Shown in pieces: positions 1 through 64,000 of a DNA stretch of 64,000 nt. The translations under genes were made by a program, and so were the position numbers. This DNA is from Candidatus Obscuribacteraceae bacterium (GTDB lineage Bacteria > Cyanobacteriota > Vampirovibrionia > Obscuribacterales > Obscuribacteraceae). Each line of letters begins with the position of its first letter. The stretch's first letter is position 1. The stretch spans positions 224,001-288,000 of the forward strand of contig JBGAHS010000009.1 of the NCBI GenBank assembly GCA_044226015.1, written 5' to 3'. The notes beneath the pieces are model-generated. The model ran no database searches. It had not been told where the DNA came from and saw nothing but the letters and a program-made list of their open reading frames with translations.

Positions 1-147
1 TTGATATGCGTCATCTTCTTCCTGGTACTCGTTGAAATTTGCGCCGGAGTGCTTGATGTAGAATGCCGCTTGAGCTTTTGTGTTGAATCTCGCGATGAGC
101 TCTTGCATTCGCGTTTCACGACTTATCACGACAATTTTCTCGAACAT
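1..147 (-). CDS. NAD-kinase-like (sugar kinase family) protein, N-terminal fragment; gene runs off the window edge
   Basis: Hand translation from ATG at 147: MFEKIVVISRETRMQELIARFNTKAQAAFYIQHSGANFNEYQEEDDAYQ. AGGAG RBS overlaps the SPFH stop. This N-terminus matches my recall of the NAD-kinase-like partner normally encoded after this SPFH subfamily. Confidence 0.7.
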   Translation of the reverse strand, partial: MFEKIVVISRETRMQELIARFNTKAQAAFYIKHSGANFNEYQEEDDAYQ

Positions 148-154
148 GATGCTC

Positions 155-1153
155 CTACTCTCTTGAGTTTTTGGTAGAAGGATTCGAAGGGGCATTGAGA
201 AGTGTTTGTAGCAAATCTGGCGTCAAATTTAGCGTTCCGATTTTTGAAGCATTTTCTGCCAGCTCTTGAAACGCGAGACTCATAATCATGCGCGAATCAC
301 CGCCATTTTTGCCGGCCATGGCAATAAGCGTGCGCCAGTCGACATCCCGAACTGGTTTAAGCGTTGATTCGAGTGCATAAGCTCGAGAGTCAGCTTCTTT
401 GCGATCATTTTCGGTTTTCTTCGAAATTAAAGCCTCCCGTTGTTCTTCGATTGCTATGTCAGCAGCCATGCGGGTTTCGCGGATCTCTCGCTTTTTGGTT
501 TCAACCGCTTTTTCTGTGTTTAACTCACTTTCCTTGATGCGTCGTTCTTCTTCAACGGCTGCGTTCCTCCTTAAATAGATGGCTTGATCTGATTGCTGGA
601 GAATTCTTTCCCTGGTTTCAGATTCCAGAGCCCTGGCAGTTTCCTTCGTTGGCGAGAGGTTGAGAATCGCCAGATCAAGTATTTGAACACCGAGAATGAC
701 AAGTACATCTGATTTCTTTAGTTCTTCGAGAATACCGGAGACCACCATATGCGGTGCCTGGAGAATTTCGCGCAGAATGAGTGGGCGAATTATGGACTGT
801 GAAACAACTTGCGTCGTATTTACCAGTCGAGTCTCAAGTTGTTGAATCGGGCTGTCGCCGCTAGCCTTATATCTTCCTTTCTCGTCAACAGAGAAGTCCA
901 GCATTTGGGCAGCCTGTTCAGGGTTACTTATTTTGTAAGTGATTTGTCCCTGTACGCTTATGGTTTGAAAGTCGGCTGTTGGCTCGTTGAATATAAATGG
1001 GACTACCTGACTTACCAAAGGTATTTCAGATACAGAAGAAATAGGGGCGAAATACCAGAAGTTAAGCCCGGCACCTTGCTTACTTATTTTTCCTGACTCG
1101 TGAAGGATGACGTGCCTGGTAGGTGGTGATTTCTTATATTCAATTCCCAACAT
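155..1153 (-). CDS. SPFH/band 7 domain protein
   Basis: PFIFNEPTADFQTISVQGQITYKI SPFH core, followed by coiled coil RRNAAVEEERRIKESEL and IGTLNLTPDLL tail. Confidence 0.88.
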   Translation of the reverse strand: MLGIEYKKSPPTRHVILHESGKISKQGAGLNFWYFAPISSVSEIPLVSQVVPFIFNEPTADFQTISVQGQITYKISNPEQAAQMLDFSVDEKGRYKASGDSPIQQLETRLVNTTQVVSQSIIRPLILREILQAPHMVVSGILEELKKSDVLVILGVQILDLAILNLSPTKETARALESETRERILQQSDQAIYLRRNAAVEEERRIKESELNTEKAVETKKREIRETRMAADIAIEEQREALISKKTENDRKEADSRAYALESTLKPVRDVDWRTLIAMAGKNGGDSRMIMSLAFQELAENASKIGTLNLTPDLLQTLLNAPSNPSTKNSRE

Positions 1154-1174
1154 TGAGCTTTCCTCGAATTCAAA

Positions 1175-1195
1175 TAAGCGTCTATAATACTATTA
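1175..1195 (-). promoter_or_regulatory. NrtR-type operator (21-bp imperfect palindrome with GT-N7-AC core)
   Basis: Minus strand TAATAGTATTATAGACGCTTA, immediately downstream of TTGACA(1226-1221)-17 bp-CAAGAT(1203-1198) and 21 bp before the SPFH start. Confidence 0.6.
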
Positions 1196-1396
1196 CTATC
1201 TTGCGACAAAAGTGTAAGTCTGTCAAGTGATCGGTGCCGTATTCCCTATTGGGCGCTGTAGCTTACAGCTGCTTGGGTGTAATTCACTGCCAGGTAATTT
1301 GCTATACTACGGTTATAGTAGGGGCGGCTTGTGTCAGCAGGAGGCGGAGCGTCCGGTTATAATGGCAGCTGACGGTCTCTTCCGGAGGAGTCGAAC

Positions 1397-1840
1397 ATGC
1401 AAGCTGAAGACGTTATTTATCGCTTCGATCCTAGAAAAATTCGCGTTGTTTCTGGAGACGTTCCTGTTGGATATTGGGAGCTGCGCGGCTGCAAATTGGT
1501 CAGATGCCGTGATGTATTCGATGGTTCTACCTCTGACGGGATGGAGCTTGATTTGGACGCTAAGGTCAAGAAGTTGCAGCTTCGAAAAATTGCTGATGCT
1601 AATCCAGGAGCGAACATTGTCGGTGTTGGGTTAGGTGCGCTGCTTGGTCTTCGCTGTTGCGGAAGGGTTGGTGCTATCACTGGCGCTATTGCCGGGCAAC
1701 TTCTGGTGGGAAATCGCTACGACATGACCGTAGATGTGCACCTGACTGACGGCAAACAATTCCTTGCCCACATGGACTCCGCCGTATACAAACGAATGCA
1801 AGCTGTCGGTGCTCGTTGTGCCGAATTCACAGATTCTTGA
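1397..1840 (+). CDS. Hypothetical protein with glycine-zipper-like hydrophobic segment
   Basis: GGAGGAG RBS before ATG; GVGLGALLG...GAITGAIAGQLLVG segment. Confidence 0.7.
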   Translation: MQAEDVIYRFDPRKIRVVSGDVPVGYWELRGCKLVRCRDVFDGSTSDGMELDLDAKVKKLQLRKIADANPGANIVGVGLGALLGLRCCGRVGAITGAIAGQLLVGNRYDMTVDVHLTDGKQFLAHMDSAVYKRMQAVGARCAEFTDS

Positions 1841-2170
1841 TTAGCAAAATCAAATTTGCTTCAATCGAATTCTCACTCTAGGGTAATGATTTCTCAGCGA
1901 CAACGCTCACCATTTATGGTGGCGAATCTTGTCTGGAATGTGGCTTTGAACAAGCTCGCCTTCAGAAAAAAGAGGCTTGGTCGCCGCAATTTATAGACCA
2001 AATTCTCTTTCGATTGCAAGTTTTTCATGAGCCCTGACTTATCCAAAACGCCCTGAATTAGGTAGTTCTTAGCTCTGAACGGTAAAATTCCCATTGCAGC
2101 TAGCTGCCTTCCAGACGATTATCAATTGGGGCAAGTTTTCTAGACTTGGGCAGCTAGTAAACGGTAGAGA

Positions 2171-3481
2171 TTGGGCATGAACGAGCGGCTGGAATTAGTT
2201 AGCGACAAAATGTTGCTGAATAAATCTGATACTGAATCATCCTCTAAGTTGGTCGACGACTTGTGGTCGAGGGTGAAGGAGTCTAAAGAGGCTCTGGCTG
2301 TGCCAGCTCTTATTGCTGGCGCTGCGCTCTTACCCCGCCTTTTCAAGCACGGCATCTCACTTGTCACTAGTGTAGGTGAGAAGTCTCCAAGCCTGGTTTC
2401 GCGAGTAAGTGAGCAGGCACTTAACGGAGCCGCAAAAGAAGAATCTTCAGCGTCGCTAGTTCACAGGCTTGATTATCACCGACCGATTCCAGACTTCGTG
2501 AAGTCTCGTGAGCAAATCGTAAGCCGTCCGCCAGATGCATCACTTGCCTTAAATCCGCATTCCCAGCAGGGAAAAAGCCTGGTTCGCTGGGTTGATGTCG
2601 GAGGAGAGCATCGCAGTTATATGCTGCACATACCGCGCAGTGTTGACCCTGAAAAAGGTGCACCGCTTGTGGTGGCTATGGAAGGGTTTCTTGCCGGAAC
2701 CAACAAACCATGGCACGGAATGGCAGAAACTAATGGTATTAATTCTCAGGCTGAGAAGCTCGGTTTCATTGCGCTATACCCTGTTCCTAAGCCAAGATTA
2801 AGGGACCGTGTTTTTACCTGGAATGAGCCAGACGGTGCCACCAATTTCCTTGGCGCTCGACCTTACAGCGACAATGAATATATACAAGCCGCAATGCAGG
2901 CTGTTATGAAAGATTTTCCGGTAGACAAATCCAGAGTATATGGAATTGGCTTTTCTCAAGGTGCCATGCAGTTGCATCATGTCGTGAATTCATCGGAGCC
3001 CGGGACCTTTAAGGCTATAGCTTCTGTTGCTGGAACCTTAACGGAAAAATTCAGCTTGCCTCCTGCTGGTACCCGCTTGCTAGTAATGCATAGCGAGGCA
3101 GATCCAACGCTACCCTACTCGGGTGGTACTGGTTTCCTTCCATCCTTCGCTGATCGCATGGGTTGGGGATTCGCTAGAAACTCAAGACCTCACCTACAAG
3201 TGCCAAATTATTTGCGTGCCAATGATATATCGCACTTGACTCCCGAATACTTCAAAATGCCGGAATATAATGTTCGAAGCTGGATGAAGGATGGACATGT
3301 TTTGCCGACGGTTCAGGAAGTTATGTTCAGTTCTAAATACGGACACACTTTTCCAGGGCGCTTAACCCGCGACAAAGAAACTCTCTTCACCATTATTAAT
3401 GGACCAGTTCCAGCGCCGGCTGTTTTGGATGCGAAGCGGTGGATTACGGAAGACTTTTTTGGCTTGAAGAATCTAGCCTAG
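2171..3481 (+). CDS. Alpha/beta hydrolase, PHB depolymerase/LpqC-like esterase with N-terminal extension
   Basis: RSYMLHIP...PLVVAMEG, GFIALYP, VDKSRVYGIGFSQGA nucleophile elbow, HSEADP and GHTFPG catalytic Asp/His motifs. The start may be the ATG two codons downstream. Confidence 0.85.
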   Translation: MGMNERLELVSDKMLLNKSDTESSSKLVDDLWSRVKESKEALAVPALIAGAALLPRLFKHGISLVTSVGEKSPSLVSRVSEQALNGAAKEESSASLVHRLDYHRPIPDFVKSREQIVSRPPDASLALNPHSQQGKSLVRWVDVGGEHRSYMLHIPRSVDPEKGAPLVVAMEGFLAGTNKPWHGMAETNGINSQAEKLGFIALYPVPKPRLRDRVFTWNEPDGATNFLGARPYSDNEYIQAAMQAVMKDFPVDKSRVYGIGFSQGAMQLHHVVNSSEPGTFKAIASVAGTLTEKFSLPPAGTRLLVMHSEADPTLPYSGGTGFLPSFADRMGWGFARNSRPHLQVPNYLRANDISHLTPEYFKMPEYNVRSWMKDGHVLPTVQEVMFSSKYGHTFPGRLTRDKETLFTIINGPVPAPAVLDAKRWITEDFFGLKNLA

Positions 3482-3485
3482 ACCT

Positions 3486-5339
3486 TTAGTAGTCTATGAT
3501 GGCGCCGCTGCGCTCAAGTATGAAGTCACAAACATCTTCGTCATTTAACAAGACTGAACCTGGCATAGCATGCCTGTTTTTATCATCAGTATGTTGTTTT
3601 GCCCAGCGCTTGGAAGCAATTATTTGCCCTCCATTTTTCAAAATTTGCTGAAGCAGTGCCTGCATGCCTGTTATTCGTTTTGAAATCTGCGCGTCTAGCT
3701 TGAGTTTGTTTAGGATGATATCAGGGTGCATGATCATTATCGTAGCTTCGGAATCTAGAAAAACGCTGACTTGTAAATCTCGAGCTTGAATTCGTCCTGC
3801 AAGGCAGAGTCCGTCGAAGACGCTGTCGAGTTCCTCATTCGATTTACATTTTCGAAATCGAATAGTCAAAGCGTACTTGCTGTCTGACGTTGCTGGCATC
3901 ACACCGGCCGCGGTGCTCGCCTTTGCAGCACTCGCTTTCAGTTTCGCCAGGCTTGACGGAACTGCATTTGAATTCAATGAGTCTGTTATCTCGCTGCTGG
4001 CATGTGTCGCAGCGCTTGGTACCTGTGTCGTATTGACATTGTGAGGCACCTTTGCTGGTATCACATCAAGCTCAGAGCTGCCCTGTGCTCTGTTTCGTGA
4101 TGTTGCAAAAATGAATAAATCTGCTCCTAAATCGGAAGCTGAAGGATAGCGTTTGTCAGGATTTTTCTCCAGGCAACGCATAACGATTTGCTCAAGTTTT
4201 GGTGGCACAAAGCCCTCGGGGCATACGGAGGATAGCGGCGGAGGTGGGTCACCAAGTTGCATCATTAGTACTTTAATCGAGCTCTCGTGTACAAAAGGCG
4301 GATGCCCAGCCAGCGCTTCGTACATGACACATCCCAATGAGTAAACATCAATGCGCGGGTCTGCCTTCGCGCCAGCGGCTTGCTCTGGGGAGATATAGGC
4401 TGGGCTGCCAACTATATTTCCAGTCGGTGTAAGCTCGTTTTGGTCGGTTTCATTGATTATTTTAGCGATTCCAAAGTCCAGAACCTTTGCGGTCTCTTGA
4501 CCTTCCGAGCGCAATACCATGATGTTGCTTGGTTTCACATCACGGTGAACAACGTTCTTCTCATGCGCGTAGCGAAGTCCATCACAAATTTGCAAGAAGA
4601 GATTGATAAAACGAGGAATTTCGAGTCGCTTGCTTTGTTCGATTACGTCGGTGAGTGATTGACCTTCAAGATATTCCATGAGCATGTAAGGCTGTCCATG
4701 TTTGGACACACCAAACTCATAGACGTTTATCAAATTACGATGTTTAAGGTCCAGGCAAGCTTTCGCTTCACGCATGAAGCGCTTTTGGTTCTCTTCCTCA
4801 TCCATCAGGTGCCCGTGCAAGACTTTCAAGGCGACCAGTTCGTCTGTGTCCTTCCTTTTGGCTTTGTAAATGACGCCCATTCCGCCTGCGCCGAGCCGCG
4901 AAATCAGCTCACAATTCTCGGTAAACTCTCCCTGGCTTGGCAGGCTAGAAGCGAGCTTTTCTGCCTGATATCCCGGGCGCAGAAATTCAGGGATAACTGC
5001 TTTGCCAGGCTCTGGTGGTTTTGCTGCCTCGAGCAAGTTGTGAACGAGCTCTACGTCACTACTAGTATGGCGCCAGGCTATGGCGGATATCGTTTCTGCT
5101 CCTACGTGGAGAATCCAGGTTGGTTCGTAAGTGCCGTAGCTGTGAGTTGCTGTGAGAATGTATGTATCGCTCTCTGTCATCCAGCTGAGCGCGCTCGGTC
5201 GACCTACTTGTTTGCGCGACTGCTCCATGCAGAACTTCAGGTCTTCCATGGAGGGTGGCGTTCTAAGAGGCGCGACTTTGAAAGCTTCGGCTTTCGTGTC
5301 GTGATTCTGCTTTTTCTTGAACGCGTCCTGTAAGGGCAT
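3486..5339 (-). CDS. Hanks-type Ser/Thr protein kinase with N-terminal unknown domain and C-terminal DsrE-like domain
   Basis: LGAGGMGVIY, VALKVL, HRDVKPSN, DFG and GSPAYISPEQ motifs. Start moved to ATG 5339 because the longer ORF (to 5528) overlaps the divergent gene. Confidence 0.92.
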   Translation of the reverse strand: MPLQDAFKKKQNHDTKAEAFKVAPLRTPPSMEDLKFCMEQSRKQVGRPSALSWMTESDTYILTATHSYGTYEPTWILHVGAETISAIAWRHTSSDVELVHNLLEAAKPPEPGKAVIPEFLRPGYQAEKLASSLPSQGEFTENCELISRLGAGGMGVIYKAKRKDTDELVALKVLHGHLMDEEENQKRFMREAKACLDLKHRNLINVYEFGVSKHGQPYMLMEYLEGQSLTDVIEQSKRLEIPRFINLFLQICDGLRYAHEKNVVHRDVKPSNIMVLRSEGQETAKVLDFGIAKIINETDQNELTPTGNIVGSPAYISPEQAAGAKADPRIDVYSLGCVMYEALAGHPPFVHESSIKVLMMQLGDPPPPLSSVCPEGFVPPKLEQIVMRCLEKNPDKRYPSASDLGADLFIFATSRNRAQGSSELDVIPAKVPHNVNTTQVPSAATHASSEITDSLNSNAVPSSLAKLKASAAKASTAAGVMPATSDSKYALTIRFRKCKSNEELDSVFDGLCLAGRIQARDLQVSVFLDSEATIMIMHPDIILNKLKLDAQISKRITGMQALLQQILKNGGQIIASKRWAKQHTDDKNRHAMPGSVLLNDEDVCDFILERSGAIIDY

Positions 5340-5469
5340 AGCAGTCTCGGCAAATTTGGGCACCCTTAGATTTTTTGCCCAAAAAATAGGCAAAGCCTCC
5401 GTTTTCTGGTTAATTGTTAGATTTATCCCTATTTTCCGAATGAAATTCGTCAGCTTGCAAAAGTGAGGA

Positions 5470-6210
5470 TTGCCCATGCTTCGAAAGTATATAGTTGCCG
5501 GTTTTATGCTGCTTTGCTCAGCCTTCAATTGTGTCGGCGCAAATGCATATTATGCAAACTACCTTCCTGAGCAGATACTCCTTAACTCAAGCAAGTTAAA
5601 GCAGAAAAAATTGGGTGAGATTTCGCCTGACGGGAGTCTGACGGCTCCTAATGGAGTGCAGATTGAATGCAAAGAAGCCGTCCTTTCGCTAAAGGGCGTC
5701 GATAAAGCTGGTCGCCCCTGGACGATAAAAGATGAGAACGAACGAGGGTTTGGAGGCACAGTCTACTTTGCTGATGTGGACAAAAATGGATATGACGACC
5801 TGATTTTTTTGTTTGGAACTGCTGCCTGCGGCATGCCATTTCAGGCTCTGGATATTGCCTTTGTGGCTGCAGATGGAACCGTGAAGTATACCGAACTGCT
5901 TAGCCGATTTAGCGAAGAAGAGGATGGTATCGACGATATACGAGTGGGTAAAGATGGACATACGTATTTGCTGCTTCAAGACCTCAGCTACAGTACTCTC
6001 GGAAAGCGCGATTTTAGTTATTGGCGATTTTCTGCGATGAAAGCAGAGAACTGTGCTTTGTCGGATGTGCCGTCTGCATTTGGTTTACGTCTTCCTTGCT
6101 TCGTTTGGTTTACCACCAAGCCTAACCACAAGTTGTCTCTGCGAACGCCAACTCTGGAAAAGCAATATCAAATAGATCAAAAGAGAATGGCGCAAGAGTC
6201 CGCGAAGTGA
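5470..6210 (+). CDS. Hypothetical exported protein
   Basis: Signal-peptide-like MLRKYIVAGFMLLCSAFNCVGANA; one FG-GAP-like ADVDKNGYDDL motif. Confidence 0.7.
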   Translation: MPMLRKYIVAGFMLLCSAFNCVGANAYYANYLPEQILLNSSKLKQKKLGEISPDGSLTAPNGVQIECKEAVLSLKGVDKAGRPWTIKDENERGFGGTVYFADVDKNGYDDLIFLFGTAACGMPFQALDIAFVAADGTVKYTELLSRFSEEEDGIDDIRVGKDGHTYLLLQDLSYSTLGKRDFSYWRFSAMKAENCALSDVPSAFGLRLPCFVWFTTKPNHKLSLRTPTLEKQYQIDQKRMAQESAK

Positions 6211-6380
6211 TTTCTCGGAAATTGAGTTTTGATGCAGCTCTCGGTGGACTATTGCTGTGAGGTGCTCTTGCATCTGAGCGAAACTACAGCATGCCTCGTG
6301 ACACTAAATATGGTGTTGAGCACCATAGATGCAGCAAAACAACACCGTTGTTTGCTTGCTTCAGTTTCTCTTGTAAAAGG

Positions 6381-6457
6381 TGGGGCAGATGACGGGACTT
6401 GAACCCGCGAGTACCGGAACCACAATCCGGGGCCTTAACCGCTTGGCGACACCTGCC
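6381..6457 (-). tRNA. tRNA-His(GTG)
   Basis: GGCAGGTGTCGCCAAGCGGTTAAGGCCCCGGATTGTGGTTCCGGTACTCGCGGGTTCAAGTCCCGTCATCTGCCCCA: cloverleaf, GTG anticodon, G-1:C73 pair, encoded CCA. Confidence 0.97.
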
Positions 6458-6535
6458 ACTAGAACACATATTAACACGCAACTTACAGACTTGAATTCAC
6501 GTGTTAAAAGCCTCGCAATCTTCTTTAATTGCCGT

Positions 6536-6571
6536 TTTAAAACAAGAAGAGGAGGCGTGAACCTCCTCTTC
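6536..6571 (-). terminator. Rho-independent terminator
   Basis: Perfect 10-bp stem GAAGAGGAGG/CCTCCTCTTC (6546-6571), followed by TTGTTTT on the minus strand downstream of ORF 6594-6797. Confidence 0.7.
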
Positions 6572-6593
6572 GAAAATTGTTGTCTTTGACAGC

Positions 6594-6797
6594 TTATCTG
6601 TCTGTCTTAGCTGCAAGTTGCTTCTGAAGAACACTTACACGCTGCAATAAGGCTTTGAGTAAATCCTCATAGCTGGATTCATCGCGGTAATAAGCGACTT
6701 TCTTCAGGTCAACCTTCTCCACTATCTCGGGTGCTGGTTGAAGTTCGACTGTAGGGCTGCCAACGAAGCTTGTGGTACCTGCTGTTGTTCCAATCAT
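6594..6797 (-). CDS. Small hypothetical protein with C-terminal coiled coil
   Basis: AGAGGA RBS upstream, terminator downstream, amphipathic helix YEDLLKALLQRVSVLQKQL. Confidence 0.6.
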   Translation of the reverse strand: MIGTTAGTTSFVGSPTVELQPAPEIVEKVDLKKVAYYRDESSYEDLLKALLQRVSVLQKQLAAKTDR

Positions 6798-6875
6798 TGG
6801 ATTGTCCTCTCTACCAGATTTACCTGGTTTCCCATTTCGGTTAAAAAACCGCCTGCCAATTTTCTTACCGCCAAT

Positions 6876-7118
6876 TTAGAATTTTATTCGCTTGACGTCT
6901 CGATATTTTAAGTCTATCCAGATCTGCTTGACATTTGCCATGGTAAATACCGCAGTTCGGTGAAACTTTTCCAAGCCAAGAATGCCAAGCACTTGAAACA
7001 AGCTAACTATTACACGAATCTCCTTGAAAACGGCATTCTTAATAACAAGATAAGATTCTTCAAATCTTTTTCTCTGCTCTAATATTTTCTGTTCCTTGTC
7101 TGCAGTTTTTTCCCTCAT
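6876..7118 (-). CDS. Small hypothetical protein
   Basis: 80-aa ORF filling the gap downstream of feoB on the same strand; no recognisable motif. Confidence 0.4.
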   Translation of the reverse strand: MREKTADKEQKILEQRKRFEESYLVIKNAVFKEIRVIVSLFQVLGILGLEKFHRTAVFTMANVKQIWIDLKYRDVKRIKF

Positions 7119-7249
7119 CGTATTTGATACCAGTCAAAGACCAGTGACTCTCTCTCTTTGCTCGGACTGCGCTCATGGCCAGCTACAGCACAATTCAGCA
7201 TTTGGGATCCCAAATGGATACATTTGCTCAGGTTGCGGAATAAGATTTG

Positions 7250-9268
7250 CTATTTAAGAATGAAAGGAAGCACGCGTGCCAGAGCCGCTCCGATGGCTAC
7301 TGCAAATAGCCATGAACCAATCCAGATCGAGAATGCAACTTTGGCTCCTCGTTCTTTGATCATCACCCCTACGGTGGCGATACAAGGCACAAACAATGTG
7401 ATCACAACCATCGCTGTAACTGCCTGAGTCGCCGATAAGGCTACGTCGGTTAGACCAAAAGCAGCGAAGTCACGCCGTACAATACCTAGAATAAAAGTTG
7501 TCGGAATACGCGGGTCAGAGGGCAGTTTCAAGAGGTCTACTGTGATTGGTTTGAGCGCTTGAATAAACCAATCGAGTACTCCTGTCATTTGTCCTATCGT
7601 TACTACCAGTCCTGCGATGCAGAACATTGGAATTGACTCAAGCATGAAATTGTACGTTTTCGTCCACGTTTTCTTCAGAACATTTTTTGCTCTGGGCAAA
7701 CGCATGGGTGGAAGGTCGATCATCAACGATGCCGATTTGCCCGGCAATATCTTATTTAGAAGAAGCCCTGTAGCTACAAGAATTCCGAAAACAACAGAGC
7801 CGTAAACTGCCCAGGGAAGGGGACCACCGCATTTTGCCAGGGTACCAGAGACTATTCCTAATTGAGCTGAGCAAGGAATTGCAATACCAAGCAAAGCTGT
7901 CGCAATAATTTTTTCTCGAGTTGAAGACAATAAGCGTGTTGTAACTGTCGCCATCGTGACACAACCAAGACCCAGGATAAGCGGAATTATTGCGCGTCCG
8001 GTCAAACCGATGCGATTCAACACTCTGTCAACTAGCACCGCCAGTCGTGGCAGATAGCCGGAGTCTTCGAGTATGGAAAGGGCAAAATAAAAGGCAAGAA
8101 CAAGAGGAAATAGAAGACCAAATAGATAAGTTACAGTGAGTGTGAGTATGCCGTATTCACCCGCCAGTGTGTTTCCTGCAGCTCCCATAAGATCACGATG
8201 TGACCAGAAGTCATACTTAACTTCGTCTACAGCAGTGCTGTTCTTGGTGCTTTCGAATTCACTTGCCTCCACTGCTGGTGCTTGCATAATTCCCGCAGGA
8301 AAATCAAAGGTCTTGTTGCCGACAGTTACCGTAGAAGGGAAGACTTGTGCGACGACTCTGCGAACATTAGGTTCGCAATAAACCCGCATAAACTTCTTTT
8401 CGGTCAAATCCACAACCACTCCAGCAACTAAGACACCGAGCAATTGATAGAAGATCAGATAACAGACTACTGCGGAAATGATGCCACCATAAAAGGGGTT
8501 TAGCAGCAGGCGTCCAAAAAATACTGAGAATTGCTTCTTCGTATTTGAATGTTTGACCGCGCCAGCAACAATTTCATTAACTCGTTGTCGACGCTCTCTG
8601 TATATTTCATTGCGATGAGTGAGGGCTTGTGTCTTACATTCATCAGCAGAGCTCTGGTCGCCTTCAGCTACTAGAAGCGCATGATCTTCGCTTATGCCAT
8701 TTTTTCGCAATTCCTTTGTTCGTTCTTGAACCAGGCTGGAAATTGTTCCGCGACAGGCGTCTGCAAGGCTCATGTTTATTTCTGATATGCCTTTGCCTTG
8801 GACAGCCACGGTAGGTATAACCGGAACCCCAAGGGACTCAGACAGTTTGCTCAGGTCTATTCTCATATTGCGCGACTCGGCTTCGTCCCATTGATTCAAA
8901 ACTAGAATCATTGGTTTTCCCATGTCGATTAACTGAAGAGTGAGGAAGAGGTCTCTTTCTAGACTCAGTGCAGAAGCGACATTGATGATCATTTCTGCTT
9001 TTAAAATCATTTTTCGCGCTATCAACTCTTCATCATTGAAGCTTGAAACGCCATAAATGCCTGGAGTGTCTGCCAGGTCATCTGCTCCGAGCTTACCTCG
9101 AGAGATGTCTATAGTTGTCCCCGGAAAATTTGAAACCTCTGCGTGAACACCAGTCAGAGCCGAAAAAAGAGCCGACTTGCCGACGTTAGGATTTCCAGCA
9201 AGCACGATTTGCTTACCTTTAACTTCCTGCTCTGTCGCAGAAGCCTGATTTCCCGTGGCAGTAGCCAC
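7250..9268 (-). CDS. feoB: Ferrous iron transport protein B
   Basis: GNPNVGKS, NFPGTT, DTPG and NQWD G-domain motifs; LEDSGYLPR, LGLGC, IPCSAQ and LFVPC gate/TM motifs. Confidence 0.96.
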   Translation of the reverse strand: MATATGNQASATEQEVKGKQIVLAGNPNVGKSALFSALTGVHAEVSNFPGTTIDISRGKLGADDLADTPGIYGVSSFNDEELIARKMILKAEMIINVASALSLERDLFLTLQLIDMGKPMILVLNQWDEAESRNMRIDLSKLSESLGVPVIPTVAVQGKGISEINMSLADACRGTISSLVQERTKELRKNGISEDHALLVAEGDQSSADECKTQALTHRNEIYRERRQRVNEIVAGAVKHSNTKKQFSVFFGRLLLNPFYGGIISAVVCYLIFYQLLGVLVAGVVVDLTEKKFMRVYCEPNVRRVVAQVFPSTVTVGNKTFDFPAGIMQAPAVEASEFESTKNSTAVDEVKYDFWSHRDLMGAAGNTLAGEYGILTLTVTYLFGLLFPLVLAFYFALSILEDSGYLPRLAVLVDRVLNRIGLTGRAIIPLILGLGCVTMATVTTRLLSSTREKIIATALLGIAIPCSAQLGIVSGTLAKCGGPLPWAVYGSVVFGILVATGLLLNKILPGKSASLMIDLPPMRLPRAKNVLKKTWTKTYNFMLESIPMFCIAGLVVTIGQMTGVLDWFIQALKPITVDLLKLPSDPRIPTTFILGIVRRDFAAFGLTDVALSATQAVTAMVVITLFVPCIATVGVMIKERGAKVAFSIWIGSWLFAVAIGAALARVLPFILK

Positions 9269-9296
9269 TGCTCAATCCTTCATTTGTCGAGGTTTA

Positions 9297-9365
9297 TTTG
9301 AGAAATCATATCAACAAAATGCTGAATTTGAGAAGAAATATCAATAATACGAATTCATTCTCAAT
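9297..9365. promoter_or_regulatory. Three Fur-box-like sites upstream of feoB
   Basis: TTTGAGAAATCATATCAAC (9297-9315), TTTGAGAAGAAATATCAAT (9327-9345) and ATACGAATTCATTCTCAAT (9347-9365) resemble TGAGAATnATTnTCA. Confidence 0.65.
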
Positions 9366-9482
9366 AAACACGAATTACTAAATTAGGTAATTCTTGGGAA
9401 CCCCAAAGCTCTATATGGTATAAGCAAAATCGCCTCTTGCCTTAGACGCAGGTCCGGGCGCAGGACAGATCAGTGCAAATCG

Positions 9483-12400
9483 TTGCTAAGCCTGTATTCA
9501 CAGTGCTTGCTTAGATTATTTCCAAAAGGAGAATGCTCCCTGAGCAAGTTTTACATGACTGCAAAATCGAGAAAAACTGGCATTACATTGGCCTTAGCTT
9601 GTCTTTTGTTAAACATGCAAATTGCATGCTATTCACAGACAGCTCCAGAGGAGTCTGCCCCCGATTCGCTCGCCGTACCGCGCTTCTCACTACCTGCGGT
9701 AGGGTCTATTCCGGGAGAGAATTCTGCGCTGGAAACTTCGAAGCCTGTATCCAAACCTGAATCGCGGACAATTTTCTCGGGGTTTCGTAAAGCGGTAAAG
9801 CCCGCTGGGACGAGTCAGGCTGCCGCGAATAGTTCTGAACAAAACAAAACCAGTACGGCTATAGAATCAAGCACCGCCAGGCAAACAGAGTCCAGTAAAA
9901 CTAGCACTCCTGCTGCGTCAACTGTATCATCCGTAGACCTCAAATCGAACTCAGGCGGAGACAGTTCGACAAGTTCTAAGCCTGCTGATTCACCAGTCTC
10001 TCGACCAAGCACTACTAAGTCGTCGCTGGCCGCGGCCGCACTTACTGCGTCTATTCCGGTCATTAAGTCTGGACAGGTTATGGCTCAGGAATTTGTGCTG
10101 CCGAACGGACTTAAGGTTCTTATTCAAGAAAATCATGAATTCCCAGTAGTTTCGACCCTGGTATTTTATCGTGTCGGTTCTCGTGATGAGCAAACTGGGT
10201 CGACCGGGCTGACGCACATGGTTGAGCATTTGATGTTTCAAGAGGTCGGAAACTTCAAAGCTGGCGATATAGGAAGCATGATTGCCAGAGTGGGCGGTCA
10301 GTTCAACGGTTATACCAGTGATGATTTCACGACGTTTTTTGAGACTTTGCCGTCTTCTCGACTGGAAATGGCTTTGAAAATTGAATCGGATCGCATGGCA
10401 CGCACCAAATTTAGTGCTAGCGAAGTGAAACAAGAAGTTGCAAACATACAGAAAGAACTGGAAGCGGAGTCGAAAGATCCGCAGGCGCTTCTTTCCAAAG
10501 AAGTACGTGCGATGATGTTCATGCAACATCCATATCACAATCCAACGATTGGCTGGAAGACGGATGTTGAAGGGCTCACTGCCGAAACAGCACGCAATTT
10601 TTACTCCAAATACTTCAGTCCATCAAACGCTACTCTTGTTATTTCAGGAGACGTGTATTTTCGCCAAGCCAGCCAGCTTGTCCAAAAATATTTTGCAACT
10701 ATAAATGGTGCTGAAAAAGCTAGTCATGTTTCAGTGACTGAGTCTATGCCTCGCAGCGAAAGACGTGTAAACACCAAGTACGATGGCAATAAAGAGCTGA
10801 TGCAGGTCGCCTATCGTGCTCCAGCGATGGATGACCCTGATGCACCGGCCATGGTGGTGATGGAGAAACTGTTGAATGGCGGCATCGTGGGTCGCCTTAA
10901 GGGACGACTTGTTGACTCAAAGATTTGTTCGTCTACTCAGGCAAATTACGAAATCAAGAAAGAGCCGGGTCTCTTCACTGTCAGTTGTACTGCTGTACCT
11001 GCAACTTTTAACGCGCAATCAAAAATACTGGAAGGTGTTGATTCTGTTGTCTCTCAGGTGCGCGATAAACTCCCCTCTGATGCCGAAGTTCGTCGCGCCA
11101 GAAATCAGGCAGAATTTGCTTACTTTGCAGAATGTGATGGACCATATCGTGCCGGGTTCCACCTGGGCTATTTTGAATGCCTGGACAAATGGCAAGATAA
11201 TTACAGCTGGGCTGAGAAACTTCGTGCGGTTTCTGCTGCCGATATTAATCGTGTAGCTAAAAAATATTTCTCTCCAGAAACTAGAGTAATCGGATGGATT
11301 TCTGGAAGTTCAGCTCCGAAGGCAGCGCCACCGGCACCAGCAGCCGCTCCAAGTCCCAAAGCATCTGTTCCCGATACCAAACACGGTGCTTTGGCCACTT
11401 GTCTGCAGGGACAGAATATCGCATTATTCGATGAGCAATTTTCGGCTAAGCCGTCGTATAGCCGTAATATGGAACATTTGACAGTCGCGGCTTATAAGGA
11501 GACTGATGAAATCCCAGCTCCTGACGCGTCTTCTGAAAAGACTACTGTTGACTCAGCAGATAACGCATCGGGTAAACCGGGGACTGTTTTGTCTGGTACA
11601 GCACAAAAAATTAGCCCAAAGAGCACCAAGAAAACAGGAATACCAGCAGTTATTAGAGACATTCCGAATGCCCTGGGCAATGCCGTCACAGGTAACATTC
11701 CTGGTGCTGTGGGCAACGTTGGAGCTGCACTCATAAACCTACCGGTAGCCATCGGAGACATCGGCGTTGCAGTGGGTAGCACTGCTAGTGCCCTTGGAAA
11801 ACAGATAGTGGCACTGAAGCCTGGCGCGCTTGAAAGTGATTCCAAGTTTGTTTCTCAGCGTGTTCTCAAAAATGGTTTGAAAGTTGTTGTCTATGAAAGC
11901 CACGTGAGTCCAATTGTGCAAGTTTCAGGCTCTATACAGGCAGGTGAAGCATACTCAAAATCAAAGACGGGCTATTCATTACTTTCCAATAGTATTTTGT
12001 CGCTAGGTTCAAGTCGCCGAAACAAAGCTCAGTCACAATCTCTGCAGGATGACCTGGGAATATCACCCCAGCACATGCTGAAGTTTGATTCCAACCTGGA
12101 GACAATTGATTTCTCCACGAGATGCTTGAGTCGCGATTTTTCTCAGCAGCTTGATTTGATCGCTGATAACCTATCTTCGCCTTTAATTGACGAGGCCAAT
12201 CTGGAAAAGGCAAAAGCTGATGCGAGCTATTCACTCAAGCACAATCAAGACTTTGTTGGAAAGAAAGTAAATCGTCTATTGTTGCAAGGTCTCCTCGACG
12301 ATAATTCACCCTTCTGCCCCACTGACCCCAGTGATCGTGCAAAAACAATTGCGCAAGCAGATCTGGCTGAAACGCAGAAGTTTTTCTCAAGTCACATAAC

Positions 12401-13313
12401 TCCTGCAGCAACCACTATCGTGCTGGCCGGAGATTTGAATCCTGAAACCGTTTTTGCTCAAATGGAGCGATCTTTTGGGAAGTGGGCAAATAAAGGGGCG
12501 CACAATCAGTTGAAAGCAAAACTACGCACCCAGAGAGTTTTGCGAAGCTCACTTCCTTTGAAGGATAGTAAAAAGAGCAACATTTGCTTTGGTCAACTTG
12601 TTCCAATGGCTGAATCACACCCGGAATATGGCAGTCTCTTAATTGCAGACTGCATATTGGTGAACCATCCGATGATATCTAGATTTGAACAAGCTCTCTC
12701 CAAAAATCCAGCACTGGAGTCTGCCATCGCCAATGGTGAGATGACAGTTAAACTTGAACCATTTTCAAATCTTACGCAGTGGTCGATGTCGCTGTTTTTG
12801 GACCCTGCTGCCGTGCAAGTTTCAGTACGTACTATAAAGAACGAGCTGAAGCAAATTTCTAAGCTAGGTGTAACTGCTGAGGAGTTCACTGAAGCAAAAC
12901 GATATCTACTAGGCTCTCTGCCCGTGAGAACACAGGCAACGCTGGGTGAAGTTAGCAGTTCTATGCTCGATTCTTACGAGCATAGTGACACCATAAATGG
13001 TTACAACGCAGAAATTGCTTCTGTTAAAGCTGCAAGTGTAGATTCTGTCAATAAGGTAATCAGAACCATCTTCAAGCCCGAACAGTCGACAATTGTGATA
13101 GCTGGTGGCGGACAGTCAATCAAAGCTGCTCGCAATCCCTCAGAGAGCAGCGAATCAAAAGCAGAAACGGAAACATCGCCTTCTCCAAGCAAGCCTTCTC
13201 CTGAGAAGAAAGTTGCCCCGAAACCCTCTTCTGCCAATAAACCAGCGGATTCTTCGAAATCTAGCAAGTCCAAAAAAGATGATGCTAAAAGTGTCGGCAA
13301 AGTCAAGAAGTAG
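9483..13313 (+). CDS. M16 family (pitrilysin/insulinase-like) zinc protease, exported, two-half fused form
   Basis: GLTHMVEHLMF (HxxEH), NGYTSDDFT, ESDRM, HPYHNPTIGW; second degenerate half starting at LKNGLKVVV. Signal peptide follows MTAKSRK, so the true start is probably later than 9483. Confidence 0.92.
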   Translation: MLSLYSQCLLRLFPKGECSLSKFYMTAKSRKTGITLALACLLLNMQIACYSQTAPEESAPDSLAVPRFSLPAVGSIPGENSALETSKPVSKPESRTIFSGFRKAVKPAGTSQAAANSSEQNKTSTAIESSTARQTESSKTSTPAASTVSSVDLKSNSGGDSSTSSKPADSPVSRPSTTKSSLAAAALTASIPVIKSGQVMAQEFVLPNGLKVLIQENHEFPVVSTLVFYRVGSRDEQTGSTGLTHMVEHLMFQEVGNFKAGDIGSMIARVGGQFNGYTSDDFTTFFETLPSSRLEMALKIESDRMARTKFSASEVKQEVANIQKELEAESKDPQALLSKEVRAMMFMQHPYHNPTIGWKTDVEGLTAETARNFYSKYFSPSNATLVISGDVYFRQASQLVQKYFATINGAEKASHVSVTESMPRSERRVNTKYDGNKELMQVAYRAPAMDDPDAPAMVVMEKLLNGGIVGRLKGRLVDSKICSSTQANYEIKKEPGLFTVSCTAVPATFNAQSKILEGVDSVVSQVRDKLPSDAEVRRARNQAEFAYFAECDGPYRAGFHLGYFECLDKWQDNYSWAEKLRAVSAADINRVAKKYFSPETRVIGWISGSSAPKAAPPAPAAAPSPKASVPDTKHGALATCLQGQNIALFDEQFSAKPSYSRNMEHLTVAAYKETDEIPAPDASSEKTTVDSADNASGKPGTVLSGTAQKISPKSTKKTGIPAVIRDIPNALGNAVTGNIPGAVGNVGAALINLPVAIGDIGVAVGSTASALGKQIVALKPGALESDSKFVSQRVLKNGLKVVVYESHVSPIVQVSGSIQAGEAYSKSKTGYSLLSNSILSLGSSRRNKAQSQSLQDDLGISPQHMLKFDSNLETIDFSTRCLSRDFSQQLDLIADNLSSPLIDEANLEKAKADASYSLKHNQDFVGKKVNRLLLQGLLDDNSPFCPTDPSDRAKTIAQADLAETQKFFSSHITPAATTIVLAGDLNPETVFAQMERSFGKWANKGAHNQLKAKLRTQRVLRSSLPLKDSKKSNICFGQLVPMAESHPEYGSLLIADCILVNHPMISRFEQALSKNPALESAIANGEMTVKLEPFSNLTQWSMSLFLDPAAVQVSVRTIKNELKQISKLGVTAEEFTEAKRYLLGSLPVRTQATLGEVSSSMLDSYEHSDTINGYNAEIASVKAASVDSVNKVIRTIFKPEQSTIVIAGGGQSIKAARNPSESSESKAETETSPSPSKPSPEKKVAPKPSSANKPADSSKSSKSKKDDAKSVGKVKK

Positions 13314-13823
13314 TCTCTTTTATTGGACGTATTAGATTCCTGATAGAAGTCAAAAGGAAACTTTCTGTAATATTATTCTCGCTTAAGCTGAGCTTTCAAA
13401 GTCCGCTGCCACAAGCGATCTGACGCATTCACTTCCTGTATATGAAATGCATAGGATCGAAATCTGATACATAGTTGTCAAAATTTCATAGAACTGTCTT
13501 TGGTGGCGGAAATAGCGAATTTGTTATCTTTTTTGCTCTTGCTTTTGTTCTTCATTTCCCCTGTCGCACAATACTTTCCGCGGGTGCCGACTAAGTTGTA
13601 TGTTGTCATATAATTAATGATTGAGCTTGAACTGAGCCTGTTACTGATCTTGTAATCTGAAACTTATATGCGGGAATTGCTGTAAAAGGTTGCTATAATT
13701 AGTTCCGTAGATTTTAGATTGCAAGTTTGACTTTCTTCGCTCAATATCGATAATATGCCAAGATAAATCGAATTCCTGAGTAAAGGAAGCTAAGGGGTCA
13801 CCTCTGAGAGGTCGTTAAAGCGT

Positions 13824-14516
13824 ATGGCTGTTTTAGGTACAAACGGGAGTGCAGTTTTGCTAAGTGATAAGGAAAAACTAGACTTCGATTCCGTTCCCGA
13901 ATATGTCCGCGAGCCCAAATCTAGTCGCGATTCATATGTTTCAAAAGCCGGTTATGTAGAAGACGATTACGAGCCTCACCACAAGTCAGCTGAAATTGAG
14001 ACATTGTGGCCAGGTGTCAGTGCTGATTTTCTTCATGGAAATTCTCACAAGCGTCAACCATCTTTCTACTGGAGCATCGGATTCGTTTCTGGAATAGTTG
14101 CTTCTATTCTATGTGCTGGTGTCGTCTATGGTGGTATGCAGTTGTTTGCCAACCACACGCAAGCTGCTGGTATAGCTCAAATTGTTGTTGCAGGAAAAGG
14201 CACCGTCAACCAGGCGAAAGATCAGTTGAGCACTGTCAATGGTGCGGCTGTGGTAACCACTCGCACTGCCACTGCCCTCGGTGACCCGGATCTTATTGTT
14301 CCGCTTTTCTCACAGTACACAGTTAAAACTGGTGATACTCTGGCTTCTATCGCTGTTCAGGCGTACAAGAGAGCTACACCAAGACTTCTGGATGAAATTT
14401 GCAAAGCAAACAATATGCGCAATGCCAACGTTCTCAGTCTTGGTCAAACTTTGAATTTGCCTCAGTACAGACCTCAATCGAGGCAGATAGCTAGCGGTGC
14501 TGCCAGCATCCAGTAG
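13824..14516 (+). CDS. Membrane-anchored LysM domain protein
   Basis: TM helix IGFVSGIVASILCAGVVYGG; LysM YTVKTGDTLASIA...N...LSLGQTLNLP. Confidence 0.88.
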   Translation: MAVLGTNGSAVLLSDKEKLDFDSVPEYVREPKSSRDSYVSKAGYVEDDYEPHHKSAEIETLWPGVSADFLHGNSHKRQPSFYWSIGFVSGIVASILCAGVVYGGMQLFANHTQAAGIAQIVVAGKGTVNQAKDQLSTVNGAAVVTTRTATALGDPDLIVPLFSQYTVKTGDTLASIAVQAYKRATPRLLDEICKANNMRNANVLSLGQTLNLPQYRPQSRQIASGAASIQ

Positions 14517-16431
14517 AGCTTATGATGCGGACGAGTCCGCTGATGTAGAGTCGACATTTGTTCGTCTTGAAGACTATTTGCCATCTTATGAATTGCGAGT
14601 TCAACAGGTTGAATTTGCACATTCCATTGATAACGCTATTAAGCGGGGACGGGTTGGCATCTTCGAAGCCGGGACAGGTACCGGGAAAAGTCTTGCCGCC
14701 TTAATTCCAGCAGCTTTGTCTCGCAAGCGTGTGGTGGTTTCTACCGCTACGATTGCCCTGCAAGAGCAGTACATTCACAAAGACATTCCGTGTCTAAAGA
14801 AGATTCTCCCGTTTGAAATCCAGGCTTCTCTATTTAAGGGACGTGGAAACTATATCAGCTTGCGGCGTTTTGAAGAACACAAGTTGGAAGCTGAAATAGA
14901 TTCACGCCTCATCAATTTTGTGCAAAATACGATGACTGGCGATCGCTCAGACCTCGATTTTTTACCGATGTCAGACACCTGGGGTGAAATTAATTCTGAC
15001 TCCGATGATTGTATGCGCACGAAATGTCCCACATACAATCAGTGCTTTTATTTCAGATCAAAAAAGAATGCTGAGCAGGCAGACATCATCGTTGTAAACC
15101 ATTCTTTGCTGCTGATCGATGCTTTGAGTGGTGGCAATTTGTTGCCACCATATGAGGTATTGATAGTCGATGAAGCGCACCATTTACCAGAGGTTGCTAG
15201 TAAGTCTTTCAGCGCGTCTGTAAACCTTAGAGGTGTACAGTTGCTCGCTGCGAAAGCCGCAAAGCAGTTATCTGCACCGTCGTACATTATTCATAACCTT
15301 GAGGAAATTGCCGAAGAGTTCTTCACGCACTTGCATTCTTTAATTCCTTACGGAAAGACAAGAATCAGGAAGCCAGTTGAGGGAATCATGGAGTTTCTCA
15401 ACACGCTCTATATAACCCGTGACTGGTTAGCTGCTGCCAATTTCGAAACAGTGCTTGATATAGATAATCAGAGAGATAAGCTTAAGTTGAAAGCGAAGGC
15501 TTTGCTTACAACAACCAACGGTTATATAAAATGTCTGGAACTTCTCGAGCAGCTCGATGAGGAATGGGTTTTCTGGGCAGAGAAGATGGATAACGTGCCC
15601 TGGCGGACAGAGCTGGTTGCAGCACCGCTGACAGTGGCTGATCTTATTGAGCAGTATGTGTTTGATAAGGAAGGCTTGCTGTCGAGCATATGGATGTCTG
15701 CGACACTCGCCACTGCTGGTGATGACCCCTTTCACTATTTTAAGAGGCTAGTTGGTGCTCCTCGTGTTTTGACACAGGCTCAGGTAGCCAGCCCGTTCGA
15801 CTATGGCAGGCAATCAGTTCTCTATTTGCCCAAGAATATGCCCGAACCAAATACGCGAGAGTTCGGTGAAGCCGCATGCGAAGAAATCGAACGCATTCTG
15901 GAACTAAGTCAGGGAAGAGCGTTTGTATTGTTCACAAGTTATACAGGAATGAACAATATCTATGGTTATTTGAAAGAGCGTATTCCTTACCCTTCCCGCA
16001 AGCAAGGCGAAATGCCGCGAAAAAAATTGCTCGATTGGTTTCGCGAGACCCCAAATGCAGTTCTCTTTGCCACAGCAAGTTTCTGGGAGGGTGTCTCTGT
16101 CGATGGCGATCAACTTAGCGCCGTGATTATCGACAAGATTCCATTTCAATCGCCTGATGATCCTATTTACGAGGCTCGTTGCGATCGCTTGAAAGAGGAT
16201 GGCACCGAGATGAGTTGGTTTAGTGAACTTGCGCTGCCCTACGCCACCATGCGCTTGAAGCAAGGTGTTGGCCGACTCATTCGAACTAGGACTGATCGGG
16301 GAGTAGTGGCTATTTTGGATCCCCGAATGACCAGCAAAACATATGGCAAAGCAATCTTGTCTTGTCTGCCGCCGATGCAGGTTGTGCGCTCTATTCAAGG
16401 CGCTCGAAGCATAGATGATTTGCTCCCTTAG
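14497..16431 (+). CDS. dinG: ATP-dependent DNA helicase, DinG/YoaA family
   Basis: Q motif ELRVQQ, EAGTGTGKS, VDEAHH, SAT, FWEGV and KQGVGRLIR; 20-bp overlap with the LysM gene. Confidence 0.93.
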   Translation: MLPASSRAYDADESADVESTFVRLEDYLPSYELRVQQVEFAHSIDNAIKRGRVGIFEAGTGTGKSLAALIPAALSRKRVVVSTATIALQEQYIHKDIPCLKKILPFEIQASLFKGRGNYISLRRFEEHKLEAEIDSRLINFVQNTMTGDRSDLDFLPMSDTWGEINSDSDDCMRTKCPTYNQCFYFRSKKNAEQADIIVVNHSLLLIDALSGGNLLPPYEVLIVDEAHHLPEVASKSFSASVNLRGVQLLAAKAAKQLSAPSYIIHNLEEIAEEFFTHLHSLIPYGKTRIRKPVEGIMEFLNTLYITRDWLAAANFETVLDIDNQRDKLKLKAKALLTTTNGYIKCLELLEQLDEEWVFWAEKMDNVPWRTELVAAPLTVADLIEQYVFDKEGLLSSIWMSATLATAGDDPFHYFKRLVGAPRVLTQAQVASPFDYGRQSVLYLPKNMPEPNTREFGEAACEEIERILELSQGRAFVLFTSYTGMNNIYGYLKERIPYPSRKQGEMPRKKLLDWFRETPNAVLFATASFWEGVSVDGDQLSAVIIDKIPFQSPDDPIYEARCDRLKEDGTEMSWFSELALPYATMRLKQGVGRLIRTRTDRGVVAILDPRMTSKTYGKAILSCLPPMQVVRSIQGARSIDDLLP

Positions 16432-16679
16432 CTGCTGACTGTGTTTTCTTACACTGTAGATGTCGTAAGTAATAAAACATAGTTTTAAATGCGTGGATGC
16501 CTATTATCTACGAAAGAACATTTGCATATAGTTGAATGGAATGTAGAGGAGCTACGTTTCAAGTTTTTTTCAATCAAGATCAATCAATATCTAGTCAGCA
16601 TTTTGAGGTCATAAAAGGAAGGGATTTTCGGAGTTTCTAACTCCGAAGATTAAATACGTGTTTGTACGTATTGAGATTT

Positions 16680-16695
16680 TAGACTGAACCGTCTA
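16680..16695. promoter_or_regulatory. Palindromic operator TAGAC-N6-GTCTA (putative TetR site)
   Basis: TAGACTGAACCGTCTA 31 bp upstream of ORF 16727; the same motif occurs at 19110-19125. Confidence 0.55.
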
Positions 16696-16726
16696 GTCTA
16701 AAGATACCAGCCCCGGAGATTCATAA

Positions 16727-18976
16727 ATGGACCACATTAAAGAAAGCAGAGATGAAAAGACTCAATCTGAGCCATCTCATTTGTCCCTAAATGCTCTTCT
16801 AGCACCGGAAAAATCCACCTCTCTGGCTTCAGATTTCGGTCGCTCATTCACACACAGCTTGCTTCAGTCGCCTCTTGAAGGTGTTGCTCAGCTTGTTGAC
16901 GGCAAGGCTAACGGTGCTACCCAGAAGGCAGTGCATTTTATGGATGCACCTGAACAAGCTAAATTCGGCACCTCCTCCTGGGTGGCACAGCAAGCAGGAA
17001 GCGGGCTCGGCGCAATTTTGCCGGTACTGCTCGTTCATAAAGGCGTTTCAACGGCTCTTGCTTCGAACTATGAAGCTAAGGCGAGCCTCGCAATGAGCGA
17101 GCATATGGGCGCTTTAACCAGCAAGCAGGCTTTGGGTGCAGGCTCCTTGAAAATGGCTGAAGCTGGACTGACCGGTATGGTCTATTCTGGAGTGCTTACT
17201 CCGGCTAAGGATAATGATCATTTCTGGCAACAACGTCTGCACAACACTGCTGTCGGTGGCTTGACTTTCGCTACTCTGTCTGGAGCAGGGCTAGGCATGA
17301 AAGGCTTGGGTGAGAGAACGGCCCAATCACTGCCTGCTTTATCGAAAGTCATGAAAAATGAAATTGCCGCAGGTGCTCTATCAGGTATTCCAGCCGGTAT
17401 CGTTGCTGCCAATGCAGATTCACTGCTTTCTGGAAAAGGTCTGGCTACAAAAGAGCAAAATTTCCAATCGGTAGCGACCTTTTCACTTACTGGTGCCGGT
17501 TTTGCTTACGGCAAAGCAAAGCTGGGTGAGACGCGCCCGGAAGAGCGCAGCACAAAAGCCCCTGAGCAGTTTGCCAAAGCCGGCGTAGATGTTGACGGAC
17601 GACCTTTGCACAAGAGCCAACGAGCTGAGGTCTCTCAAAAATGGACAAATTACTCACCTGAAGAATTAGGGCGTGCTCGTTCGCAAACATTGAAGGAGCT
17701 TGGTGAAATCAAAGCACTCGAAGAGGGTAAGAGTGTTCTTGCACAGTTTAAGGACTCAGGTCTTTCAATCAGTCAAAAATATCGTGTTTTGAATTCACTT
17801 GCTGAAGTAAGAGAACATTTCGTCAATCAGCGCGTGAATGGGTCCATTGAGCCTGATCAACAAGGAAATTGGATTCACACCCAAGGTGAATTTGGACGAG
17901 TAATCGACGCCAGCAAGGCCGGCAAACTATCTGCAGTGCAAACTGAAGACGCTTTGCTTTCTTCCATGTTCGCGGATGCAGTAAAGAGCAAAGCTAATTT
18001 CTTTACTCATCATATGGATGGTGCTCTTGCCGCTGACCATGTTCTATCCAAAGAATTTGGTGCCGGTTTCGGAAGAGAGAGATTGAACGGTGTGGTGAAC
18101 GCGGTGAAGGAGCATCAGATTGGACCTCCCGAATTCATGTCGAACCTCTATGCTAACCGAATTAGGACAGCATTGGGCAATAATATGACGCCTGAATTAG
18201 AGGCTACTCTATCTTCTTTGCAGAAGAAAATTGCGGATCCATTCAATCCTTCAAATCGAACAGTTAGAACCGCGGATGGTGCCAGTGTGCTGAAGATTTC
18301 CCCGCAGGAAAAACAGCTTTTGCAGATCACAGGAGTACCCGAATGGTACGTTCCAGAAAAATCGAACGCCTGGAACAAGTCTTCCCGTGCTGTTATCGAT
18401 GGCGATACCATGGACAATTATTACACCCCAGGTGGCATTGGTAAGATAACAGGGCTTGGTGGTCCAGAATCGGACAAGTGGTTTATGACAAAGCAGATAG
18501 ACGGCGGTGCTGGCACTATCGATCGCTCTACTAATATTGGATCAGCAAGAAATAGTGCCCGTGATGCTGGAAGTCTCCTCACGCCAGAAAGCAAAGCTCT
18601 TGCTGGAAATGGATTAGCTCAAACCGAAGCGGCAATCGAGTCAGCCAAAGGTAAAGTTGCGGAATGGCTTAAGACGGAAAAGGGAATCGACACAGCCAAG
18701 CAAAATGTTCCTTTCTTTAACTCAGATTTGAAATATCCTCAGTTTGGCGAAGCCGACGCGCAATGGTGGAACATTCACCGAACTGCAGCTGATAAGCGCA
18801 GTGCTGAGCAGCAGTCATTCTATGACAGCCACAGATTTGATGGTCTGAATCAAGCAGAACAAAATAGCTTTCTTCTTGCCAAAGACATCAGAAATAAGGT
18901 CGCCGACAATCTCCGAGCAGCTCAGAGAATAGATGGGCAGCAAGCTCCGCAATATCAACCCTCGACTCGACGTTAG
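16727..18976 (+). CDS. Hypothetical protein: Gly/Ala-rich hydrophobic N-terminal region plus C-terminal HD-superfamily-like domain
   Basis: GGAGA RBS; several GxxxG hydrophobic helices; motif order NWIHT...LLSSMFAD...HHMDGA...AVKEHQ...IDGDTMD mirrors HD phosphohydrolases with HD altered to AD. Confidence 0.65.
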   Translation: MDHIKESRDEKTQSEPSHLSLNALLAPEKSTSLASDFGRSFTHSLLQSPLEGVAQLVDGKANGATQKAVHFMDAPEQAKFGTSSWVAQQAGSGLGAILPVLLVHKGVSTALASNYEAKASLAMSEHMGALTSKQALGAGSLKMAEAGLTGMVYSGVLTPAKDNDHFWQQRLHNTAVGGLTFATLSGAGLGMKGLGERTAQSLPALSKVMKNEIAAGALSGIPAGIVAANADSLLSGKGLATKEQNFQSVATFSLTGAGFAYGKAKLGETRPEERSTKAPEQFAKAGVDVDGRPLHKSQRAEVSQKWTNYSPEELGRARSQTLKELGEIKALEEGKSVLAQFKDSGLSISQKYRVLNSLAEVREHFVNQRVNGSIEPDQQGNWIHTQGEFGRVIDASKAGKLSAVQTEDALLSSMFADAVKSKANFFTHHMDGALAADHVLSKEFGAGFGRERLNGVVNAVKEHQIGPPEFMSNLYANRIRTALGNNMTPELEATLSSLQKKIADPFNPSNRTVRTADGASVLKISPQEKQLLQITGVPEWYVPEKSNAWNKSSRAVIDGDTMDNYYTPGGIGKITGLGGPESDKWFMTKQIDGGAGTIDRSTNIGSARNSARDAGSLLTPESKALAGNGLAQTEAAIESAKGKVAEWLKTEKGIDTAKQNVPFFNSDLKYPQFGEADAQWWNIHRTAADKRSAEQQSFYDSHRFDGLNQAEQNSFLLAKDIRNKVADNLRAAQRIDGQQAPQYQPSTRR

Positions 18977-19053
18977 TGTGTCTGCCTCGATAACAGACAT
19001 GTCAGATTGAGAACTCTCACTTTTGCAGCGTGGGTAAGTTCACTAGTTCGAGA

Positions 19054-19096
19054 GGTGCACGTGCAAGATTGCTCCTTGTACGTGCACCAAATTTTT
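19054..19096 (+). terminator. Stem-loop, probable terminator of ORF 16727-18976
   Basis: GGTGCACGTGCAAG/CTTGTACGTGCACC 14-bp stem with one G-U pair, followed by AAATTTTT. Confidence 0.45.
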
Positions 19097-19109
19097 GACA
19101 ATTATATGC

Positions 19110-19125
19110 TAGACTGGGTGGTCTA
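19110..19125. promoter_or_regulatory. Palindromic operator TAGAC-N6-GTCTA (putative TetR autoregulatory site)
   Basis: TAGACTGGGTGGTCTA ends 1 bp before the TetR ATG. Confidence 0.6.
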
Positions 19126-19126
19126 A

Positions 19127-20452
19127 ATGTCTCTGAAACCTTCTCTCATAAGCTCATTCGCCATATCAGTTCAGGAGCAAAAGTTGGACAAGCGCACAAA
19201 AATACTTGATGCCGCTGCCAGCTCTTTTCTGCGAAAAGGCTTTGCTGAAACAAGCATTGATGACATAGTGGAGGAGAGCGGTGTCGTTAAACAGACCATC
19301 TACAACTATTTTGAAAACAAAGAAGCTCTTTTTCTTGCTGTAGTAGATTTTTTACTAGCCAAGAATGCCGGTGAACCTTTTTTACCTGAGCTGCATAACC
19401 TTGCTCCAAAAGAATTCTTCGAAAAGATGGGTAAGCAGTTAATCAAGGCGATTACTGAGCCTTCGATGCGTGATTTCTTAAGCTTGATCGTCCAAGAATG
19501 CAGGCGCTTTCCAGTGCTGCAGCAAATTTATGCAGAAAAGATTCCACGTCCATTTGTTGATGCGATTAAATCTTATATTCTTTCGCGAAATGCGAGTCTT
19601 TCAGATGATTATGCTGAGACTCTGTCGTGGGCTTTTCGACTCACAATAACTGGATTTGCAACGCTCTCCAATTTGGCTAGCTTACTACCCTATCCTATTC
19701 CTAATAGAAGTCGATACCTGCAAACTGCAGCAAGCTCTTATGCAGCGGTGCTGGCGCTGCCAGGACCCGAGCCGTCAGTGCCAAAGTCTTTGCCGGAAAT
19801 TGATAATAGCTCATCTGTTTTACCCGATGAGCTAGCTGATATCTGCGAGTTTTTCAAATCACAAAAAGACGCGCTTGGCGAAAAGAAGATGTTGATTATG
19901 CAAGCTGCAATCAGATTGCTTTCGACTAAGGGTCTTGCTGATACCAGCATGGAAGAGATTGCTGTACAAGCCAAGGTTTCAAAGCAAACCGTTTACAAAC
20001 ACTTTCGAAGCAAGAGTTTTCTCTACTCGTTTTTATGTAAATCAATCAGTTCAGAATTGTTCTCGCTGAAACTGACCGAAGAAGAGCTTGCTAGCAGTGA
20101 TTACTTAATGCTGTTTTTTAGTAAGTTGTCGGGAGTTTCTTCCCAGTGCTGGGTTAGGGAATATTTGCGCATGCTTTTCGGCGAAGCCAAAAGCTTCCCT
20201 GCTGAAGCCGGAATGATGTTGCTCTTTATTATCGAACATGGCAGAGAGCAAATTGAGTCAAAACTCAAAAGCATTCTGGCTGGCTCAGATGCAGATGTGG
20301 AATCTGTCTCCGTAATGCTCAGGTGCACCATGGGCAGTTTCATTCTATTGAACCAAATATTTGTGGTTGCAGAGAATCAATTTCTGACGACAGATTCACT
20401 GCTTACAATATTGGCAGAGCTCGTCAAAGAGATAAGAAAAAACGAAGCTTGA
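19127..20452 (+). CDS. Tandem (double) TetR/AcrR family transcriptional regulator
   Basis: Two HTH modules, KGFAETSIDDIVEESGVVKQTIYNYFENKEALF and KGLADTSMEEIAVQAKVSKQTVYKHFRSKSFLY, each followed by a ligand-binding-like domain. Confidence 0.92.
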   Translation: MSLKPSLISSFAISVQEQKLDKRTKILDAAASSFLRKGFAETSIDDIVEESGVVKQTIYNYFENKEALFLAVVDFLLAKNAGEPFLPELHNLAPKEFFEKMGKQLIKAITEPSMRDFLSLIVQECRRFPVLQQIYAEKIPRPFVDAIKSYILSRNASLSDDYAETLSWAFRLTITGFATLSNLASLLPYPIPNRSRYLQTAASSYAAVLALPGPEPSVPKSLPEIDNSSSVLPDELADICEFFKSQKDALGEKKMLIMQAAIRLLSTKGLADTSMEEIAVQAKVSKQTVYKHFRSKSFLYSFLCKSISSELFSLKLTEEELASSDYLMLFFSKLSGVSSQCWVREYLRMLFGEAKSFPAEAGMMLLFIIEHGREQIESKLKSILAGSDADVESVSVMLRCTMGSFILLNQIFVVAENQFLTTDSLLTILAELVKEIRKNEA

Positions 20453-20453
20453 A

Positions 20454-20930
20454 TTACTCTTGCTCAAGTTCCGGCGTGAGATCCATTATGCCCGGAGTTG
20501 CTGTGGGGTCATCTGCTCTAACCAGGCACAGGCTTATTGGGCATTTGTCTACTAGGTAATGCACCACAGGATCTCTGCTCATGTAAAATCGAGGCTTCTG
20601 ATGCAAGTTGGTTGTTCCAACAAATAGCAGATTTACACCCAGTTCGATTGCCGCTTTGACTATGCCTGGAGCTACTTCACCAACGCGAAGTTCGCCTCTG
20701 GCATTGATGCCTTTTTCTTTTAGTTTTGCGACCATCATGTCGATTTGCTTTTGCGCTTTTCCTTGCGGGCGATCACTCGCGATCAACTGCGCAATAACAC
20801 CGACTTTTTCTGCATCAGGAAGAACTCTGACAAGAATCAACTCTGCACCAACAGCTAGCGCATGGCGCGCAGCGACTGTCACTACCGGAGATGAACGCTT
20901 AGGGCTGCTAAAAGCCACCATGAATTTCAT
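20454..20930 (-). CDS. Universal stress protein (UspA family)
   Basis: Usp fold pattern: MVAFSS, GAELILVRV, GEVAPGIVKAA, LLFVGT, YLVDKCPISLCLV. Confidence 0.85.
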   Translation of the reverse strand: MKFMVAFSSPKRSSPVVTVAARHALAVGAELILVRVLPDAEKVGVIAQLIASDRPQGKAQKQIDMMVAKLKEKGINARGELRVGEVAPGIVKAAIELGVNLLFVGTTNLHQKPRFYMSRDPVVHYLVDKCPISLCLVRADDPTATPGIMDLTPELEQE

Positions 20931-20939
20931 AGTCGTCTC

Positions 20940-21974
20940 CTACGCGTGCCAGACAAATCTGAGGATAGCATAAGTGATGGCAGCAAATGTTGCTGCTACT
21001 GGAAGCGTGAGCACCCAGGCCAGCACAATCAAGCGCATTGTTGTAGCATTCAATTTTTTTGCGCCATAAACGGGTATAGTGCCGCCCGCAACAGCTGAGC
21101 TAAGAGTGTGAGTGGTACTTATCGGAGCACCAACGTGCGAGGCGATCAAAATGATGAGCGCCGTGCTCATTGATGCACCAAAACCTTGTGAGTGGGTGAG
21201 CTTCTCTCTGCTAATTTTGGTGCCAACCGTGCGAATGACTTTCCACCCGCCAATCATTGTGCCAAGTGCAATTGCAAGTGCTGCAGATACCATAACCCAC
21301 AATGGAACTTCAGTTGCGCTAAAACCGTATTGAGCAAAATGGGTAGCTAAAATCAGAGTTATGATGCCCATTGTTTTTTGCCCATCGTTGCTTCCATGAC
21401 TGAAACTGACCGATGCGCTGGAGAGGACGTGTAACCACCTCATGATTTTTGAGTGGGGCTGGTCGCCGCTGCTGCCCTCGTGTTCTTTTTCGCCTGAAAT
21501 CTTGAGCGCTGCCCAAGTGAATGCAGCCCCGGAGAGGAATCCGACCACTGGAGAGATGAGTAATCCCATACCAACATGCTGCAGTTCTGCCCAGCTAATT
21601 CCGTTGAATCCATGAGCTGCTACGCCGGCACCTGTCAGAGCACCAATAAGGCAATGCGATGAGCTGACGGGAAGTCCTTTCCACCAGGTTAAGAGATTCC
21701 AGAAAACAGATGCTAATAGAACGCTGACTATCAGTGGAAGTGAAACCTGGTCTGCAGGAATAATCTTAGTGATCACCATGGCAACTGCAGTGCCAACCAT
21801 CACGCAGCCGAGGAAATTCAAAATTCCAGCCATAACTATTGCTACGCCTGGTTTTAGAGCCTTTGTATATATTACCGTAGCAACTGCGTTTGCCGTGTCA
21901 TGGAAACCATTCACAAAATCAAAGCCAAGTGCCAGAAGGATGGCGATGACAGCGATTGTGGTATCGGCGTTCAT
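20940..21974 (-). CDS. Inorganic phosphate transporter, PiT family
   Basis: NGFHDTANAVAT, GLPVSSSH, HGSNDGQKTMG and GAPISTTH signatures. Confidence 0.95.
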   Translation of the reverse strand: MNADTTIAVIAILLALGFDFVNGFHDTANAVATVIYTKALKPGVAIVMAGILNFLGCVMVGTAVAMVITKIIPADQVSLPLIVSVLLASVFWNLLTWWKGLPVSSSHCLIGALTGAGVAAHGFNGISWAELQHVGMGLLISPVVGFLSGAAFTWAALKISGEKEHEGSSGDQPHSKIMRWLHVLSSASVSFSHGSNDGQKTMGIITLILATHFAQYGFSATEVPLWVMVSAALAIALGTMIGGWKVIRTVGTKISREKLTHSQGFGASMSTALIILIASHVGAPISTTHTLSSAVAGGTIPVYGAKKLNATTMRLIVLAWVLTLPVAATFAAITYAILRFVWHA

Positions 21975-22072
21975 TGGATTTGGAAAAACTCCAGCACTAA
22001 CTTATAGCGGGAATATAACCGCTTATCGGTTAAGGAGTCCCTATGGAGTTTGCTCTTTCATAATTCTTGATA

Positions 22073-22387
22073 CTAGACTCTGACGAGACCTAGTGCTTCA
22101 ACCGGTTGCAGCGAATCCTCGTCTGTATAGACCCAGAGATCGCCCTGTCGCCATGGTAGCGGTTTTCTTAACAGATACTTATAAACAAGGAGCTGCTGAA
22201 TAATCCGCTGGGCGCTGGGGTTATTTTCTCCGCGCCTATCGTTTGCCAGGCGCGTGCGCAGCTGAATCGCTTCGCGTTTTGTCCAGCAGTATGCTGGTCC
22301 GGGATTGTTTCCCTTAGACCTGCATAAAACAGCTACTTTTCCCGATGCCTGGGGCAGTCCCAGAACAAAATATGCTTCGTCAGCCAT
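22073..22387 (-). CDS. Hypothetical protein
   Basis: 104-aa ORF with AAGGAAG upstream and no competing long ORF. Confidence 0.6.
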   Translation of the reverse strand: MADEAYFVLGLPQASGKVAVLCRSKGNNPGPAYCWTKREAIQLRTRLANDRRGENNPSAQRIIQQLLVYKYLLRKPLPWRQGDLWVYTDEDSLQPVEALGLVRV

Positions 22388-22595
22388 ATGTTTAAATGTG
22401 CTTCCTTGTCTTTTGGCTACAGATAATCAAGCAAAATGCGGCCGACTCAATTATCATATGATTGTGCAAGCTTGGCAAATGAACTGCTTATATGACTTGG
22501 ATATTAGATAAATTCAAGTAATGAGCCACCACCACTAGTGGTGTGTATACAAGTTTGCTTAGCAATGCATCGAGAGTATTTACCAGACAGAATTT

Positions 22596-23555
22596 ATGAA
22601 AAGCATTGTAATTTACCATACGGCTGCAATCGGCGACTCCATTTTGGCTTTGCCTGTTAGTTTGATGCTGAAAAAGGCGTTTCCAGACGCACGAATAAAC
22701 TATATCGCTCATGAGTCGATCGTAGCTCTGTTGTCGCTGTGTCCGAGTATTGATGGATTCATTCCATATACAGATCAGCCTGTACTCGAACTTCGTAAAG
22801 CGATTCAGGAGCTTCATCCTGATTTGATAGTTGACCTTAGCAACTCGATGAAAAGCATTTCTCAAACAGTGTTTTTGGCAAAAAATATTGTTCGCTACAA
22901 GAAAGATCCGGCAATCCATGCTGTTGATAACTTTCTTGGAACGATTGCTTCAATTTGTGAAACGAGTGCAGAGAATTATTTTCCATGCATGTTTCCTCCA
23001 GAAGATATGAAGGAAAAAATGCGCAAGATTCTGCCGCAAGAAGGTCGCAGATATCTCGCGCTTGTTCCAGGCGTTGGAACTCTTCGACCGCATCGCGCAT
23101 GGCCGGAGGACAACTGGGTTGCTTTAGCAAAGCATATACTTTGGGAAAAGGATCACTCTATAGTCTTGATTGGTGGACCTGATGAGAGAACTCTCTGCTC
23201 TCGAATTGCTGAGAAAATTGGAGAGAACTGTTATAACTTTGCAGGCAAGTTAAGCCTAGTTGAAACAGCTACAGTTTTCAGCATGTGTGATGGCACCGTA
23301 GCTAGTGACACTGGACCGGCGCATCTCTCGATAGCCTGCGATACTCCTGTCGTTGGACTATATGGTCCCACTCTCATGGAACGGAGCGGTCCATATGGAT
23401 GTGATGGTCTAACTCTTACGGTATCTGACAAATGCAAGTGTTTGAATCGCAAGACTTGCTCTCTTCAAGAAGGGTCTGGATTCTGCATGAAGGAAATTCC
23501 GATGAAGCTTGTTTACGGAAACCTCAGCCAGATCTTCCCCTGGAATAGAGTTTAG
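22596..23555 (+). CDS. Glycosyltransferase family 9 (ADP-heptose:LPS heptosyltransferase-like)
   Basis: AAIGDSIL, HRAWP, GKLSLVET and SDTGPAHLSIACDTPVVGLYGPT motifs. Confidence 0.93.
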   Translation: MKSIVIYHTAAIGDSILALPVSLMLKKAFPDARINYIAHESIVALLSLCPSIDGFIPYTDQPVLELRKAIQELHPDLIVDLSNSMKSISQTVFLAKNIVRYKKDPAIHAVDNFLGTIASICETSAENYFPCMFPPEDMKEKMRKILPQEGRRYLALVPGVGTLRPHRAWPEDNWVALAKHILWEKDHSIVLIGGPDERTLCSRIAEKIGENCYNFAGKLSLVETATVFSMCDGTVASDTGPAHLSIACDTPVVGLYGPTLMERSGPYGCDGLTLTVSDKCKCLNRKTCSLQEGSGFCMKEIPMKLVYGNLSQIFPWNRV

Positions 23556-23566
23556 AGTTTAGTTTC

Positions 23567-26500
23567 CTATTTGATAACAGGTACTGTGTGGACGACATTT
23601 CTGAGATCTGCACTTTCGAATTCAGCCACGTACGATCTCCAATTGCGAGAAAGGTCTTTTACAGCCATTTCTCTGACGATTGAATTTGGAATGTGCAACT
23701 GGAAGGTCTTTCGTCCACCATTCTGCTTATGCAGATAGCGAAAAGCTTTGCTCGCGCTGCTCTGGTAGTAAGCAATAGTTTGCCATTCTGCATTGTATTG
23801 GCGTTCGAGCCTGGCGTGAAAAACTTCTTCGTCATCTCTGTCACAAGTATATTCAATAACTATTCTCGTATCAGTCGAAAGAATCTTGATATCGAGGTTG
23901 TCTTCTGCCACCAGTGGCAACTCAACGTCCTTTGATTGGAAGTAGATCTTCGAGTCGTTTTTATTGTTGTGTTCTGCAATATCTTTCAGCTTGTTCAGGA
24001 ATTGCTCTATCTCTTTCCACTCGCCGGTCGAATATTGTTCGTTCGGTGAAAATGTAGGACGCGATTTCTTTTTTCTTCTCTCAAGCGGCGTAAAGTCAAT
24101 TGCTGTCTCTTTGCTTGATTCTGTGCTCTGATTCTTGCTAACAACTTCTTCTATTGTTCGGCTAATCGTTTGAATCAGTTCATCAGCTTCCTGCCAGACG
24201 TTATTTTTATCTCCGCGCTTTGCTACGAGGACTTTGTTGTTTGAACCTTTGCCGAAGTAAAGCCCAGCGAACACTTTCATTTCTTTTGAAGTAGGCAGCC
24301 AGATTATTTGTCCTACTTTGAGCACTAGCTCGCGCTGTCCATTTCTTGATTGATATTTGAGCTGTCCCCTATTGACCATTTCGATCAACTGGTCAAATCT
24401 GGAGTCTCCCAAAATTGATTTTGCAATGGATTGAAGTGTGTCGCCTTCCTTTACTACATATTTTTTTCTTGACTCATTTTCATTGGACGATTTGTCTTCT
24501 GAGTCTTGGTTTTCGTCAAGATCTACATCCGTTTTCTTCTTTCCAGCCAGGATGAGATTGAGTATTTCGTCATCGTGATCGGAATTTTGTTCAAGGATGT
24601 CCTTTTTGTCCTCGTCATCACTATCATCTTCTTGTTCGTCGTCAAGAGAGTCAGCGTCGTTCTTATCGGTCAGGTCCTGAACCTTTCGTCCATCTGGTTG
24701 GGCATCGGAACCTTTCAATCCACCTTTCTTATCATCTTTGTTATCTAGTTCTTCATTGGCACCGGTTTTAATACCAGTTGATGGATCGATCTTTCCTGCT
24801 TTGTTTCCAATCAGGGTTGATTCATCAACTTTGGACGCATCTCCCTTCGTTTTGCCGGTTCCAAGGTCTACAATCTTTCCGCTGTCAATTGCGGTTTTGC
24901 CATCAAGAGGCAAAATTCCTTTTACGTCAATCGGAGTACCTTTGATGCTTGTAGGGTCAAGCTGTCTGCTGGCTGCGATTAAGTCTTTGAGTGAGATCGC
25001 TTCGCCCGAATTCAATTTTGATGACTTGTTTCCGGCATCTACATTAATGTTCCTTGCAGCATCACCGAGTGAAGCCCGTTTCAATTCTGATGCGATTTCG
25101 TTAATTCGCATGATTGGGTTTTGAAACAACGGCAATTCGGTTTTGCTCAAAGAAGTTTGAGCTGCAGAAACTGTTCTGATTTCGCTGGAGTTGTTTGCTT
25201 TATCGCCGACCGAAGCAACAATGTTTGAGAGCTTGTTTTCTACAACACTTTCGATTTTATTGATGAGCTGCGCGATAGGATTCTTATGCTCCTTGTCTGC
25301 AGCGGCCATCTCATACTTTTCATTTGAGGGCGTGATGGCTTTGCTGACGACTTGTGGTGTATCGTCTTTCTCGATTTTCGGTGCTGCTGGAACTGAATTA
25401 GCGAAGAGTTGTTGGAGCAGTCGTTCGTGCTCGAGAGATTTATCCTCGTCTTTTTTCTTGTTTTCTGAGACTGGCTCAGCTTTCGACTCAAGGGGTCTGA
25501 TGTCTTTTTTGAATTCTTGAGTGTTTACTTCGGTTTTGAACTCCTGCGGTCTTGTTTCGCTGAGTCTAGTTTCTATCGCTTTTGCTCCGAGGTCTTTTGG
25601 TTCCGCCGTTAATTTTTCTGTATTTCTAGGTTCAGGAGACTTAACCGTATCGGAAATTCTATTATCTAAACGAGATGACTGATCCTTGTTTAGTGCTGAT
25701 ACAACGTCAGCGACTTTTCCTGAATCTTTCGGGTTTTGCGGGTTTTGGCTATTGTCCAGCAAAGTGCTAAGGAGAGTTCGGTCTTCAGGACCCTTGCCTT
25801 TTTCAGGAGCTGGCAAGATGCCGATTTCCTTTCCTTTGGGATCTGCAGCAGGATCTCCACCAGGGTGAGATTTGCTCTCTGCAGGTACCGCTTCAGCAAG
25901 TGGTTTTGTTGTGTTAGCCAATCCATGCAAGATGCCACTACCAATAGTGTCTCCCGGAGAAGGTACTCTTTCCTTAGTCTGTTGTCCACCTATATCTGAG
26001 TCCTTGCGATTGGGCTGGGGTTCTGGAGATCCTGAACCTTGTGAATTAATTCTAGGTACGGATGGTTCTATAGCTTTGTCCGGCAGAGCCTTCACAACAT
26101 TGGGTTGCTTAGAATCAGCATGGATATCCGAATTCGATGGCACTATTTTTTGATCAGATGCAACAAGATCTTGCATCCCACCCTTTTCAGAATTCAGCAG
26201 CTTTTTTATTCCTGGAATTGTTTCCGTGGCTTCGCCTTTGGCGGGTGAGGCGTCAGGAATCACGTCCTTGGGGGCGTCCTTGTGTTGAGGCTGATTTATT
26301 AATTGAGATAGCGGGGGTGCTGTAGATGATTCTGAGTCTTCATTTCTTGGCTTGTTTTCTTTTTCGACTTTTGGTACTGCAGGTGGCAGAACGGCGTCTG
26401 CCTGAGTTCCTGATGGCTGCTCGTGGTTCTGAGCTTGTTGATTTATGTGCTTCTCGCCCTCTGCTTCTGGAGCGCGCTTGGCGGCATGCGGTAACAGACT

Positions 26501-27166
26501 CTCACTTCGCTCGGAAGGATCATGTTTAGTGCTATCTGAAGCTTTTACTTCTGGCTGTGAAGCGCTAGTCCCACTGTCAGATTCGCCTGATGGCTTAATT
26601 GCTTGCTTAGTTTTTTCACCTTGAAGGCTTTGCTCTTCAGCTGAAACAGTCTCGCCTGTAGTGCCTGACTCAGTAGGTCGCTTTGTGTGAGCGGGTTTAG
26701 CTCCTGGATTAGTCTCGGTCGGTGCAGATTGCGTTGCCGCTGTAGCCAGGTCCTCAGTGCCATTAGTTCCTACGGCACTCGAGTCAGCTGATGGAGAAGC
26801 TGGCGTAGGTTTTGAGCCTGACTTGGTGTTGCTGCCTTCCTGCCTCTCATTGTTTCCCCCGGCAGATCCACTTGCCGGCTGATTTCCTCTAGCGTCTCGG
26901 TTGCTTGAATCTCCTTCCGTAATCAGAACTTCCGGAAGTACTTGTTTTTGCACAGCGTTGTTACCGTACGCTGTCATGTCCTTTACTATTTGCGGACTAT
27001 CAGGTCCCAAATCGGACATTCTCTCGCGTGCCTGCTCGTTCTGGGCTTCCCGTGAATCGGGTTGCTCTTCGTGGTCGGTAGAATCGCGACCATCAACATA
27101 CGGAGTTTCCGCAGTTTCTTTTCTTGAAGTCTCAATCGGTGGGCTCATGGTTAGAATCAGCCCCAT
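23567..27166 (-). CDS. Large low-complexity protein with LysM-like domain and conserved ~90-aa C-terminal domain
   Basis: About 900 aa of S/K/E/P-rich sequence, acidic tract, KYVVKEGDTLQSIA LysM, C-terminus homologous to ORF 52075-56340; no signal peptide visible. Confidence 0.85.
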   Translation of the reverse strand: MGLILTMSPPIETSRKETAETPYVDGRDSTDHEEQPDSREAQNEQARERMSDLGPDSPQIVKDMTAYGNNAVQKQVLPEVLITEGDSSNRDARGNQPASGSAGGNNERQEGSNTKSGSKPTPASPSADSSAVGTNGTEDLATAATQSAPTETNPGAKPAHTKRPTESGTTGETVSAEEQSLQGEKTKQAIKPSGESDSGTSASQPEVKASDSTKHDPSERSESLLPHAAKRAPEAEGEKHINQQAQNHEQPSGTQADAVLPPAVPKVEKENKPRNEDSESSTAPPLSQLINQPQHKDAPKDVIPDASPAKGEATETIPGIKKLLNSEKGGMQDLVASDQKIVPSNSDIHADSKQPNVVKALPDKAIEPSVPRINSQGSGSPEPQPNRKDSDIGGQQTKERVPSPGDTIGSGILHGLANTTKPLAEAVPAESKSHPGGDPAADPKGKEIGILPAPEKGKGPEDRTLLSTLLDNSQNPQNPKDSGKVADVVSALNKDQSSRLDNRISDTVKSPEPRNTEKLTAEPKDLGAKAIETRLSETRPQEFKTEVNTQEFKKDIRPLESKAEPVSENKKKDEDKSLEHERLLQQLFANSVPAAPKIEKDDTPQVVSKAITPSNEKYEMAAADKEHKNPIAQLINKIESVVENKLSNIVASVGDKANNSSEIRTVSAAQTSLSKTELPLFQNPIMRINEIASELKRASLGDAARNINVDAGNKSSKLNSGEAISLKDLIAASRQLDPTSIKGTPIDVKGILPLDGKTAIDSGKIVDLGTGKTKGDASKVDESTLIGNKAGKIDPSTGIKTGANEELDNKDDKKGGLKGSDAQPDGRKVQDLTDKNDADSLDDEQEDDSDDEDKKDILEQNSDHDDEILNLILAGKKKTDVDLDENQDSEDKSSNENESRKKYVVKEGDTLQSIAKSILGDSRFDQLIEMVNRGQLKYQSRNGQRELVLKVGQIIWLPTSKEMKVFAGLYFGKGSNNKVLVAKRGDKNNVWQEADELIQTISRTIEEVVSKNQSTESSKETAIDFTPLERRKKKSRPTFSPNEQYSTGEWKEIEQFLNKLKDIAEHNNKNDSKIYFQSKDVELPLVAEDNLDIKILSTDTRIVIEYTCDRDDEEVFHARLERQYNAEWQTIAYYQSSASKAFRYLHKQNGGRKTFQLHIPNSIVREMAVKDLSRNWRSYVAEFESADLRNVVHTVPVIK

Positions 27167-27418
27167 GCTGTTGGACTCAGTGAAGGTCCTCGCAGAAGGC
27201 TACTGGTAAAAATGGGTGGCTGGTTGATTGGGCTGGCGGGGAGAAAGTTCGCTATCTTTGAGCAATCAATATTCCAGTTTGGACAGAAACTAGATTATTT
27301 TTTTCAGGATCGCTAAACTGATTTTGCACACTTCCTCTCTATCAATATGCGATAAAAAAGGAACATGCAATAGGTTCATCAGTGCAGAGAATCTGCGTAA
27401 TTACGCAAAAGGAATTTA

Positions 27419-27961
27419 ATGTTCAAAGGCAGCTTTGTTTTGCTTGCAATTCTTCTGGCAGTTTGTGCTACATCCGCAGAATCCAAGTCGGATGGGACAT
27501 TTCCAGGAAAAGGTAGTTATACAGCCTGGGTAAATGCTAACCATTTCCTGACTTTTGGTAATCAATATGCGGAAAAAGGTGAGCTGGACAAGGCATTAGA
27601 GTGCTACAAAAAAGCTGTTCATACCTACGAGTTCGACAGTGCCTACTATTTCAACATGGCCAATGCCTTCGCGATGAAAGGGCAGTATTCAATTGCCGAA
27701 GAGTCCTATCGCAGAGCTATCGATTTAGAATCAGACTATTTTCAAGCCTGGCTTAATCTCGGACATTCAATAGCCAGGCAAGGTCGCCCTCATGATGCTG
27801 CTGTGGCATTGAAGCATGCCGCACAGCTGGCTCAAAATCCTATTGAGAAGGAAGCCATCGAAAAACAAGTTTTGCAGTTCGAACAACTGCCTCAAATGGA
27901 GAGTCCAGCAACTCCTAAAAAGGAAAAGCAGAAGAAAAAGAAAAAAGCTAAGAATGACTAA
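27419..27961 (+). CDS. Exported tetratricopeptide repeat protein
   Basis: Signal peptide; TPRs such as AYYFNMANAFAMKGQYSIAEESYRRAIDLE; Lys-rich tail. Confidence 0.88.
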   Translation: MFKGSFVLLAILLAVCATSAESKSDGTFPGKGSYTAWVNANHFLTFGNQYAEKGELDKALECYKKAVHTYEFDSAYYFNMANAFAMKGQYSIAEESYRRAIDLESDYFQAWLNLGHSIARQGRPHDAAVALKHAAQLAQNPIEKEAIEKQVLQFEQLPQMESPATPKKEKQKKKKKAKND

Positions 27962-29919
27962 TTGCTCGCCAGAATCTTCAGCGCTTGTTGAAACAGCTCG
28001 GCGGACGAGCCTTCTGTCTTCAGGAGCTTCTCGTAGTAGTCTTTTAACTTGCTTCTTGTTTGTGGAAATTTCTTCAATTCTTCCAGCGGAGCTATTAAAG
28101 TTCTGTCGAGATTGTCTTTGTTTTTCCAGATGCGTAAGGCGTCAGTGTCTGCCCCGCTTTTAGCAGCACAGATTGCTAAATGACTGAGCCAGTATGGTTG
28201 CTCTGATGCTTGAAGTTGTTTCTTTGCTTCCGGGTAGATCGCCTCAGCTTCTTGCCACTTATTGAGAGCGAGGTAGGCTTCAAACAAGGTAAAATTTGCT
28301 CTGATTTTGCTATCGCTATCGTTCAAATTCTTGCGAGCAAAATCTAAAAGAGGCACGGCACGCTGGTTTGCATTCGAACGCGTCATCACCCACGCTAAAA
28401 CATTGCATCGGCTGGGCTCATTTTTGGCGATTTTTTCAAGTTCAGTCCAGAATTTTGAGCGCTCTGTATTTGGACAATTCTCTGCCATTCGAAGCAATAT
28501 GTGTTCTTGCCTGTATTCCCAGTGCTTACTTTCTTTGAGATAAGTCCAGAGTCTCGTTTGATTACTACTCAGCCAAGACGTATCGAGCTGAAATACCTGC
28601 TCAACCACACGCGCTCTGTATGTTAGAGAATTGGATTTGTCAAAATCTTGCCAGAGAAACTGTTGGGATTTGCCAGGCTCAGAGTTTTCGAAATAGAAGC
28701 GAGAAAGCAAATTCACAACCTGCGATCGATTAAAAATCTCTGTTTGAGCTGACCCGCTAGTTGGCACTCGTGTTAGAGCTAAAGCCTTGTTTAGTGCGTC
28801 AAGTTCGGGTGCCTTTTCTTTTCTTCCTTTGTAATACGCCGCACGACCGATCCAATATTGAGTGTCGTTCTTGTTAACTTGTTCGGACTGTTGAATTCGT
28901 CTTTCTAGTGGTCTTTGGATGGTGCTTTGTTGAACCGAACCCGCAAACTGTGTAAGTGCAAAAACAGGTAGTTGACCTGGTGTTTGCTTATCTAGTTCAA
29001 CGAGCAGTTGCTGCGCTTTCTCTGAGGCGCCCATTCTTTTGTAACATAGTGCCAGAGCTTGTTTCGCTGCAATTCGAAGTGTACTCTCCCACGAGGTGTT
29101 CTTTTCTATGAACCTTGCAGAGTGTTTTCGCATAAACTCGTCCATCGACTCTTGGTCAGCTTCGGTCCACGGTAATGAGATTGCTTTTTGAAAAAACTCT
29201 GCTGCACAATGTTCGTGATTGGTGCTGACTGCTTCGCCAGCCCTCCAAGTTTCGTAAGCTGATTTTGGCTTGTAGCAAGTATTTATCCAGCTTAAGTCGC
29301 TAGTTTCGTTGAGCCCGTCGTAAGCCAAAATATAGGCACGTAAGGATTCAACTGAAGGGTGCGATTTAAGTTCTTGTGAGAGTTCTGCGCACAAACTCGA
29401 CTTCTTGGAAGCTTTCTGTGCCGCTTGAACACGAAGGCTTATGGAGTTTTGCAAATCAGCTCGGGGGAATTTTTTGAGCCAGTCATCAACATCTTTAAAC
29501 GTTTTTTCCTCAAGCAAATGCTGCACCAGAATGTACCCGTAGCCTGGCGTGGCTTCTGGAAAAGATTCCATTATCAACTGCGCATTTTCCCAGGAATTGC
29601 TTTTGATCAAAAAATCGCATAAGTCGGAGAGTTTAGGTGAACTATCTTTAGAGCTGTGCTTTTGCAAAGACAAGATCGCTTGCTTCGCCAGCTCTTTGTT
29701 TCCCGCTCGTGTCGCAAGAGCTACAGATTTAATACAATCGTCCTCTGACTTCAAATTCGATGGGGCATCGTACAGTTTGAGTGTTTTTGACAACCCTTGC
29801 GATTCGATTTGATTGCAAAGATCTTTTTCAATCTCGTACCAGGTCGATGCCATAGCTGTTGAAGTGGAAAGAATTAGGGAGCTAAGCGCGGAAAACGCGA
29901 CTTTCTTGTGCGATGTCAT
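27958..29919 (-). CDS. Exported TPR-like alpha-helical repeat protein
   Basis: Signal peptide ending AMA; helical repeats such as ALALCYKRMGASEKAQQLL and LFEAYLALNKWQEAE. Confidence 0.75.
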   Translation of the reverse strand: MTSHKKVAFSALSSLILSTSTAMASTWYEIEKDLCNQIESQGLSKTLKLYDAPSNLKSEDDCIKSVALATRAGNKELAKQAILSLQKHSSKDSSPKLSDLCDFLIKSNSWENAQLIMESFPEATPGYGYILVQHLLEEKTFKDVDDWLKKFPRADLQNSISLRVQAAQKASKKSSLCAELSQELKSHPSVESLRAYILAYDGLNETSDLSWINTCYKPKSAYETWRAGEAVSTNHEHCAAEFFQKAISLPWTEADQESMDEFMRKHSARFIEKNTSWESTLRIAAKQALALCYKRMGASEKAQQLLVELDKQTPGQLPVFALTQFAGSVQQSTIQRPLERRIQQSEQVNKNDTQYWIGRAAYYKGRKEKAPELDALNKALALTRVPTSGSAQTEIFNRSQVVNLLSRFYFENSEPGKSQQFLWQDFDKSNSLTYRARVVEQVFQLDTSWLSSNQTRLWTYLKESKHWEYRQEHILLRMAENCPNTERSKFWTELEKIAKNEPSRCNVLAWVMTRSNANQRAVPLLDFARKNLNDSDSKIRANFTLFEAYLALNKWQEAEAIYPEAKKQLQASEQPYWLSHLAICAAKSGADTDALRIWKNKDNLDRTLIAPLEELKKFPQTRSKLKDYYEKLLKTEGSSAELFQQALKILASN

Positions 29920-30059
29920 AGAGCCGGTGCACTCCGAAAATTGCTTACTGTCAGCTTATCACAGCTGTTGGTCCTTCGCTCGGGAACTTACGAGCATAAA
30001 ACATTGTCACTTGTGACTTGAGTAGCTAGACTTAGCTGGTTCTTGATTGGAGAAATCGC

Positions 30060-31604
30060 GTGAAAAATATTGATAGAAAGAGAACTATTGGTTTACTGGC
30101 ACTTGCTTTTGCAAACTCATTTTTGCTCAGCGCCAGTGCGTTTGCTGATGACGTGAAAGACTATGGATTTCCACGCGCATGGAAAATGAATTTCAAGAAA
30201 ACCAATGCAGATGCGGTAGATGGCAACATTGTGTTTTCCACCGCAGGACAAGCGGTTTCGGGCAACCTCGTTTTGACTAATGGCGTCAAGGCACGGGCGA
30301 TAGGTACATTCAAGCAAGACAAACTAAATTACACTCTAGAACATCCTGACGGCAAGCTTGTTTTTGTGGGCGATTATAGGAATGACAAAGACCAGATTGA
30401 CGGAACCATCAAAAAAGATGGAAAAGACTACGGACAATTCAGCATGGTTCCAGTCAAGCCACCAGGTGGGGATGCTAAGTTTCCCTGGGAATGGCATCTC
30501 AGAATGGAAATCGGAGATGGCAGCACGTTGAAAAATAGTTCCTACGCTCTTTACCTGGTTAAGGAAGACGAGAATGTTCGCGGATTTGGCAGAGCCATTT
30601 ACGAAAAGAAAGGGCAGGCTCCTATTAATTTACGTGGACGTTTTGAGGGAGCCGTTAACGGTAATGTCGCGAATCTAGCCCTGGTAGACGGTGTCATGGG
30701 CACAGTCAGATTGGTGGGCAATTGGAATCCGGTCCTCAAAGAGTACCAGGGTAAGGTCTATGGCTACAAGGAAAATGCAAAGTTCGCTCTTGGAACTCAG
30801 TTGAGCAACGCAGCAATTCTGCCGACACCTGCCAAAGCAAACACTGGTTCTTCTGCAGGAAGCACAGGTGGACAGAGCACAACGAGTTCAGCTGCAAGCA
30901 GCTCAGCCACCAAAGGTGGTGCTGCTAGCAATCCATCGGGTACATCGGCTAGCAAGCCCGGCTCTGGTACTGCTGGCGGTGCCGCGGCAAGTCAAGATGC
31001 TTCTAGCGGACAAGGAGCAAGTGGACAGAGTCAAGTCTCAACTGGGTCAGGTTCATCCGCTTCTAAGCCGGGTGCTGCTTCCAATGGTTCGGGCACTTTG
31101 CCTGCGGCAGTGCCACCATCGACAAGTTCAACTTCTACACCTGTGAAGCCTCAAGAACAGGCGCCGCCAGCTGTGCAGGCGTACACGCTAAGCTATGCTC
31201 CTGCTGTTCAGATCAGGGGAAATGACTTGAACCCTTCGCTTACGTTGAAACGAAACGGAAGTGTATTTGAAGGTTCTGTTGATTATAAGAGTGCCTTCCA
31301 GCGCAACGATGCGACTGCAAGCGGCGAGGGAAATTCGTCCGGACGTGGCGGTGGATTCGGAGGCGCTGGTGGTCCAGGTGGTTCAGGCGCTGGTGCTCCG
31401 GGACGGGGAGGATCTTTCGGTGGATCAAATCGAGTCATGGAAAGTGCTGTGAATGGCTCTTGGGACGGCAAGACTGTGACATTGAATTTTCAGAATTACA
31501 ATGGTGAACAGGTCGTTCTGAAAGGAACATATGATGCCGCCAGCGGTATCATCAAAGGCGAGGCTTCAAATAGTGCCACTTTTGTTCTTAAGCCTGCCAA
31601 GTAA
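30060..31604 (+). CDS. Exported hypothetical protein with three beta-rich modules and a Ser/Gly/Ala linker
   Basis: GGAGA RBS and GTG start; signal peptide ending AFA; modules with W...G...G-x-W/Y pattern. Confidence 0.78.
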   Translation: MKNIDRKRTIGLLALAFANSFLLSASAFADDVKDYGFPRAWKMNFKKTNADAVDGNIVFSTAGQAVSGNLVLTNGVKARAIGTFKQDKLNYTLEHPDGKLVFVGDYRNDKDQIDGTIKKDGKDYGQFSMVPVKPPGGDAKFPWEWHLRMEIGDGSTLKNSSYALYLVKEDENVRGFGRAIYEKKGQAPINLRGRFEGAVNGNVANLALVDGVMGTVRLVGNWNPVLKEYQGKVYGYKENAKFALGTQLSNAAILPTPAKANTGSSAGSTGGQSTTSSAASSSATKGGAASNPSGTSASKPGSGTAGGAAASQDASSGQGASGQSQVSTGSGSSASKPGAASNGSGTLPAAVPPSTSSTSTPVKPQEQAPPAVQAYTLSYAPAVQIRGNDLNPSLTLKRNGSVFEGSVDYKSAFQRNDATASGEGNSSGRGGGFGGAGGPGGSGAGAPGRGGSFGGSNRVMESAVNGSWDGKTVTLNFQNYNGEQVVLKGTYDAASGIIKGEASNSATFVLKPAK

Positions 31605-31630
31605 GATTCAATCAAATCTGCGCATTCTGT

Positions 31631-31672
31631 AAGATAGGAAGGAGGCTATCGCTCCTTCCTATCTTTGTGTTC
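31631..31672 (+). terminator. Rho-independent terminator
   Basis: 14-bp stem AAGATAGGAAGGAG/CTCCTTCCTATCTT followed by TGTGTT. Confidence 0.7.
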
Positions 31673-31687
31673 AATTCTCTGTTTTGC

Positions 31688-31721
31688 AAACAAACAAAAA
31701 GAGGGACTTGCGTCCCTCTTT
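31688..31721 (-). terminator. Rho-independent terminator of tuf
   Basis: Stem AAAGAGGGAC/GTCCCTCTTT with a T-rich tail on the minus strand. Confidence 0.75.
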
Positions 31722-31742
31722 CCGATTTTTAGTTTCAGTCGA

Positions 31743-32927
31743 TTACTCGATGATTGATGCAACTACGCCAGCGCCGACGGTACGACCGCCTTCACGGATA
31801 GCGAATCTCATTCCTTCTTCAACTGCGACAGGCATGATCAGTTCAACTTCCATGCTGACGTTGTCGCCAGGCATAACCATTTCAACACCTGCTGGCAGGG
31901 TGATGGAGCCGGTCACGTCAGTTGTACGGATGTAGAACTGTGGTCTGTAACCTGGGAAGAATGGGGTGTGACGACCACCTTCTTCTTTGGACAGAACGTA
32001 AACTTCAGACTTGAACTTGGTGTGTGGCTTGATGCTGCCTGGTTTAGCGATAACTTGACCACGTTGAATGTCGTTCTTTTCAATACCTCTGAGGAGGATA
32101 CCGACGTTGTCGCCAGCCATTCCTTCGTCAAGGGTCTTTTGATACATTTCAACACCAGTTACGGTTGTCTTGCGGGTGTCGCCGAGACCAACGATCTCAA
32201 CTTCTTCGCCAACTTTAACTTTACCGCGCTCAATTCTGCCTGTAGCTACGGTTCCACGACCTGTGATCGAGAACACATCTTCTACTGCGAGCAAGAATGG
32301 TTTGTCGATTTCACGTTGTGGGGTTGGGATGTAGCTATCAACTTGCTTCATGAGTTCATGAATTTGTTCTTTAGCTTTTGCATCGCCTTCGAGAACTTTC
32401 ACAGCTGAACCGCGAATGAACGGAATATCGTCTCCTGGGAAGTTGTACTTAGCGAGCAATTCGCGAACTTCCATTTCGACGAGGTCGAGCAATTCAGGAT
32501 CGTCAACCATGTCGCACTTGTTGAGCCATACTACGATGTAAGGAACACCTACCTGACGAGCAAGAAGGATGTGCTCACGTGTCTGAGGCATAGGACCGTC
32601 AGCAGCGGATACGACGAGGATTGCGCCGTCCATCTGAGCTGCACCGGTGATCATGTTCTTGATGTAGTCAGCGTGTCCAGGGCAGTCAACGTGGCTGTAG
32701 TGACGATTTTCGGTTTCATATTCAACGTGAGCTGTGTTGATCGTGATACCGCGAGCCTTTTCTTCTGGTGCTGCGTCGATTTCATCATATGCTTTGAACT
32801 TCGCTTTACCTGCTTCAGAAAGAACCTTTGTGATTGCAGCGGTCAATGAAGTTTTGCCGTGGTCGACGTGGCCGATGGTGCCCACGTTGACGTTGGGTTT
32901 GTTACGCTCGAACTTTTGGCGGGCCAT
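31743..32927 (-). CDS. tuf: Elongation factor Tu
   Basis: [25 protein letters not shown] and [13 protein letters not shown]; 394 aa. Confidence 0.99.
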
Positions 32928-33028
32928 TTCAACTCTCCTTGAAGTGTCGTTTTTTTTAGGTCACAGAACGCGGGGTTCTGGGTATCTCACATGGTGCTGG
33001 TGCTTGTGCCGAACGTGGTCCAGGGAAA

Positions 33029-33103
33029 TGGAGCCAATGACGAGGCTCGAACTCGTGACCTCCCCCTTACCAAGGGGGTGCACTACCACTGTGCTACATT
33101 GGC
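33029..33103 (-). tRNA. tRNA-Thr(GGT)
   Basis: GCCAATGTAGCACAGTGGTAGTGCACCCCCTTGGTAAGGGGGAGGTCACGAGTTCGAGCCTCGTCATTGGCTCCA; encoded CCA. Confidence 0.97.
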
Positions 33104-33286
33104 AAATGTTCAGCTGCTACACCAAATCCATGAGCTATACAGGAGCACATATTTTAAGGCCCCTATCAGCAAACCTGGCAACATATTTAGTTTGTTTGCA
33201 GGTTTTGAACTCAGTACTCCCCGTTTACGTTCTTTGACACGGATCCAATAAAACTTCCGTCCCTCTTTTAGAAGGAACGGAAAAAA

Positions 33287-33369
33287 TGGGCAGAACTGGG
33301 TTCGAACCAGTGTAGGCTTACGCCAGCGACTTTACAGGCCGCCTCCTTTAACCACTCGGACATCTGCCC
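33287..33369 (-). tRNA. tRNA-Tyr(GTA)
   Basis: GGGCAGATGTCCGAGTGGTTAAAGGAGGCGGCCTGTAAAGTCGCTGGCGTAAGCCTACACTGGTTCGAACCCAGTTCTGCCCA; long variable arm; CCA not encoded. Confidence 0.96.
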
Positions 33370-33374
33370 AAATT

Positions 33375-33446
33375 AGCTGGTGATGGGATTCGAACCCGCG
33401 ACCGACGGTTTACAAAACCGTTGCTCTACCACTGAGCTACACCAGC
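33375..33446 (-). tRNA. tRNA-Thr(TGT)
   Basis: GCTGGTGTAGCTCAGTGGTAGAGCAACGGTTTTGTAAACCGTCGGTCGCGGGTTCGAATCCCATCACCAGCT; CCA not encoded. Confidence 0.96.
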
Positions 33447-33496
33447 GTTTGTCCTGAGCACATGACTCAGGGAACGGACCAGTTATTCTACCATCG

Positions 33497-34522
33497 TCAT
33501 TTCAGTTTGCACTGTCTGACAACTTCGTAGAACATGATACCAGCTGCCACCGAAGCATTCAGGGATTCAGTTTTGCCCAACATTGGAATCTTCAGTAACA
33601 GATCGCAATGCTCCTTAACCAAACGGCTCACTCCGGATCCTTCGCTGCCAACCACTATGACAAGAGGTCTGACAAGGTTGGCTTCTGTGTACATTTCTTT
33701 GCCTTCCAGGTCGAGAGCAGCGACCCAGAATCCATATTTCTTCAAAGTCTCAAGGCATTGAACAATGTTGCCTACTCTGACTACCGGCAGTGTCGCAAGT
33801 GCTCCCGCGCTTGTTTTGGCGACAGTTCCAGTCAAGCCAGCAGCTCTGCGTTGTGGAAGAAAGAGTCCTTTGACACCTGCAGCTTCTGCCACTCTTATGA
33901 TGGCACCCAGGTTGTGTGGGTCTTCAACACCGTCCAGAAGCGCCAACATGTACCCATCCATAGATTGTCCATTTAGCTCTCGCTGAATGCGGTCGAGCAC
34001 CAACTTCTGCAAAAACGTATCCAGCCGCCACATTTCCGCAGGACTGATAAGTGCTATGACACCCTGGTGGCGCCGTTGTGGACCAGCGAGTTGATCTAGC
34101 TTTTTTCGATCGCAATCCTGTAAAGGAATGTGTTGATGTTTGGCAAGCGAACGAATCTTGCGAATTCGACCATCATATTCAAGACCTTCAGCCATTAGAA
34201 TTTTGTTGACCCTAACACCCTGCCCTGGGTCAAGCGTGGGTCTTGCAGGCAATTGTAGTCGAACGTCTTGCCGGCACTGCAAAAACTTCACTGCGTCCCG
34301 AATTACTTCTTCCAGAGCCTCGATGTCATCAGCTTCCGCATGCTTAGCGGCCTGACTGGCTCGCTCAAGAGCTTCCTGCACTAAGGCGTTGTGAATGGTC
34401 TTGTGTTCTTGTAGGGAATCATCTTGCTTGTCGTACTCTTCAAGAAACGAGAGCACTGCATTCTTGCCGAAGATTAGTTCTTCGTTTGGGAGTCCGTTAT
34501 TTCCGTCGTTATTGTCTCTCAT
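33497..34522 (-). CDS. rlmB: 23S rRNA (Gm2251) 2'-O-methyltransferase, SpoU/TrmH family
   Basis: IFGKNAV, HQGVIA, LDGVEDPHNLGAIIR, VGSEGSG, IPMLGKTESLNASVAAG and YEVVRQ motifs. Confidence 0.93.
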   Translation of the reverse strand: MRDNNDGNNGLPNEELIFGKNAVLSFLEEYDKQDDSLQEHKTIHNALVQEALERASQAAKHAEADDIEALEEVIRDAVKFLQCRQDVRLQLPARPTLDPGQGVRVNKILMAEGLEYDGRIRKIRSLAKHQHIPLQDCDRKKLDQLAGPQRRHQGVIALISPAEMWRLDTFLQKLVLDRIQRELNGQSMDGYMLALLDGVEDPHNLGAIIRVAEAAGVKGLFLPQRRAAGLTGTVAKTSAGALATLPVVRVGNIVQCLETLKKYGFWVAALDLEGKEMYTEANLVRPLVIVVGSEGSGVSRLVKEHCDLLLKIPMLGKTESLNASVAAGIMFYEVVRQCKLK

Positions 34523-34567
34523 TGCAAACCACTTTATCAGGCTGTGGGCATCGTCCCATAGACATGC

Positions 34568-34825
34568 TTGATTTCCGATGTTTTATTGATAATGTCCCAT
34601 TTTGGCAGAGTTATGCTCTTTGATCTCTTCTTTCTCGGATTTCCGCTATGTGCAGCTGTGTGTCTGCTAATTGTCGCTGTGAGAGAAGCAAGTGCAAAAT
34701 TCTGGCATTGCGCTTTTTCCTTCCTCGCGTATTGCGCATTTTACCTCGCGGGTGGCAGAGATGTTCTCTTGTACATAATAAGCGGAATGTGCATCGGCGG
34801 CGGCTGGTTGTGTTTGCCGTTTTAG
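34568..34825 (+). CDS. Small membrane protein (tentative)
   Basis: Two to three hydrophobic segments; 4-bp convergent overlap with the next gene; start uncertain. Confidence 0.45.
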   Translation: MISDVLLIMSHFGRVMLFDLFFLGFPLCAAVCLLIVAVREASAKFWHCAFSFLAYCAFYLAGGRDVLLYIISGMCIGGGWLCLPF

Positions 34826-35073
34826 CGCGACTTCTTTTTCGGAGCGACTGGAGCTACGGTTGCGTGCCTGTTTTGCTGCGCCTCTGCAAGAGTTCTCATC
34901 GGAATGTCATGCTTTTTGAGCCAGCGTGAGATTGTGTTGGGATCGCACCAGCGATTCTCTTGCTCTCTGTAGATTCTTGCTATTTCAACAGTGCTGAGTT
35001 TGTCCTTCACGTATTTTTCGTAAAGCCAATCCCTGTCTTGATATAGTGTTTTCGTTCTCAGGGTTTTGCCCAC
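34822..35073 (-). CDS. Small basic helix-turn-helix DNA-binding protein
   Basis: GGAG RBS; YQDRDWLYEKYV..KLSTVEIA...CDPNTISRWLKKHDIP HTH-like pattern. Confidence 0.75.
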   Translation of the reverse strand: MGKTLRTKTLYQDRDWLYEKYVKDKLSTVEIARIYREQENRWCDPNTISRWLKKHDIPMRTLAEAQQNRHATVAPVAPKKKSR

Positions 35074-35174
35074 AACTCAACTCCCGCACACTCCGAACAA
35101 AATTCATATTCCACCGCGCTGCAAGATTCAAAACTGGGAATCTACAAAGAAGCAGCCTTTGCGGGAGAGAGAAT

Positions 35175-36563
35175 TTGCAGACACGTTTGCCTCAAGTCGA
35201 TAAGTTGCTTCGGCATCCGATAATAATTGAAGCTCTGGAATTCTATAAGAGGGATGCACTTCTGCGGATTTTGCGGGATCTTCTCGAGCAGCTTCGAGAG
35301 GAGAAGAAAGCCCTGGAAGCTGATGAAATCGCTGTGATGCTCGCTGCACTTTTGAAGGAATTGTCTGCGCCCCAGCTTCGGAAGGTAATCAATGGAACTG
35401 GTGTAGTCTTAAACACAAATCTGGGAAGAGCACCGATTTCAAGCCGGCATCTACAGCAGGCAAGTGAAGTCGCTGAGGGCTACTGCAATCTTGAAATCAA
35501 TCTTGAAACAGGTAAGCGTGGGCAGCGAGCTTCGCGGATGGACAAGATGTTGCGATTTTTGTCAGGGGCCGAGGCAAGCATTGCGGTGAACAACAACGCA
35601 GCAGCTTTGGTGCTGGCAGTGAATTGTTTTGCGCTCGGAAAAGAAGTGATTGTTTCCCGCGGCGAACTCATAGAAATTGGAGGCAGTTTTCGTTTGCCTG
35701 ATGTAATCGAGTCTGCAGGCGGCAAGTTACGAGAGGTTGGAACTACAAACAAAACACGCTTGAGTGATTTTGAAAAAGCGATTGGACCATCCACTGGTTT
35801 GGTAATGCGCTGTCACCGATCGAATTTCGAGATAAAGGGCTTCACCGAAGAAGTGAAATTGTCAGAACTTGTGAGACTCTGCAACGCGCACTCAGTGCCA
35901 CTTCTAGATGATATGGGCAGCGGTGTGTTGATGAATTTGGGAGACTTGGGACTCAAAGGTGAGCCGACTCTCGAAGAAAGCATTTCACTTGGAATTGATC
36001 TGGTGACTTATTCGGGAGATAAATTGCTTGGTGGTCCACAAGCTGGTTTGATTTCTGGCAAAAAAGAGTATGTGCAGAAACTGGCTAAACATCCGCTTTA
36101 TAGAGCTATGCGTCTTGACAAATTGCGCTTGTCATTGCTTGAGCAAACTCTGTCATCTTTTTTCACGAAAAATCCTGAGCAGTATTTGCCCGCACTTGAT
36201 CGAATTTCTGAGCAGCAAAATGAAATTGAAAAGAGAGTTGAAAAGATTTTGCATGCTTCGGAAGTAAAGAAGTTCACATCATTTGAATTGGAGAAAACCG
36301 TTACGAACTCTGCAATTGGAGGTGGGTCGCTTCCTGGGAGAGAGACTAATAGTTGTGGATTGGTTTTGAAAAGTAATTACAAAGCAAATCGAATAGCGCA
36401 GATCTTGAGATCTTGCAAAACACCAGTAGTTGTAATTAGCAGAGAAGAAGACAACATAATTGATTTTAGAACTGTGTTTCCAACAGAAGAAAATCGCTTG
36501 CTTGAATCTCTTGAAGAGCTTGATGCAATCCTGATTGCGTCTGATAAGCAATTGAGGATGTAA
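35175..36563 (+). CDS. selA: L-seryl-tRNA(Sec) selenium transferase
   Basis: VINGTGVVLNTNLGRAP, VNNNAAA, SRGELIEIGGSFRLP, EVGTTNKT and PLP-lysine motif SGDKLLGGPQAG. TTG start at 35175 after GGGAGAG gives 462 aa. Confidence 0.96.
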   Translation: MQTRLPQVDKLLRHPIIIEALEFYKRDALLRILRDLLEQLREEKKALEADEIAVMLAALLKELSAPQLRKVINGTGVVLNTNLGRAPISSRHLQQASEVAEGYCNLEINLETGKRGQRASRMDKMLRFLSGAEASIAVNNNAAALVLAVNCFALGKEVIVSRGELIEIGGSFRLPDVIESAGGKLREVGTTNKTRLSDFEKAIGPSTGLVMRCHRSNFEIKGFTEEVKLSELVRLCNAHSVPLLDDMGSGVLMNLGDLGLKGEPTLEESISLGIDLVTYSGDKLLGGPQAGLISGKKEYVQKLAKHPLYRAMRLDKLRLSLLEQTLSSFFTKNPEQYLPALDRISEQQNEIEKRVEKILHASEVKKFTSFELEKTVTNSAIGGGSLPGRETNSCGLVLKSNYKANRIAQILRSCKTPVVVISREEDNIIDFRTVFPTEENRLLESLEELDAILIASDKQLRM

Positions 36564-36631
36564 TTTGCTTATGCATTTCCTCGTTAAGGGGGTATAATTC
36601 GGCTGGCGATGGTTGTATGCATATATGAGGA

Positions 36632-36952
36632 ATGGATTTTATGGCAGATGATAGTGAACTCGCAGCGCTCCGCACTAAAATTGAAAAGGAAGCCCGATTC
36701 ACAAGAAGTCTTGTAGTTATTTGCACAGCAGCAATTTTGGGAGTGAGTCTTGTTCCTGTAAAGATCATGCTTACCGATCTTCCAACAGTTATTACTAATG
36801 ACTTCGAAGGAAAACTCGAACAGATTCATGACCACTGGGCTATTCTGGATAAGACGATGAACAATCGTCATGGTGGCGCTCCAGCTAATACGGAAGCAGC
36901 TCCAGCAGCAGCTCCTGAAGGCGAAAGCAAGCCAGCTGAAGAAAAGAAATAA
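36632..36952 (+). CDS. Small single-pass membrane protein
   Basis: GAGG RBS, TM segment LVVICTAAILGVSLVPV, Ala/Pro-rich tail. Confidence 0.7.
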   Translation: MDFMADDSELAALRTKIEKEARFTRSLVVICTAAILGVSLVPVKIMLTDLPTVITNDFEGKLEQIHDHWAILDKTMNNRHGGAPANTEAAPAAAPEGESKPAEEKK

Positions 36953-36970
36953 TCCGACTTATTGCTAGTG

Positions 36971-37015
36971 AAAAAAAATGGGGCAGATCAAACGATCTGC
37001 CCCGATTTTTTATTT
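36971..37015. terminator. Bidirectional Rho-independent terminator
   Basis: A8, then GGGGCAGATC/GATCTGCCCC stem, then T-rich tail, between convergent genes. Confidence 0.85.
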
Positions 37016-37058
37016 AGCTATTCTGTGTTGAGTCCCGAATTTTTTCAGGACGAGCTAA

Positions 37059-39203
37059 CTACTTGTTTAGAAGTGATTGACGTCGTTTGACTTCTGATTC
37101 GACTTCTTCCGGGCTAATGTTGTTGACTTGCATTGGACCTGCGCAAAGTTCTCGCCATTGTGCACCGGCAAGAGCCTGTCTCACAATTACTTCGAAAACC
37201 TGTTGTCTTACTCCCATGCCATAGCTGCCTGACTGAGCGCCATTGGCGAACTGTGGTGTTGTCGGTGGTGCCATAGCAGGTTGTGGTCTTGCCGGTTGAG
37301 GAGCTGGAGCAGGTGTTGGTGCAGGCATGTTCTGGTGCCCGAATGAAGGCTGCGCAGGAGGCTGGAACTGTGGTGCCTGCGCTTGGAATCCTTGTTGGAA
37401 TCCCCCGGAGTTGAACCCGTCGCCAAATTCATTGCTCGTTAATGGTGAGTCAAATCCCGAACCAGGGTCACTTGCAAATACTCCCGGTTTTACTCCCGGA
37501 TTTGGTGCAGGAGTTGCTTCGAACAAGCCAGGTCTGGCGCCAGCCGCTACTTGCTGAGAGTCGAAAAATCCCTGGTTGTTTGCCTGTGCCGGCTCGTGAT
37601 GCTGAGGCGGCGCTGGTGCTTGTTGAGTGTGCAGATCGCGAAGAGAGAGCATCTCTTTTTGCAAATCTCGAACCATTTCTTCGGTGTTAGAGCGCAGCTC
37701 TTCCATTTGATTGCGAAGCATGTTCAGTTCGGCGTCTTTCTCGATCAGATCCATGTCTTTGCTTTCAAGAGCAGCTCTGAATTCTTCTTCTCTTGAATTG
37801 ATAAGATCTGCTGCCTCTGAATAGCGATTGTTGAGATCTTCCATTCGCTGATTGAGTTGTTCTTGAGCACTCTGCAATTCAGAGTCTTTCTGGCTCAGTA
37901 ACTGAGACAATTCGTTTTCACGTTCGTCCATGCGGCGTTGCATTTCTCGATTAGCTCTTTCAAGACTTTCGAGCTGAGCGCGCACCGCCTCATCTGTGAT
38001 TCCGCCCCCGGTGAACTCCGACAATGTTGCACCATAAGAAGTTCGTGGTGGGGCTTCTGCAGCTTGTACTGCTTCATATGCCGCACGGAAGAGGTCTCCA
38101 GAAATGCGTTGTTGACCTAATAACTCAACTAATCTGTGCAGCAGTTCTGCAGGTGGATCTGATGGGTACACTGCCATGTACGCGCACTTGAAGGTCCACG
38201 GGTCGATGAGCCCAGCGGACAGTTGGTCGGCAAGGCTTGTCACAAGCTGATCGGGAGATAGTTTCTCATTCTCTTGGGCTTCTTTGCCTTCCAGAGCCAG
38301 AACGAGCGAATCTAGCGCTGGAACGAGTTCGCCAATTGCTTTCATTGGCTCAAGTGCTGCTGTAAGAGACTCTGTAAGACTGTTCAAGTTCAAGCCGATT
38401 TCCATCAGCGTTTGATTTTGCAAAGTCTGAGACAGTCCTCGCAACACACCGGTTTGCTCTCCTGCCAGATTTTGTAGTGCGGCCAGGTTAGTTGCGCATA
38501 TGTTTAATGACTGATCAATGCTTTCGACTAGTTCAGCAGTTTTTTCGGAAACCACAGGAAGTGACTCATTCTGGCTTCTAGAGCTAGTCGCCGGAGTCGG
38601 AGCTGTTGTTTCGAAGATAGATGATGCTTGTGCTGAACTTTTCTTGGATTTCTTGTTTGAAATCGGAGCAGGAGCCGGTTCAGGTTCTGGTTCTAGTTGT
38701 GGCTCTGGAGCGGATGTTTCATCAATCTCTTCGGCTTGACTGCCCTCCAGCGCTGCAACTGCTTCATCAATGCTTTCAGCAGTGATCGGAACTCCATAAA
38801 CATTTACTGGTTCCGTATTTTGTCCATAATCGAATGAAGTTGCATCATAGTTTGCTGCGACCTGGGCCATCGCCTCAAGGTCGTAGGGGTCGCTCTGCTG
38901 ACCATACTGCTCGGTAAAATTAGGATCTTGTTGTTGTTGATAGGTTTGAGCGTTTTGCGGATCTTGTTGTCCGTAATTTTGTCCGTACTGGCTCTGTGAA
39001 TATGGGTCATTCTGCGGGTCACCATACTCGTCAGGAGGTGGAGCCGCGAAAGGGTCTGGGTAGGACGTGTTTCGTCCGCCGAGAGCACCCCTTAACTTAG
39101 CTCGTCGTGCTTGTAGGGATGATGCAGCATCCCCAGAACTATTTCCAGAACCGTTATCCACAGCTTCTGTAGCTTCCTTTTTTTTCTTGTCCGTCGTTCC
39201 CAC
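37059..39203 (-). CDS. Hypothetical coiled-coil protein with Q/P-rich disordered regions
   Basis: GAGGTAGG RBS and GTG start; long heptad region LESLERANREMQRR...LQKEMLSL; compact helical C-terminal domain. Confidence 0.85.
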   Translation of the reverse strand: MGTTDKKKKEATEAVDNGSGNSSGDAASSLQARRAKLRGALGGRNTSYPDPFAAPPPDEYGDPQNDPYSQSQYGQNYGQQDPQNAQTYQQQQDPNFTEQYGQQSDPYDLEAMAQVAANYDATSFDYGQNTEPVNVYGVPITAESIDEAVAALEGSQAEEIDETSAPEPQLEPEPEPAPAPISNKKSKKSSAQASSIFETTAPTPATSSRSQNESLPVVSEKTAELVESIDQSLNICATNLAALQNLAGEQTGVLRGLSQTLQNQTLMEIGLNLNSLTESLTAALEPMKAIGELVPALDSLVLALEGKEAQENEKLSPDQLVTSLADQLSAGLIDPWTFKCAYMAVYPSDPPAELLHRLVELLGQQRISGDLFRAAYEAVQAAEAPPRTSYGATLSEFTGGGITDEAVRAQLESLERANREMQRRMDERENELSQLLSQKDSELQSAQEQLNQRMEDLNNRYSEAADLINSREEEFRAALESKDMDLIEKDAELNMLRNQMEELRSNTEEMVRDLQKEMLSLRDLHTQQAPAPPQHHEPAQANNQGFFDSQQVAAGARPGLFEATPAPNPGVKPGVFASDPGSGFDSPLTSNEFGDGFNSGGFQQGFQAQAPQFQPPAQPSFGHQNMPAPTPAPAPQPARPQPAMAPPTTPQFANGAQSGSYGMGVRQQVFEVIVRQALAGAQWRELCAGPMQVNNISPEEVESEVKRRQSLLNK

Positions 39204-39452
39204 TCACCTACCTCGGAGGTCCAGCTGCAAATAACTTCCTATCAGTAGATCTGTTCCACTTTGGACCGGAAATAACACATCTTCTGAAGCTGTAGCGTCT
39301 GATATTTGCGGGCTTTTTAGCTGTTTAAGCTTTCCTCTTCTGGTCTGTGTTTCTTGCCTTCTAACCTTCCTGTCAAGCTCCCCCCAAAATCAGGCGGACC
39401 TCCTGATACTAGTATAGCCGAAAAATACCGTCCGGGAATAGAATCCCGGCGC

Positions 39453-39481
39453 TTGACAAGCTCCTTCTGCAAATGTACCAT
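39453..39481 (+). promoter_or_regulatory. Sigma70-type promoter of the ATPase cluster
   Basis: TTGACA-17 bp-TACCAT. Confidence 0.6.
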
Positions 39482-39645
39482 GCTTTGTGTCTGAAATACA
39501 ACTTAAATTCAGGCTTTTACCAGGAAGGGGCTAATTTGAATTTGGCTCCAGGGACAAAAATATTGGCAGCGTTTTGTCCTCGTGAAATTTGCCGAAAAGC
39601 GTTATTATCAAAGAGGAGACTCTCCGCTAGCCTTCATTCAGGTAC

Positions 39646-42600
39646 ATGAGTTTGGAACTTTTAATTTGTCAAACCTGCGGAATTATCATTCGCGGCCGGA
39701 GCAAGACTTGCACAGGCTGCGGCGCAGTTATGTCAAAACACTCGCCGACTGTTGTGAACAATGCATTGATCGGAGCTACTGCACTTGCCGTACCTCTGCA
39801 GAATGATCCACTCGTTCTTGAGCGAACCGTCAACCATGTGATTTATGGACGAAACATGGAAGCTGACTCGAACGGAAATGGCAACGGAAACGGCAGTGGC
39901 AACGGGCATGATGGAAATGGTGCCTTCCTTTATAGCGAATCTGATTTGGGCAAGGTCGTGTTTCCTGCTAGTGAGGACGGACCTGCTTTTCAGCCGGATG
40001 AAGAGTCAACTCAACTTGAGTCTGAACCAGAACCAGAGCCCATTCCGAACGAAGCGCCACAGTGGGAGCTTACGAGCACTGGCACGCGTTTGCCGATGTT
40101 AGGAGCTGCAGTAGGCACTCCCATGGCTGCTGGTGCAGCTCACGCCCTGGCTAGTTTCAATGCTCAATCGGCCCAGTCCGCTGAGATGGCAGCCGCTGCA
40201 GCGCCGCCAGTATCAACTCCCGCCGTAGCCGAGGCATCATCTGTCGCAGCTTATGCTCCTCCGGCGAGCCCAGAATACGCTGCTCCACCAACCGCAGACG
40301 ATCCTGATGATTTCTTTTCTGGTCCAGCAGCCGCTGCTGCCTCTGGTAATGGTGCTGGTGTTCCGTCCACCGGTCAGGCTGATTCGTTTGATGCCGCCCC
40401 GCCAGGAAGATCAGCGCCTGATCCTCATACACGTGCGCCCGAACCGGAGCAACGTGAGGCCGCTCCTGTATCACATACAAACAATGCAGCTCCCGTTCAG
40501 TCGGAACCTACCCATTCAGCTCCTTCCCAAACTGCTGGTCCTATCAGCGAACCGATTCACTCCCCTCCTGTAGCGACACCTTCTACTGCTCAGTCATTTT
40601 TGAGTGCTCCGCCGCCAGGTACGTTCGCTCCTACATCAGAATCTGCCTCAGCACAGACCGACACCGCTGTGTCGACACCAGGCTTGATGGCAAACTTTTC
40701 GACTCCGTCGTCATCGCAGAATGTGAAACCGACATCGGCGCATGCTTCTTCACGTCCTGGCATGATGGACTTTTTCTCTGCAACCTCAGATTCACCTGCA
40801 GCTGGCGGAACAACCGGGACCAATGAGGCGCAAGCAAGCTCTCCACAAACGGATAGTTTGTCACCTAGTTTTATGTCTGGGGCTCAGGCGAGCATCATAC
40901 AGAATGCAATTAACGCTGCAGCAAATTTGTCGACTTCAACCAAGACAGATGTAGAGCTTCGTGAAGCTGAGCCAGAGCCAGAACCATTGAAAGCCAAGAA
41001 AAAGAGTGTTGGCAAAAAGAGCTTGCGACCTAAGCCAGTTGAGGAAGCAGAAGATGAAGAGGATTTCGCTCCGAAGTCGCTCGACAAATTTAAGAAGAGC
41101 GGACGTTCTTCTTTGACCAAGATAGACAAGGACAAAACTTCCAAAGACAAAACAAAGTCTAAGCCTGCTCCAAGCAGCAAAAAGAAATCAGGTTCGAAAT
41201 CAGCTGAAACCGAGAATTTTACTGTCGGCAATTTTAGCATTCCGATGAAAACCGCTAAAGTAGCTGGTTTGATGATTGTTTTTGCTTTTCCTGTAATGGT
41301 TTTGATCGCGAATGTGACAAGTATTATTGGTGGACTTGCCGGTGGTAATAAAGACGGCAGTCTTCCAGGTATGGCAGCACCAGCTCCATCTAGCGGACTT
41401 AATGGTGATTGGGAAATTGCTTTCATGAATCCCAGTGGTTCTGTAGGAACCGGGGTTATGACACTCAATCAGAATGGAAACAGCATTGATGGGTATGGTG
41501 CTGATAAAGGACAGTTTCAAATTAGAGGCACCGTAGATGGTGACAAAGTTCAATTCAACAAACAATATGTGCAGAATGGACAGATAGTAGGAAAGCCTAT
41601 TCTCTACGCTGGAAAAATCGATTACATGATTGATCAACTGCCACAAGGGCAGAAGTATTTTGTTCACATCTCGGGTATTTGGCAGCTGACTAAACGAGAA
41701 GGGTACAGCTGGCGTGCACAAATCAAACAGTTTCAAGGCAAGTGGGAAGGTGGTCTGACCAGAAGAGGCACTGGGACGGGCACGATTGCAGCTCATTCCG
41801 GGCCTCAGCAAGGTCCGCAAGTGTCGAGTCCTAAAAACCCGCAAGCAGCGCATGGATTCTTCTTGCAAGTTGCTCTGGGTATCATCGGAATTGGTATAGG
41901 GCTTGCCTTAGTTTCGCTGAAATTCTTTGGACCCTCTGGACTGCTGAACATCTGGGCTAAAAAGGAATACATTCCATCGCAGTTCAAAGCTCAGCATTTC
42001 AAAATGGTCGCAGAAATGGGCAAACCTCTGCGTCCAGGTGGTGTACCTCTCGGAACTCGCAGCGACTGGGGCATCCATCAGTGGTGGCGTCCTCGAAAGC
42101 TGAATATGACGCCTGAGTTGAGAGAGTCAAATCCTCATACTCTAATTCTTGGTGCTGGTGCAAAAGGCAAAAGTCGTCTGATGGCCAGCATGATTGCAAA
42201 TGATATTGAAGGCGCAGAACGTGCTGTCGTTGTTGTCGACTCTGATGGAGCGCTTATCGACCTTATGATGAACTGGATTGCAGCGCATCCTAAGGGCAAG
42301 CAAATGGCAAAACGCGTTATTGTCATTGACCCTACATATGATGGCGAAACCATTGGCTATAATCCACTGGAGTTTCCTGAAGATGGCGATTTGCAGAACG
42401 CTGCATCATCTATTGTGTTTGGATTTAAAGCAATCTATACGGAGCCTCCCGGTTCACAGAGCCAATGGAACCAGCAAACGGCAAACATTCTGCGTAACTC
42501 TGCTGTTCTGCTTATGGCTAATGGAAAGACTCTCACAGACTTACCAGTTCTTCTCTCCGATAATGATTTCCGCGATATTTTGCTGGAAAAAGTTGAGAAG

Positions 42601-43479
42601 ATTAAACACGAAAAGAGCGAGTACACCACGCTTATCGATGCCTGGTCAAACTATAAGAGACTGGCAAGAACAGACCAATGGATCAACTGGATTGAACCAA
42701 TTCTCAACCGAGTTCAACCTATGTTGGGCGACCCGCGTATTCGTCCTATTTTGACTCGAGCGAAAAGCGACCTAATTCTCTCTGACATCATCAAAGAGAA
42801 GAAAGTCTTGTTTGTGAAAATTCCGCAAGGACAACTCGATCAGAACGGTAATCTGCTGGGCAGTTTGATGGTCACTGGTATTAAGCAGGCCGCTCTGTCT
42901 TTGTCTGTTAAAGGTAAAGAGAAGAATCGCGCTTGTGCGTTATATTTGGATGAGTTTGATACCTTCATTGAGAAAGAAACATTTGATGCCATAACTTCTG
43001 AGACTCGAAAGTTCCAACTGGGTTTTGTTGGCGCAAGCAAGACATTGCAAACATTGCCTGAAGATTATCGAAACCAGCTCGTTATCAACGTTGGCATGAT
43101 GGCTATCTTTGCACTTGCTAAGAAAGATGGAGATATGCTCGGACCTCAAATGTTCCGTGTGGATGGTAGAAAAGTAAAACATCAGACCATTCAAAACGTT
43201 TTCAACAAAGTCAACTCATCTCCTCAATTTGAACTTATTTCGGACGAAGAAAAATTGAACATCGACCGCGTTGTGGGGCAAGAGGAGCGTACCTACTTCT
43301 GTTACCGAGTTGGTACAGTTGCAGGCGTGTTTAACATGCTAGCGCCCGAATTTAAGGATGTTCCAGAGAAGGACATCAACCAGGACCTCCTGGATGAAAT
43401 GTATGAAAATCGTTTGAAACATGAAGACGACGATTATGAAGAAGACGAAGATGAGGAAGAGGAAGACGACGAAGATTAG
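39646..43479 (+). CDS. VirD4/TraD-like (type IV coupling protein-like) membrane ATPase with N-terminal zinc ribbon
   Basis: CQTC...CTGC, long P/A/S-rich linker, two TM helices, Walker A GAGAKGKS, VVVVDSDG, IDP...GYNPL, Walker B LYLDEF, TRK arginine finger, acidic tail. Confidence 0.82.
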   Translation: MSLELLICQTCGIIIRGRSKTCTGCGAVMSKHSPTVVNNALIGATALAVPLQNDPLVLERTVNHVIYGRNMEADSNGNGNGNGSGNGHDGNGAFLYSESDLGKVVFPASEDGPAFQPDEESTQLESEPEPEPIPNEAPQWELTSTGTRLPMLGAAVGTPMAAGAAHALASFNAQSAQSAEMAAAAAPPVSTPAVAEASSVAAYAPPASPEYAAPPTADDPDDFFSGPAAAAASGNGAGVPSTGQADSFDAAPPGRSAPDPHTRAPEPEQREAAPVSHTNNAAPVQSEPTHSAPSQTAGPISEPIHSPPVATPSTAQSFLSAPPPGTFAPTSESASAQTDTAVSTPGLMANFSTPSSSQNVKPTSAHASSRPGMMDFFSATSDSPAAGGTTGTNEAQASSPQTDSLSPSFMSGAQASIIQNAINAAANLSTSTKTDVELREAEPEPEPLKAKKKSVGKKSLRPKPVEEAEDEEDFAPKSLDKFKKSGRSSLTKIDKDKTSKDKTKSKPAPSSKKKSGSKSAETENFTVGNFSIPMKTAKVAGLMIVFAFPVMVLIANVTSIIGGLAGGNKDGSLPGMAAPAPSSGLNGDWEIAFMNPSGSVGTGVMTLNQNGNSIDGYGADKGQFQIRGTVDGDKVQFNKQYVQNGQIVGKPILYAGKIDYMIDQLPQGQKYFVHISGIWQLTKREGYSWRAQIKQFQGKWEGGLTRRGTGTGTIAAHSGPQQGPQVSSPKNPQAAHGFFLQVALGIIGIGIGLALVSLKFFGPSGLLNIWAKKEYIPSQFKAQHFKMVAEMGKPLRPGGVPLGTRSDWGIHQWWRPRKLNMTPELRESNPHTLILGAGAKGKSRLMASMIANDIEGAERAVVVVDSDGALIDLMMNWIAAHPKGKQMAKRVIVIDPTYDGETIGYNPLEFPEDGDLQNAASSIVFGFKAIYTEPPGSQSQWNQQTANILRNSAVLLMANGKTLTDLPVLLSDNDFRDILLEKVEKIKHEKSEYTTLIDAWSNYKRLARTDQWINWIEPILNRVQPMLGDPRIRPILTRAKSDLILSDIIKEKKVLFVKIPQGQLDQNGNLLGSLMVTGIKQAALSLSVKGKEKNRACALYLDEFDTFIEKETFDAITSETRKFQLGFVGASKTLQTLPEDYRNQLVINVGMMAIFALAKKDGDMLGPQMFRVDGRKVKHQTIQNVFNKVNSSPQFELISDEEKLNIDRVVGQEERTYFCYRVGTVAGVFNMLAPEFKDVPEKDINQDLLDEMYENRLKHEDDDYEEDEDEEEEDDED

Positions 43480-43493
43480 AACGTAAGTTTTTC

Positions 43494-43522
43494 TTGACAA
43501 GGTCGAAGGGCCGGCTTATATT
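43494..43522 (+). promoter_or_regulatory. Sigma70-type promoter
   Basis: TTGACA-17 bp-TATATT, giving a ~200-nt leader before ATG 43730. Confidence 0.7.
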
Positions 43523-43542
43523 ATTCGTAATTTAGTAGTAAA

Positions 43543-43717
43543 AACTTCAAAGCCAGCAGAGTGAGCGAACTTGAGTCATCGCCGGGGTAATACTGGCTGG
43601 GAAGTTATGGAGGAGAACAGGCAAGCAGTCTTACGAGCTGGTATCGCAATTGATACCATTTCCATCGGATTTTAGTTCGTTGCTTAGTCGTTAGCCCTTT
43701 TATTTCGCCTTCGCTCA
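43543..43717 (+). ncRNA. Candidate structured 5' leader or small RNA (family not recognised)
   Basis: Several long complementary segments found by eye (see findings); no match to riboswitch consensus sequences I can recall. Confidence 0.35.
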
Positions 43718-43729
43718 AAGGTTTAATTC

Positions 43730-46700
43730 ATGAACTATTTCGTTTGCCCTTCTTGCGGAGGGCTGCTTCGCAGCGCCGCGAGCAATTGTCAGAATTGCAG
43801 AACTTTTGTAACTAAACACTCGAGTACTGGCGTGGCTCATTTAAGTGCTTCTCTGCAACCACATGCTGTGGCATTGAAGGACCCATCGCTGAAAGCCGAA
43901 ACGATGATTTTGCAGCTTCAGGCTGCTGGAGTAAATGGCAGCTCAAATTTACCCAGTCAATTGCATCAGGAGTGTTCAGCTCTGCCTGCACAAGATTACG
44001 TTGATGCTCTTGCAAAGCAATCTTCTGTTATTACAAATGACTCGAATCATAATTTTTCACCAGAAGAGTCCTTACCTTGTGCTGAGTTTCCGTGGAATCC
44101 CACGCCATCTCCCGAAGCCATCGAAAGCGATTCAGCTCAAATCGATGTTCCTTCTGTTCTTCTTGGTGGTGCTGCGGGATTCGCTGCTGGTGTCCTTGTA
44201 AGTAATGTTTTTAACGCAAAGGCAGAAGTGTCTGAGAATCTTTCAAAAGTTAGAGGGAGCGTTGTCGATAAGGAAATTGTGCCTTGCGCGAATGCTGCGA
44301 CTATTGATTCGATTTACGAGAATTCGCCTGCCGCGCCTTCTCTGATTCAATCTGAAGAAATCGCTGTTTCTGATAGTGGAAATGACCTGCGCCAATTATT
44401 GTCACAGGTTGAGAGCAATCGCAGCGAGCCAGCCATTGGGCGAGACTTTTTTGCTGACGCCAATCTGAACCAGTCTTTTCTGAGGGTTGAAGAAGGTTCA
44501 TTCCAAAAGCAAAACGCTTTTTCAACCTATTTTGAATCACCTGAGCTGGCGGATGGTGCACGTGCTGAGCAATCAGTCTCAGTGGGACCCAGCGTCGAAC
44601 TTAGCGATGAGCAACGCAATCGATTGATTCAACGCCTTGTTGATGCAAATTCCAATGGCGCGGGCTCTGCTTTGCCGGAACTGTTCGAAAACTCAAATGT
44701 AGCGCCGACTCAGCCTAAACGCAAGCGATCGATTAGACGTCGACACGAGCAGCTGAGTGAAGAGAAAAGTAGCAGTGACTCGAATGTGCTTAGTTTGCTG
44801 AAAGGGCTCGCAAAGCCGTTGCTGCTATCCTTAAGTGCTCTCATTCTTTGCTCTGTTCTTGCAGTATTTGCGGTTTTGTTTGAATCTAAGAGCGAACATC
44901 TAACTGCCGTTGGCTTTATGGAAGGTCGCTATCTGACCTCGTTTCAGGATGGTTTCGGACAGGCAAACAGTGGGCAGATGGACCTGCACAAGTTTGGTGA
45001 AATGATTAAAGGAACAGGGAAGGATTTGCTTCCCGTCCCGACAGCTATCGGACAACGCTACCGCAGCTTCGAAATAAGTGGAGCCGTTTCGTCCAACGGT
45101 ATCACTCTGGTGAAGCGCTATCTACCTGAGGTTAATAAGGCTAAGAGTCCGCCGATTGTATTTGAAGGAAACTTCACTGATGTCAGTCAGAAGTTCATTT
45201 CTGGAACTTGGCACGTTCAGCGCAACGGAAAGAGTGCAGCAGGAAATTGGAATGCTCGCTTCGTCGAGACTCCGAAACTCTCAACTATGAAGTGGGGCGC
45301 CTGGCGAAACAAGCAAAATCCTATGAATTCGGCAGCTCCCACGGAGCCTGTCAAAGAGGATCTCTTTAGTAAGTATGTTTGGAATGATAATGAACCATTG
45401 CCTTCGCGTTTTGGCAAGCTGCTTTGTCTTTGTGTCCTGCTAGGTATTGCTCTTGTTCATCTATCTGCCAGATTTTTCGGGCTGCATGGTCTCCTTAATA
45501 CATGGGAAAGAGAGCGCTATGTCCCGGTTTCGCTTCGCCCCCAACAGCGAAAGATAATGAAGGAATTAGGCAGGGGAAAGGCGTCCGGTTCGCTTTTCAT
45601 GGGCACTCGAATGGATTGGCATCTGGGTGAGATATTGCTTCCACGCAAGTTGTATCTGACCAACGAGAGACGAAGCCGCAACCCGCATTTTCTTGCCATT
45701 GGAAATAGTGCGAAAGGCAAGACCAGATTGCTTGCAAATATGGCGATGCAAGACATCAGGAGTGACGACAGAGCTGTAGTCATCGTTGATTCCGAAGGCT
45801 CTCTTTGTGATCTCGTTTTGAGGACCATGGCAGCAAGTGCTGACGCCAAAGAACTTCTAAGCAGAGTTCATGTAATCGAGCCCTGCCGAACAGAATGTGT
45901 TTTGGGGTTTAACCCATTTCTTTGCGCTGATTCTGAGAATTTGCTTTCTCTAGCCAACAGTATTGTGCTCGGCTTCAAAGCCGTTTATACAGAGACTCAA
46001 AATCAACAAAATCAGTGGTCTCAGCAGACCGCGAATATTCTTCGCAATTCGGTGCTCTTGCTGATTCTAAACGGAGAGAACCTTGATGCCTTGCCGAAGC
46101 TGCTTTCAGATAACGATTTTAGAGATGTCTTACTTGAAAGTGTCGAACTGCATCACGCTGCTGAATGGAAAACTCTGATCGATGCATGGTCGAATTACAA
46201 GAAATTAGCACGTACTGATCAATGGCTAAATTGGATAGAGCCAATACTTAACCGTGTGCAACCGCTCTTGTCAGACCGTCGCATCAGCCGATTATTGAAT
46301 GCTTCAGATAACAGTGTTGACCTGGAGCAGGTATTGAAGGAGAAGCAGGTGTTGCTTCTGCGTGTTCCAGAAGGACAACTGGAAAAAGGAGGAAGTCTTT
46401 TAGGAAGTCTTATTATCACAGGTTTGAAACAAGCTGCATTGGCGCGGTTCGAGCGAGGGCGAGACGAGGAGTCACCCTGCGCTCTGTACGTTGATGAGCT
46501 AAACAATTTTATGGATGCTGAATCTTTCGATTCGTTTTGCGCCGACTCGAGAAAATTGAAAGTCGGCTTGCATGCCTCTCTCAAAACATTGCATGACTTG
46601 CCTGAGGATTTTAGAACTAAGATTCAAGTTGATTTTGGAAGCATTGCTGTATTCGCAATATCCAAGAAGGATGCTGATGTCCTCGGACCTGGAATATTCA

Positions 46701-46969
46701 AGGTAGACGGTCGCAGTATCACTAAGATACGACCGGCCGATATCATGAATCCATTTAATTCCGCACCGAACATGCGCATGGCTTCGGACGAGGAAAAGAT
46801 GAATACAAATAGATTTGTCGGTCAAGACGAAAAGACATTTTTCTTCCATATCATGGGCACAGAAGCTGGAATCTTCAGAATGACTGCACCAGAATTCAAA
46901 GACATCCCAAGAGGAGACATCAATTGGGATTTGCTGGAGTCAATTTATGATGAAGATTCAGGAGATTGA
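43730..46969 (+). CDS. VirD4/TraD-like membrane ATPase, paralog of 39646-43479
   Basis: CPSC...CQNC, two TM helices, Walker A GNSAKGKT, Walker B LYVDEL; near-identical blocks QQTANILRNS and WSNYKKLARTDQWLNWIEPILNRVQP. Confidence 0.82.
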   Translation: MNYFVCPSCGGLLRSAASNCQNCRTFVTKHSSTGVAHLSASLQPHAVALKDPSLKAETMILQLQAAGVNGSSNLPSQLHQECSALPAQDYVDALAKQSSVITNDSNHNFSPEESLPCAEFPWNPTPSPEAIESDSAQIDVPSVLLGGAAGFAAGVLVSNVFNAKAEVSENLSKVRGSVVDKEIVPCANAATIDSIYENSPAAPSLIQSEEIAVSDSGNDLRQLLSQVESNRSEPAIGRDFFADANLNQSFLRVEEGSFQKQNAFSTYFESPELADGARAEQSVSVGPSVELSDEQRNRLIQRLVDANSNGAGSALPELFENSNVAPTQPKRKRSIRRRHEQLSEEKSSSDSNVLSLLKGLAKPLLLSLSALILCSVLAVFAVLFESKSEHLTAVGFMEGRYLTSFQDGFGQANSGQMDLHKFGEMIKGTGKDLLPVPTAIGQRYRSFEISGAVSSNGITLVKRYLPEVNKAKSPPIVFEGNFTDVSQKFISGTWHVQRNGKSAAGNWNARFVETPKLSTMKWGAWRNKQNPMNSAAPTEPVKEDLFSKYVWNDNEPLPSRFGKLLCLCVLLGIALVHLSARFFGLHGLLNTWERERYVPVSLRPQQRKIMKELGRGKASGSLFMGTRMDWHLGEILLPRKLYLTNERRSRNPHFLAIGNSAKGKTRLLANMAMQDIRSDDRAVVIVDSEGSLCDLVLRTMAASADAKELLSRVHVIEPCRTECVLGFNPFLCADSENLLSLANSIVLGFKAVYTETQNQQNQWSQQTANILRNSVLLLILNGENLDALPKLLSDNDFRDVLLESVELHHAAEWKTLIDAWSNYKKLARTDQWLNWIEPILNRVQPLLSDRRISRLLNASDNSVDLEQVLKEKQVLLLRVPEGQLEKGGSLLGSLIITGLKQAALARFERGRDEESPCALYVDELNNFMDAESFDSFCADSRKLKVGLHASLKTLHDLPEDFRTKIQVDFGSIAVFAISKKDADVLGPGIFKVDGRSITKIRPADIMNPFNSAPNMRMASDEEKMNTNRFVGQDEKTFFFHIMGTEAGIFRMTAPEFKDIPRGDINWDLLESIYDEDSGD

Positions 46970-47226
46970 TTCTTTCGTAGTGATTTTTTGTCCGTTAAAC
47001 TGATCAGGGGCTGATTAAGCATAGTTGTTCGTTGAACAACTGCTGGCTCAAGCATTGACTTACATTTCGCTGCCTGTTCGGACTGCGGAAACGGCTGCAC
47101 GCCAAGAGGTGTGCCTATATCTTGCCGCGTAATAGCGGACTTAATTTGAGGATAAAAAAATGAAAAACGGGTATTATCTTAAGCAAGCACGCGCCCATAG
47201 CGCTATATTCAGGGGTCTCGTATAAC

Positions 47227-50200
47227 ATGCAAAGTGGTGGACCAGGTCCCAGGAACATCTGGGAGGAAAAGATAGGCGACCTCCGTCGTTATGATCTTGA
47301 TCAATTAGAGCAAGATCCGTTGCGACCGGAGGACATTGAAAGCTGGCCAATTCCAGGTTTGGCATTTGTGAGAGTTGATGGCATTTTGCGTTCTTGGGAC
47401 ATTGAACAAGAAAAGCAACAGAGAAACCAGCAGCCCCAGCAACAAAACGATCCCAATCAACTGCCAAAGCGCATGTACTTGATGGAAGATGCTCTAACTG
47501 GCTTGAACAGCCAGAAGGCATACGTTGCATATTTAGTTCTGGGGAACAGAACCGGCGTTAAATACTACATGGGTATGTCACTGCAAACAGCTCCTGATGG
47601 CTTGGAAGAAAGCGACCTCGCTGAGATTTGCTATAACATTCAAAAATCAATTCTTCATAGCGTATACAACGGCGTAGATATTCACAAGGATATTTACTCA
47701 AGTGATGATTTGAAGCAGCTGATAGCGCCGATGGCTGCTAACGTTGGCATAGTTACTGGTGTTCCCTCCTTAAAAAGCACCGGTGGTGACACTCTAGAGT
47801 CTGAGCAGATTGAGCGTATTGCTAGCGGTTTGCAAGGTCTCGACTTTGGTATGTTGATACTTTGTGCTCCGGTGCCATCAAAGATGGTGTCAGAAGAAGA
47901 GTTTATTATTCTTGACCAGGTGCAGCGTGCTCAAGAAAATGAAGATGCCGAAAAGAAACGGCGTATCAAATACTACCTGGAGTTGCAGGATGCTTACTTG
48001 AAGCACGTGCAGTTGGGGCAAGCCATTGGGCACTGGCAAGTGGGTGTTTATTTCTTTGCTCCTAAAGCTGACGTATTTGTTCGCTTAATGTCATTGATCA
48101 AGGCTACTTACACAGATGAAGGTTCTCGCCCGACTCCATTGCGCACTCACGTGTTCAAGGGGCTGAAAAAGCATCTTCTCGATTTTGGATTGTTGCGTAA
48201 TCCGAGAGCAGATAGCAACGGTCATAAGCTCTTTAACTTCCGCTTTCTCTCACCCCTGAACTCACGTATGCTCTCATCGTTTGTTCATCTGCCTAAGCGA
48301 GAGATGGCTGGGTTTAAGGTGCGACGATCAGCAGAGTTCAGCCTTGCAGCACCAGATGTGAAAAATCCAGAAAGGACAATTGCTGTAGGAAATATTCTCG
48401 ACAAGAATATAGATACCGGTAACTTGTATCACGTGGATGTCGACGCCCTTCAAAAACACACCATCATCTGTGGAGTAACCGGGGGTGGTAAGACTAATAC
48501 ATCATTCTATTTGTTGAATCAGTTATGGCGCTACAAGATACCTTTCATGGTAATTGAGCCTGCTAAGTCTGAGTACAGGTACATGCTTCTCACTTCGGAC
48601 AACTTCAAGGGAATTGGGCAAGCATTCTCACTTGGGGATGAGACTGTTTCGCCCTTCCGATTGAATCCATTTGAAATCATGAAAGGGGTAAAGGTACAAA
48701 CCCATCTCGATGCGTTGAAGTCAGTATTCAACGCAAGTTTTGAAATGTATTCTCCAATGCCTCAGGTTCTGGAAAAAGCGTTGAACCAGATTTATGGTGT
48801 ACGTGGGTGGGACCTCGTTCAGAACAAAAACAGGCGACTTCCACCAGGGATGAGCGTGGGCGACCCTGATTGTCCGCCTGAAATCTATCCCACTATGAAA
48901 GACCTTTTCGAAATTATTGACCCCGTTGTTGAATCTTTCGGATATTCAGAAAGAATCGGTCCTGACGTACAGGCTGCTCTGAAAGCCCGTATTGGTTCTT
49001 TGCTCATCGGTGGTAAAGGACAGATGCTCAATACGCGCAGGTCTATTCCTCCAGAGATTCTCTTCCAGCGTCCAACTGTTGTAGAACTAAAGATGGTGTC
49101 AGAAGACTCTGAAAAATCCTTCTTAATGGGAATGCTTCTTGTGTTTCTCTACGAGTTTAGAGAAGCTCGAGGACCGCACGATGAGCTACAACACGTTATG
49201 TTGGTAGAAGAGGCTCACCGACTCTTGAAAAACGTTCCGACGGGGCAAAGTTCTGAAAGCGCAAACCCGGCAGGTAAAGCGGTTGAATTCTTTACGAACA
49301 TGCTTGCTGAAATTCGTTCTTACGGTCAGGGATTCATCATCGCGGACCAAATTCCAAACAAACTCGCTCCTGAAGCTTTGAAAAATACGAACTTGAAGAT
49401 CATGCACCGTATTGTGGCGGTCGATGACCGTGACTCTATGGGTGGTGCAATGAACCTTGATGATGTTCAGAAACGCCACGTTACAGCACTTGGTCAAGGG
49501 CGTGCAGTAGTTTACGCTGAGAAAATGGAAACCCCATTCCACCTTGCTATTATGTTCGACAAAACTGCAGCTGTACCACCTCCAGAAACGCCAGAGGAAG
49601 GCGACCAAATCGTGCGTGACGCGATGGCCGGTTTGAACATTGTTCAGACATTCGACAGGCATATGGGATGCAAATTCTGCTTGCATCGCTGTGATTCTGC
49701 CATCCTCGATACTGCAGTGATGGTTGCTGACGACACATTGTTCAGGCAAGTCTATAACCGATATTTGCTTTCTACACTGAAGGACTTGACACAACTTGTT
49801 CACTTCAGGGCGCAAATTATTCACGAAATTCAGCGTGTAATCGGCGGACGAGCTCGTTCAGGTAACCTTACGGGGATCACATGGTGCGCTCTGACTCAGG
49901 CAACTGAGAGATATTATGAGAGAAAGGGCGAAGAAAATTATTGGTATTATGACCAGGTAAAAGAGCAGCATTTACGGTGGCTGAACTTGTTGCGTCCAGC
50001 CTTCCAGCCAAGCGAAGTAAACCGCAGGCTTGATATAAGTGTATTGCGCGAATGGAGAGATGATTTCGTCGAACTGCATAAGCGCGACCAGGGACCTCAT
50101 CCTACATGCGGACCTTGCACAGCGAAGTGCTTGTACCGATTTGAAGTTTCGGAAATCGTGCGCGATCCGAAAATCAAGTTTGACTTCAACTCGTCAATCA

Positions 50201-50430
50201 ACCGTAAAGACACTGCTGCTTCCGACTCTGCTGCCTGGTTCTGCCGTTTGTTGACAGAACGAATGATTGGACAGCCAGACATAGATTTGTCGTACTGTCT
50301 TGCAGTACATTTGATCAAAGATCAGCAGCTATCCACCGATGCGCAGCTTGTACTATTGCACAAGGTACGAACAGCTCTGGAAAACTTCCAGAATGAGGCT
50401 GAGGAAGGTGGTGGCGAGGGTGGTGGCTAG
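47227..50430 (+). CDS. HerA/DUF87-like FtsK-HerA superfamily ATPase with Cys-rich C-terminal domain
   Basis: HTIICGVTGGGKT, VIEPAKSEY, LNPFE, Walker B MLVEEAHRLL, LAEIRSYG and ADQIP; C-terminal HMGCKFCLHRC and PTCGPCTAKCLYR. Confidence 0.88.
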   Translation: MQSGGPGPRNIWEEKIGDLRRYDLDQLEQDPLRPEDIESWPIPGLAFVRVDGILRSWDIEQEKQQRNQQPQQQNDPNQLPKRMYLMEDALTGLNSQKAYVAYLVLGNRTGVKYYMGMSLQTAPDGLEESDLAEICYNIQKSILHSVYNGVDIHKDIYSSDDLKQLIAPMAANVGIVTGVPSLKSTGGDTLESEQIERIASGLQGLDFGMLILCAPVPSKMVSEEEFIILDQVQRAQENEDAEKKRRIKYYLELQDAYLKHVQLGQAIGHWQVGVYFFAPKADVFVRLMSLIKATYTDEGSRPTPLRTHVFKGLKKHLLDFGLLRNPRADSNGHKLFNFRFLSPLNSRMLSSFVHLPKREMAGFKVRRSAEFSLAAPDVKNPERTIAVGNILDKNIDTGNLYHVDVDALQKHTIICGVTGGGKTNTSFYLLNQLWRYKIPFMVIEPAKSEYRYMLLTSDNFKGIGQAFSLGDETVSPFRLNPFEIMKGVKVQTHLDALKSVFNASFEMYSPMPQVLEKALNQIYGVRGWDLVQNKNRRLPPGMSVGDPDCPPEIYPTMKDLFEIIDPVVESFGYSERIGPDVQAALKARIGSLLIGGKGQMLNTRRSIPPEILFQRPTVVELKMVSEDSEKSFLMGMLLVFLYEFREARGPHDELQHVMLVEEAHRLLKNVPTGQSSESANPAGKAVEFFTNMLAEIRSYGQGFIIADQIPNKLAPEALKNTNLKIMHRIVAVDDRDSMGGAMNLDDVQKRHVTALGQGRAVVYAEKMETPFHLAIMFDKTAAVPPPETPEEGDQIVRDAMAGLNIVQTFDRHMGCKFCLHRCDSAILDTAVMVADDTLFRQVYNRYLLSTLKDLTQLVHFRAQIIHEIQRVIGGRARSGNLTGITWCALTQATERYYERKGEENYWYYDQVKEQHLRWLNLLRPAFQPSEVNRRLDISVLREWRDDFVELHKRDQGPHPTCGPCTAKCLYRFEVSEIVRDPKIKFDFNSSINRKDTAASDSAAWFCRLLTERMIGQPDIDLSYCLAVHLIKDQQLSTDAQLVLLHKVRTALENFQNEAEEGGGEGGG

Positions 50431-50445
50431 TTATCACACTAATTA

Positions 50446-51804
50446 CTATTTTGTTCCTTCAGGGGAGAGCATTTTGTGAATTGCTCTGTCGGTGTCGGTC
50501 CAAGTCCTTGCTTGCACTTTCTCTACAAAACCTTCTCCTAGTTCTTTCTTGACGAACTGTTCCCATTTTGAAGGCGCTTCTGACCAAAACTGAAATGGTT
50601 TGTCAGGCTGGAATTCTTGCCATCGCCCTTTTTCTTGAGCTACTAGATTTCTAAAATTAACGGAATGAGCCAACTCTCTCAATGCTGCTTGCCCTTCAGC
50701 TGTGTTCGTTAGACTATTTAAATGAGTCTCCATACCTGCTGAAGTCACTTCTGTAAACCGTCCCATACGTAGAGGCATATCCTGAAGTCTGCAGGGACGA
50801 GTAAGTGCAGGCATATCAGACGTATGAGGTAAAAGTTCTGACAATGCTGCGTTCCTTGTAGCAGATTCAGGTTCTGAGTAAAGAATATATCTTATCGGAG
50901 GGGTAAGTTTAGCAGCTTCTCGAGCAGCCTGTAAGGCAGGATGCAAATGAGCGCCCAGATCTCCCTGCGCAAGATCCACTACATTTGCCTCCGCAGCACT
51001 CGCGGCTGTTTGTTCTGCGTTTCTTGACACAGCCTTCAAGTCGAAATTTCCTGTTAAGGCAAGGTGATCCGAAAGGGCAATTGATCTTGCTGAAAGGTCA
51101 GGATGCAGATGCGCTCCAAGGTCTCCATCTACAACTGTTTGTTCGATAGGCGCGGTTCTTGATGCTATCGGATCAATGACTCTAAGCTTGCTCATTCTTG
51201 CTCCTCCAGGTGTCCTTCTTTTCAGCCATTCACTGTGTTGAAACAATTCCGCCGTGTCAATGTGCGACTCATGTCCTCCAAAAAGCATATTGCCGGGGTC
51301 TTCTGGTGGGGGAAAGTCGAAGTCATTACCTTTTCCAAGATGATAATCACGAATCCGAGCAGATTCATGGTCCAATCCCCCAGGACCAAAATTGAAGTCG
51401 CCACTAATTACATGTCTCGGTACTGTAGATTCTTGAGCAAGTATGTCTGACATCTGGCCAGCCTCAGCATGCCCGCCGTAAACGATTTCGGCAGGCTCTC
51501 CGTTGGCTCCTGGTTTAAAGTATGCATTTGCAAAATCACGATTTGTCCTGGGGGTGTTTTTCAAAAAATCACCAAATTCGGCTTTCAAGTTAGCAGCAAT
51601 ATCTTTTTCGCCCTGGCGCATACCGACACCCGCTAGCTTGCTCGCGTTATACAGTCCCCCTACAATGGCTGCTCCTGCCACCACAGTTTCAACAGGATGG
51701 TTTTTCATGAAATCAACAGCCTCTGAGAGAAGGTTTTGATGGGCTGCTTCTTTGCCTGAGTCATGTGATAGCAGTTCTGATCTTGTTAGGTGTGAGTTAT
51801 CCAT
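50446..51804 (-). CDS. Hypothetical protein with N-terminal hydrophobic segment and endonuclease/exonuclease/phosphatase (EEP)-like motifs
   Basis: VISGDFN, HID and LSDHLAL in EEP order; duplicated GDLGAHLHP. Confidence 0.65.
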   Translation of the reverse strand: MDNSHLTRSELLSHDSGKEAAHQNLLSEAVDFMKNHPVETVVAGAAIVGGLYNASKLAGVGMRQGEKDIAANLKAEFGDFLKNTPRTNRDFANAYFKPGANGEPAEIVYGGHAEAGQMSDILAQESTVPRHVISGDFNFGPGGLDHESARIRDYHLGKGNDFDFPPPEDPGNMLFGGHESHIDTAELFQHSEWLKRRTPGGARMSKLRVIDPIASRTAPIEQTVVDGDLGAHLHPDLSARSIALSDHLALTGNFDLKAVSRNAEQTAASAAEANVVDLAQGDLGAHLHPALQAAREAAKLTPPIRYILYSEPESATRNAALSELLPHTSDMPALTRPCRLQDMPLRMGRFTEVTSAGMETHLNSLTNTAEGQAALRELAHSVNFRNLVAQEKGRWQEFQPDKPFQFWSEAPSKWEQFVKKELGEGFVEKVQARTWTDTDRAIHKMLSPEGTK

Positions 51805-52014
51805 TTCTTTTGTTCTCTGTGAAGTTGATGGCCCGATGTTGCGAGGCTAAATTTTTTAGTGTGATTTCTTCGTGAATAGATAGCTCTGGCTTCGTATTCC
51901 GCGCATGGAATGCGGCTGTGGGAATCTACAGTGTATTACCACATGGATCTCCATCGAGCAATTTTTGTAGTGGTGAAACACAGAACAGCTTGTGTTCTTA
52001 CTCTCCATCTTTGA

Positions 52015-52050
52015 ATGAAAAAGGAGCAGCTCATTGCTGCTCCTTTTCAT
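52015..52050 (-). terminator. Rho-independent terminator of the giant LysM gene
   Basis: AAAAGGAGCAGC/GCTGCTCCTTTT stem with a 5-nt loop, about 25 bp after the stop at 52075. Confidence 0.8.
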
Positions 52051-52074
52051 GATCTATGTTTGTTCTTTCTTTTC

Positions 52075-55000
52075 TTAGCTGATTGCTACATTGTTTGATT
52101 CAGCGTATTGACGCCAATTCTTCGTAATGTCATTCTCAGCCATTTGCTTCGCGAGTCGTACTGGCAGATTTATCTGCTTTCCTTTTCTAGAACCACTGGT
52201 GGTGGCTTCATATCTCCATGATTGGTCAGCGTTGATTTCGTATGTCACAACTGCAACCCAGGTGTTGTTCTTTTTGATTTCAAGGCTGATCGTAAATGGA
52301 ACAGAGCCGCCCTTGGCTTCTCCTTTTCTGCTGATTCTGCATCTTTCGGCTAGAACTGTGTATTGATGTTCGTCTTTCTCTTCGTTCTGGATTTGAACGC
52401 GCATCACACGAAGCAAGTTGTCCACTTCTGGTTCATATTCTTCGATGTCTGGACGAACCATTTCCTCCGCGGAAGACGACTCTGCGTTAGCATCATCGGT
52501 GATCGGCGTCGACGGAACAGAACCCGATGCTGGTCCTGATTGCACGCCTTCGCTCGGAACAGATGACACTGGTCCTGATGGCACGATTTGAGGAAGTGTC
52601 GGCTTCCGCTTCTTACCACGATTTTTGTAGTCTTCTATTTCTTGAGTCAGCGGCAGTCGCAGCTTTGTGTTGCGAGAGAGCACTACCACGGGATGTCCAA
52701 AGTCATCCATTTCTGTCGAGAGACCATTCAGTTCAGCAATGAGTTTCCAGAGGGTAACGTCTTTCAACGCCGGGTGCCTCAAAGCGATGGAGCGTAAAGT
52801 GTCTCCCAACCTGCAGGTGTATACAATGCGGTCGTCATGGTACTCGTCAATCTGCGAGGCTTCATGTAGTTTTCCAAGCACATTTTGGATGTTTGCCCGG
52901 CGACGTTCGGACAGATCAACAACATTGTCCTTGTTGTTATCTCTGCCGTTGAGACCCGTCTCTCTAGCTCCTACATTGAGAATATTGAGCAAGCTGAATT
53001 TTGGCTTCTTGGTCTCGCCGGAATTGTTGGTATTAGTTGTGCTTTCGTCATATTCGAAGGCTGGCTTCTTACCAAACATTCTGTTGTTGAATCGTTTGAT
53101 TTCTGACTGTGTTGGCAAGAATATTATGGTTCTTGGCTTCAGCTGCAGTTTTCGTTTGCCATCTTTCATTACCGATGGAATCAATGATCTGTTGATTTCG
53201 TAGATCAACGTAGCCAGTCCGCGATTGTAGAACATTTTTTGTGCGATGGACTCGAGCGTGTCTCCTGGTAGAACGACGTATTTTCTTCGCATTTCGCGTT
53301 GCAGCAGTTGCTCTTGCATCATTTGTTTGTCTGCAAGTTCTTTCTGTGCAGCCTGTCTTATTGCTGCCATCATTGCGGCAGCATATTCTTTGGCTTCGAG
53401 TTCAGCTTTTGCACGTAGCGCTCGCTCGCGTTCCTCTTCTTCTCTTCTTTGATGTTCAGCAAATTCCTTGTCCTTCTGCTGATGCAAGAAGTCTAGTGGA
53501 CCGTGATGCTCTGCACCTTCAAGGTTAGCCATGATGTTTTGATCAAACACAGGGTCAACCCATGCGGTGTTCAGCGGGTCAAGGCTGGCTTGAAGTTCGC
53601 TTTCCAGACCGCTGTCCTGAGAACGGTCCTCAGCCATCAAAGTGTGGATGAACTGGTCGAATATCGTTTCGCCACCTTCCGTTGCACCATTGATCCAATT
53701 GCCTGGTTGGTTCGGATCGTTCATCGGGTTGTTGGGATCTTGGCCGAAGACCATAGAAACCAGAGAGGACGGGTCTGGAGCATTGTTGTCGTTGAACGGA
53801 ATAAACGATTCGTTTGCTTGCTGTATCACATTCATGATGTCGAAATTGCCATCAAGGAACGCAGTTGTTTCAGCCATACTTCCGCTACTGAAGATTTCGC
53901 TCAATGAGTTAGCATCCCAATGAACAGCGTCTTCTGTGCCCTGCAGAGACCTGACGAAGTGCAACGCTTGATCAACAAGTCCCTCGGAAATAATGTTGCC
54001 TCCGGCATCCACGAAATGACGGGAGATGATGTTTCCAAAAGCGTCACGCACGACGATAAGTTCGAAGACGTCGCCGTTGGGAGCTGTGAATACTTGTTCA
54101 ATGGAAGAGATTGTTTGAGCAATACCGTTTTGCAGAAGCTCTGCCAGTACGTTCTTCTCAGCTGTTTCAGCTGAACCCTCTGCGTGCTCTCCTGCGAGCT
54201 GCTTTTGAATCATGCTCAACAAGGTTTCTTCGGAGAACGGGAGTTCGCCGTCTTTGAGCTGGAGTCCAAGTTGCTCTGCAAGTGGTTGCAGCATTTCCGG
54301 CAAAAGTTCAGAAAGCGCTTTCTGTGCTTGTTCCGCGTTAATAGCGGTATCGCCTTCTTTCTTTTCCTTGGATTGCTCGATTACGTCGACTCGCTCCTTC
54401 TTATCTTCAACGTTCCATCCAATCGCACCGGTACCGGACCATAGTCCGTTGAGGGCTTCCAACATAGCGATATCCATTGCCAGTTGTTCGGCTGGTGTCA
54501 AAATTCCATCATTCGGATTGTAAGTGGAAACGTTGTCGTTAGGATTGAAATCAAGTCCGCCTGTTTGATTTCCAGTGTTAGTGTTGTCATTGCTTGCGCT
54601 TGGGTTTGCATCGTAAGAAGCTGATGGATCTGTCGATTTACCATCAACGATGTCATAACCATTTCGATCTGTCTGCGATAACACGTTACCGTCGGAGTCA
54701 GCCACCGTTGTGGTGCCCTCCTTATCGACATAAGTTTGTGTACCATCTGGTTTGACTGTAAGTTCGCTTCCATCTGAGAAGTAAGTCTTTTCTGTGCCGT
54801 CCGGATACACAGTCGTACTACTTCCACCATCAGGAATACTACCCGAGGATGAAGAGTCGCTTGACGAATTAGTTGTCGTAACCGTTCCATTCGGTTCGAA
54901 GGTGCTTGTTGTTGCACCGTCTTGGGAGATTGTAGTTCCATCCGGTGTTTGTGTTACTACAGTTCCATCTGGGTTACTTGTTGTTGTTGAGCCGTCATTA

Positions 55001-56340
55001 TTCAACGTGGTGCTCGAACCGTCTGGATTGGCTGCTGTGCCGGTGTTAGAGAGGTCTGGTAGATTAGAAGTCACGGAATTCCATGTATCAGCTACTGTCG
55101 GTCCGACTGCTGCACCAATGGTTGCACCAGTGGTGACACCAACCCCTGTAACAAGTCCTAGTCCGCCACCCACTCCCGCTCCTATCGTAGTGGCATCCCA
55201 TCCGGAATCTGAATTGTTGCTTCCTGTGTTGTCGCTTCCACTTCCCGTAGGAGGTTGACTGTGGTCGGTATTGATTGGACCGTTGTTAGCAATTGTGCCA
55301 TCTGGAAGGGTGGTGACAAAGCCCGCATCAACATCATGCTGAATGGCGTCATTAGTTATTCCTGGAGAACTTGGTGGTTCAGAGCCACTACTGATTGTTG
55401 TGCTTGGTTCGCCGCTGCCTCTGGTGCCCTGAATAGGTTGATCGTCAAAGCCCATGCCTGGGTCATTTATGCTTGTTCCAGTTCCACCGTTGCCCATTGG
55501 TGTTCCGACAGGGCTAGATGTGCTGTCACCAGATTGAGTGTCAACGTTCTGTCCATTTTGATAGTCAGCTTGGCGCTGTGCTATAGCATCCAGCTGAGAG
55601 TCGGTCATCTGGTTTTGTCTTCCCTGCTGATTTTGTTGTGATACAAAATCTGCAGCGTCCGTACCTCTGGAGTTTGAAGTTGCAGCATAGTTTGGATCAG
55701 ATGTTACTGCATTGATTGAGTCAGTGCTTGAGTTATCGGCGGTTGATGCTGTTGCTTGCGCATCAGCTTTGTCAGCCTGGTAATCGGCCTGTCTTTGGGC
55801 GATAGCGTCAAGCTGGGCGTCGGTCATGTTTGCCGCCCGCGCATCCTGATTTTGTTGAGATACAAAATTTGCCGCATCTGCTCCTCGTGAATCAGATGTG
55901 TTGGCAAGAGTGTAATCTTGGGTTTGCATAGAGCCATCTGCTGCAATACTTTGAGTATTTGCTACTGCAGGGTCGCTCTGTATGTCATTCGCCATCAAGC
56001 TATTTACGTTCTGACTTGCGCTTAGTTGATAAACGCCGTCAGAGTTTGGACTGTATGTAGCGCTGTCGAATGTGCCATCAGTTGGCGACGACGTGCCAGT
56101 GCTGCCCGTGTTTGTATAAATCGGAGTGTCAGGGTAGCTTGAGGAATATCCTGAACCGGAGAGATCTGTACCATTATATGTATTGTTTGAGCTTGAATCG
56201 TAGCTGCCAGAGGATCCACTCGAACTCGGAGGCGTGTAGGTGTCCGTTGGATAGTTCGAGGTGCTGGTGCTACCACTTACGGTTCCGCTGTCATAACTTC
56301 CACCACTGGAAGATCCCCCGATGCCAATTGTTATGTCCAC
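52075..56340 (-). CDS. C-terminal portion of a giant repetitive protein: two LysM-like domains plus conserved C-terminal domain (frame continues upstream to ~56680)
   Basis: KYVVLPGDTLESIA and YTCRLGDTLRSIA LysMs; frame stays open upstream of GTG 56340 and reads ...ASDATTAPATGTT repeats. Confidence 0.85.
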   Translation of the reverse strand: MDITIGIGGSSSGGSYDSGTVSGSTSTSNYPTDTYTPPSSSGSSGSYDSSSNNTYNGTDLSGSGYSSSYPDTPIYTNTGSTGTSSPTDGTFDSATYSPNSDGVYQLSASQNVNSLMANDIQSDPAVANTQSIAADGSMQTQDYTLANTSDSRGADAANFVSQQNQDARAANMTDAQLDAIAQRQADYQADKADAQATASTADNSSTDSINAVTSDPNYAATSNSRGTDAADFVSQQNQQGRQNQMTDSQLDAIAQRQADYQNGQNVDTQSGDSTSSPVGTPMGNGGTGTSINDPGMGFDDQPIQGTRGSGEPSTTISSGSEPPSSPGITNDAIQHDVDAGFVTTLPDGTIANNGPINTDHSQPPTGSGSDNTGSNNSDSGWDATTIGAGVGGGLGLVTGVGVTTGATIGAAVGPTVADTWNSVTSNLPDLSNTGTAANPDGSSTTLNNDGSTTTSNPDGTVVTQTPDGTTISQDGATTSTFEPNGTVTTTNSSSDSSSSGSIPDGGSSTTVYPDGTEKTYFSDGSELTVKPDGTQTYVDKEGTTTVADSDGNVLSQTDRNGYDIVDGKSTDPSASYDANPSASNDNTNTGNQTGGLDFNPNDNVSTYNPNDGILTPAEQLAMDIAMLEALNGLWSGTGAIGWNVEDKKERVDVIEQSKEKKEGDTAINAEQAQKALSELLPEMLQPLAEQLGLQLKDGELPFSEETLLSMIQKQLAGEHAEGSAETAEKNVLAELLQNGIAQTISSIEQVFTAPNGDVFELIVVRDAFGNIISRHFVDAGGNIISEGLVDQALHFVRSLQGTEDAVHWDANSLSEIFSSGSMAETTAFLDGNFDIMNVIQQANESFIPFNDNNAPDPSSLVSMVFGQDPNNPMNDPNQPGNWINGATEGGETIFDQFIHTLMAEDRSQDSGLESELQASLDPLNTAWVDPVFDQNIMANLEGAEHHGPLDFLHQQKDKEFAEHQRREEEERERALRAKAELEAKEYAAAMMAAIRQAAQKELADKQMMQEQLLQREMRRKYVVLPGDTLESIAQKMFYNRGLATLIYEINRSLIPSVMKDGKRKLQLKPRTIIFLPTQSEIKRFNNRMFGKKPAFEYDESTTNTNNSGETKKPKFSLLNILNVGARETGLNGRDNNKDNVVDLSERRRANIQNVLGKLHEASQIDEYHDDRIVYTCRLGDTLRSIALRHPALKDVTLWKLIAELNGLSTEMDDFGHPVVVLSRNTKLRLPLTQEIEDYKNRGKKRKPTLPQIVPSGPVSSVPSEGVQSGPASGSVPSTPITDDANAESSSAEEMVRPDIEEYEPEVDNLLRVMRVQIQNEEKDEHQYTVLAERCRISRKGEAKGGSVPFTISLEIKKNNTWVAVVTYEINADQSWRYEATTSGSRKGKQINLPVRLAKQMAENDITKNWRQYAESNNVAIS

Positions 56341-59300
56341 AACTGGCGTGTGGAGAGTTGCACTAGCCCCGGAAGAACCAATGTCGACCGAGATTGATCC
56401 CGTGTCGCTCGGTGAACCAGATGCGCTTGAGTGTCCACCGCTTGTTGTTGGTTTGGTGTGGTCGCTTGGTTTGGTAGCATCGCTTGCAGTGGTGCCGGTA
56501 GCCGGAGCTGTTGTAGCATCGCTTGCAGTGGTGCCGGTAGCCGGAGCTGTTGTAGCATCGCTTGCAGTGGTGCCGGTAGCCGGAGCTGTTGTAGCATCGC
56601 TTGCAGTGGTGCCGGTAGCCGGAGCTGTTGTAGCATCGCTTGCAGTGGTGCCGGTAGCCGGAGCTGTTGTAGCATCGCTTGGTGGTGCCGGTAGCCCGGA
56701 GCTGTTGTAGCATCGCTTGCAGTGGTGCCGGTAGCCGGAGCGGTTGTAGCATCGCTTGCAGTGGTGCCGGTAGCTGGAGCTGTTGTAGCATCGCTTGCAG
56801 TGGTGCCGGTAGCCGGAGCGGTTGTAGCATCGCTTGCAGTGGTGCCGGTAGCCGGAGCGGTTGTAGCATCGCTTGCAGTGGTGCCGGTAGCCGGAGTTGT
56901 TGTATCGCTTGAAGTGGTGCTGGTAGCCGGAGCTGTTGTAGCATCGCTTGCAGTGCCGGTAGCCGGAGTTGTTGTAGCATCGCTTGCAGTGGTGCCGGTA
57001 GCCGGAGCTGTTGTAGCATCGCTTGCAGGAGTTGCGGTGCTTGAATCGATTGTGCTACTTGTAGATGGCGCTGTGCTTGCATCACTCGCGACAGAAGTAG
57101 CATCCATTGCAGCACTATCAACTACCGCCGCTTTCTCAAGGCTTGGCGATGCGGACTGCGTAGATGGTGCAGCATCAGCACTATCAGGTGCGTCCTGCTG
57201 TGCAGTCGAATTCAAAGCTACTGCATCCTGAGCCGATGCATCACTAACACTATTTTTTGCAAGTGTTTGAGATTTTGAGCTTCCACCATTCACACTGGAG
57301 GATGATGGATCCGTTGTCGATGAAGCGACCTGATTGCTTGTCGGATCTGTATTGATTGACGAGTTTGCGCTGGACACGTCTTGAGTGCCATTGCTAGCAC
57401 TGCTGGCAGTGTTGCTTGTGCTCGTGGTGGCATTAGGGTCGTTAGAAGATTTTGCTAAAGTCGCATTTGCATTAGCTGGGTTCGCTTGAGCGTTGGGATC
57501 GTTTGCCGCATTAGGAGCGTTATTGACCTGATTTGGCTCATTGTTTTGTCCGCCCTTCTTGGCACTGCCGCCCCCACCAGAGCCACCTTTGCTGCTGGCA
57601 CCACCGCCAGCGGTTGCTGATTGTTTCTTTTCATCCAGAGGTTCGGCAGAGCGAGGACCTTTATCGCTGGAGCGCACTGGATCGAGCGTCATGTTACCCC
57701 TTGTTCCTTGAACATTCAGGGTCATCGCCTTGTCAGTTAGTGTGCTGGAGCGTTCGCGTTCAACCATCAACATTTTTGGTGGCAGAGCGATTTGATTACC
57801 GCGAGAACCCTGCTCAATCAGAACCTGTTTGTTTGCAGCATCTGCTGCACCCATCATCTGATGTTTCTGAGCCTGTTGATGCTCGAATGCCATGCTGGTG
57901 ATAGGCATGGCGCTTAGCGCCATCAAATCTTTGCTAGACAAGTCGCGTTGGTTCTGCCAGAAATTCTGAGCAGAATTGGTACTCGATTCTCTGTTTGAAC
58001 GGTTATTGCCGCTGAACTCGTCATGGGCTTTTCCTACGTGAGTGCCACGAGTGTCTAAAGACTGTGGAACTGCAAGATCTGATTTGTAATTGGCGCCAGA
58101 ATCTTTAACAGAGCCAGGCTCGAAGCGTTGAGATTCTGTATGTACTTTCTTGTCGGGGTCAAAATTCCCCCATTCATTTTTCAATGCAGCTGAATTGTTA
58201 CCTGTTAGTTTTTCTGCAAGGTTCAATCCAAGAGTAGCTTGCTCCATTGCTCTGAGCCCTTGTTCAGCACGTGCTTGTGCAGCCATCGCCTTTTCTGAAA
58301 GGTAAGATGAAGCTTCTTCACCCTTTCCAGAGAGCGATGTTCTCATGAAATCCATCTTTTCAGACTGGAATCCTTTTCCGCCTAATTGACCTTCACCAGA
58401 AGCCTTGAAGTCATTGGCGAACCTCGTTTCGCCTCCCGGGTGGAAGCTGTGTTCTTGTCCAACGTGTGATTTTCCACCATCATGCTCGATGCCGTGGAAT
58501 TCATGGGCGCTGACTTTGCCTTCGATCGCGGCCGATTTGTCGAATTTAGCGTCACCGCCTCTGGTATCAGCGCCGTGAGCCTCACCCTTTCCTTCGCTCT
58601 TAACATCACCCTTGATGTCGCCTTTTGCTTCTCCTTTGGCTTCTCCTTTTCCTTCGTTTTTCGAGTCAGCTTTCGCATTCGCGTCGCCCTTGATTTCGCT
58701 TCCACTTCCGTTGTGGTTGTCGCCAGCGCCACCTTTATCTGTTCCTCCTTTCTCAGCACCCTTAGGCTCACTGAAGTGTCTATCGCTACCTATTTCACTA
58801 GCAACATTTGATTTCTCAAGAGCAAGTTCGTTTTTGTTTACTTTTGCACCATCTTGAGCTGCTGGTAGCGAACCTCTTGCACCGCTTTCACCTGGATTTC
58901 CTGCAATTTCTGTTGAAGGAGTTTTTGAGCCTTTTAGGTCGGTAGCAACAGAGCTATCATTAGCAGCCAGTTTCTGTTCGGCGGCAGTTGAATTGTGTTC
59001 TGCATTGTTTACGGAGCCTCCGTCGGCTTTAGCGGAGGGGTTTTCTGCCTTAGCTGGAGAGTCGGACGCTCCAGGCGCTGCTGCCTTCTCTAGGGAGACC
59101 GGTGGTGTAGTGCTTGGGCTAGCGTTTGAACCCGTTGGTGGATTTGGCGCTAGAGTTGTCGAAGCTGCCGGTGCTTTTGGCGTGTTGTCGGATGCTGTGG
59201 TGCTGCCCGTCGAACCGTCAGCAGGGTTAGCCTTGGAAGGTTCTGTCGTTTTGAGAGTTTGATTGGCATTTCCTGCATCGGATGCCGCCGGTGTGCGTCC

Positions 59301-62300
59301 ATCGGATGGAGCTGGAGGCGTTTTTCCATCGCTTCCGGCTTGTCCGTTTTGGTTCGCCTGATTGTTCACTGGTTCGTGTGCTGTCGAGGCATTGTCGGAT
59401 GCACCCGAGTTAGGTTTGCCACCGTTGTTGTTATTGTTGTTATTTGCGTTGTTGTTATTTGCGTTTTCGTTGTTGTTATTGTTGAGTAACTCAGATCCTT
59501 TTTCTTGAGCCTTCGTTATCTCAGTCTTTGCGTCCTTATACTGATTCTCTAGGTTCGTCTTATTTGCATCAGCATTTGTGGCAGCTTGCGCGGCAGTTCC
59601 AGGCTGAGTGTCCTTGAATTGATTATACTTTTCGGTATTTACCTGGTCAGAAGTCTTCGCAGCCGTCTCTTGCTCTTTTACATGAGCGTCGGTTTGAGAC
59701 TTTTGATTCAAATTCGCGGCATCTCGTGCTTCAGCTTCAACTCTTTGCGCTTCAGTCGCCTTAACGTCCTTATCAATATTTTCAGCTTTGGTGTGATTCT
59801 CTTTGATTTGTTGTACTTGAGCATCCGCTGCATTCTTGTCAGCTGTTGCGTCTACCTTTGTGGTGGTTTCGCCAGCCTTTTGTTGATTGGCATTTTCTGT
59901 GGAAGCATTTACGTTTTCTTGCTGATTGCTTGCGGCATCTCTGGAAAGATCCGAATTTCTGTGTGCAACGTTTGCCTCATTTTTCTCATTAGTAGTGTTT
60001 CTGGACTGAGCATAAATTCCAGTGACGTTAGTGTTTGCAACAGTCGCTTTGGCTTTTGCTTCGTCTATCGACAGAGCTTGCCCGCCAGCACTTTCGGTCT
60101 TTGTAATACTACCGTTGGCACCATAGGTGTATGTAGTACTGTCGAGTACCTTTCCTTTGCTATCTGTATCTGTGATTTTTGAGGCTCTTCCAGCTGTGTA
60201 ATCTGTTTGGGTTTTTGTTCCATCGCTGTTATAGCGAGTATCAGACTTGATCGTACCGTCGCTGTTAAAGGATGATGATGATACCGCGTTGCCATCAGCT
60301 CCAAAGGAAGTCAGTTTGCTGATGTTTCCGTTAGCATCATATTCACTGTTTTGCACACGCTTTCCTGATGCGTCAAACTGATTCATCGTTGAAGTGCCAT
60401 CAGCTTTGGTGTAAGTGGCATTTTTCAGTGTCTTTCCATCTTCACGGTATACTTCTACAGAACTGCTACCGTCGGGGTTGAACTTAGAGAGCGAATCAAG
60501 CGTTTGTTTACCCGATTCATCAATACTGGATTTCGATACCACATAGTTTCCATTTGCATCTTCGTACGTTGTGGTTACACCAGTCGGCTTTTCACCGTCT
60601 TTGATCGGTAGACCGTTAGCTCCGGTGTAAACTGTAGTTGAATCTGCTTCCAATCCAAGAATGTCGGATTGTTTGCTCGACAGCACTGTTCCATCTTTTC
60701 CAAAATTAGTGGTGTTTGAGTGGAAGTCGTTATCGTAAGTGGTGACTGATTTGGAACCATCAGAATTGTAGGTGGTCTCTTTGCCTTCTAATCCGTCAAA
60801 GTGGCTTTCGTAAGACAAAACATCCTTACCTTCGCTATCTTTGATGTGATTGCCATTTTCATCAAGGGCATAGGATTTGCTGTCACTTACTCCATCTTTT
60901 TCAGTTTTCTCAGAGGCGAGTACAGGGTTGTTTTGGCTATCCTTTACTACTTTTCCAGACTCATCGAGAGAGTATGTTTGACTCTTACTTGTGCCGTCAG
61001 CGCTTACTGTCGTTTCGGAAGCAACAACTTTATTGCCTCCATCCAACACAACTTGACCCTTGCTGTCGAGCGAGTAATTTTTTGTATTGCTTGAGCCGTC
61101 CTTATTGACCGTAGTTTCAGAACTCACTACTGGTTGATTGGAAGAGTCTTTTACTGTCTGTCCAGTTTTGTCTATTTCATAAGTCTTGCTGGAGCCTGAG
61201 CCGTCTGCATTGGTAGTTCCTTCACGGGCTACAATGTTATTTCCGCTGGAGTCTTTGACGTTGTTGCCCGAAGAGTCTATCGAGTAAGAAACACTCTTGA
61301 CTGACCCACCCGCATCGAATGTGTCAACCTTCGAAATTCCGCCGGCTGACGTTTTGTATGTATCGGTGCCGGAACCATCCTCTTTGAAAACAGAGACTCG
61401 TGTTTCTTTTCCATTTGAATCGTAGTATGTGTCTGTTCCTGAGACGCCATCTGCACCGAATGTACTCTTCTTGGTGATTTTTCCGTTTGCATCAGTGATT
61501 GTTTCTGTGCCTGCAGAGTTTTGCAAGTTGTCGTAAGTCTTGACCGAGGTTGAACCATTATCCAGTTTTGTGGTGATGGTCTCCTGACCCTCAGCTGTAA
61601 CGATATCTTTGACTCTCTCGTTTCCGTTCTTATCATAGGTGATACTGGACGATGAATTGTCATTGTTCTTTTGAATAACCGTGGTCTCGCCATCGGCAGA
61701 ATAATATTTGCTTGTGACCCCCTTGTCGGTGAAGTCATTTTGCTGGAATATCTTGCCGCTGGCATCTTTGTAGTCCTGGTGGCTTATGTTGTCGCTTCCA
61801 GGAGGATTGAATGTATTTTCCGTTGTTCCCAAAACAGTTCTTCCATCAAGATCGTAGATGGTTGAATTTGATTTGCTACCGTCTGCAGAAAACTCGGTTG
61901 ACTTCATGAGTTTACCGGCGGAGTCGTAATCGTTGCGCGACTTTAAGACGCCGTTTTCAGAGACAGTAGTGTCCATAATGACACCTTTATCGTCATAGTC
62001 GGTTTTGGTTTCTTTTTGACCTTCTTTTGTAGTCTCTGTGACCTTGTTGCCGTCTTTGTTGTACTGAGTGATGGACTGACCGCCGTTGCCAGTGTTGAAC
62101 TGGGTGACCGTTTTGCCGCCACTGGTGTCATATTCTGTTAGCTTATCGGGCGTTCCGTTCTTACCGAAAGTGGCTTCGCTAACGAGTTCTCCTTTTGCAT
62201 TGTAGTTCTTTTCGCCGTATGAACCGTCGTCAGCTTCGGTGGACTTGGTCATGCTACCAACAATGTTGTCGTTTGCATCCTTGTAAGTCTTTGTGAACGA

Positions 62301-64000
62301 ACCATCGGCTTCGAATTTTACGGTTTCTTTTGTGCCATCTTTGTTTGTATAGGTCGCATCAATTTCTTTTCCGTCTTTGTCGAAATTTTCTACTGACGTC
62401 TCTTTGCCAGTAGTGGTATCGTATCTGGTGACGGTGCTGGCTTTTCCGTCTGTAACTGTTGTCTTCTCTGCGAGCTTGCCGTTGGCATCTAGCCTGCTTA
62501 ATGAGCCGCTGCCGTCTGGATTGGTTACCGTAACAGTTTTGCCACCATCAGTGTTGTAGGCGGTGTTGGTTTTGACCCCGTCCTTGATGACAGTCTCGTC
62601 TTTGAGAGTGCTGCCATCTGCCTGATAGTTCTTTATGTTTGTTACGTTGCCGTCTTTATCTAGTGTGCTTTCGGTAGTCTTTGTCTTTCCATCAGGACCA
62701 AAGTCCGTGATGGTTTTATTGCCGGTTTTCTCATCGATAGTTTCAGTTTGTGTTTTCACACCATCTTTGTTGAAGTTATCGATGGTAGGTGGTTGAGTAT
62801 TTATGTCTGTAGTCTTCGTGCCGTCTTCAAATGTTGAACCTGAAACTGGATTTCCGCTGGGGTCGAAGTGCGTTGTTGATTCTGGTTTGCCGGTAGTGGG
62901 ATCGATTTTTGTTTCATCGATGCTCTTATCCTTATTCAGAGTGGCTGTGTCGATTGTATTTCCATTAGCATCTTTGGCTACTGAGCTGATGCTGCCGTCC
63001 GGGTTGTAGGTGGATGCCGTCGGTGGCTGAGTGGTGCTCGTATCGATTGCTTTGCCGGTCGAGTCGAAGTGTGTTGTGTCGGTAGGTTGGCCGTCTTTGC
63101 TATTCGTCAGTGTGCCGCTGCCGTCAGCGTTTTCTTGGACTTTGGTATTTGCTGTTTCGAGAGACTTGCTACCGTCAGCATTGACATTGACGTCTTGAGT
63201 GACATTGCCCTGACCGTCGTATGATTTCACGTTTAGATCGCCGTTAGCGTTCTGCTCGGCAGTTGTTTCCGGAACGTTATTCTTGTAAGAAGCTGCCTCT
63301 GTTGAGTTCTTTGAATAGTCAATTGAGCTAACTAGCTTGTCGTTTTCGAAACTGTTCTTGCTTAGAACTTTTCCTGCATCATCAGTGTTTGTGACGGATC
63401 TTAGCTTGCCTGCTCCATCGAACGAACTGGTGTAGTTTGTACCATCAGGGTTCTTGCCTGATTGCTCAGTGACCTTGCCCATCGCGTCAATTTTAGTGGT
63501 GCTGTTCACTTTTCCAGCGTCGTCAAACTGCTGTACTGTCTTGCTTCCATCCTTAGCGATTTCTGCAGAACTTTGTATAGATTGACCGTCGCCTTTGAAA
63601 GTTGTGACCTTCATAGAACTGTCAGTATTATAGTTTGTGGTATCAGTGGCGACACCATTCTTGTCGTAGTTGGTTACAGAAGCCGTCGTACCATCACTGT
63701 TGTAGCTCGTCTTGTTAACAGGCTGAGTGCCCTGAGCATTGTAATTGGTGAGTGACGTTGGTGTTACGCCGTCATTCGAAAACTCTGTCTTCGACTGCTT
63801 GCTGCCATCTTCTCTGTGATCGACAAGTGACTCCGCCGATCCATCTTTGCGGAAATTGGTTATGGTGTCTGGTGTCTTTCCGTCTGCCTTGAAATCGGTT
63901 TCGGATTGTGGATTTCCTTCCTTATCGAATTCTGTTTTCGCAATTACGGTATCCCCATCACTTGCGTAATGAGTTTCGGTCTGAGGAACCATGTCCTTTG
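56331..64000 (-). CDS. N-terminal/central portion of the same giant protein (beta-hairpin T-x-Y-x-x-D-G repeats, coiled coil, low complexity); runs off the window and is frameshifted at ~56681-56697
   Basis: 2,553-aa ORF still open at the window edge; translation changes from ASDATTAPATGTT to out-of-frame AMLQQLRLPAPLQ exactly at the aberrant repeat unit. Confidence 0.85.
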   Translation of the reverse strand, partial: KDMVPQTETHYASDGDTVIAKTEFDKEGNPQSETDFKADGKTPDTITNFRKDGSAESLVDHREDGSKQSKTEFSNDGVTPTSLTNYNAQGTQPVNKTSYNSDGTTASVTNYDKNGVATDTTNYNTDSSMKVTTFKGDGQSIQSSAEIAKDGSKTVQQFDDAGKVNSTTKIDAMGKVTEQSGKNPDGTNYTSSFDGAGKLRSVTNTDDAGKVLSKNSFENDKLVSSIDYSKNSTEAASYKNNVPETTAEQNANGDLNVKSYDGQGNVTQDVNVNADGSKSLETANTKVQENADGSGTLTNSKDGQPTDTTHFDSTGKAIDTSTTQPPTASTYNPDGSISSVAKDANGNTIDTATLNKDKSIDETKIDPTTGKPESTTHFDPSGNPVSGSTFEDGTKTTDINTQPPTIDNFNKDGVKTQTETIDEKTGNKTITDFGPDGKTKTTESTLDKDGNVTNIKNYQADGSTLKDETVIKDGVKTNTAYNTDGGKTVTVTNPDGSGSLSRLDANGKLAEKTTVTDGKASTVTRYDTTTGKETSVENFDKDGKEIDATYTNKDGTKETVKFEADGSFTKTYKDANDNIVGSMTKSTEADDGSYGEKNYNAKGELVSEATFGKNGTPDKLTEYDTSGGKTVTQFNTGNGGQSITQYNKDGNKVTETTKEGQKETKTDYDDKGVIMDTTVSENGVLKSRNDYDSAGKLMKSTEFSADGSKSNSTIYDLDGRTVLGTTENTFNPPGSDNISHQDYKDASGKIFQQNDFTDKGVTSKYYSADGETTVIQKNNDNSSSSITYDKNGNERVKDIVTAEGQETITTKLDNGSTSVKTYDNLQNSAGTETITDANGKITKKSTFGADGVSGTDTYYDSNGKETRVSVFKEDGSGTDTYKTSAGGISKVDTFDAGGSVKSVSYSIDSSGNNVKDSSGNNIVAREGTTNADGSGSSKTYEIDKTGQTVKDSSNQPVVSSETTVNKDGSSNTKNYSLDSKGQVVLDGGNKVVASETTVSADGTSKSQTYSLDESGKVVKDSQNNPVLASEKTEKDGVSDSKSYALDENGNHIKDSEGKDVLSYESHFDGLEGKETTYNSDGSKSVTTYDNDFHSNTTNFGKDGTVLSSKQSDILGLEADSTTVYTGANGLPIKDGEKPTGVTTTYEDANGNYVVSKSSIDESGKQTLDSLSKFNPDGSSSVEVYREDGKTLKNATYTKADGTSTMNQFDASGKRVQNSEYDANGNISKLTSFGADGNAVSSSSFNSDGTIKSDTRYNSDGTKTQTDYTAGRASKITDTDSKGKVLDSTTYTYGANGSITKTESAGGQALSIDEAKAKATVANTNVTGIYAQSRNTTNEKNEANVAHRNSDLSRDAASNQQENVNASTENANQQKAGETTTKVDATADKNAADAQVQQIKENHTKAENIDKDVKATEAQRVEAEARDAANLNQKSQTDAHVKEQETAAKTSDQVNTEKYNQFKDTQPGTAAQAATNADANKTNLENQYKDAKTEITKAQEKGSELLNNNNNENANNNNANNNNNNNGGKPNSGASDNASTAHEPVNNQANQNGQAGSDGKTPPAPSDGRTPAASDAGNANQTLKTTEPSKANPADGSTGSTTASDNTPKAPAASTTLAPNPPTGSNASPSTTPPVSLEKAAAPGASDSPAKAENPSAKADGGSVNNAEHNSTAAEQKLAANDSSVATDLKGSKTPSTEIAGNPGESGARGSLPAAQDGAKVNKNELALEKSNVASEIGSDRHFSEPKGAEKGGTDKGGAGDNHNGSGSEIKGDANAKADSKNEGKGEAKGEAKGDIKGDVKSEGKGEAHGADTRGGDAKFDKSAAIEGKVSAHEFHGIEHDGGKSHVGQEHSFHPGGETRFANDFKASGEGQLGGKGFQSEKMDFMRTSLSGKGEEASSYLSEKAMAAQARAEQGLRAMEQATLGLNLAEKLTGNNSAALKNEWGNFDPDKKVHTESQRFEPGSVKDSGANYKSDLAVPQSLDTRGTHVGKAHDEFSGNNRSNRESSTNSAQNFWQNQRDLSSKDLMALSAMPITSMAFEHQQAQKHQMMGAADAANKQVLIEQGSRGNQIALPPKMLMVERERSSTLTDKAMTLNVQGTRGNMTLDPVRSSDKGPRSAEPLDEKKQSATAGGGASSKGGSGGGGSAKKGGQNNEPNQVNNAPNAANDPNAQANPANANATLAKSSNDPNATTSTSNTASSASNGTQDVSSANSSINTDPTSNQVASSTTDPSSSSVNGGSSKSQTLAKNSVSDASAQDAVALNSTAQQDAPDSADAAPSTQSASPSLEKAAVVDSAAMDATSVASDASTAPSTSSTIDSSTATPASDATTAPATGTTASDATTTPATGTASDATTAPATSTTSSDTTTPATGTTASDATTAPATGTTASDATTAPATGTTASDATTAPATGTTASDATTAPATGTTASDATTAPGYRHHQAMLQQLRLPAPLQAMLQQLRLPAPLQAMLQQLRLPAPLQAMLQQLRLPAPLQAMLQQLRLPAPLQAMLPNQATTPNQQQAVDTQAHLVHRATRDQSRSTLVLPGLVQLSTRQLWT
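56474..57028. repeat. 39-bp coding tandem repeat, 14 full units plus a partial unit (encodes ASDATTAPATGTT)
   Basis: Unit GTAGCATCGCTTGCAGTGGTGCCGGTAGCCGGAGCTGTT; two units are 36 bp (in frame) and one is 38 bp (56669-56706). Confidence 0.95.
59424..59484. repeat. Poly-Asn (AAC/AAT) coding microsatellite
   Basis: Encodes NNNNNENANNNNANNNNNNN within the giant protein. Confidence 0.8.

Follow-up and report, generated by a model that had tools for sequence, protein, structure and literature searches.

What do the tandem ATPase genes of this locus move, and with which partners? The locus lies in a 64,000-nucleotide stretch of DNA (hereafter the window) from a 92% complete genome of the Obscuribacterales, a sparsely studied order of non-photosynthetic cyanobacteria that has no known cultured member and is a diderm lineage. 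The first-pass annotation described two paralogous VirD4/TraD-like ATPases and a HerA/DUF87-like ATPase in the same orientation, which the ORFs and the matches to TrwB_AAD_bind and DUF87 confirm, and read them as a three-ATPase array without conjugation genes. The relevant features are listed below; ORF starts are mechanical calls.

23567..27166, minus strand: second LysM-DUF7718 member, 1199 aa, no signal, candidate passenger
36632..36952, plus strand: protein of 106 aa with one TM, located between selA and CC, syntenic family-wide
37059..39203, minus strand: CC, 714 aa, soluble, with a coiled-coil region, divergent from A1
39646..43479, plus strand: A1, 1277 aa, coupling-protein homologue (ORF, Pfam, motifs, predicted fold)
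43730..46969, plus strand: A2, 1079 aa, diverged tandem paralogue of A1 that shares its architecture
47227..50430, plus strand: A3, 1067 aa, soluble ATPase of VirB4/HerA fold, predicted motor
50446..51804, minus strand: 452-aa gene, convergent, in a 27-member N-terminal-leader family of the source genome
52075..64000 in the window, start at 70004 outside it, minus strand: LysM-DUF7718 giant, candidate passenger

The ORF positions agree with the annotated divergent coiled-coil gene and convergent effector-like gene, and the locus does follow core genes (tuf, an rlmB-like gene and selA). CC is separated from A1 by 442 bp and stands head-to-head with it in both Obscuribacterales families; a Pfam search placed it in no family, and the ESM Atlas gave no match above 0.81 for CC or the LysM end. 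Among the 26 window ORFs scanned there was no relaxase, VirB, NurA or Sir2 family, as had been stated, and no mobile-element family. The effector-like 452-aa gene had been counted as part of the system; its homologue was found in 0 of 56 downstream regions, and it is no conserved member of the locus.

The repetitive gene of more than 3,900 aa is convergent as described, but it comprises two ORFs in the present assembly (52075-56340 and 56331-70004), the start lying 6 kb past the window. The frame shifts within a 39-nt tandem repeat near 56700, one unit of which is 38 nt, and giants of the same genus have a single open frame (5788 and 6362 aa); the giant is therefore probably a single gene, encoding about 6,000 aa, with an assembly error. 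No read contig was found across its repeat. Its product is acidic and repetitive, ends in LysM-LysM-DUF7718 and has neither a signal peptide nor a TM segment. The source genome contains 65 ORFs longer than 2,000 aa, 35 of them without a hydrophobic N-terminus. An iterative HMM of the N-terminal leader recovered the 27-member family noted above with 0 internal decoys, the LysM giants being excluded. The N-terminal motif LxxEA[YF] was considered as a genome-wide export signal and set aside, its positional enrichment not being clear.

A1 and A2 (42% over 694 aa) match TrwB_AAD_bind and VirD4-like models, A1 exceeding the cut-off of PF10412. A1 begins with a zinc ribbon and a long disordered linker (~500 aa); its TM helices (539-557 and 738-756) enclose an 8-stranded avidin-like barrel, predicted to be extracytoplasmic, and are followed by a TrwB/DotL-like P-loop domain. 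In fold comparisons, made for both A1 and A3 with VIA-align, the A1 model superposed on TrwB with Z 25.5 (rmsd 3.7, 388 aligned) and on the Legionella coupling complex with Z 24.5 (rmsd 3.6, 358 aligned); a sequence search of the PDB gave no useful match. A1 thus has the TM anchor and the TrwB-fold NTPase with an all-α domain expected of a coupling protein. The Walker A motif, Walker B Glu, Arg finger and sensor Gln have established roles in catalysis, and this set is not intact in the A1 family. GK[ST] occurs in all 59 orthologue rows covering that site and the Walker B Glu in 48/60 orthologues, whereas the Arg finger is kept in 13/60 as against 45/45 outside relatives, and the sensor position is Lys in 60/60 as against Gln in 45/45. 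The A1 of the window itself retains the Arg and Glu, with the sensor Gln replaced by Lys. Judged by these motifs, A1 looks catalytically degenerate. The A2 slot is absent, ATPase-less or filled by a full copy among relatives, so that A2 is a patchy duplicate.

A3, which matches DUF87, consists of an N-terminal α/β domain, the ATPase domain and a C-terminal helical domain bearing Cys residues, and its Walker A and B motifs, Arg finger and Gln are intact in 116-119 of 120 sequences. Its fold resembles the ATPase domain of VirB4 (Z 33.4, rmsd 3.0, 354 aligned), on a level with DndH-C (Z 33.1), and then HerA (Z 27.9). The likeness to VirB4 is one of fold only: TIGR00929 scored 13 bits against a cut-off of 643, and no VirB3-like neighbour was present at the A3 loci examined. 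A3 also scored against the CedD model (E 2.6e-16) and HerA models far below the NCBIfam cut-offs, against the PADLOC HerA and Mad8 models weakly and partially (best E 1.4e-14; HerA/Mad8-type matches span ~170 of 560-690 model positions), and against HerA weakly in a PDB sequence search. No HerA-system partner (NurA, Sir2 or DUF4297) adjoins A3, which sets it apart from the known HerA systems.

Across the order, A1 was found in 24/27 and A3 in 25/27 other Obscuribacterales genomes, and neither A1 nor full-length A3 in 13 genomes outside. With the 7 second-family loci left out, an A1-family gene lies immediately 5′ of A3 at all 57 family loci with room, and a convergent LysM-module gene is present at 49/56. 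Within the family A3 is near-universal, single-copy, fixed in position and 75-92% identical. Two ATPase-bearing A1 copies occur at 11/57 loci, and the annotated array of three ATPases, A1 among them looking degenerate, gives way to a conserved Obscuribacterales unit of two ATPase genes, A1 and A3. The proposed co-occurrence of the locus with the LysM-DUF7718 family held, the module being present in 27/27 order genomes and 0/13 others; members of this family lack signal peptides. A1, A3, the LysM module, VirD4 and VirB4a have one distribution in common; many lineage-specific genes would show such an order-wide profile, and related genomes do not count as independent.

The selA/rlmB/tuf neighbourhood is kept across relatives, the gene trees are congruent and the GC content of the locus is similar to that of the adjacent core genes. 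Synteny and vertical descent, suggested as a check, thus bear out a resident, lineage-wide and non-mobile locus. Its supposed lineage specificity does not extend to the A3 family, which is cross-phylum (2,703 representatives at E≤1e-30). The A3 proteins of the order came out as monophyletic with a support of just 0.69, and correlations of A1 and A3 distances with those of selA were weak (0.44-0.6, 11 loci). The second family has A1 and A3 at separate loci, with A3 in triplicate; the A3 copies flank giant genes there too, at another site.

The description "without conjugation genes" applies to the window and not to the genome, which carries VirB4 ATPase genes in two operons found across the order (best model E 2.9e-48 and 2.3e-37), one operon adding a VirD4 gene and a Replic_Relax gene; VirB4 is therefore represented at the genome level. 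VirB4a was found in 32/32 other order genomes and 0/118 outside, and VirD4 in 24/27 order genomes and 0/13 outside. The VirD4 of the first operon has intact motifs, and the Replic_Relax gene is present at 7/10 VirB4-VirD4 operon loci; a coupling protein was found in the second operon at 0/10 loci of 20 kb. Candidates for VirB3, VirB6 (nine paralogues), VirB8 and the VirB2 pilin fit in position and topology, with no Pfam or NCBIfam match, and the VirB8a profile matched a gene from a T4SS locus on a plasmid (E 4e-4). Genome searches for VirB8, PrgI, TrbL, TrbL_3 and CagX gave no match, two of them having been run without a positive control, and VirB9 had none in the 92% complete genome. Four sub-cut-off TrbI matches were rejected as a VirB10/TrbI core, being scattered signal-peptide proteins. 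Missing T4SS partners elsewhere in the genome, which the first-pass annotation had named as evidence against its reading, are thus partly supplied by the VirB4 operons, although the operons do not form a mobile system of the canonical kind: they are single-copy and order-wide with fixed chromosomal neighbours. The A1/A3 locus adjoins neither operon among the loci fetched.

Distant relatives of A3 were compared after 10 of 80 metagenome loci, which were Obscuribacterales-like, had been dropped. A TM segment was encoded by the 5′ gene of 24/29 full-length relatives (background 167/508), and the 3′ gene lacked an N-terminal hydrophobic stretch in 32/34 cases and had a polar leader in 24/34 (background 137/508). 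The layout at these loci is a membrane gene, the A3 relative and a co-oriented, signal-less passenger-like gene. An upstream-partner HMM matched 15/51 upstream genes, a count that is partly circular because 11 seeds were drawn from the matched set. The domain scan covered 37 of the 58 distant downstream genes: four encode OmpA-type wall-binding domains, four a deaminase, WHH nuclease, NS_2 nuclease or Tlde1 (the WHH nuclease gene being followed by an SMI1/KNR4 immunity gene), five unrelated families (GrpE, CHAT, GNAT, DZR, DUF3920), and 24 have no Pfam family. An acidic, low-complexity, signal-less protein is encoded 3′ of the A3 relative at 3/4 actinobacterial plasmid loci. Some plasmid relatives lie near relaxase or replication-relaxation genes, and some of those without the C-terminal domain follow a WYL regulator gene or have coiled-coil, Hsp70, vWA or kinase genes around them. 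As regards the putative C-terminal export signal, the distant passengers have the polar leader in common, not the DUF7718 end. No homologue of A1, VirB4a, VirD4, CC or the LysM module was found across 70 distant loci, of which many are short, and none of the relatives' small OB-like membrane partner in the source genome. With no partner homologues in common, joining the Obscuribacterales locus to these contexts is an analogy; taken as such, they lend independent support to the export of signal-less proteins.

We therefore read the locus, with a probability of about one half, as a fixed Obscuribacterales module in which A3 is likely the pump and A1 likely the anchor and substrate adaptor, exporting signal-less proteins such as the LysM giant. 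A1 and A3 probably feed a dispersed T4SS core. The A3 ring would thread unfolded passengers, and A1, binding nucleotide but hydrolysing it poorly, may stand in for the small membrane partner encoded 5′ of A3 relatives in other phyla. The dispersed VirB4/VirB6-like core could provide the passengers' way across the inner membrane, the best candidate being the VirB4 operon without its own coupling protein, and LysM might then tether them to peptidoglycan. A2 and the ATPase-less copies would be interchangeable adaptors. A wider and more doubtful proposal is that A3 represents an unrecognised cross-phylum secretion class, in which a ~1,000-aa motor and a zinc-ribbon/TM partner export signal-less polymorphic toxins and wall-binding proteins; the Obscuribacterales would have made it part of their core, with a pseudo-ATPase coupling protein and two domesticated T4SS cores, delivering dozens of giant and effector-like proteins as predators or symbionts.

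Alternatively, A1 and A3 might be additional motors in a domesticated apparatus, conjugation-like or Ced-like, that exchanges or takes up DNA, the LysM giants being adhesins that happen to lie nearby. The operon combining VirB4, VirD4 and Replic_Relax, the CedD and HerA scores, the DNA translocases among the closest folds and the relaxase genes near some plasmid relatives point this way, and the equal closeness of A3 to the DNA-acting DndH and HerA counts against export. We consider DNA traffic the less likely reading, though a serious rival: that operon has an intact VirD4 of its own and lacks Replic_Relax at 3/10 loci, the degenerate A1 motifs speak against an active DNA pump, and the neighbours of distant A3 relatives are toxins and wall-binding proteins rather than DNA-processing genes. 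It is somewhat less probable still that A3 and a membrane partner form a self-sufficient, T7SS-like inner-membrane system to which the VirB4 operons contribute nothing. The minimal distant layout, with no T4SS homologues detected nearby, and the lack of linkage to the VirB4 operons are what such a system would look like; however, the locus has no multi-pass channel gene (A1 has two TMs), A1 is specifically a T4CP homologue, the distribution is the same as that of the VirB4 operons, and short distant loci would miss a channel encoded elsewhere.

A HerA-type complex for defence or conflict inside the cell, in which CC senses and the effectors are cytoplasmic, would accommodate the PADLOC matches and the relatives beside WYL, coiled-coil, Hsp70, vWA and kinase genes. 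We regard it as improbable, given matches so partial and so far under the cut-offs, the missing Sir2, NurA and DUF4297 neighbours, and an A3 that, being near-universal, single-copy, fixed and highly identical, is unlike defence islands. Finally, the giants might leave by a type I route or stay inside, their adjacency reflecting inherited gene order, and A1/A3 might serve the envelope in another way, for instance in cell division. The LysM gene is convergent and not co-transcribed, whereas distant passengers are co-oriented, which also counts against export; selA and other neighbours are just as syntenic, and the genome has no strong match to canonical FtsK (best E 4.8e-7, to VirB4b). The other orders of the class likewise lack an FtsK match, yet they have no A3. 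Type I passengers without RTX repeats exist, and HlyD-like proteins, below the cut-off and unlinked to the giant, leave this route some probability. There are, however, 0 RTX nonapeptides in the giant, and the two best HlyD-like matches belong to small operons of efflux type that have no giant gene in the surrounding 5 kb. The sole source-genome homologue of a small gene that follows A3 elsewhere adjoins another LysM-module gene, and the second-family A3 copies flank giants at a different place. The chance of this last alternative is very small.

If the export reading is true, the Obscuribacterales would have a defined route of export, a hint that their way of life depends on contact, and the very large anonymous "DUF87" ATPase family would gain a role in the traffic of polymorphic toxins. 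The compact cassettes of culturable Actinobacteria make such a role of the A3 family directly testable. A coupling-protein clade that has kept its P-loop and lost its arginine finger is also naturally suited to telling the motor role from the adaptor role in T4SS coupling.

In the openly readable literature searched, the locus, an Obscuribacterales T4SS and a role of the A3 family in export were not described. Like the type IV coupling proteins TrwB, VirD4, DotL and Cag-beta, A1 and A2 have two TMs followed by a TrwB-fold P-loop domain with an all-α insert (Z 23-25.5). A1 differs from them in its N-terminal zinc ribbon, 500-aa disordered arm and avidin-like barrel between the TMs, in its degenerate Arg finger and sensor Gln, and in being paired with a soluble VirB4/HerA-fold ATPase and unlinked to VirB genes. 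Type VII secretion (EccC/EssC/YueA), where an FtsK/HerA motor sends out signal-less proteins and polymorphic toxins, resembles the proposed role of A3, and EccC-type ATPases include inactive domains (PMC3482391). By contrast, A1 and A3 have a single ATPase domain per chain and lower fold scores (Z 14-17), and no WXG or LXG domain was present in the window ORFs scanned, so that the locus does not qualify as a T7SS. A3 shares its superfamily fold with HerA (NurA-HerA, Sir2-HerA, DUF4297-HerA) and CedB/CedD (Z 21-28, weak model matches) but differs in its sub-cut-off scores, its extra N- and C-terminal domains, the absence of a nuclease or Sir2 partner and a core that is not patchy.

Among relatives by descent, Vampirovibrio chlorellavorus belongs to the same class as the Obscuribacterales, and its T4SS, T-type and partly plasmid-borne, has been proposed to deliver proteins to prey (PMC4451040). 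Outside the Obscuribacterales, 118 genomes of the class had no match to the VirB4a query at E≤1e-30. The vertically inherited chromosomal T4SS of Patescibacteria has a monoderm-type core of VirB4, VirB3, VirB6 and pilin without an outer-membrane complex, and many of its T4CP genes are far from virB4 (148 of 5,713 are near; PMC12102498). The Obscuribacterales differ from it in being diderm and in combining two VirB4 operons and nine VirB6-like paralogues with a linked VirD4 and Replic_Relax; they also have the A1/A3 satellite with its LysM giants.

The genome holding the window comprises 8.19 Mb in 13 contigs and falls, by the names of its homologues, within Obscuribacterales; every ORF of the ATPase locus named in the first-pass annotation was present in the sequence:

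37059-39203 (-), CC, 714-aa coiled-coil protein divergent from A1
39646-43479, A1, 1277-aa TrwB/VirD4-like ATPase
43730-46969, A2, 1079-aa paralogue of A1
47227-50430, A3, 1067-aa VirB4/HerA-fold ATPase
50446-51804 (-), 452-aa gene

A1 and A2 share 42% identity across 694 aa. A1 exceeded the Pfam cut-off for TrwB_AAD_bind and A3 that for DUF87; A2 matched only VirD4/TraD models, weakly. The repetitive gene of >3,900 aa was present and convergent on A3, as annotated, but forms two ORFs in the assembly (52075-56340 and 56331-70004), split at a 39-nt tandem repeat in which one unit is short. Because the gene is one uninterrupted frame in same-genus genomes (5788 and 6362 aa), the break is likely an assembly error; the read contigs gave no confirmation of this at the repeat. 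LysM and DUF7718 domains form the end of this giant, in which no signal peptide, TM helix or RTX repeat was found. Immediately upstream lies another giant, of 3621 aa, that ends in the same domains (G000:C3:294415-305280, locus L119 of this genome). The LysM-DUF7718 family has eight members in the genome, which encodes 65 ORFs of at least 2,000 aa, the largest of 14,391 aa.

Of 27 other genomes from the order, 24 carry A1 and 25 carry A3 (75-92% identical within the family); the three with no A1 match have a completeness of 58-79%. None of 13 genomes from the rest of the class had A1, and A3 gave just two weak, partial matches outside the order. In a sample of 300 genomes across the phylum, 6 oxygenic-type genomes held relatives at 37-40%. 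The recurrent order across genera was selA, a small TM gene, divergent CC, A1, an optional A1 copy, A3, a small gene and the convergent LysM giant. In A3-centred loci, excluding 7 from the second family of the order, an A1-family gene stood upstream of A3 in 57/57, a LysM gene converged on A3 in 49/56 and the small gene followed A3 in 45/56. The triple ATPase array proved not to be the conserved state, since two A1-family ORFs occurred in 21 loci and both bore an ATPase in only 11; nine A1-family ORFs, one a split gene, had the zinc ribbon and barrel without the ATPase. The 452-aa gene, taken earlier for a locus member, was present in 0/56. In the second family, CC and A1 remain at selA, and A3 occurs elsewhere in three copies beside giant genes. 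The A3 and A1 trees had 22 supported splits in common (of 37 and 34; shuffled maximum, 1) and 5 conflicts, and the A3 and CC trees 12 (of 18 and 14), showing that A1, A3 and CC are co-inherited. This co-inheritance and the fixed position beside core genes argue against a mobile element, in agreement with the earlier proposal of a resident locus.

The small soluble protein after A3 (L052:11188-11772 in one relative) has no known family and is a candidate chaperone; its homologue in this genome (G000:C1:47116-47745) adjoins a different LysM-module gene. The 452-aa gene and 2171-3481 belong to a family of 27 genes in this genome with a conserved N-terminal leader, a hydrophobic helix and variable C-termini, one of which is a PHB-esterase-like hydrolase; the architecture is effector-like.

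In the A3 model (pLDDT 89.5) an alpha/beta domain at the N terminus is followed by the ATPase core and then by a helical, Cys-bearing domain at the C terminus. VirB4 (Z 33.4, rmsd 3.0, 354 aligned) and DndH-C (33.1) tied as the nearest folds to the core and HerA came next (27.9); the A3 motifs were intact in 116-119 of 120 homologues. The terminal domains also occur as stand-alone copies (G000:C11:955668-956654 and C10:72395-72877).

The A1 model (residues 531-1258, pLDDT 86) showed a TM helix, an avidin-like beta-barrel (Z 11-12.5), a second TM helix and a P-loop domain. TrwB was its top match (Z 25.5, rmsd 3.7, 388 aligned), followed by DndH-C (24.6), a Legionella coupling complex (24.5), Cag-beta (22.9) and VirB4 (22.8). 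Walker A/B, arginine finger and sensor Gln motifs have catalytic roles. When the 60 closest A1 orthologues were compared with 45 outside relatives (28-32% identity), the orthologues kept GK[ST] and the Walker B Asp, with the Walker B Glu in 48/60 and the arginine finger in only 13/60; the sensor Gln was Lys in 60/60. From these motifs we infer that A1 would bind nucleotide and hydrolyze it poorly; alternatively, the Lys present in all 60 might have taken over a catalytic role. Two relatives fuse an A1-like ATPase domain to Ser/Thr kinases (L150:8698-11238 and L151:3510-6842), a fusion that would fit a binding role for this domain. The genome also has a full third A1-family copy (G000:C9:476739-481109), a copy that stops at the barrel and has no ATPase (G000:C10:411313-414660) and a 339-aa barrel protein (G000:C1:10082-11101).

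The A3 family is not lineage-specific as first supposed: among 1.84 billion representatives searched, 2,703 matched at E<=1e-30, and the best 150 were mostly near full length (30-45%). Four actinobacterial plasmid relatives had a small single-TM gene upstream (4/4) and acidic low-complexity proteins without signal peptides downstream (3/4). From 80 metagenome loci, 10 Obscuribacterales-like ones were excluded, leaving 70 distant loci, of which 40 had a full-length A3 and were used for neighbor counts. A TM was present in the upstream gene in 24/29 (background 167/508) and a zinc ribbon in 8/29 (42/508). A1 sits in the position of this upstream partner and is likewise built from zinc ribbon, linker and TM, but it lacks the partner's beta domain, of which the genome holds no homologue. 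The downstream gene lacked an N-terminal hydrophobic stretch in 32/34 and had a polar leader in 24/34 (137/508). A domain scan of 37 of 58 distant downstream genes found OmpA in 4, one each of Pput2613 deaminase, WHH nuclease, NS_2 nuclease and Tlde1/CHAP, 5 other families and 24 without a family; an SMI1/KNR4 gene follows the WHH nuclease gene. Domains that bind or cleave the cell wall must act outside the cytoplasm, and a nuclease paired with its immunity gene is the layout of polymorphic toxins; these neighbors are therefore the strongest hint at export. The distant passengers have no DUF7718-like end in common, and a C-terminal export signal in the DUF7718 family is possible. A3 relatives without the C-terminal domain often lie in other clusters, coiled-coil-rich or WYL-regulated, so the family may have more than one role.

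The locus had been described as lacking conjugation genes, but two T4SS-type operons lie on other contigs:

G000:C10:63035-88206 (L117, L118), operon A: pilin-like, VirB6-like, DUF2225, VirB3-like, VirB4a, VirB8-like, VirD4, Replic_Relax
G000:C1:182285-205260 (L115, L116), operon B: lipoprotein, two VirB6-like, VirB3-like, VirB4b, two single-TM genes

VirB4, VirD4 and Replic_Relax are named from family matches and VirB2/3/6/8 from position and topology only; VirB8a had one modest profile match, and genome searches found no VirB9. Both operons were conserved (10 loci compared for each), and no coupling protein was seen in the 10 operon B loci. VirB4 matched in 32/32 other genomes of the order and 0/118 others of the class, and VirD4 in 24/27 within the order and 0/13 outside. 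An FtsK-profile search gave no strong FtsK match in the genome; the second ATPase that it detected throughout the order turned out to be VirB4-like. In one relative, an open frame of 2958 aa has seven matches to the FtsK domain (G023:C16:82364-88792). VirB4b is split in this assembly and open in the relatives listed, nine VirB6-like paralogues are scattered through the genome, and the stand-alone A3 C-terminal domain on C10 lies just upstream of operon A here and was not seen in relatives' operon A loci.

With the folds, motifs, gene order, distribution and signal-less candidates as observed, we propose that A3 would act as a pump, anchored by A1, which would aid substrate choice. Passengers would be recognized without a Sec signal and cross a dispersed T4SS-type core, operon B being the natural client, and LysM would hold them on peptidoglycan. 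We put this full mechanism at about 0.5; protein export in either form, through such a core or by A3 with a membrane partner, is fairly probable. Stand-alone export, in favor of which no T4SS homologue was seen in the 70 distant loci, is quite unlikely. DNA traffic by A1 and A3 is unlikely, a defense system is improbable, and a coincidence of position is very improbable.

Literature searches found no description of the locus or of the A3 family in export. The available text of PMC3482391 names the T7SS as the FtsK/HerA-driven toxin route and does not include the A3 family, nor do the accessible portions of PMC7159879 and bioRxiv 10.1101/2023.11.21.568195 cover it. The components come from a known superfamily and follow known logic, and a distinct secretion class is a doubtful proposition. 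The two T4SS-type operons, order-wide and chromosomal, merit separate study: they resemble the chromosomal monoderm-type T4SS of Patescibacteria as far as presented in the available part of PMC12102498, and differ from the Vampirovibrio T4SS, which the available part of PMC4451040 assigns to the T-type.
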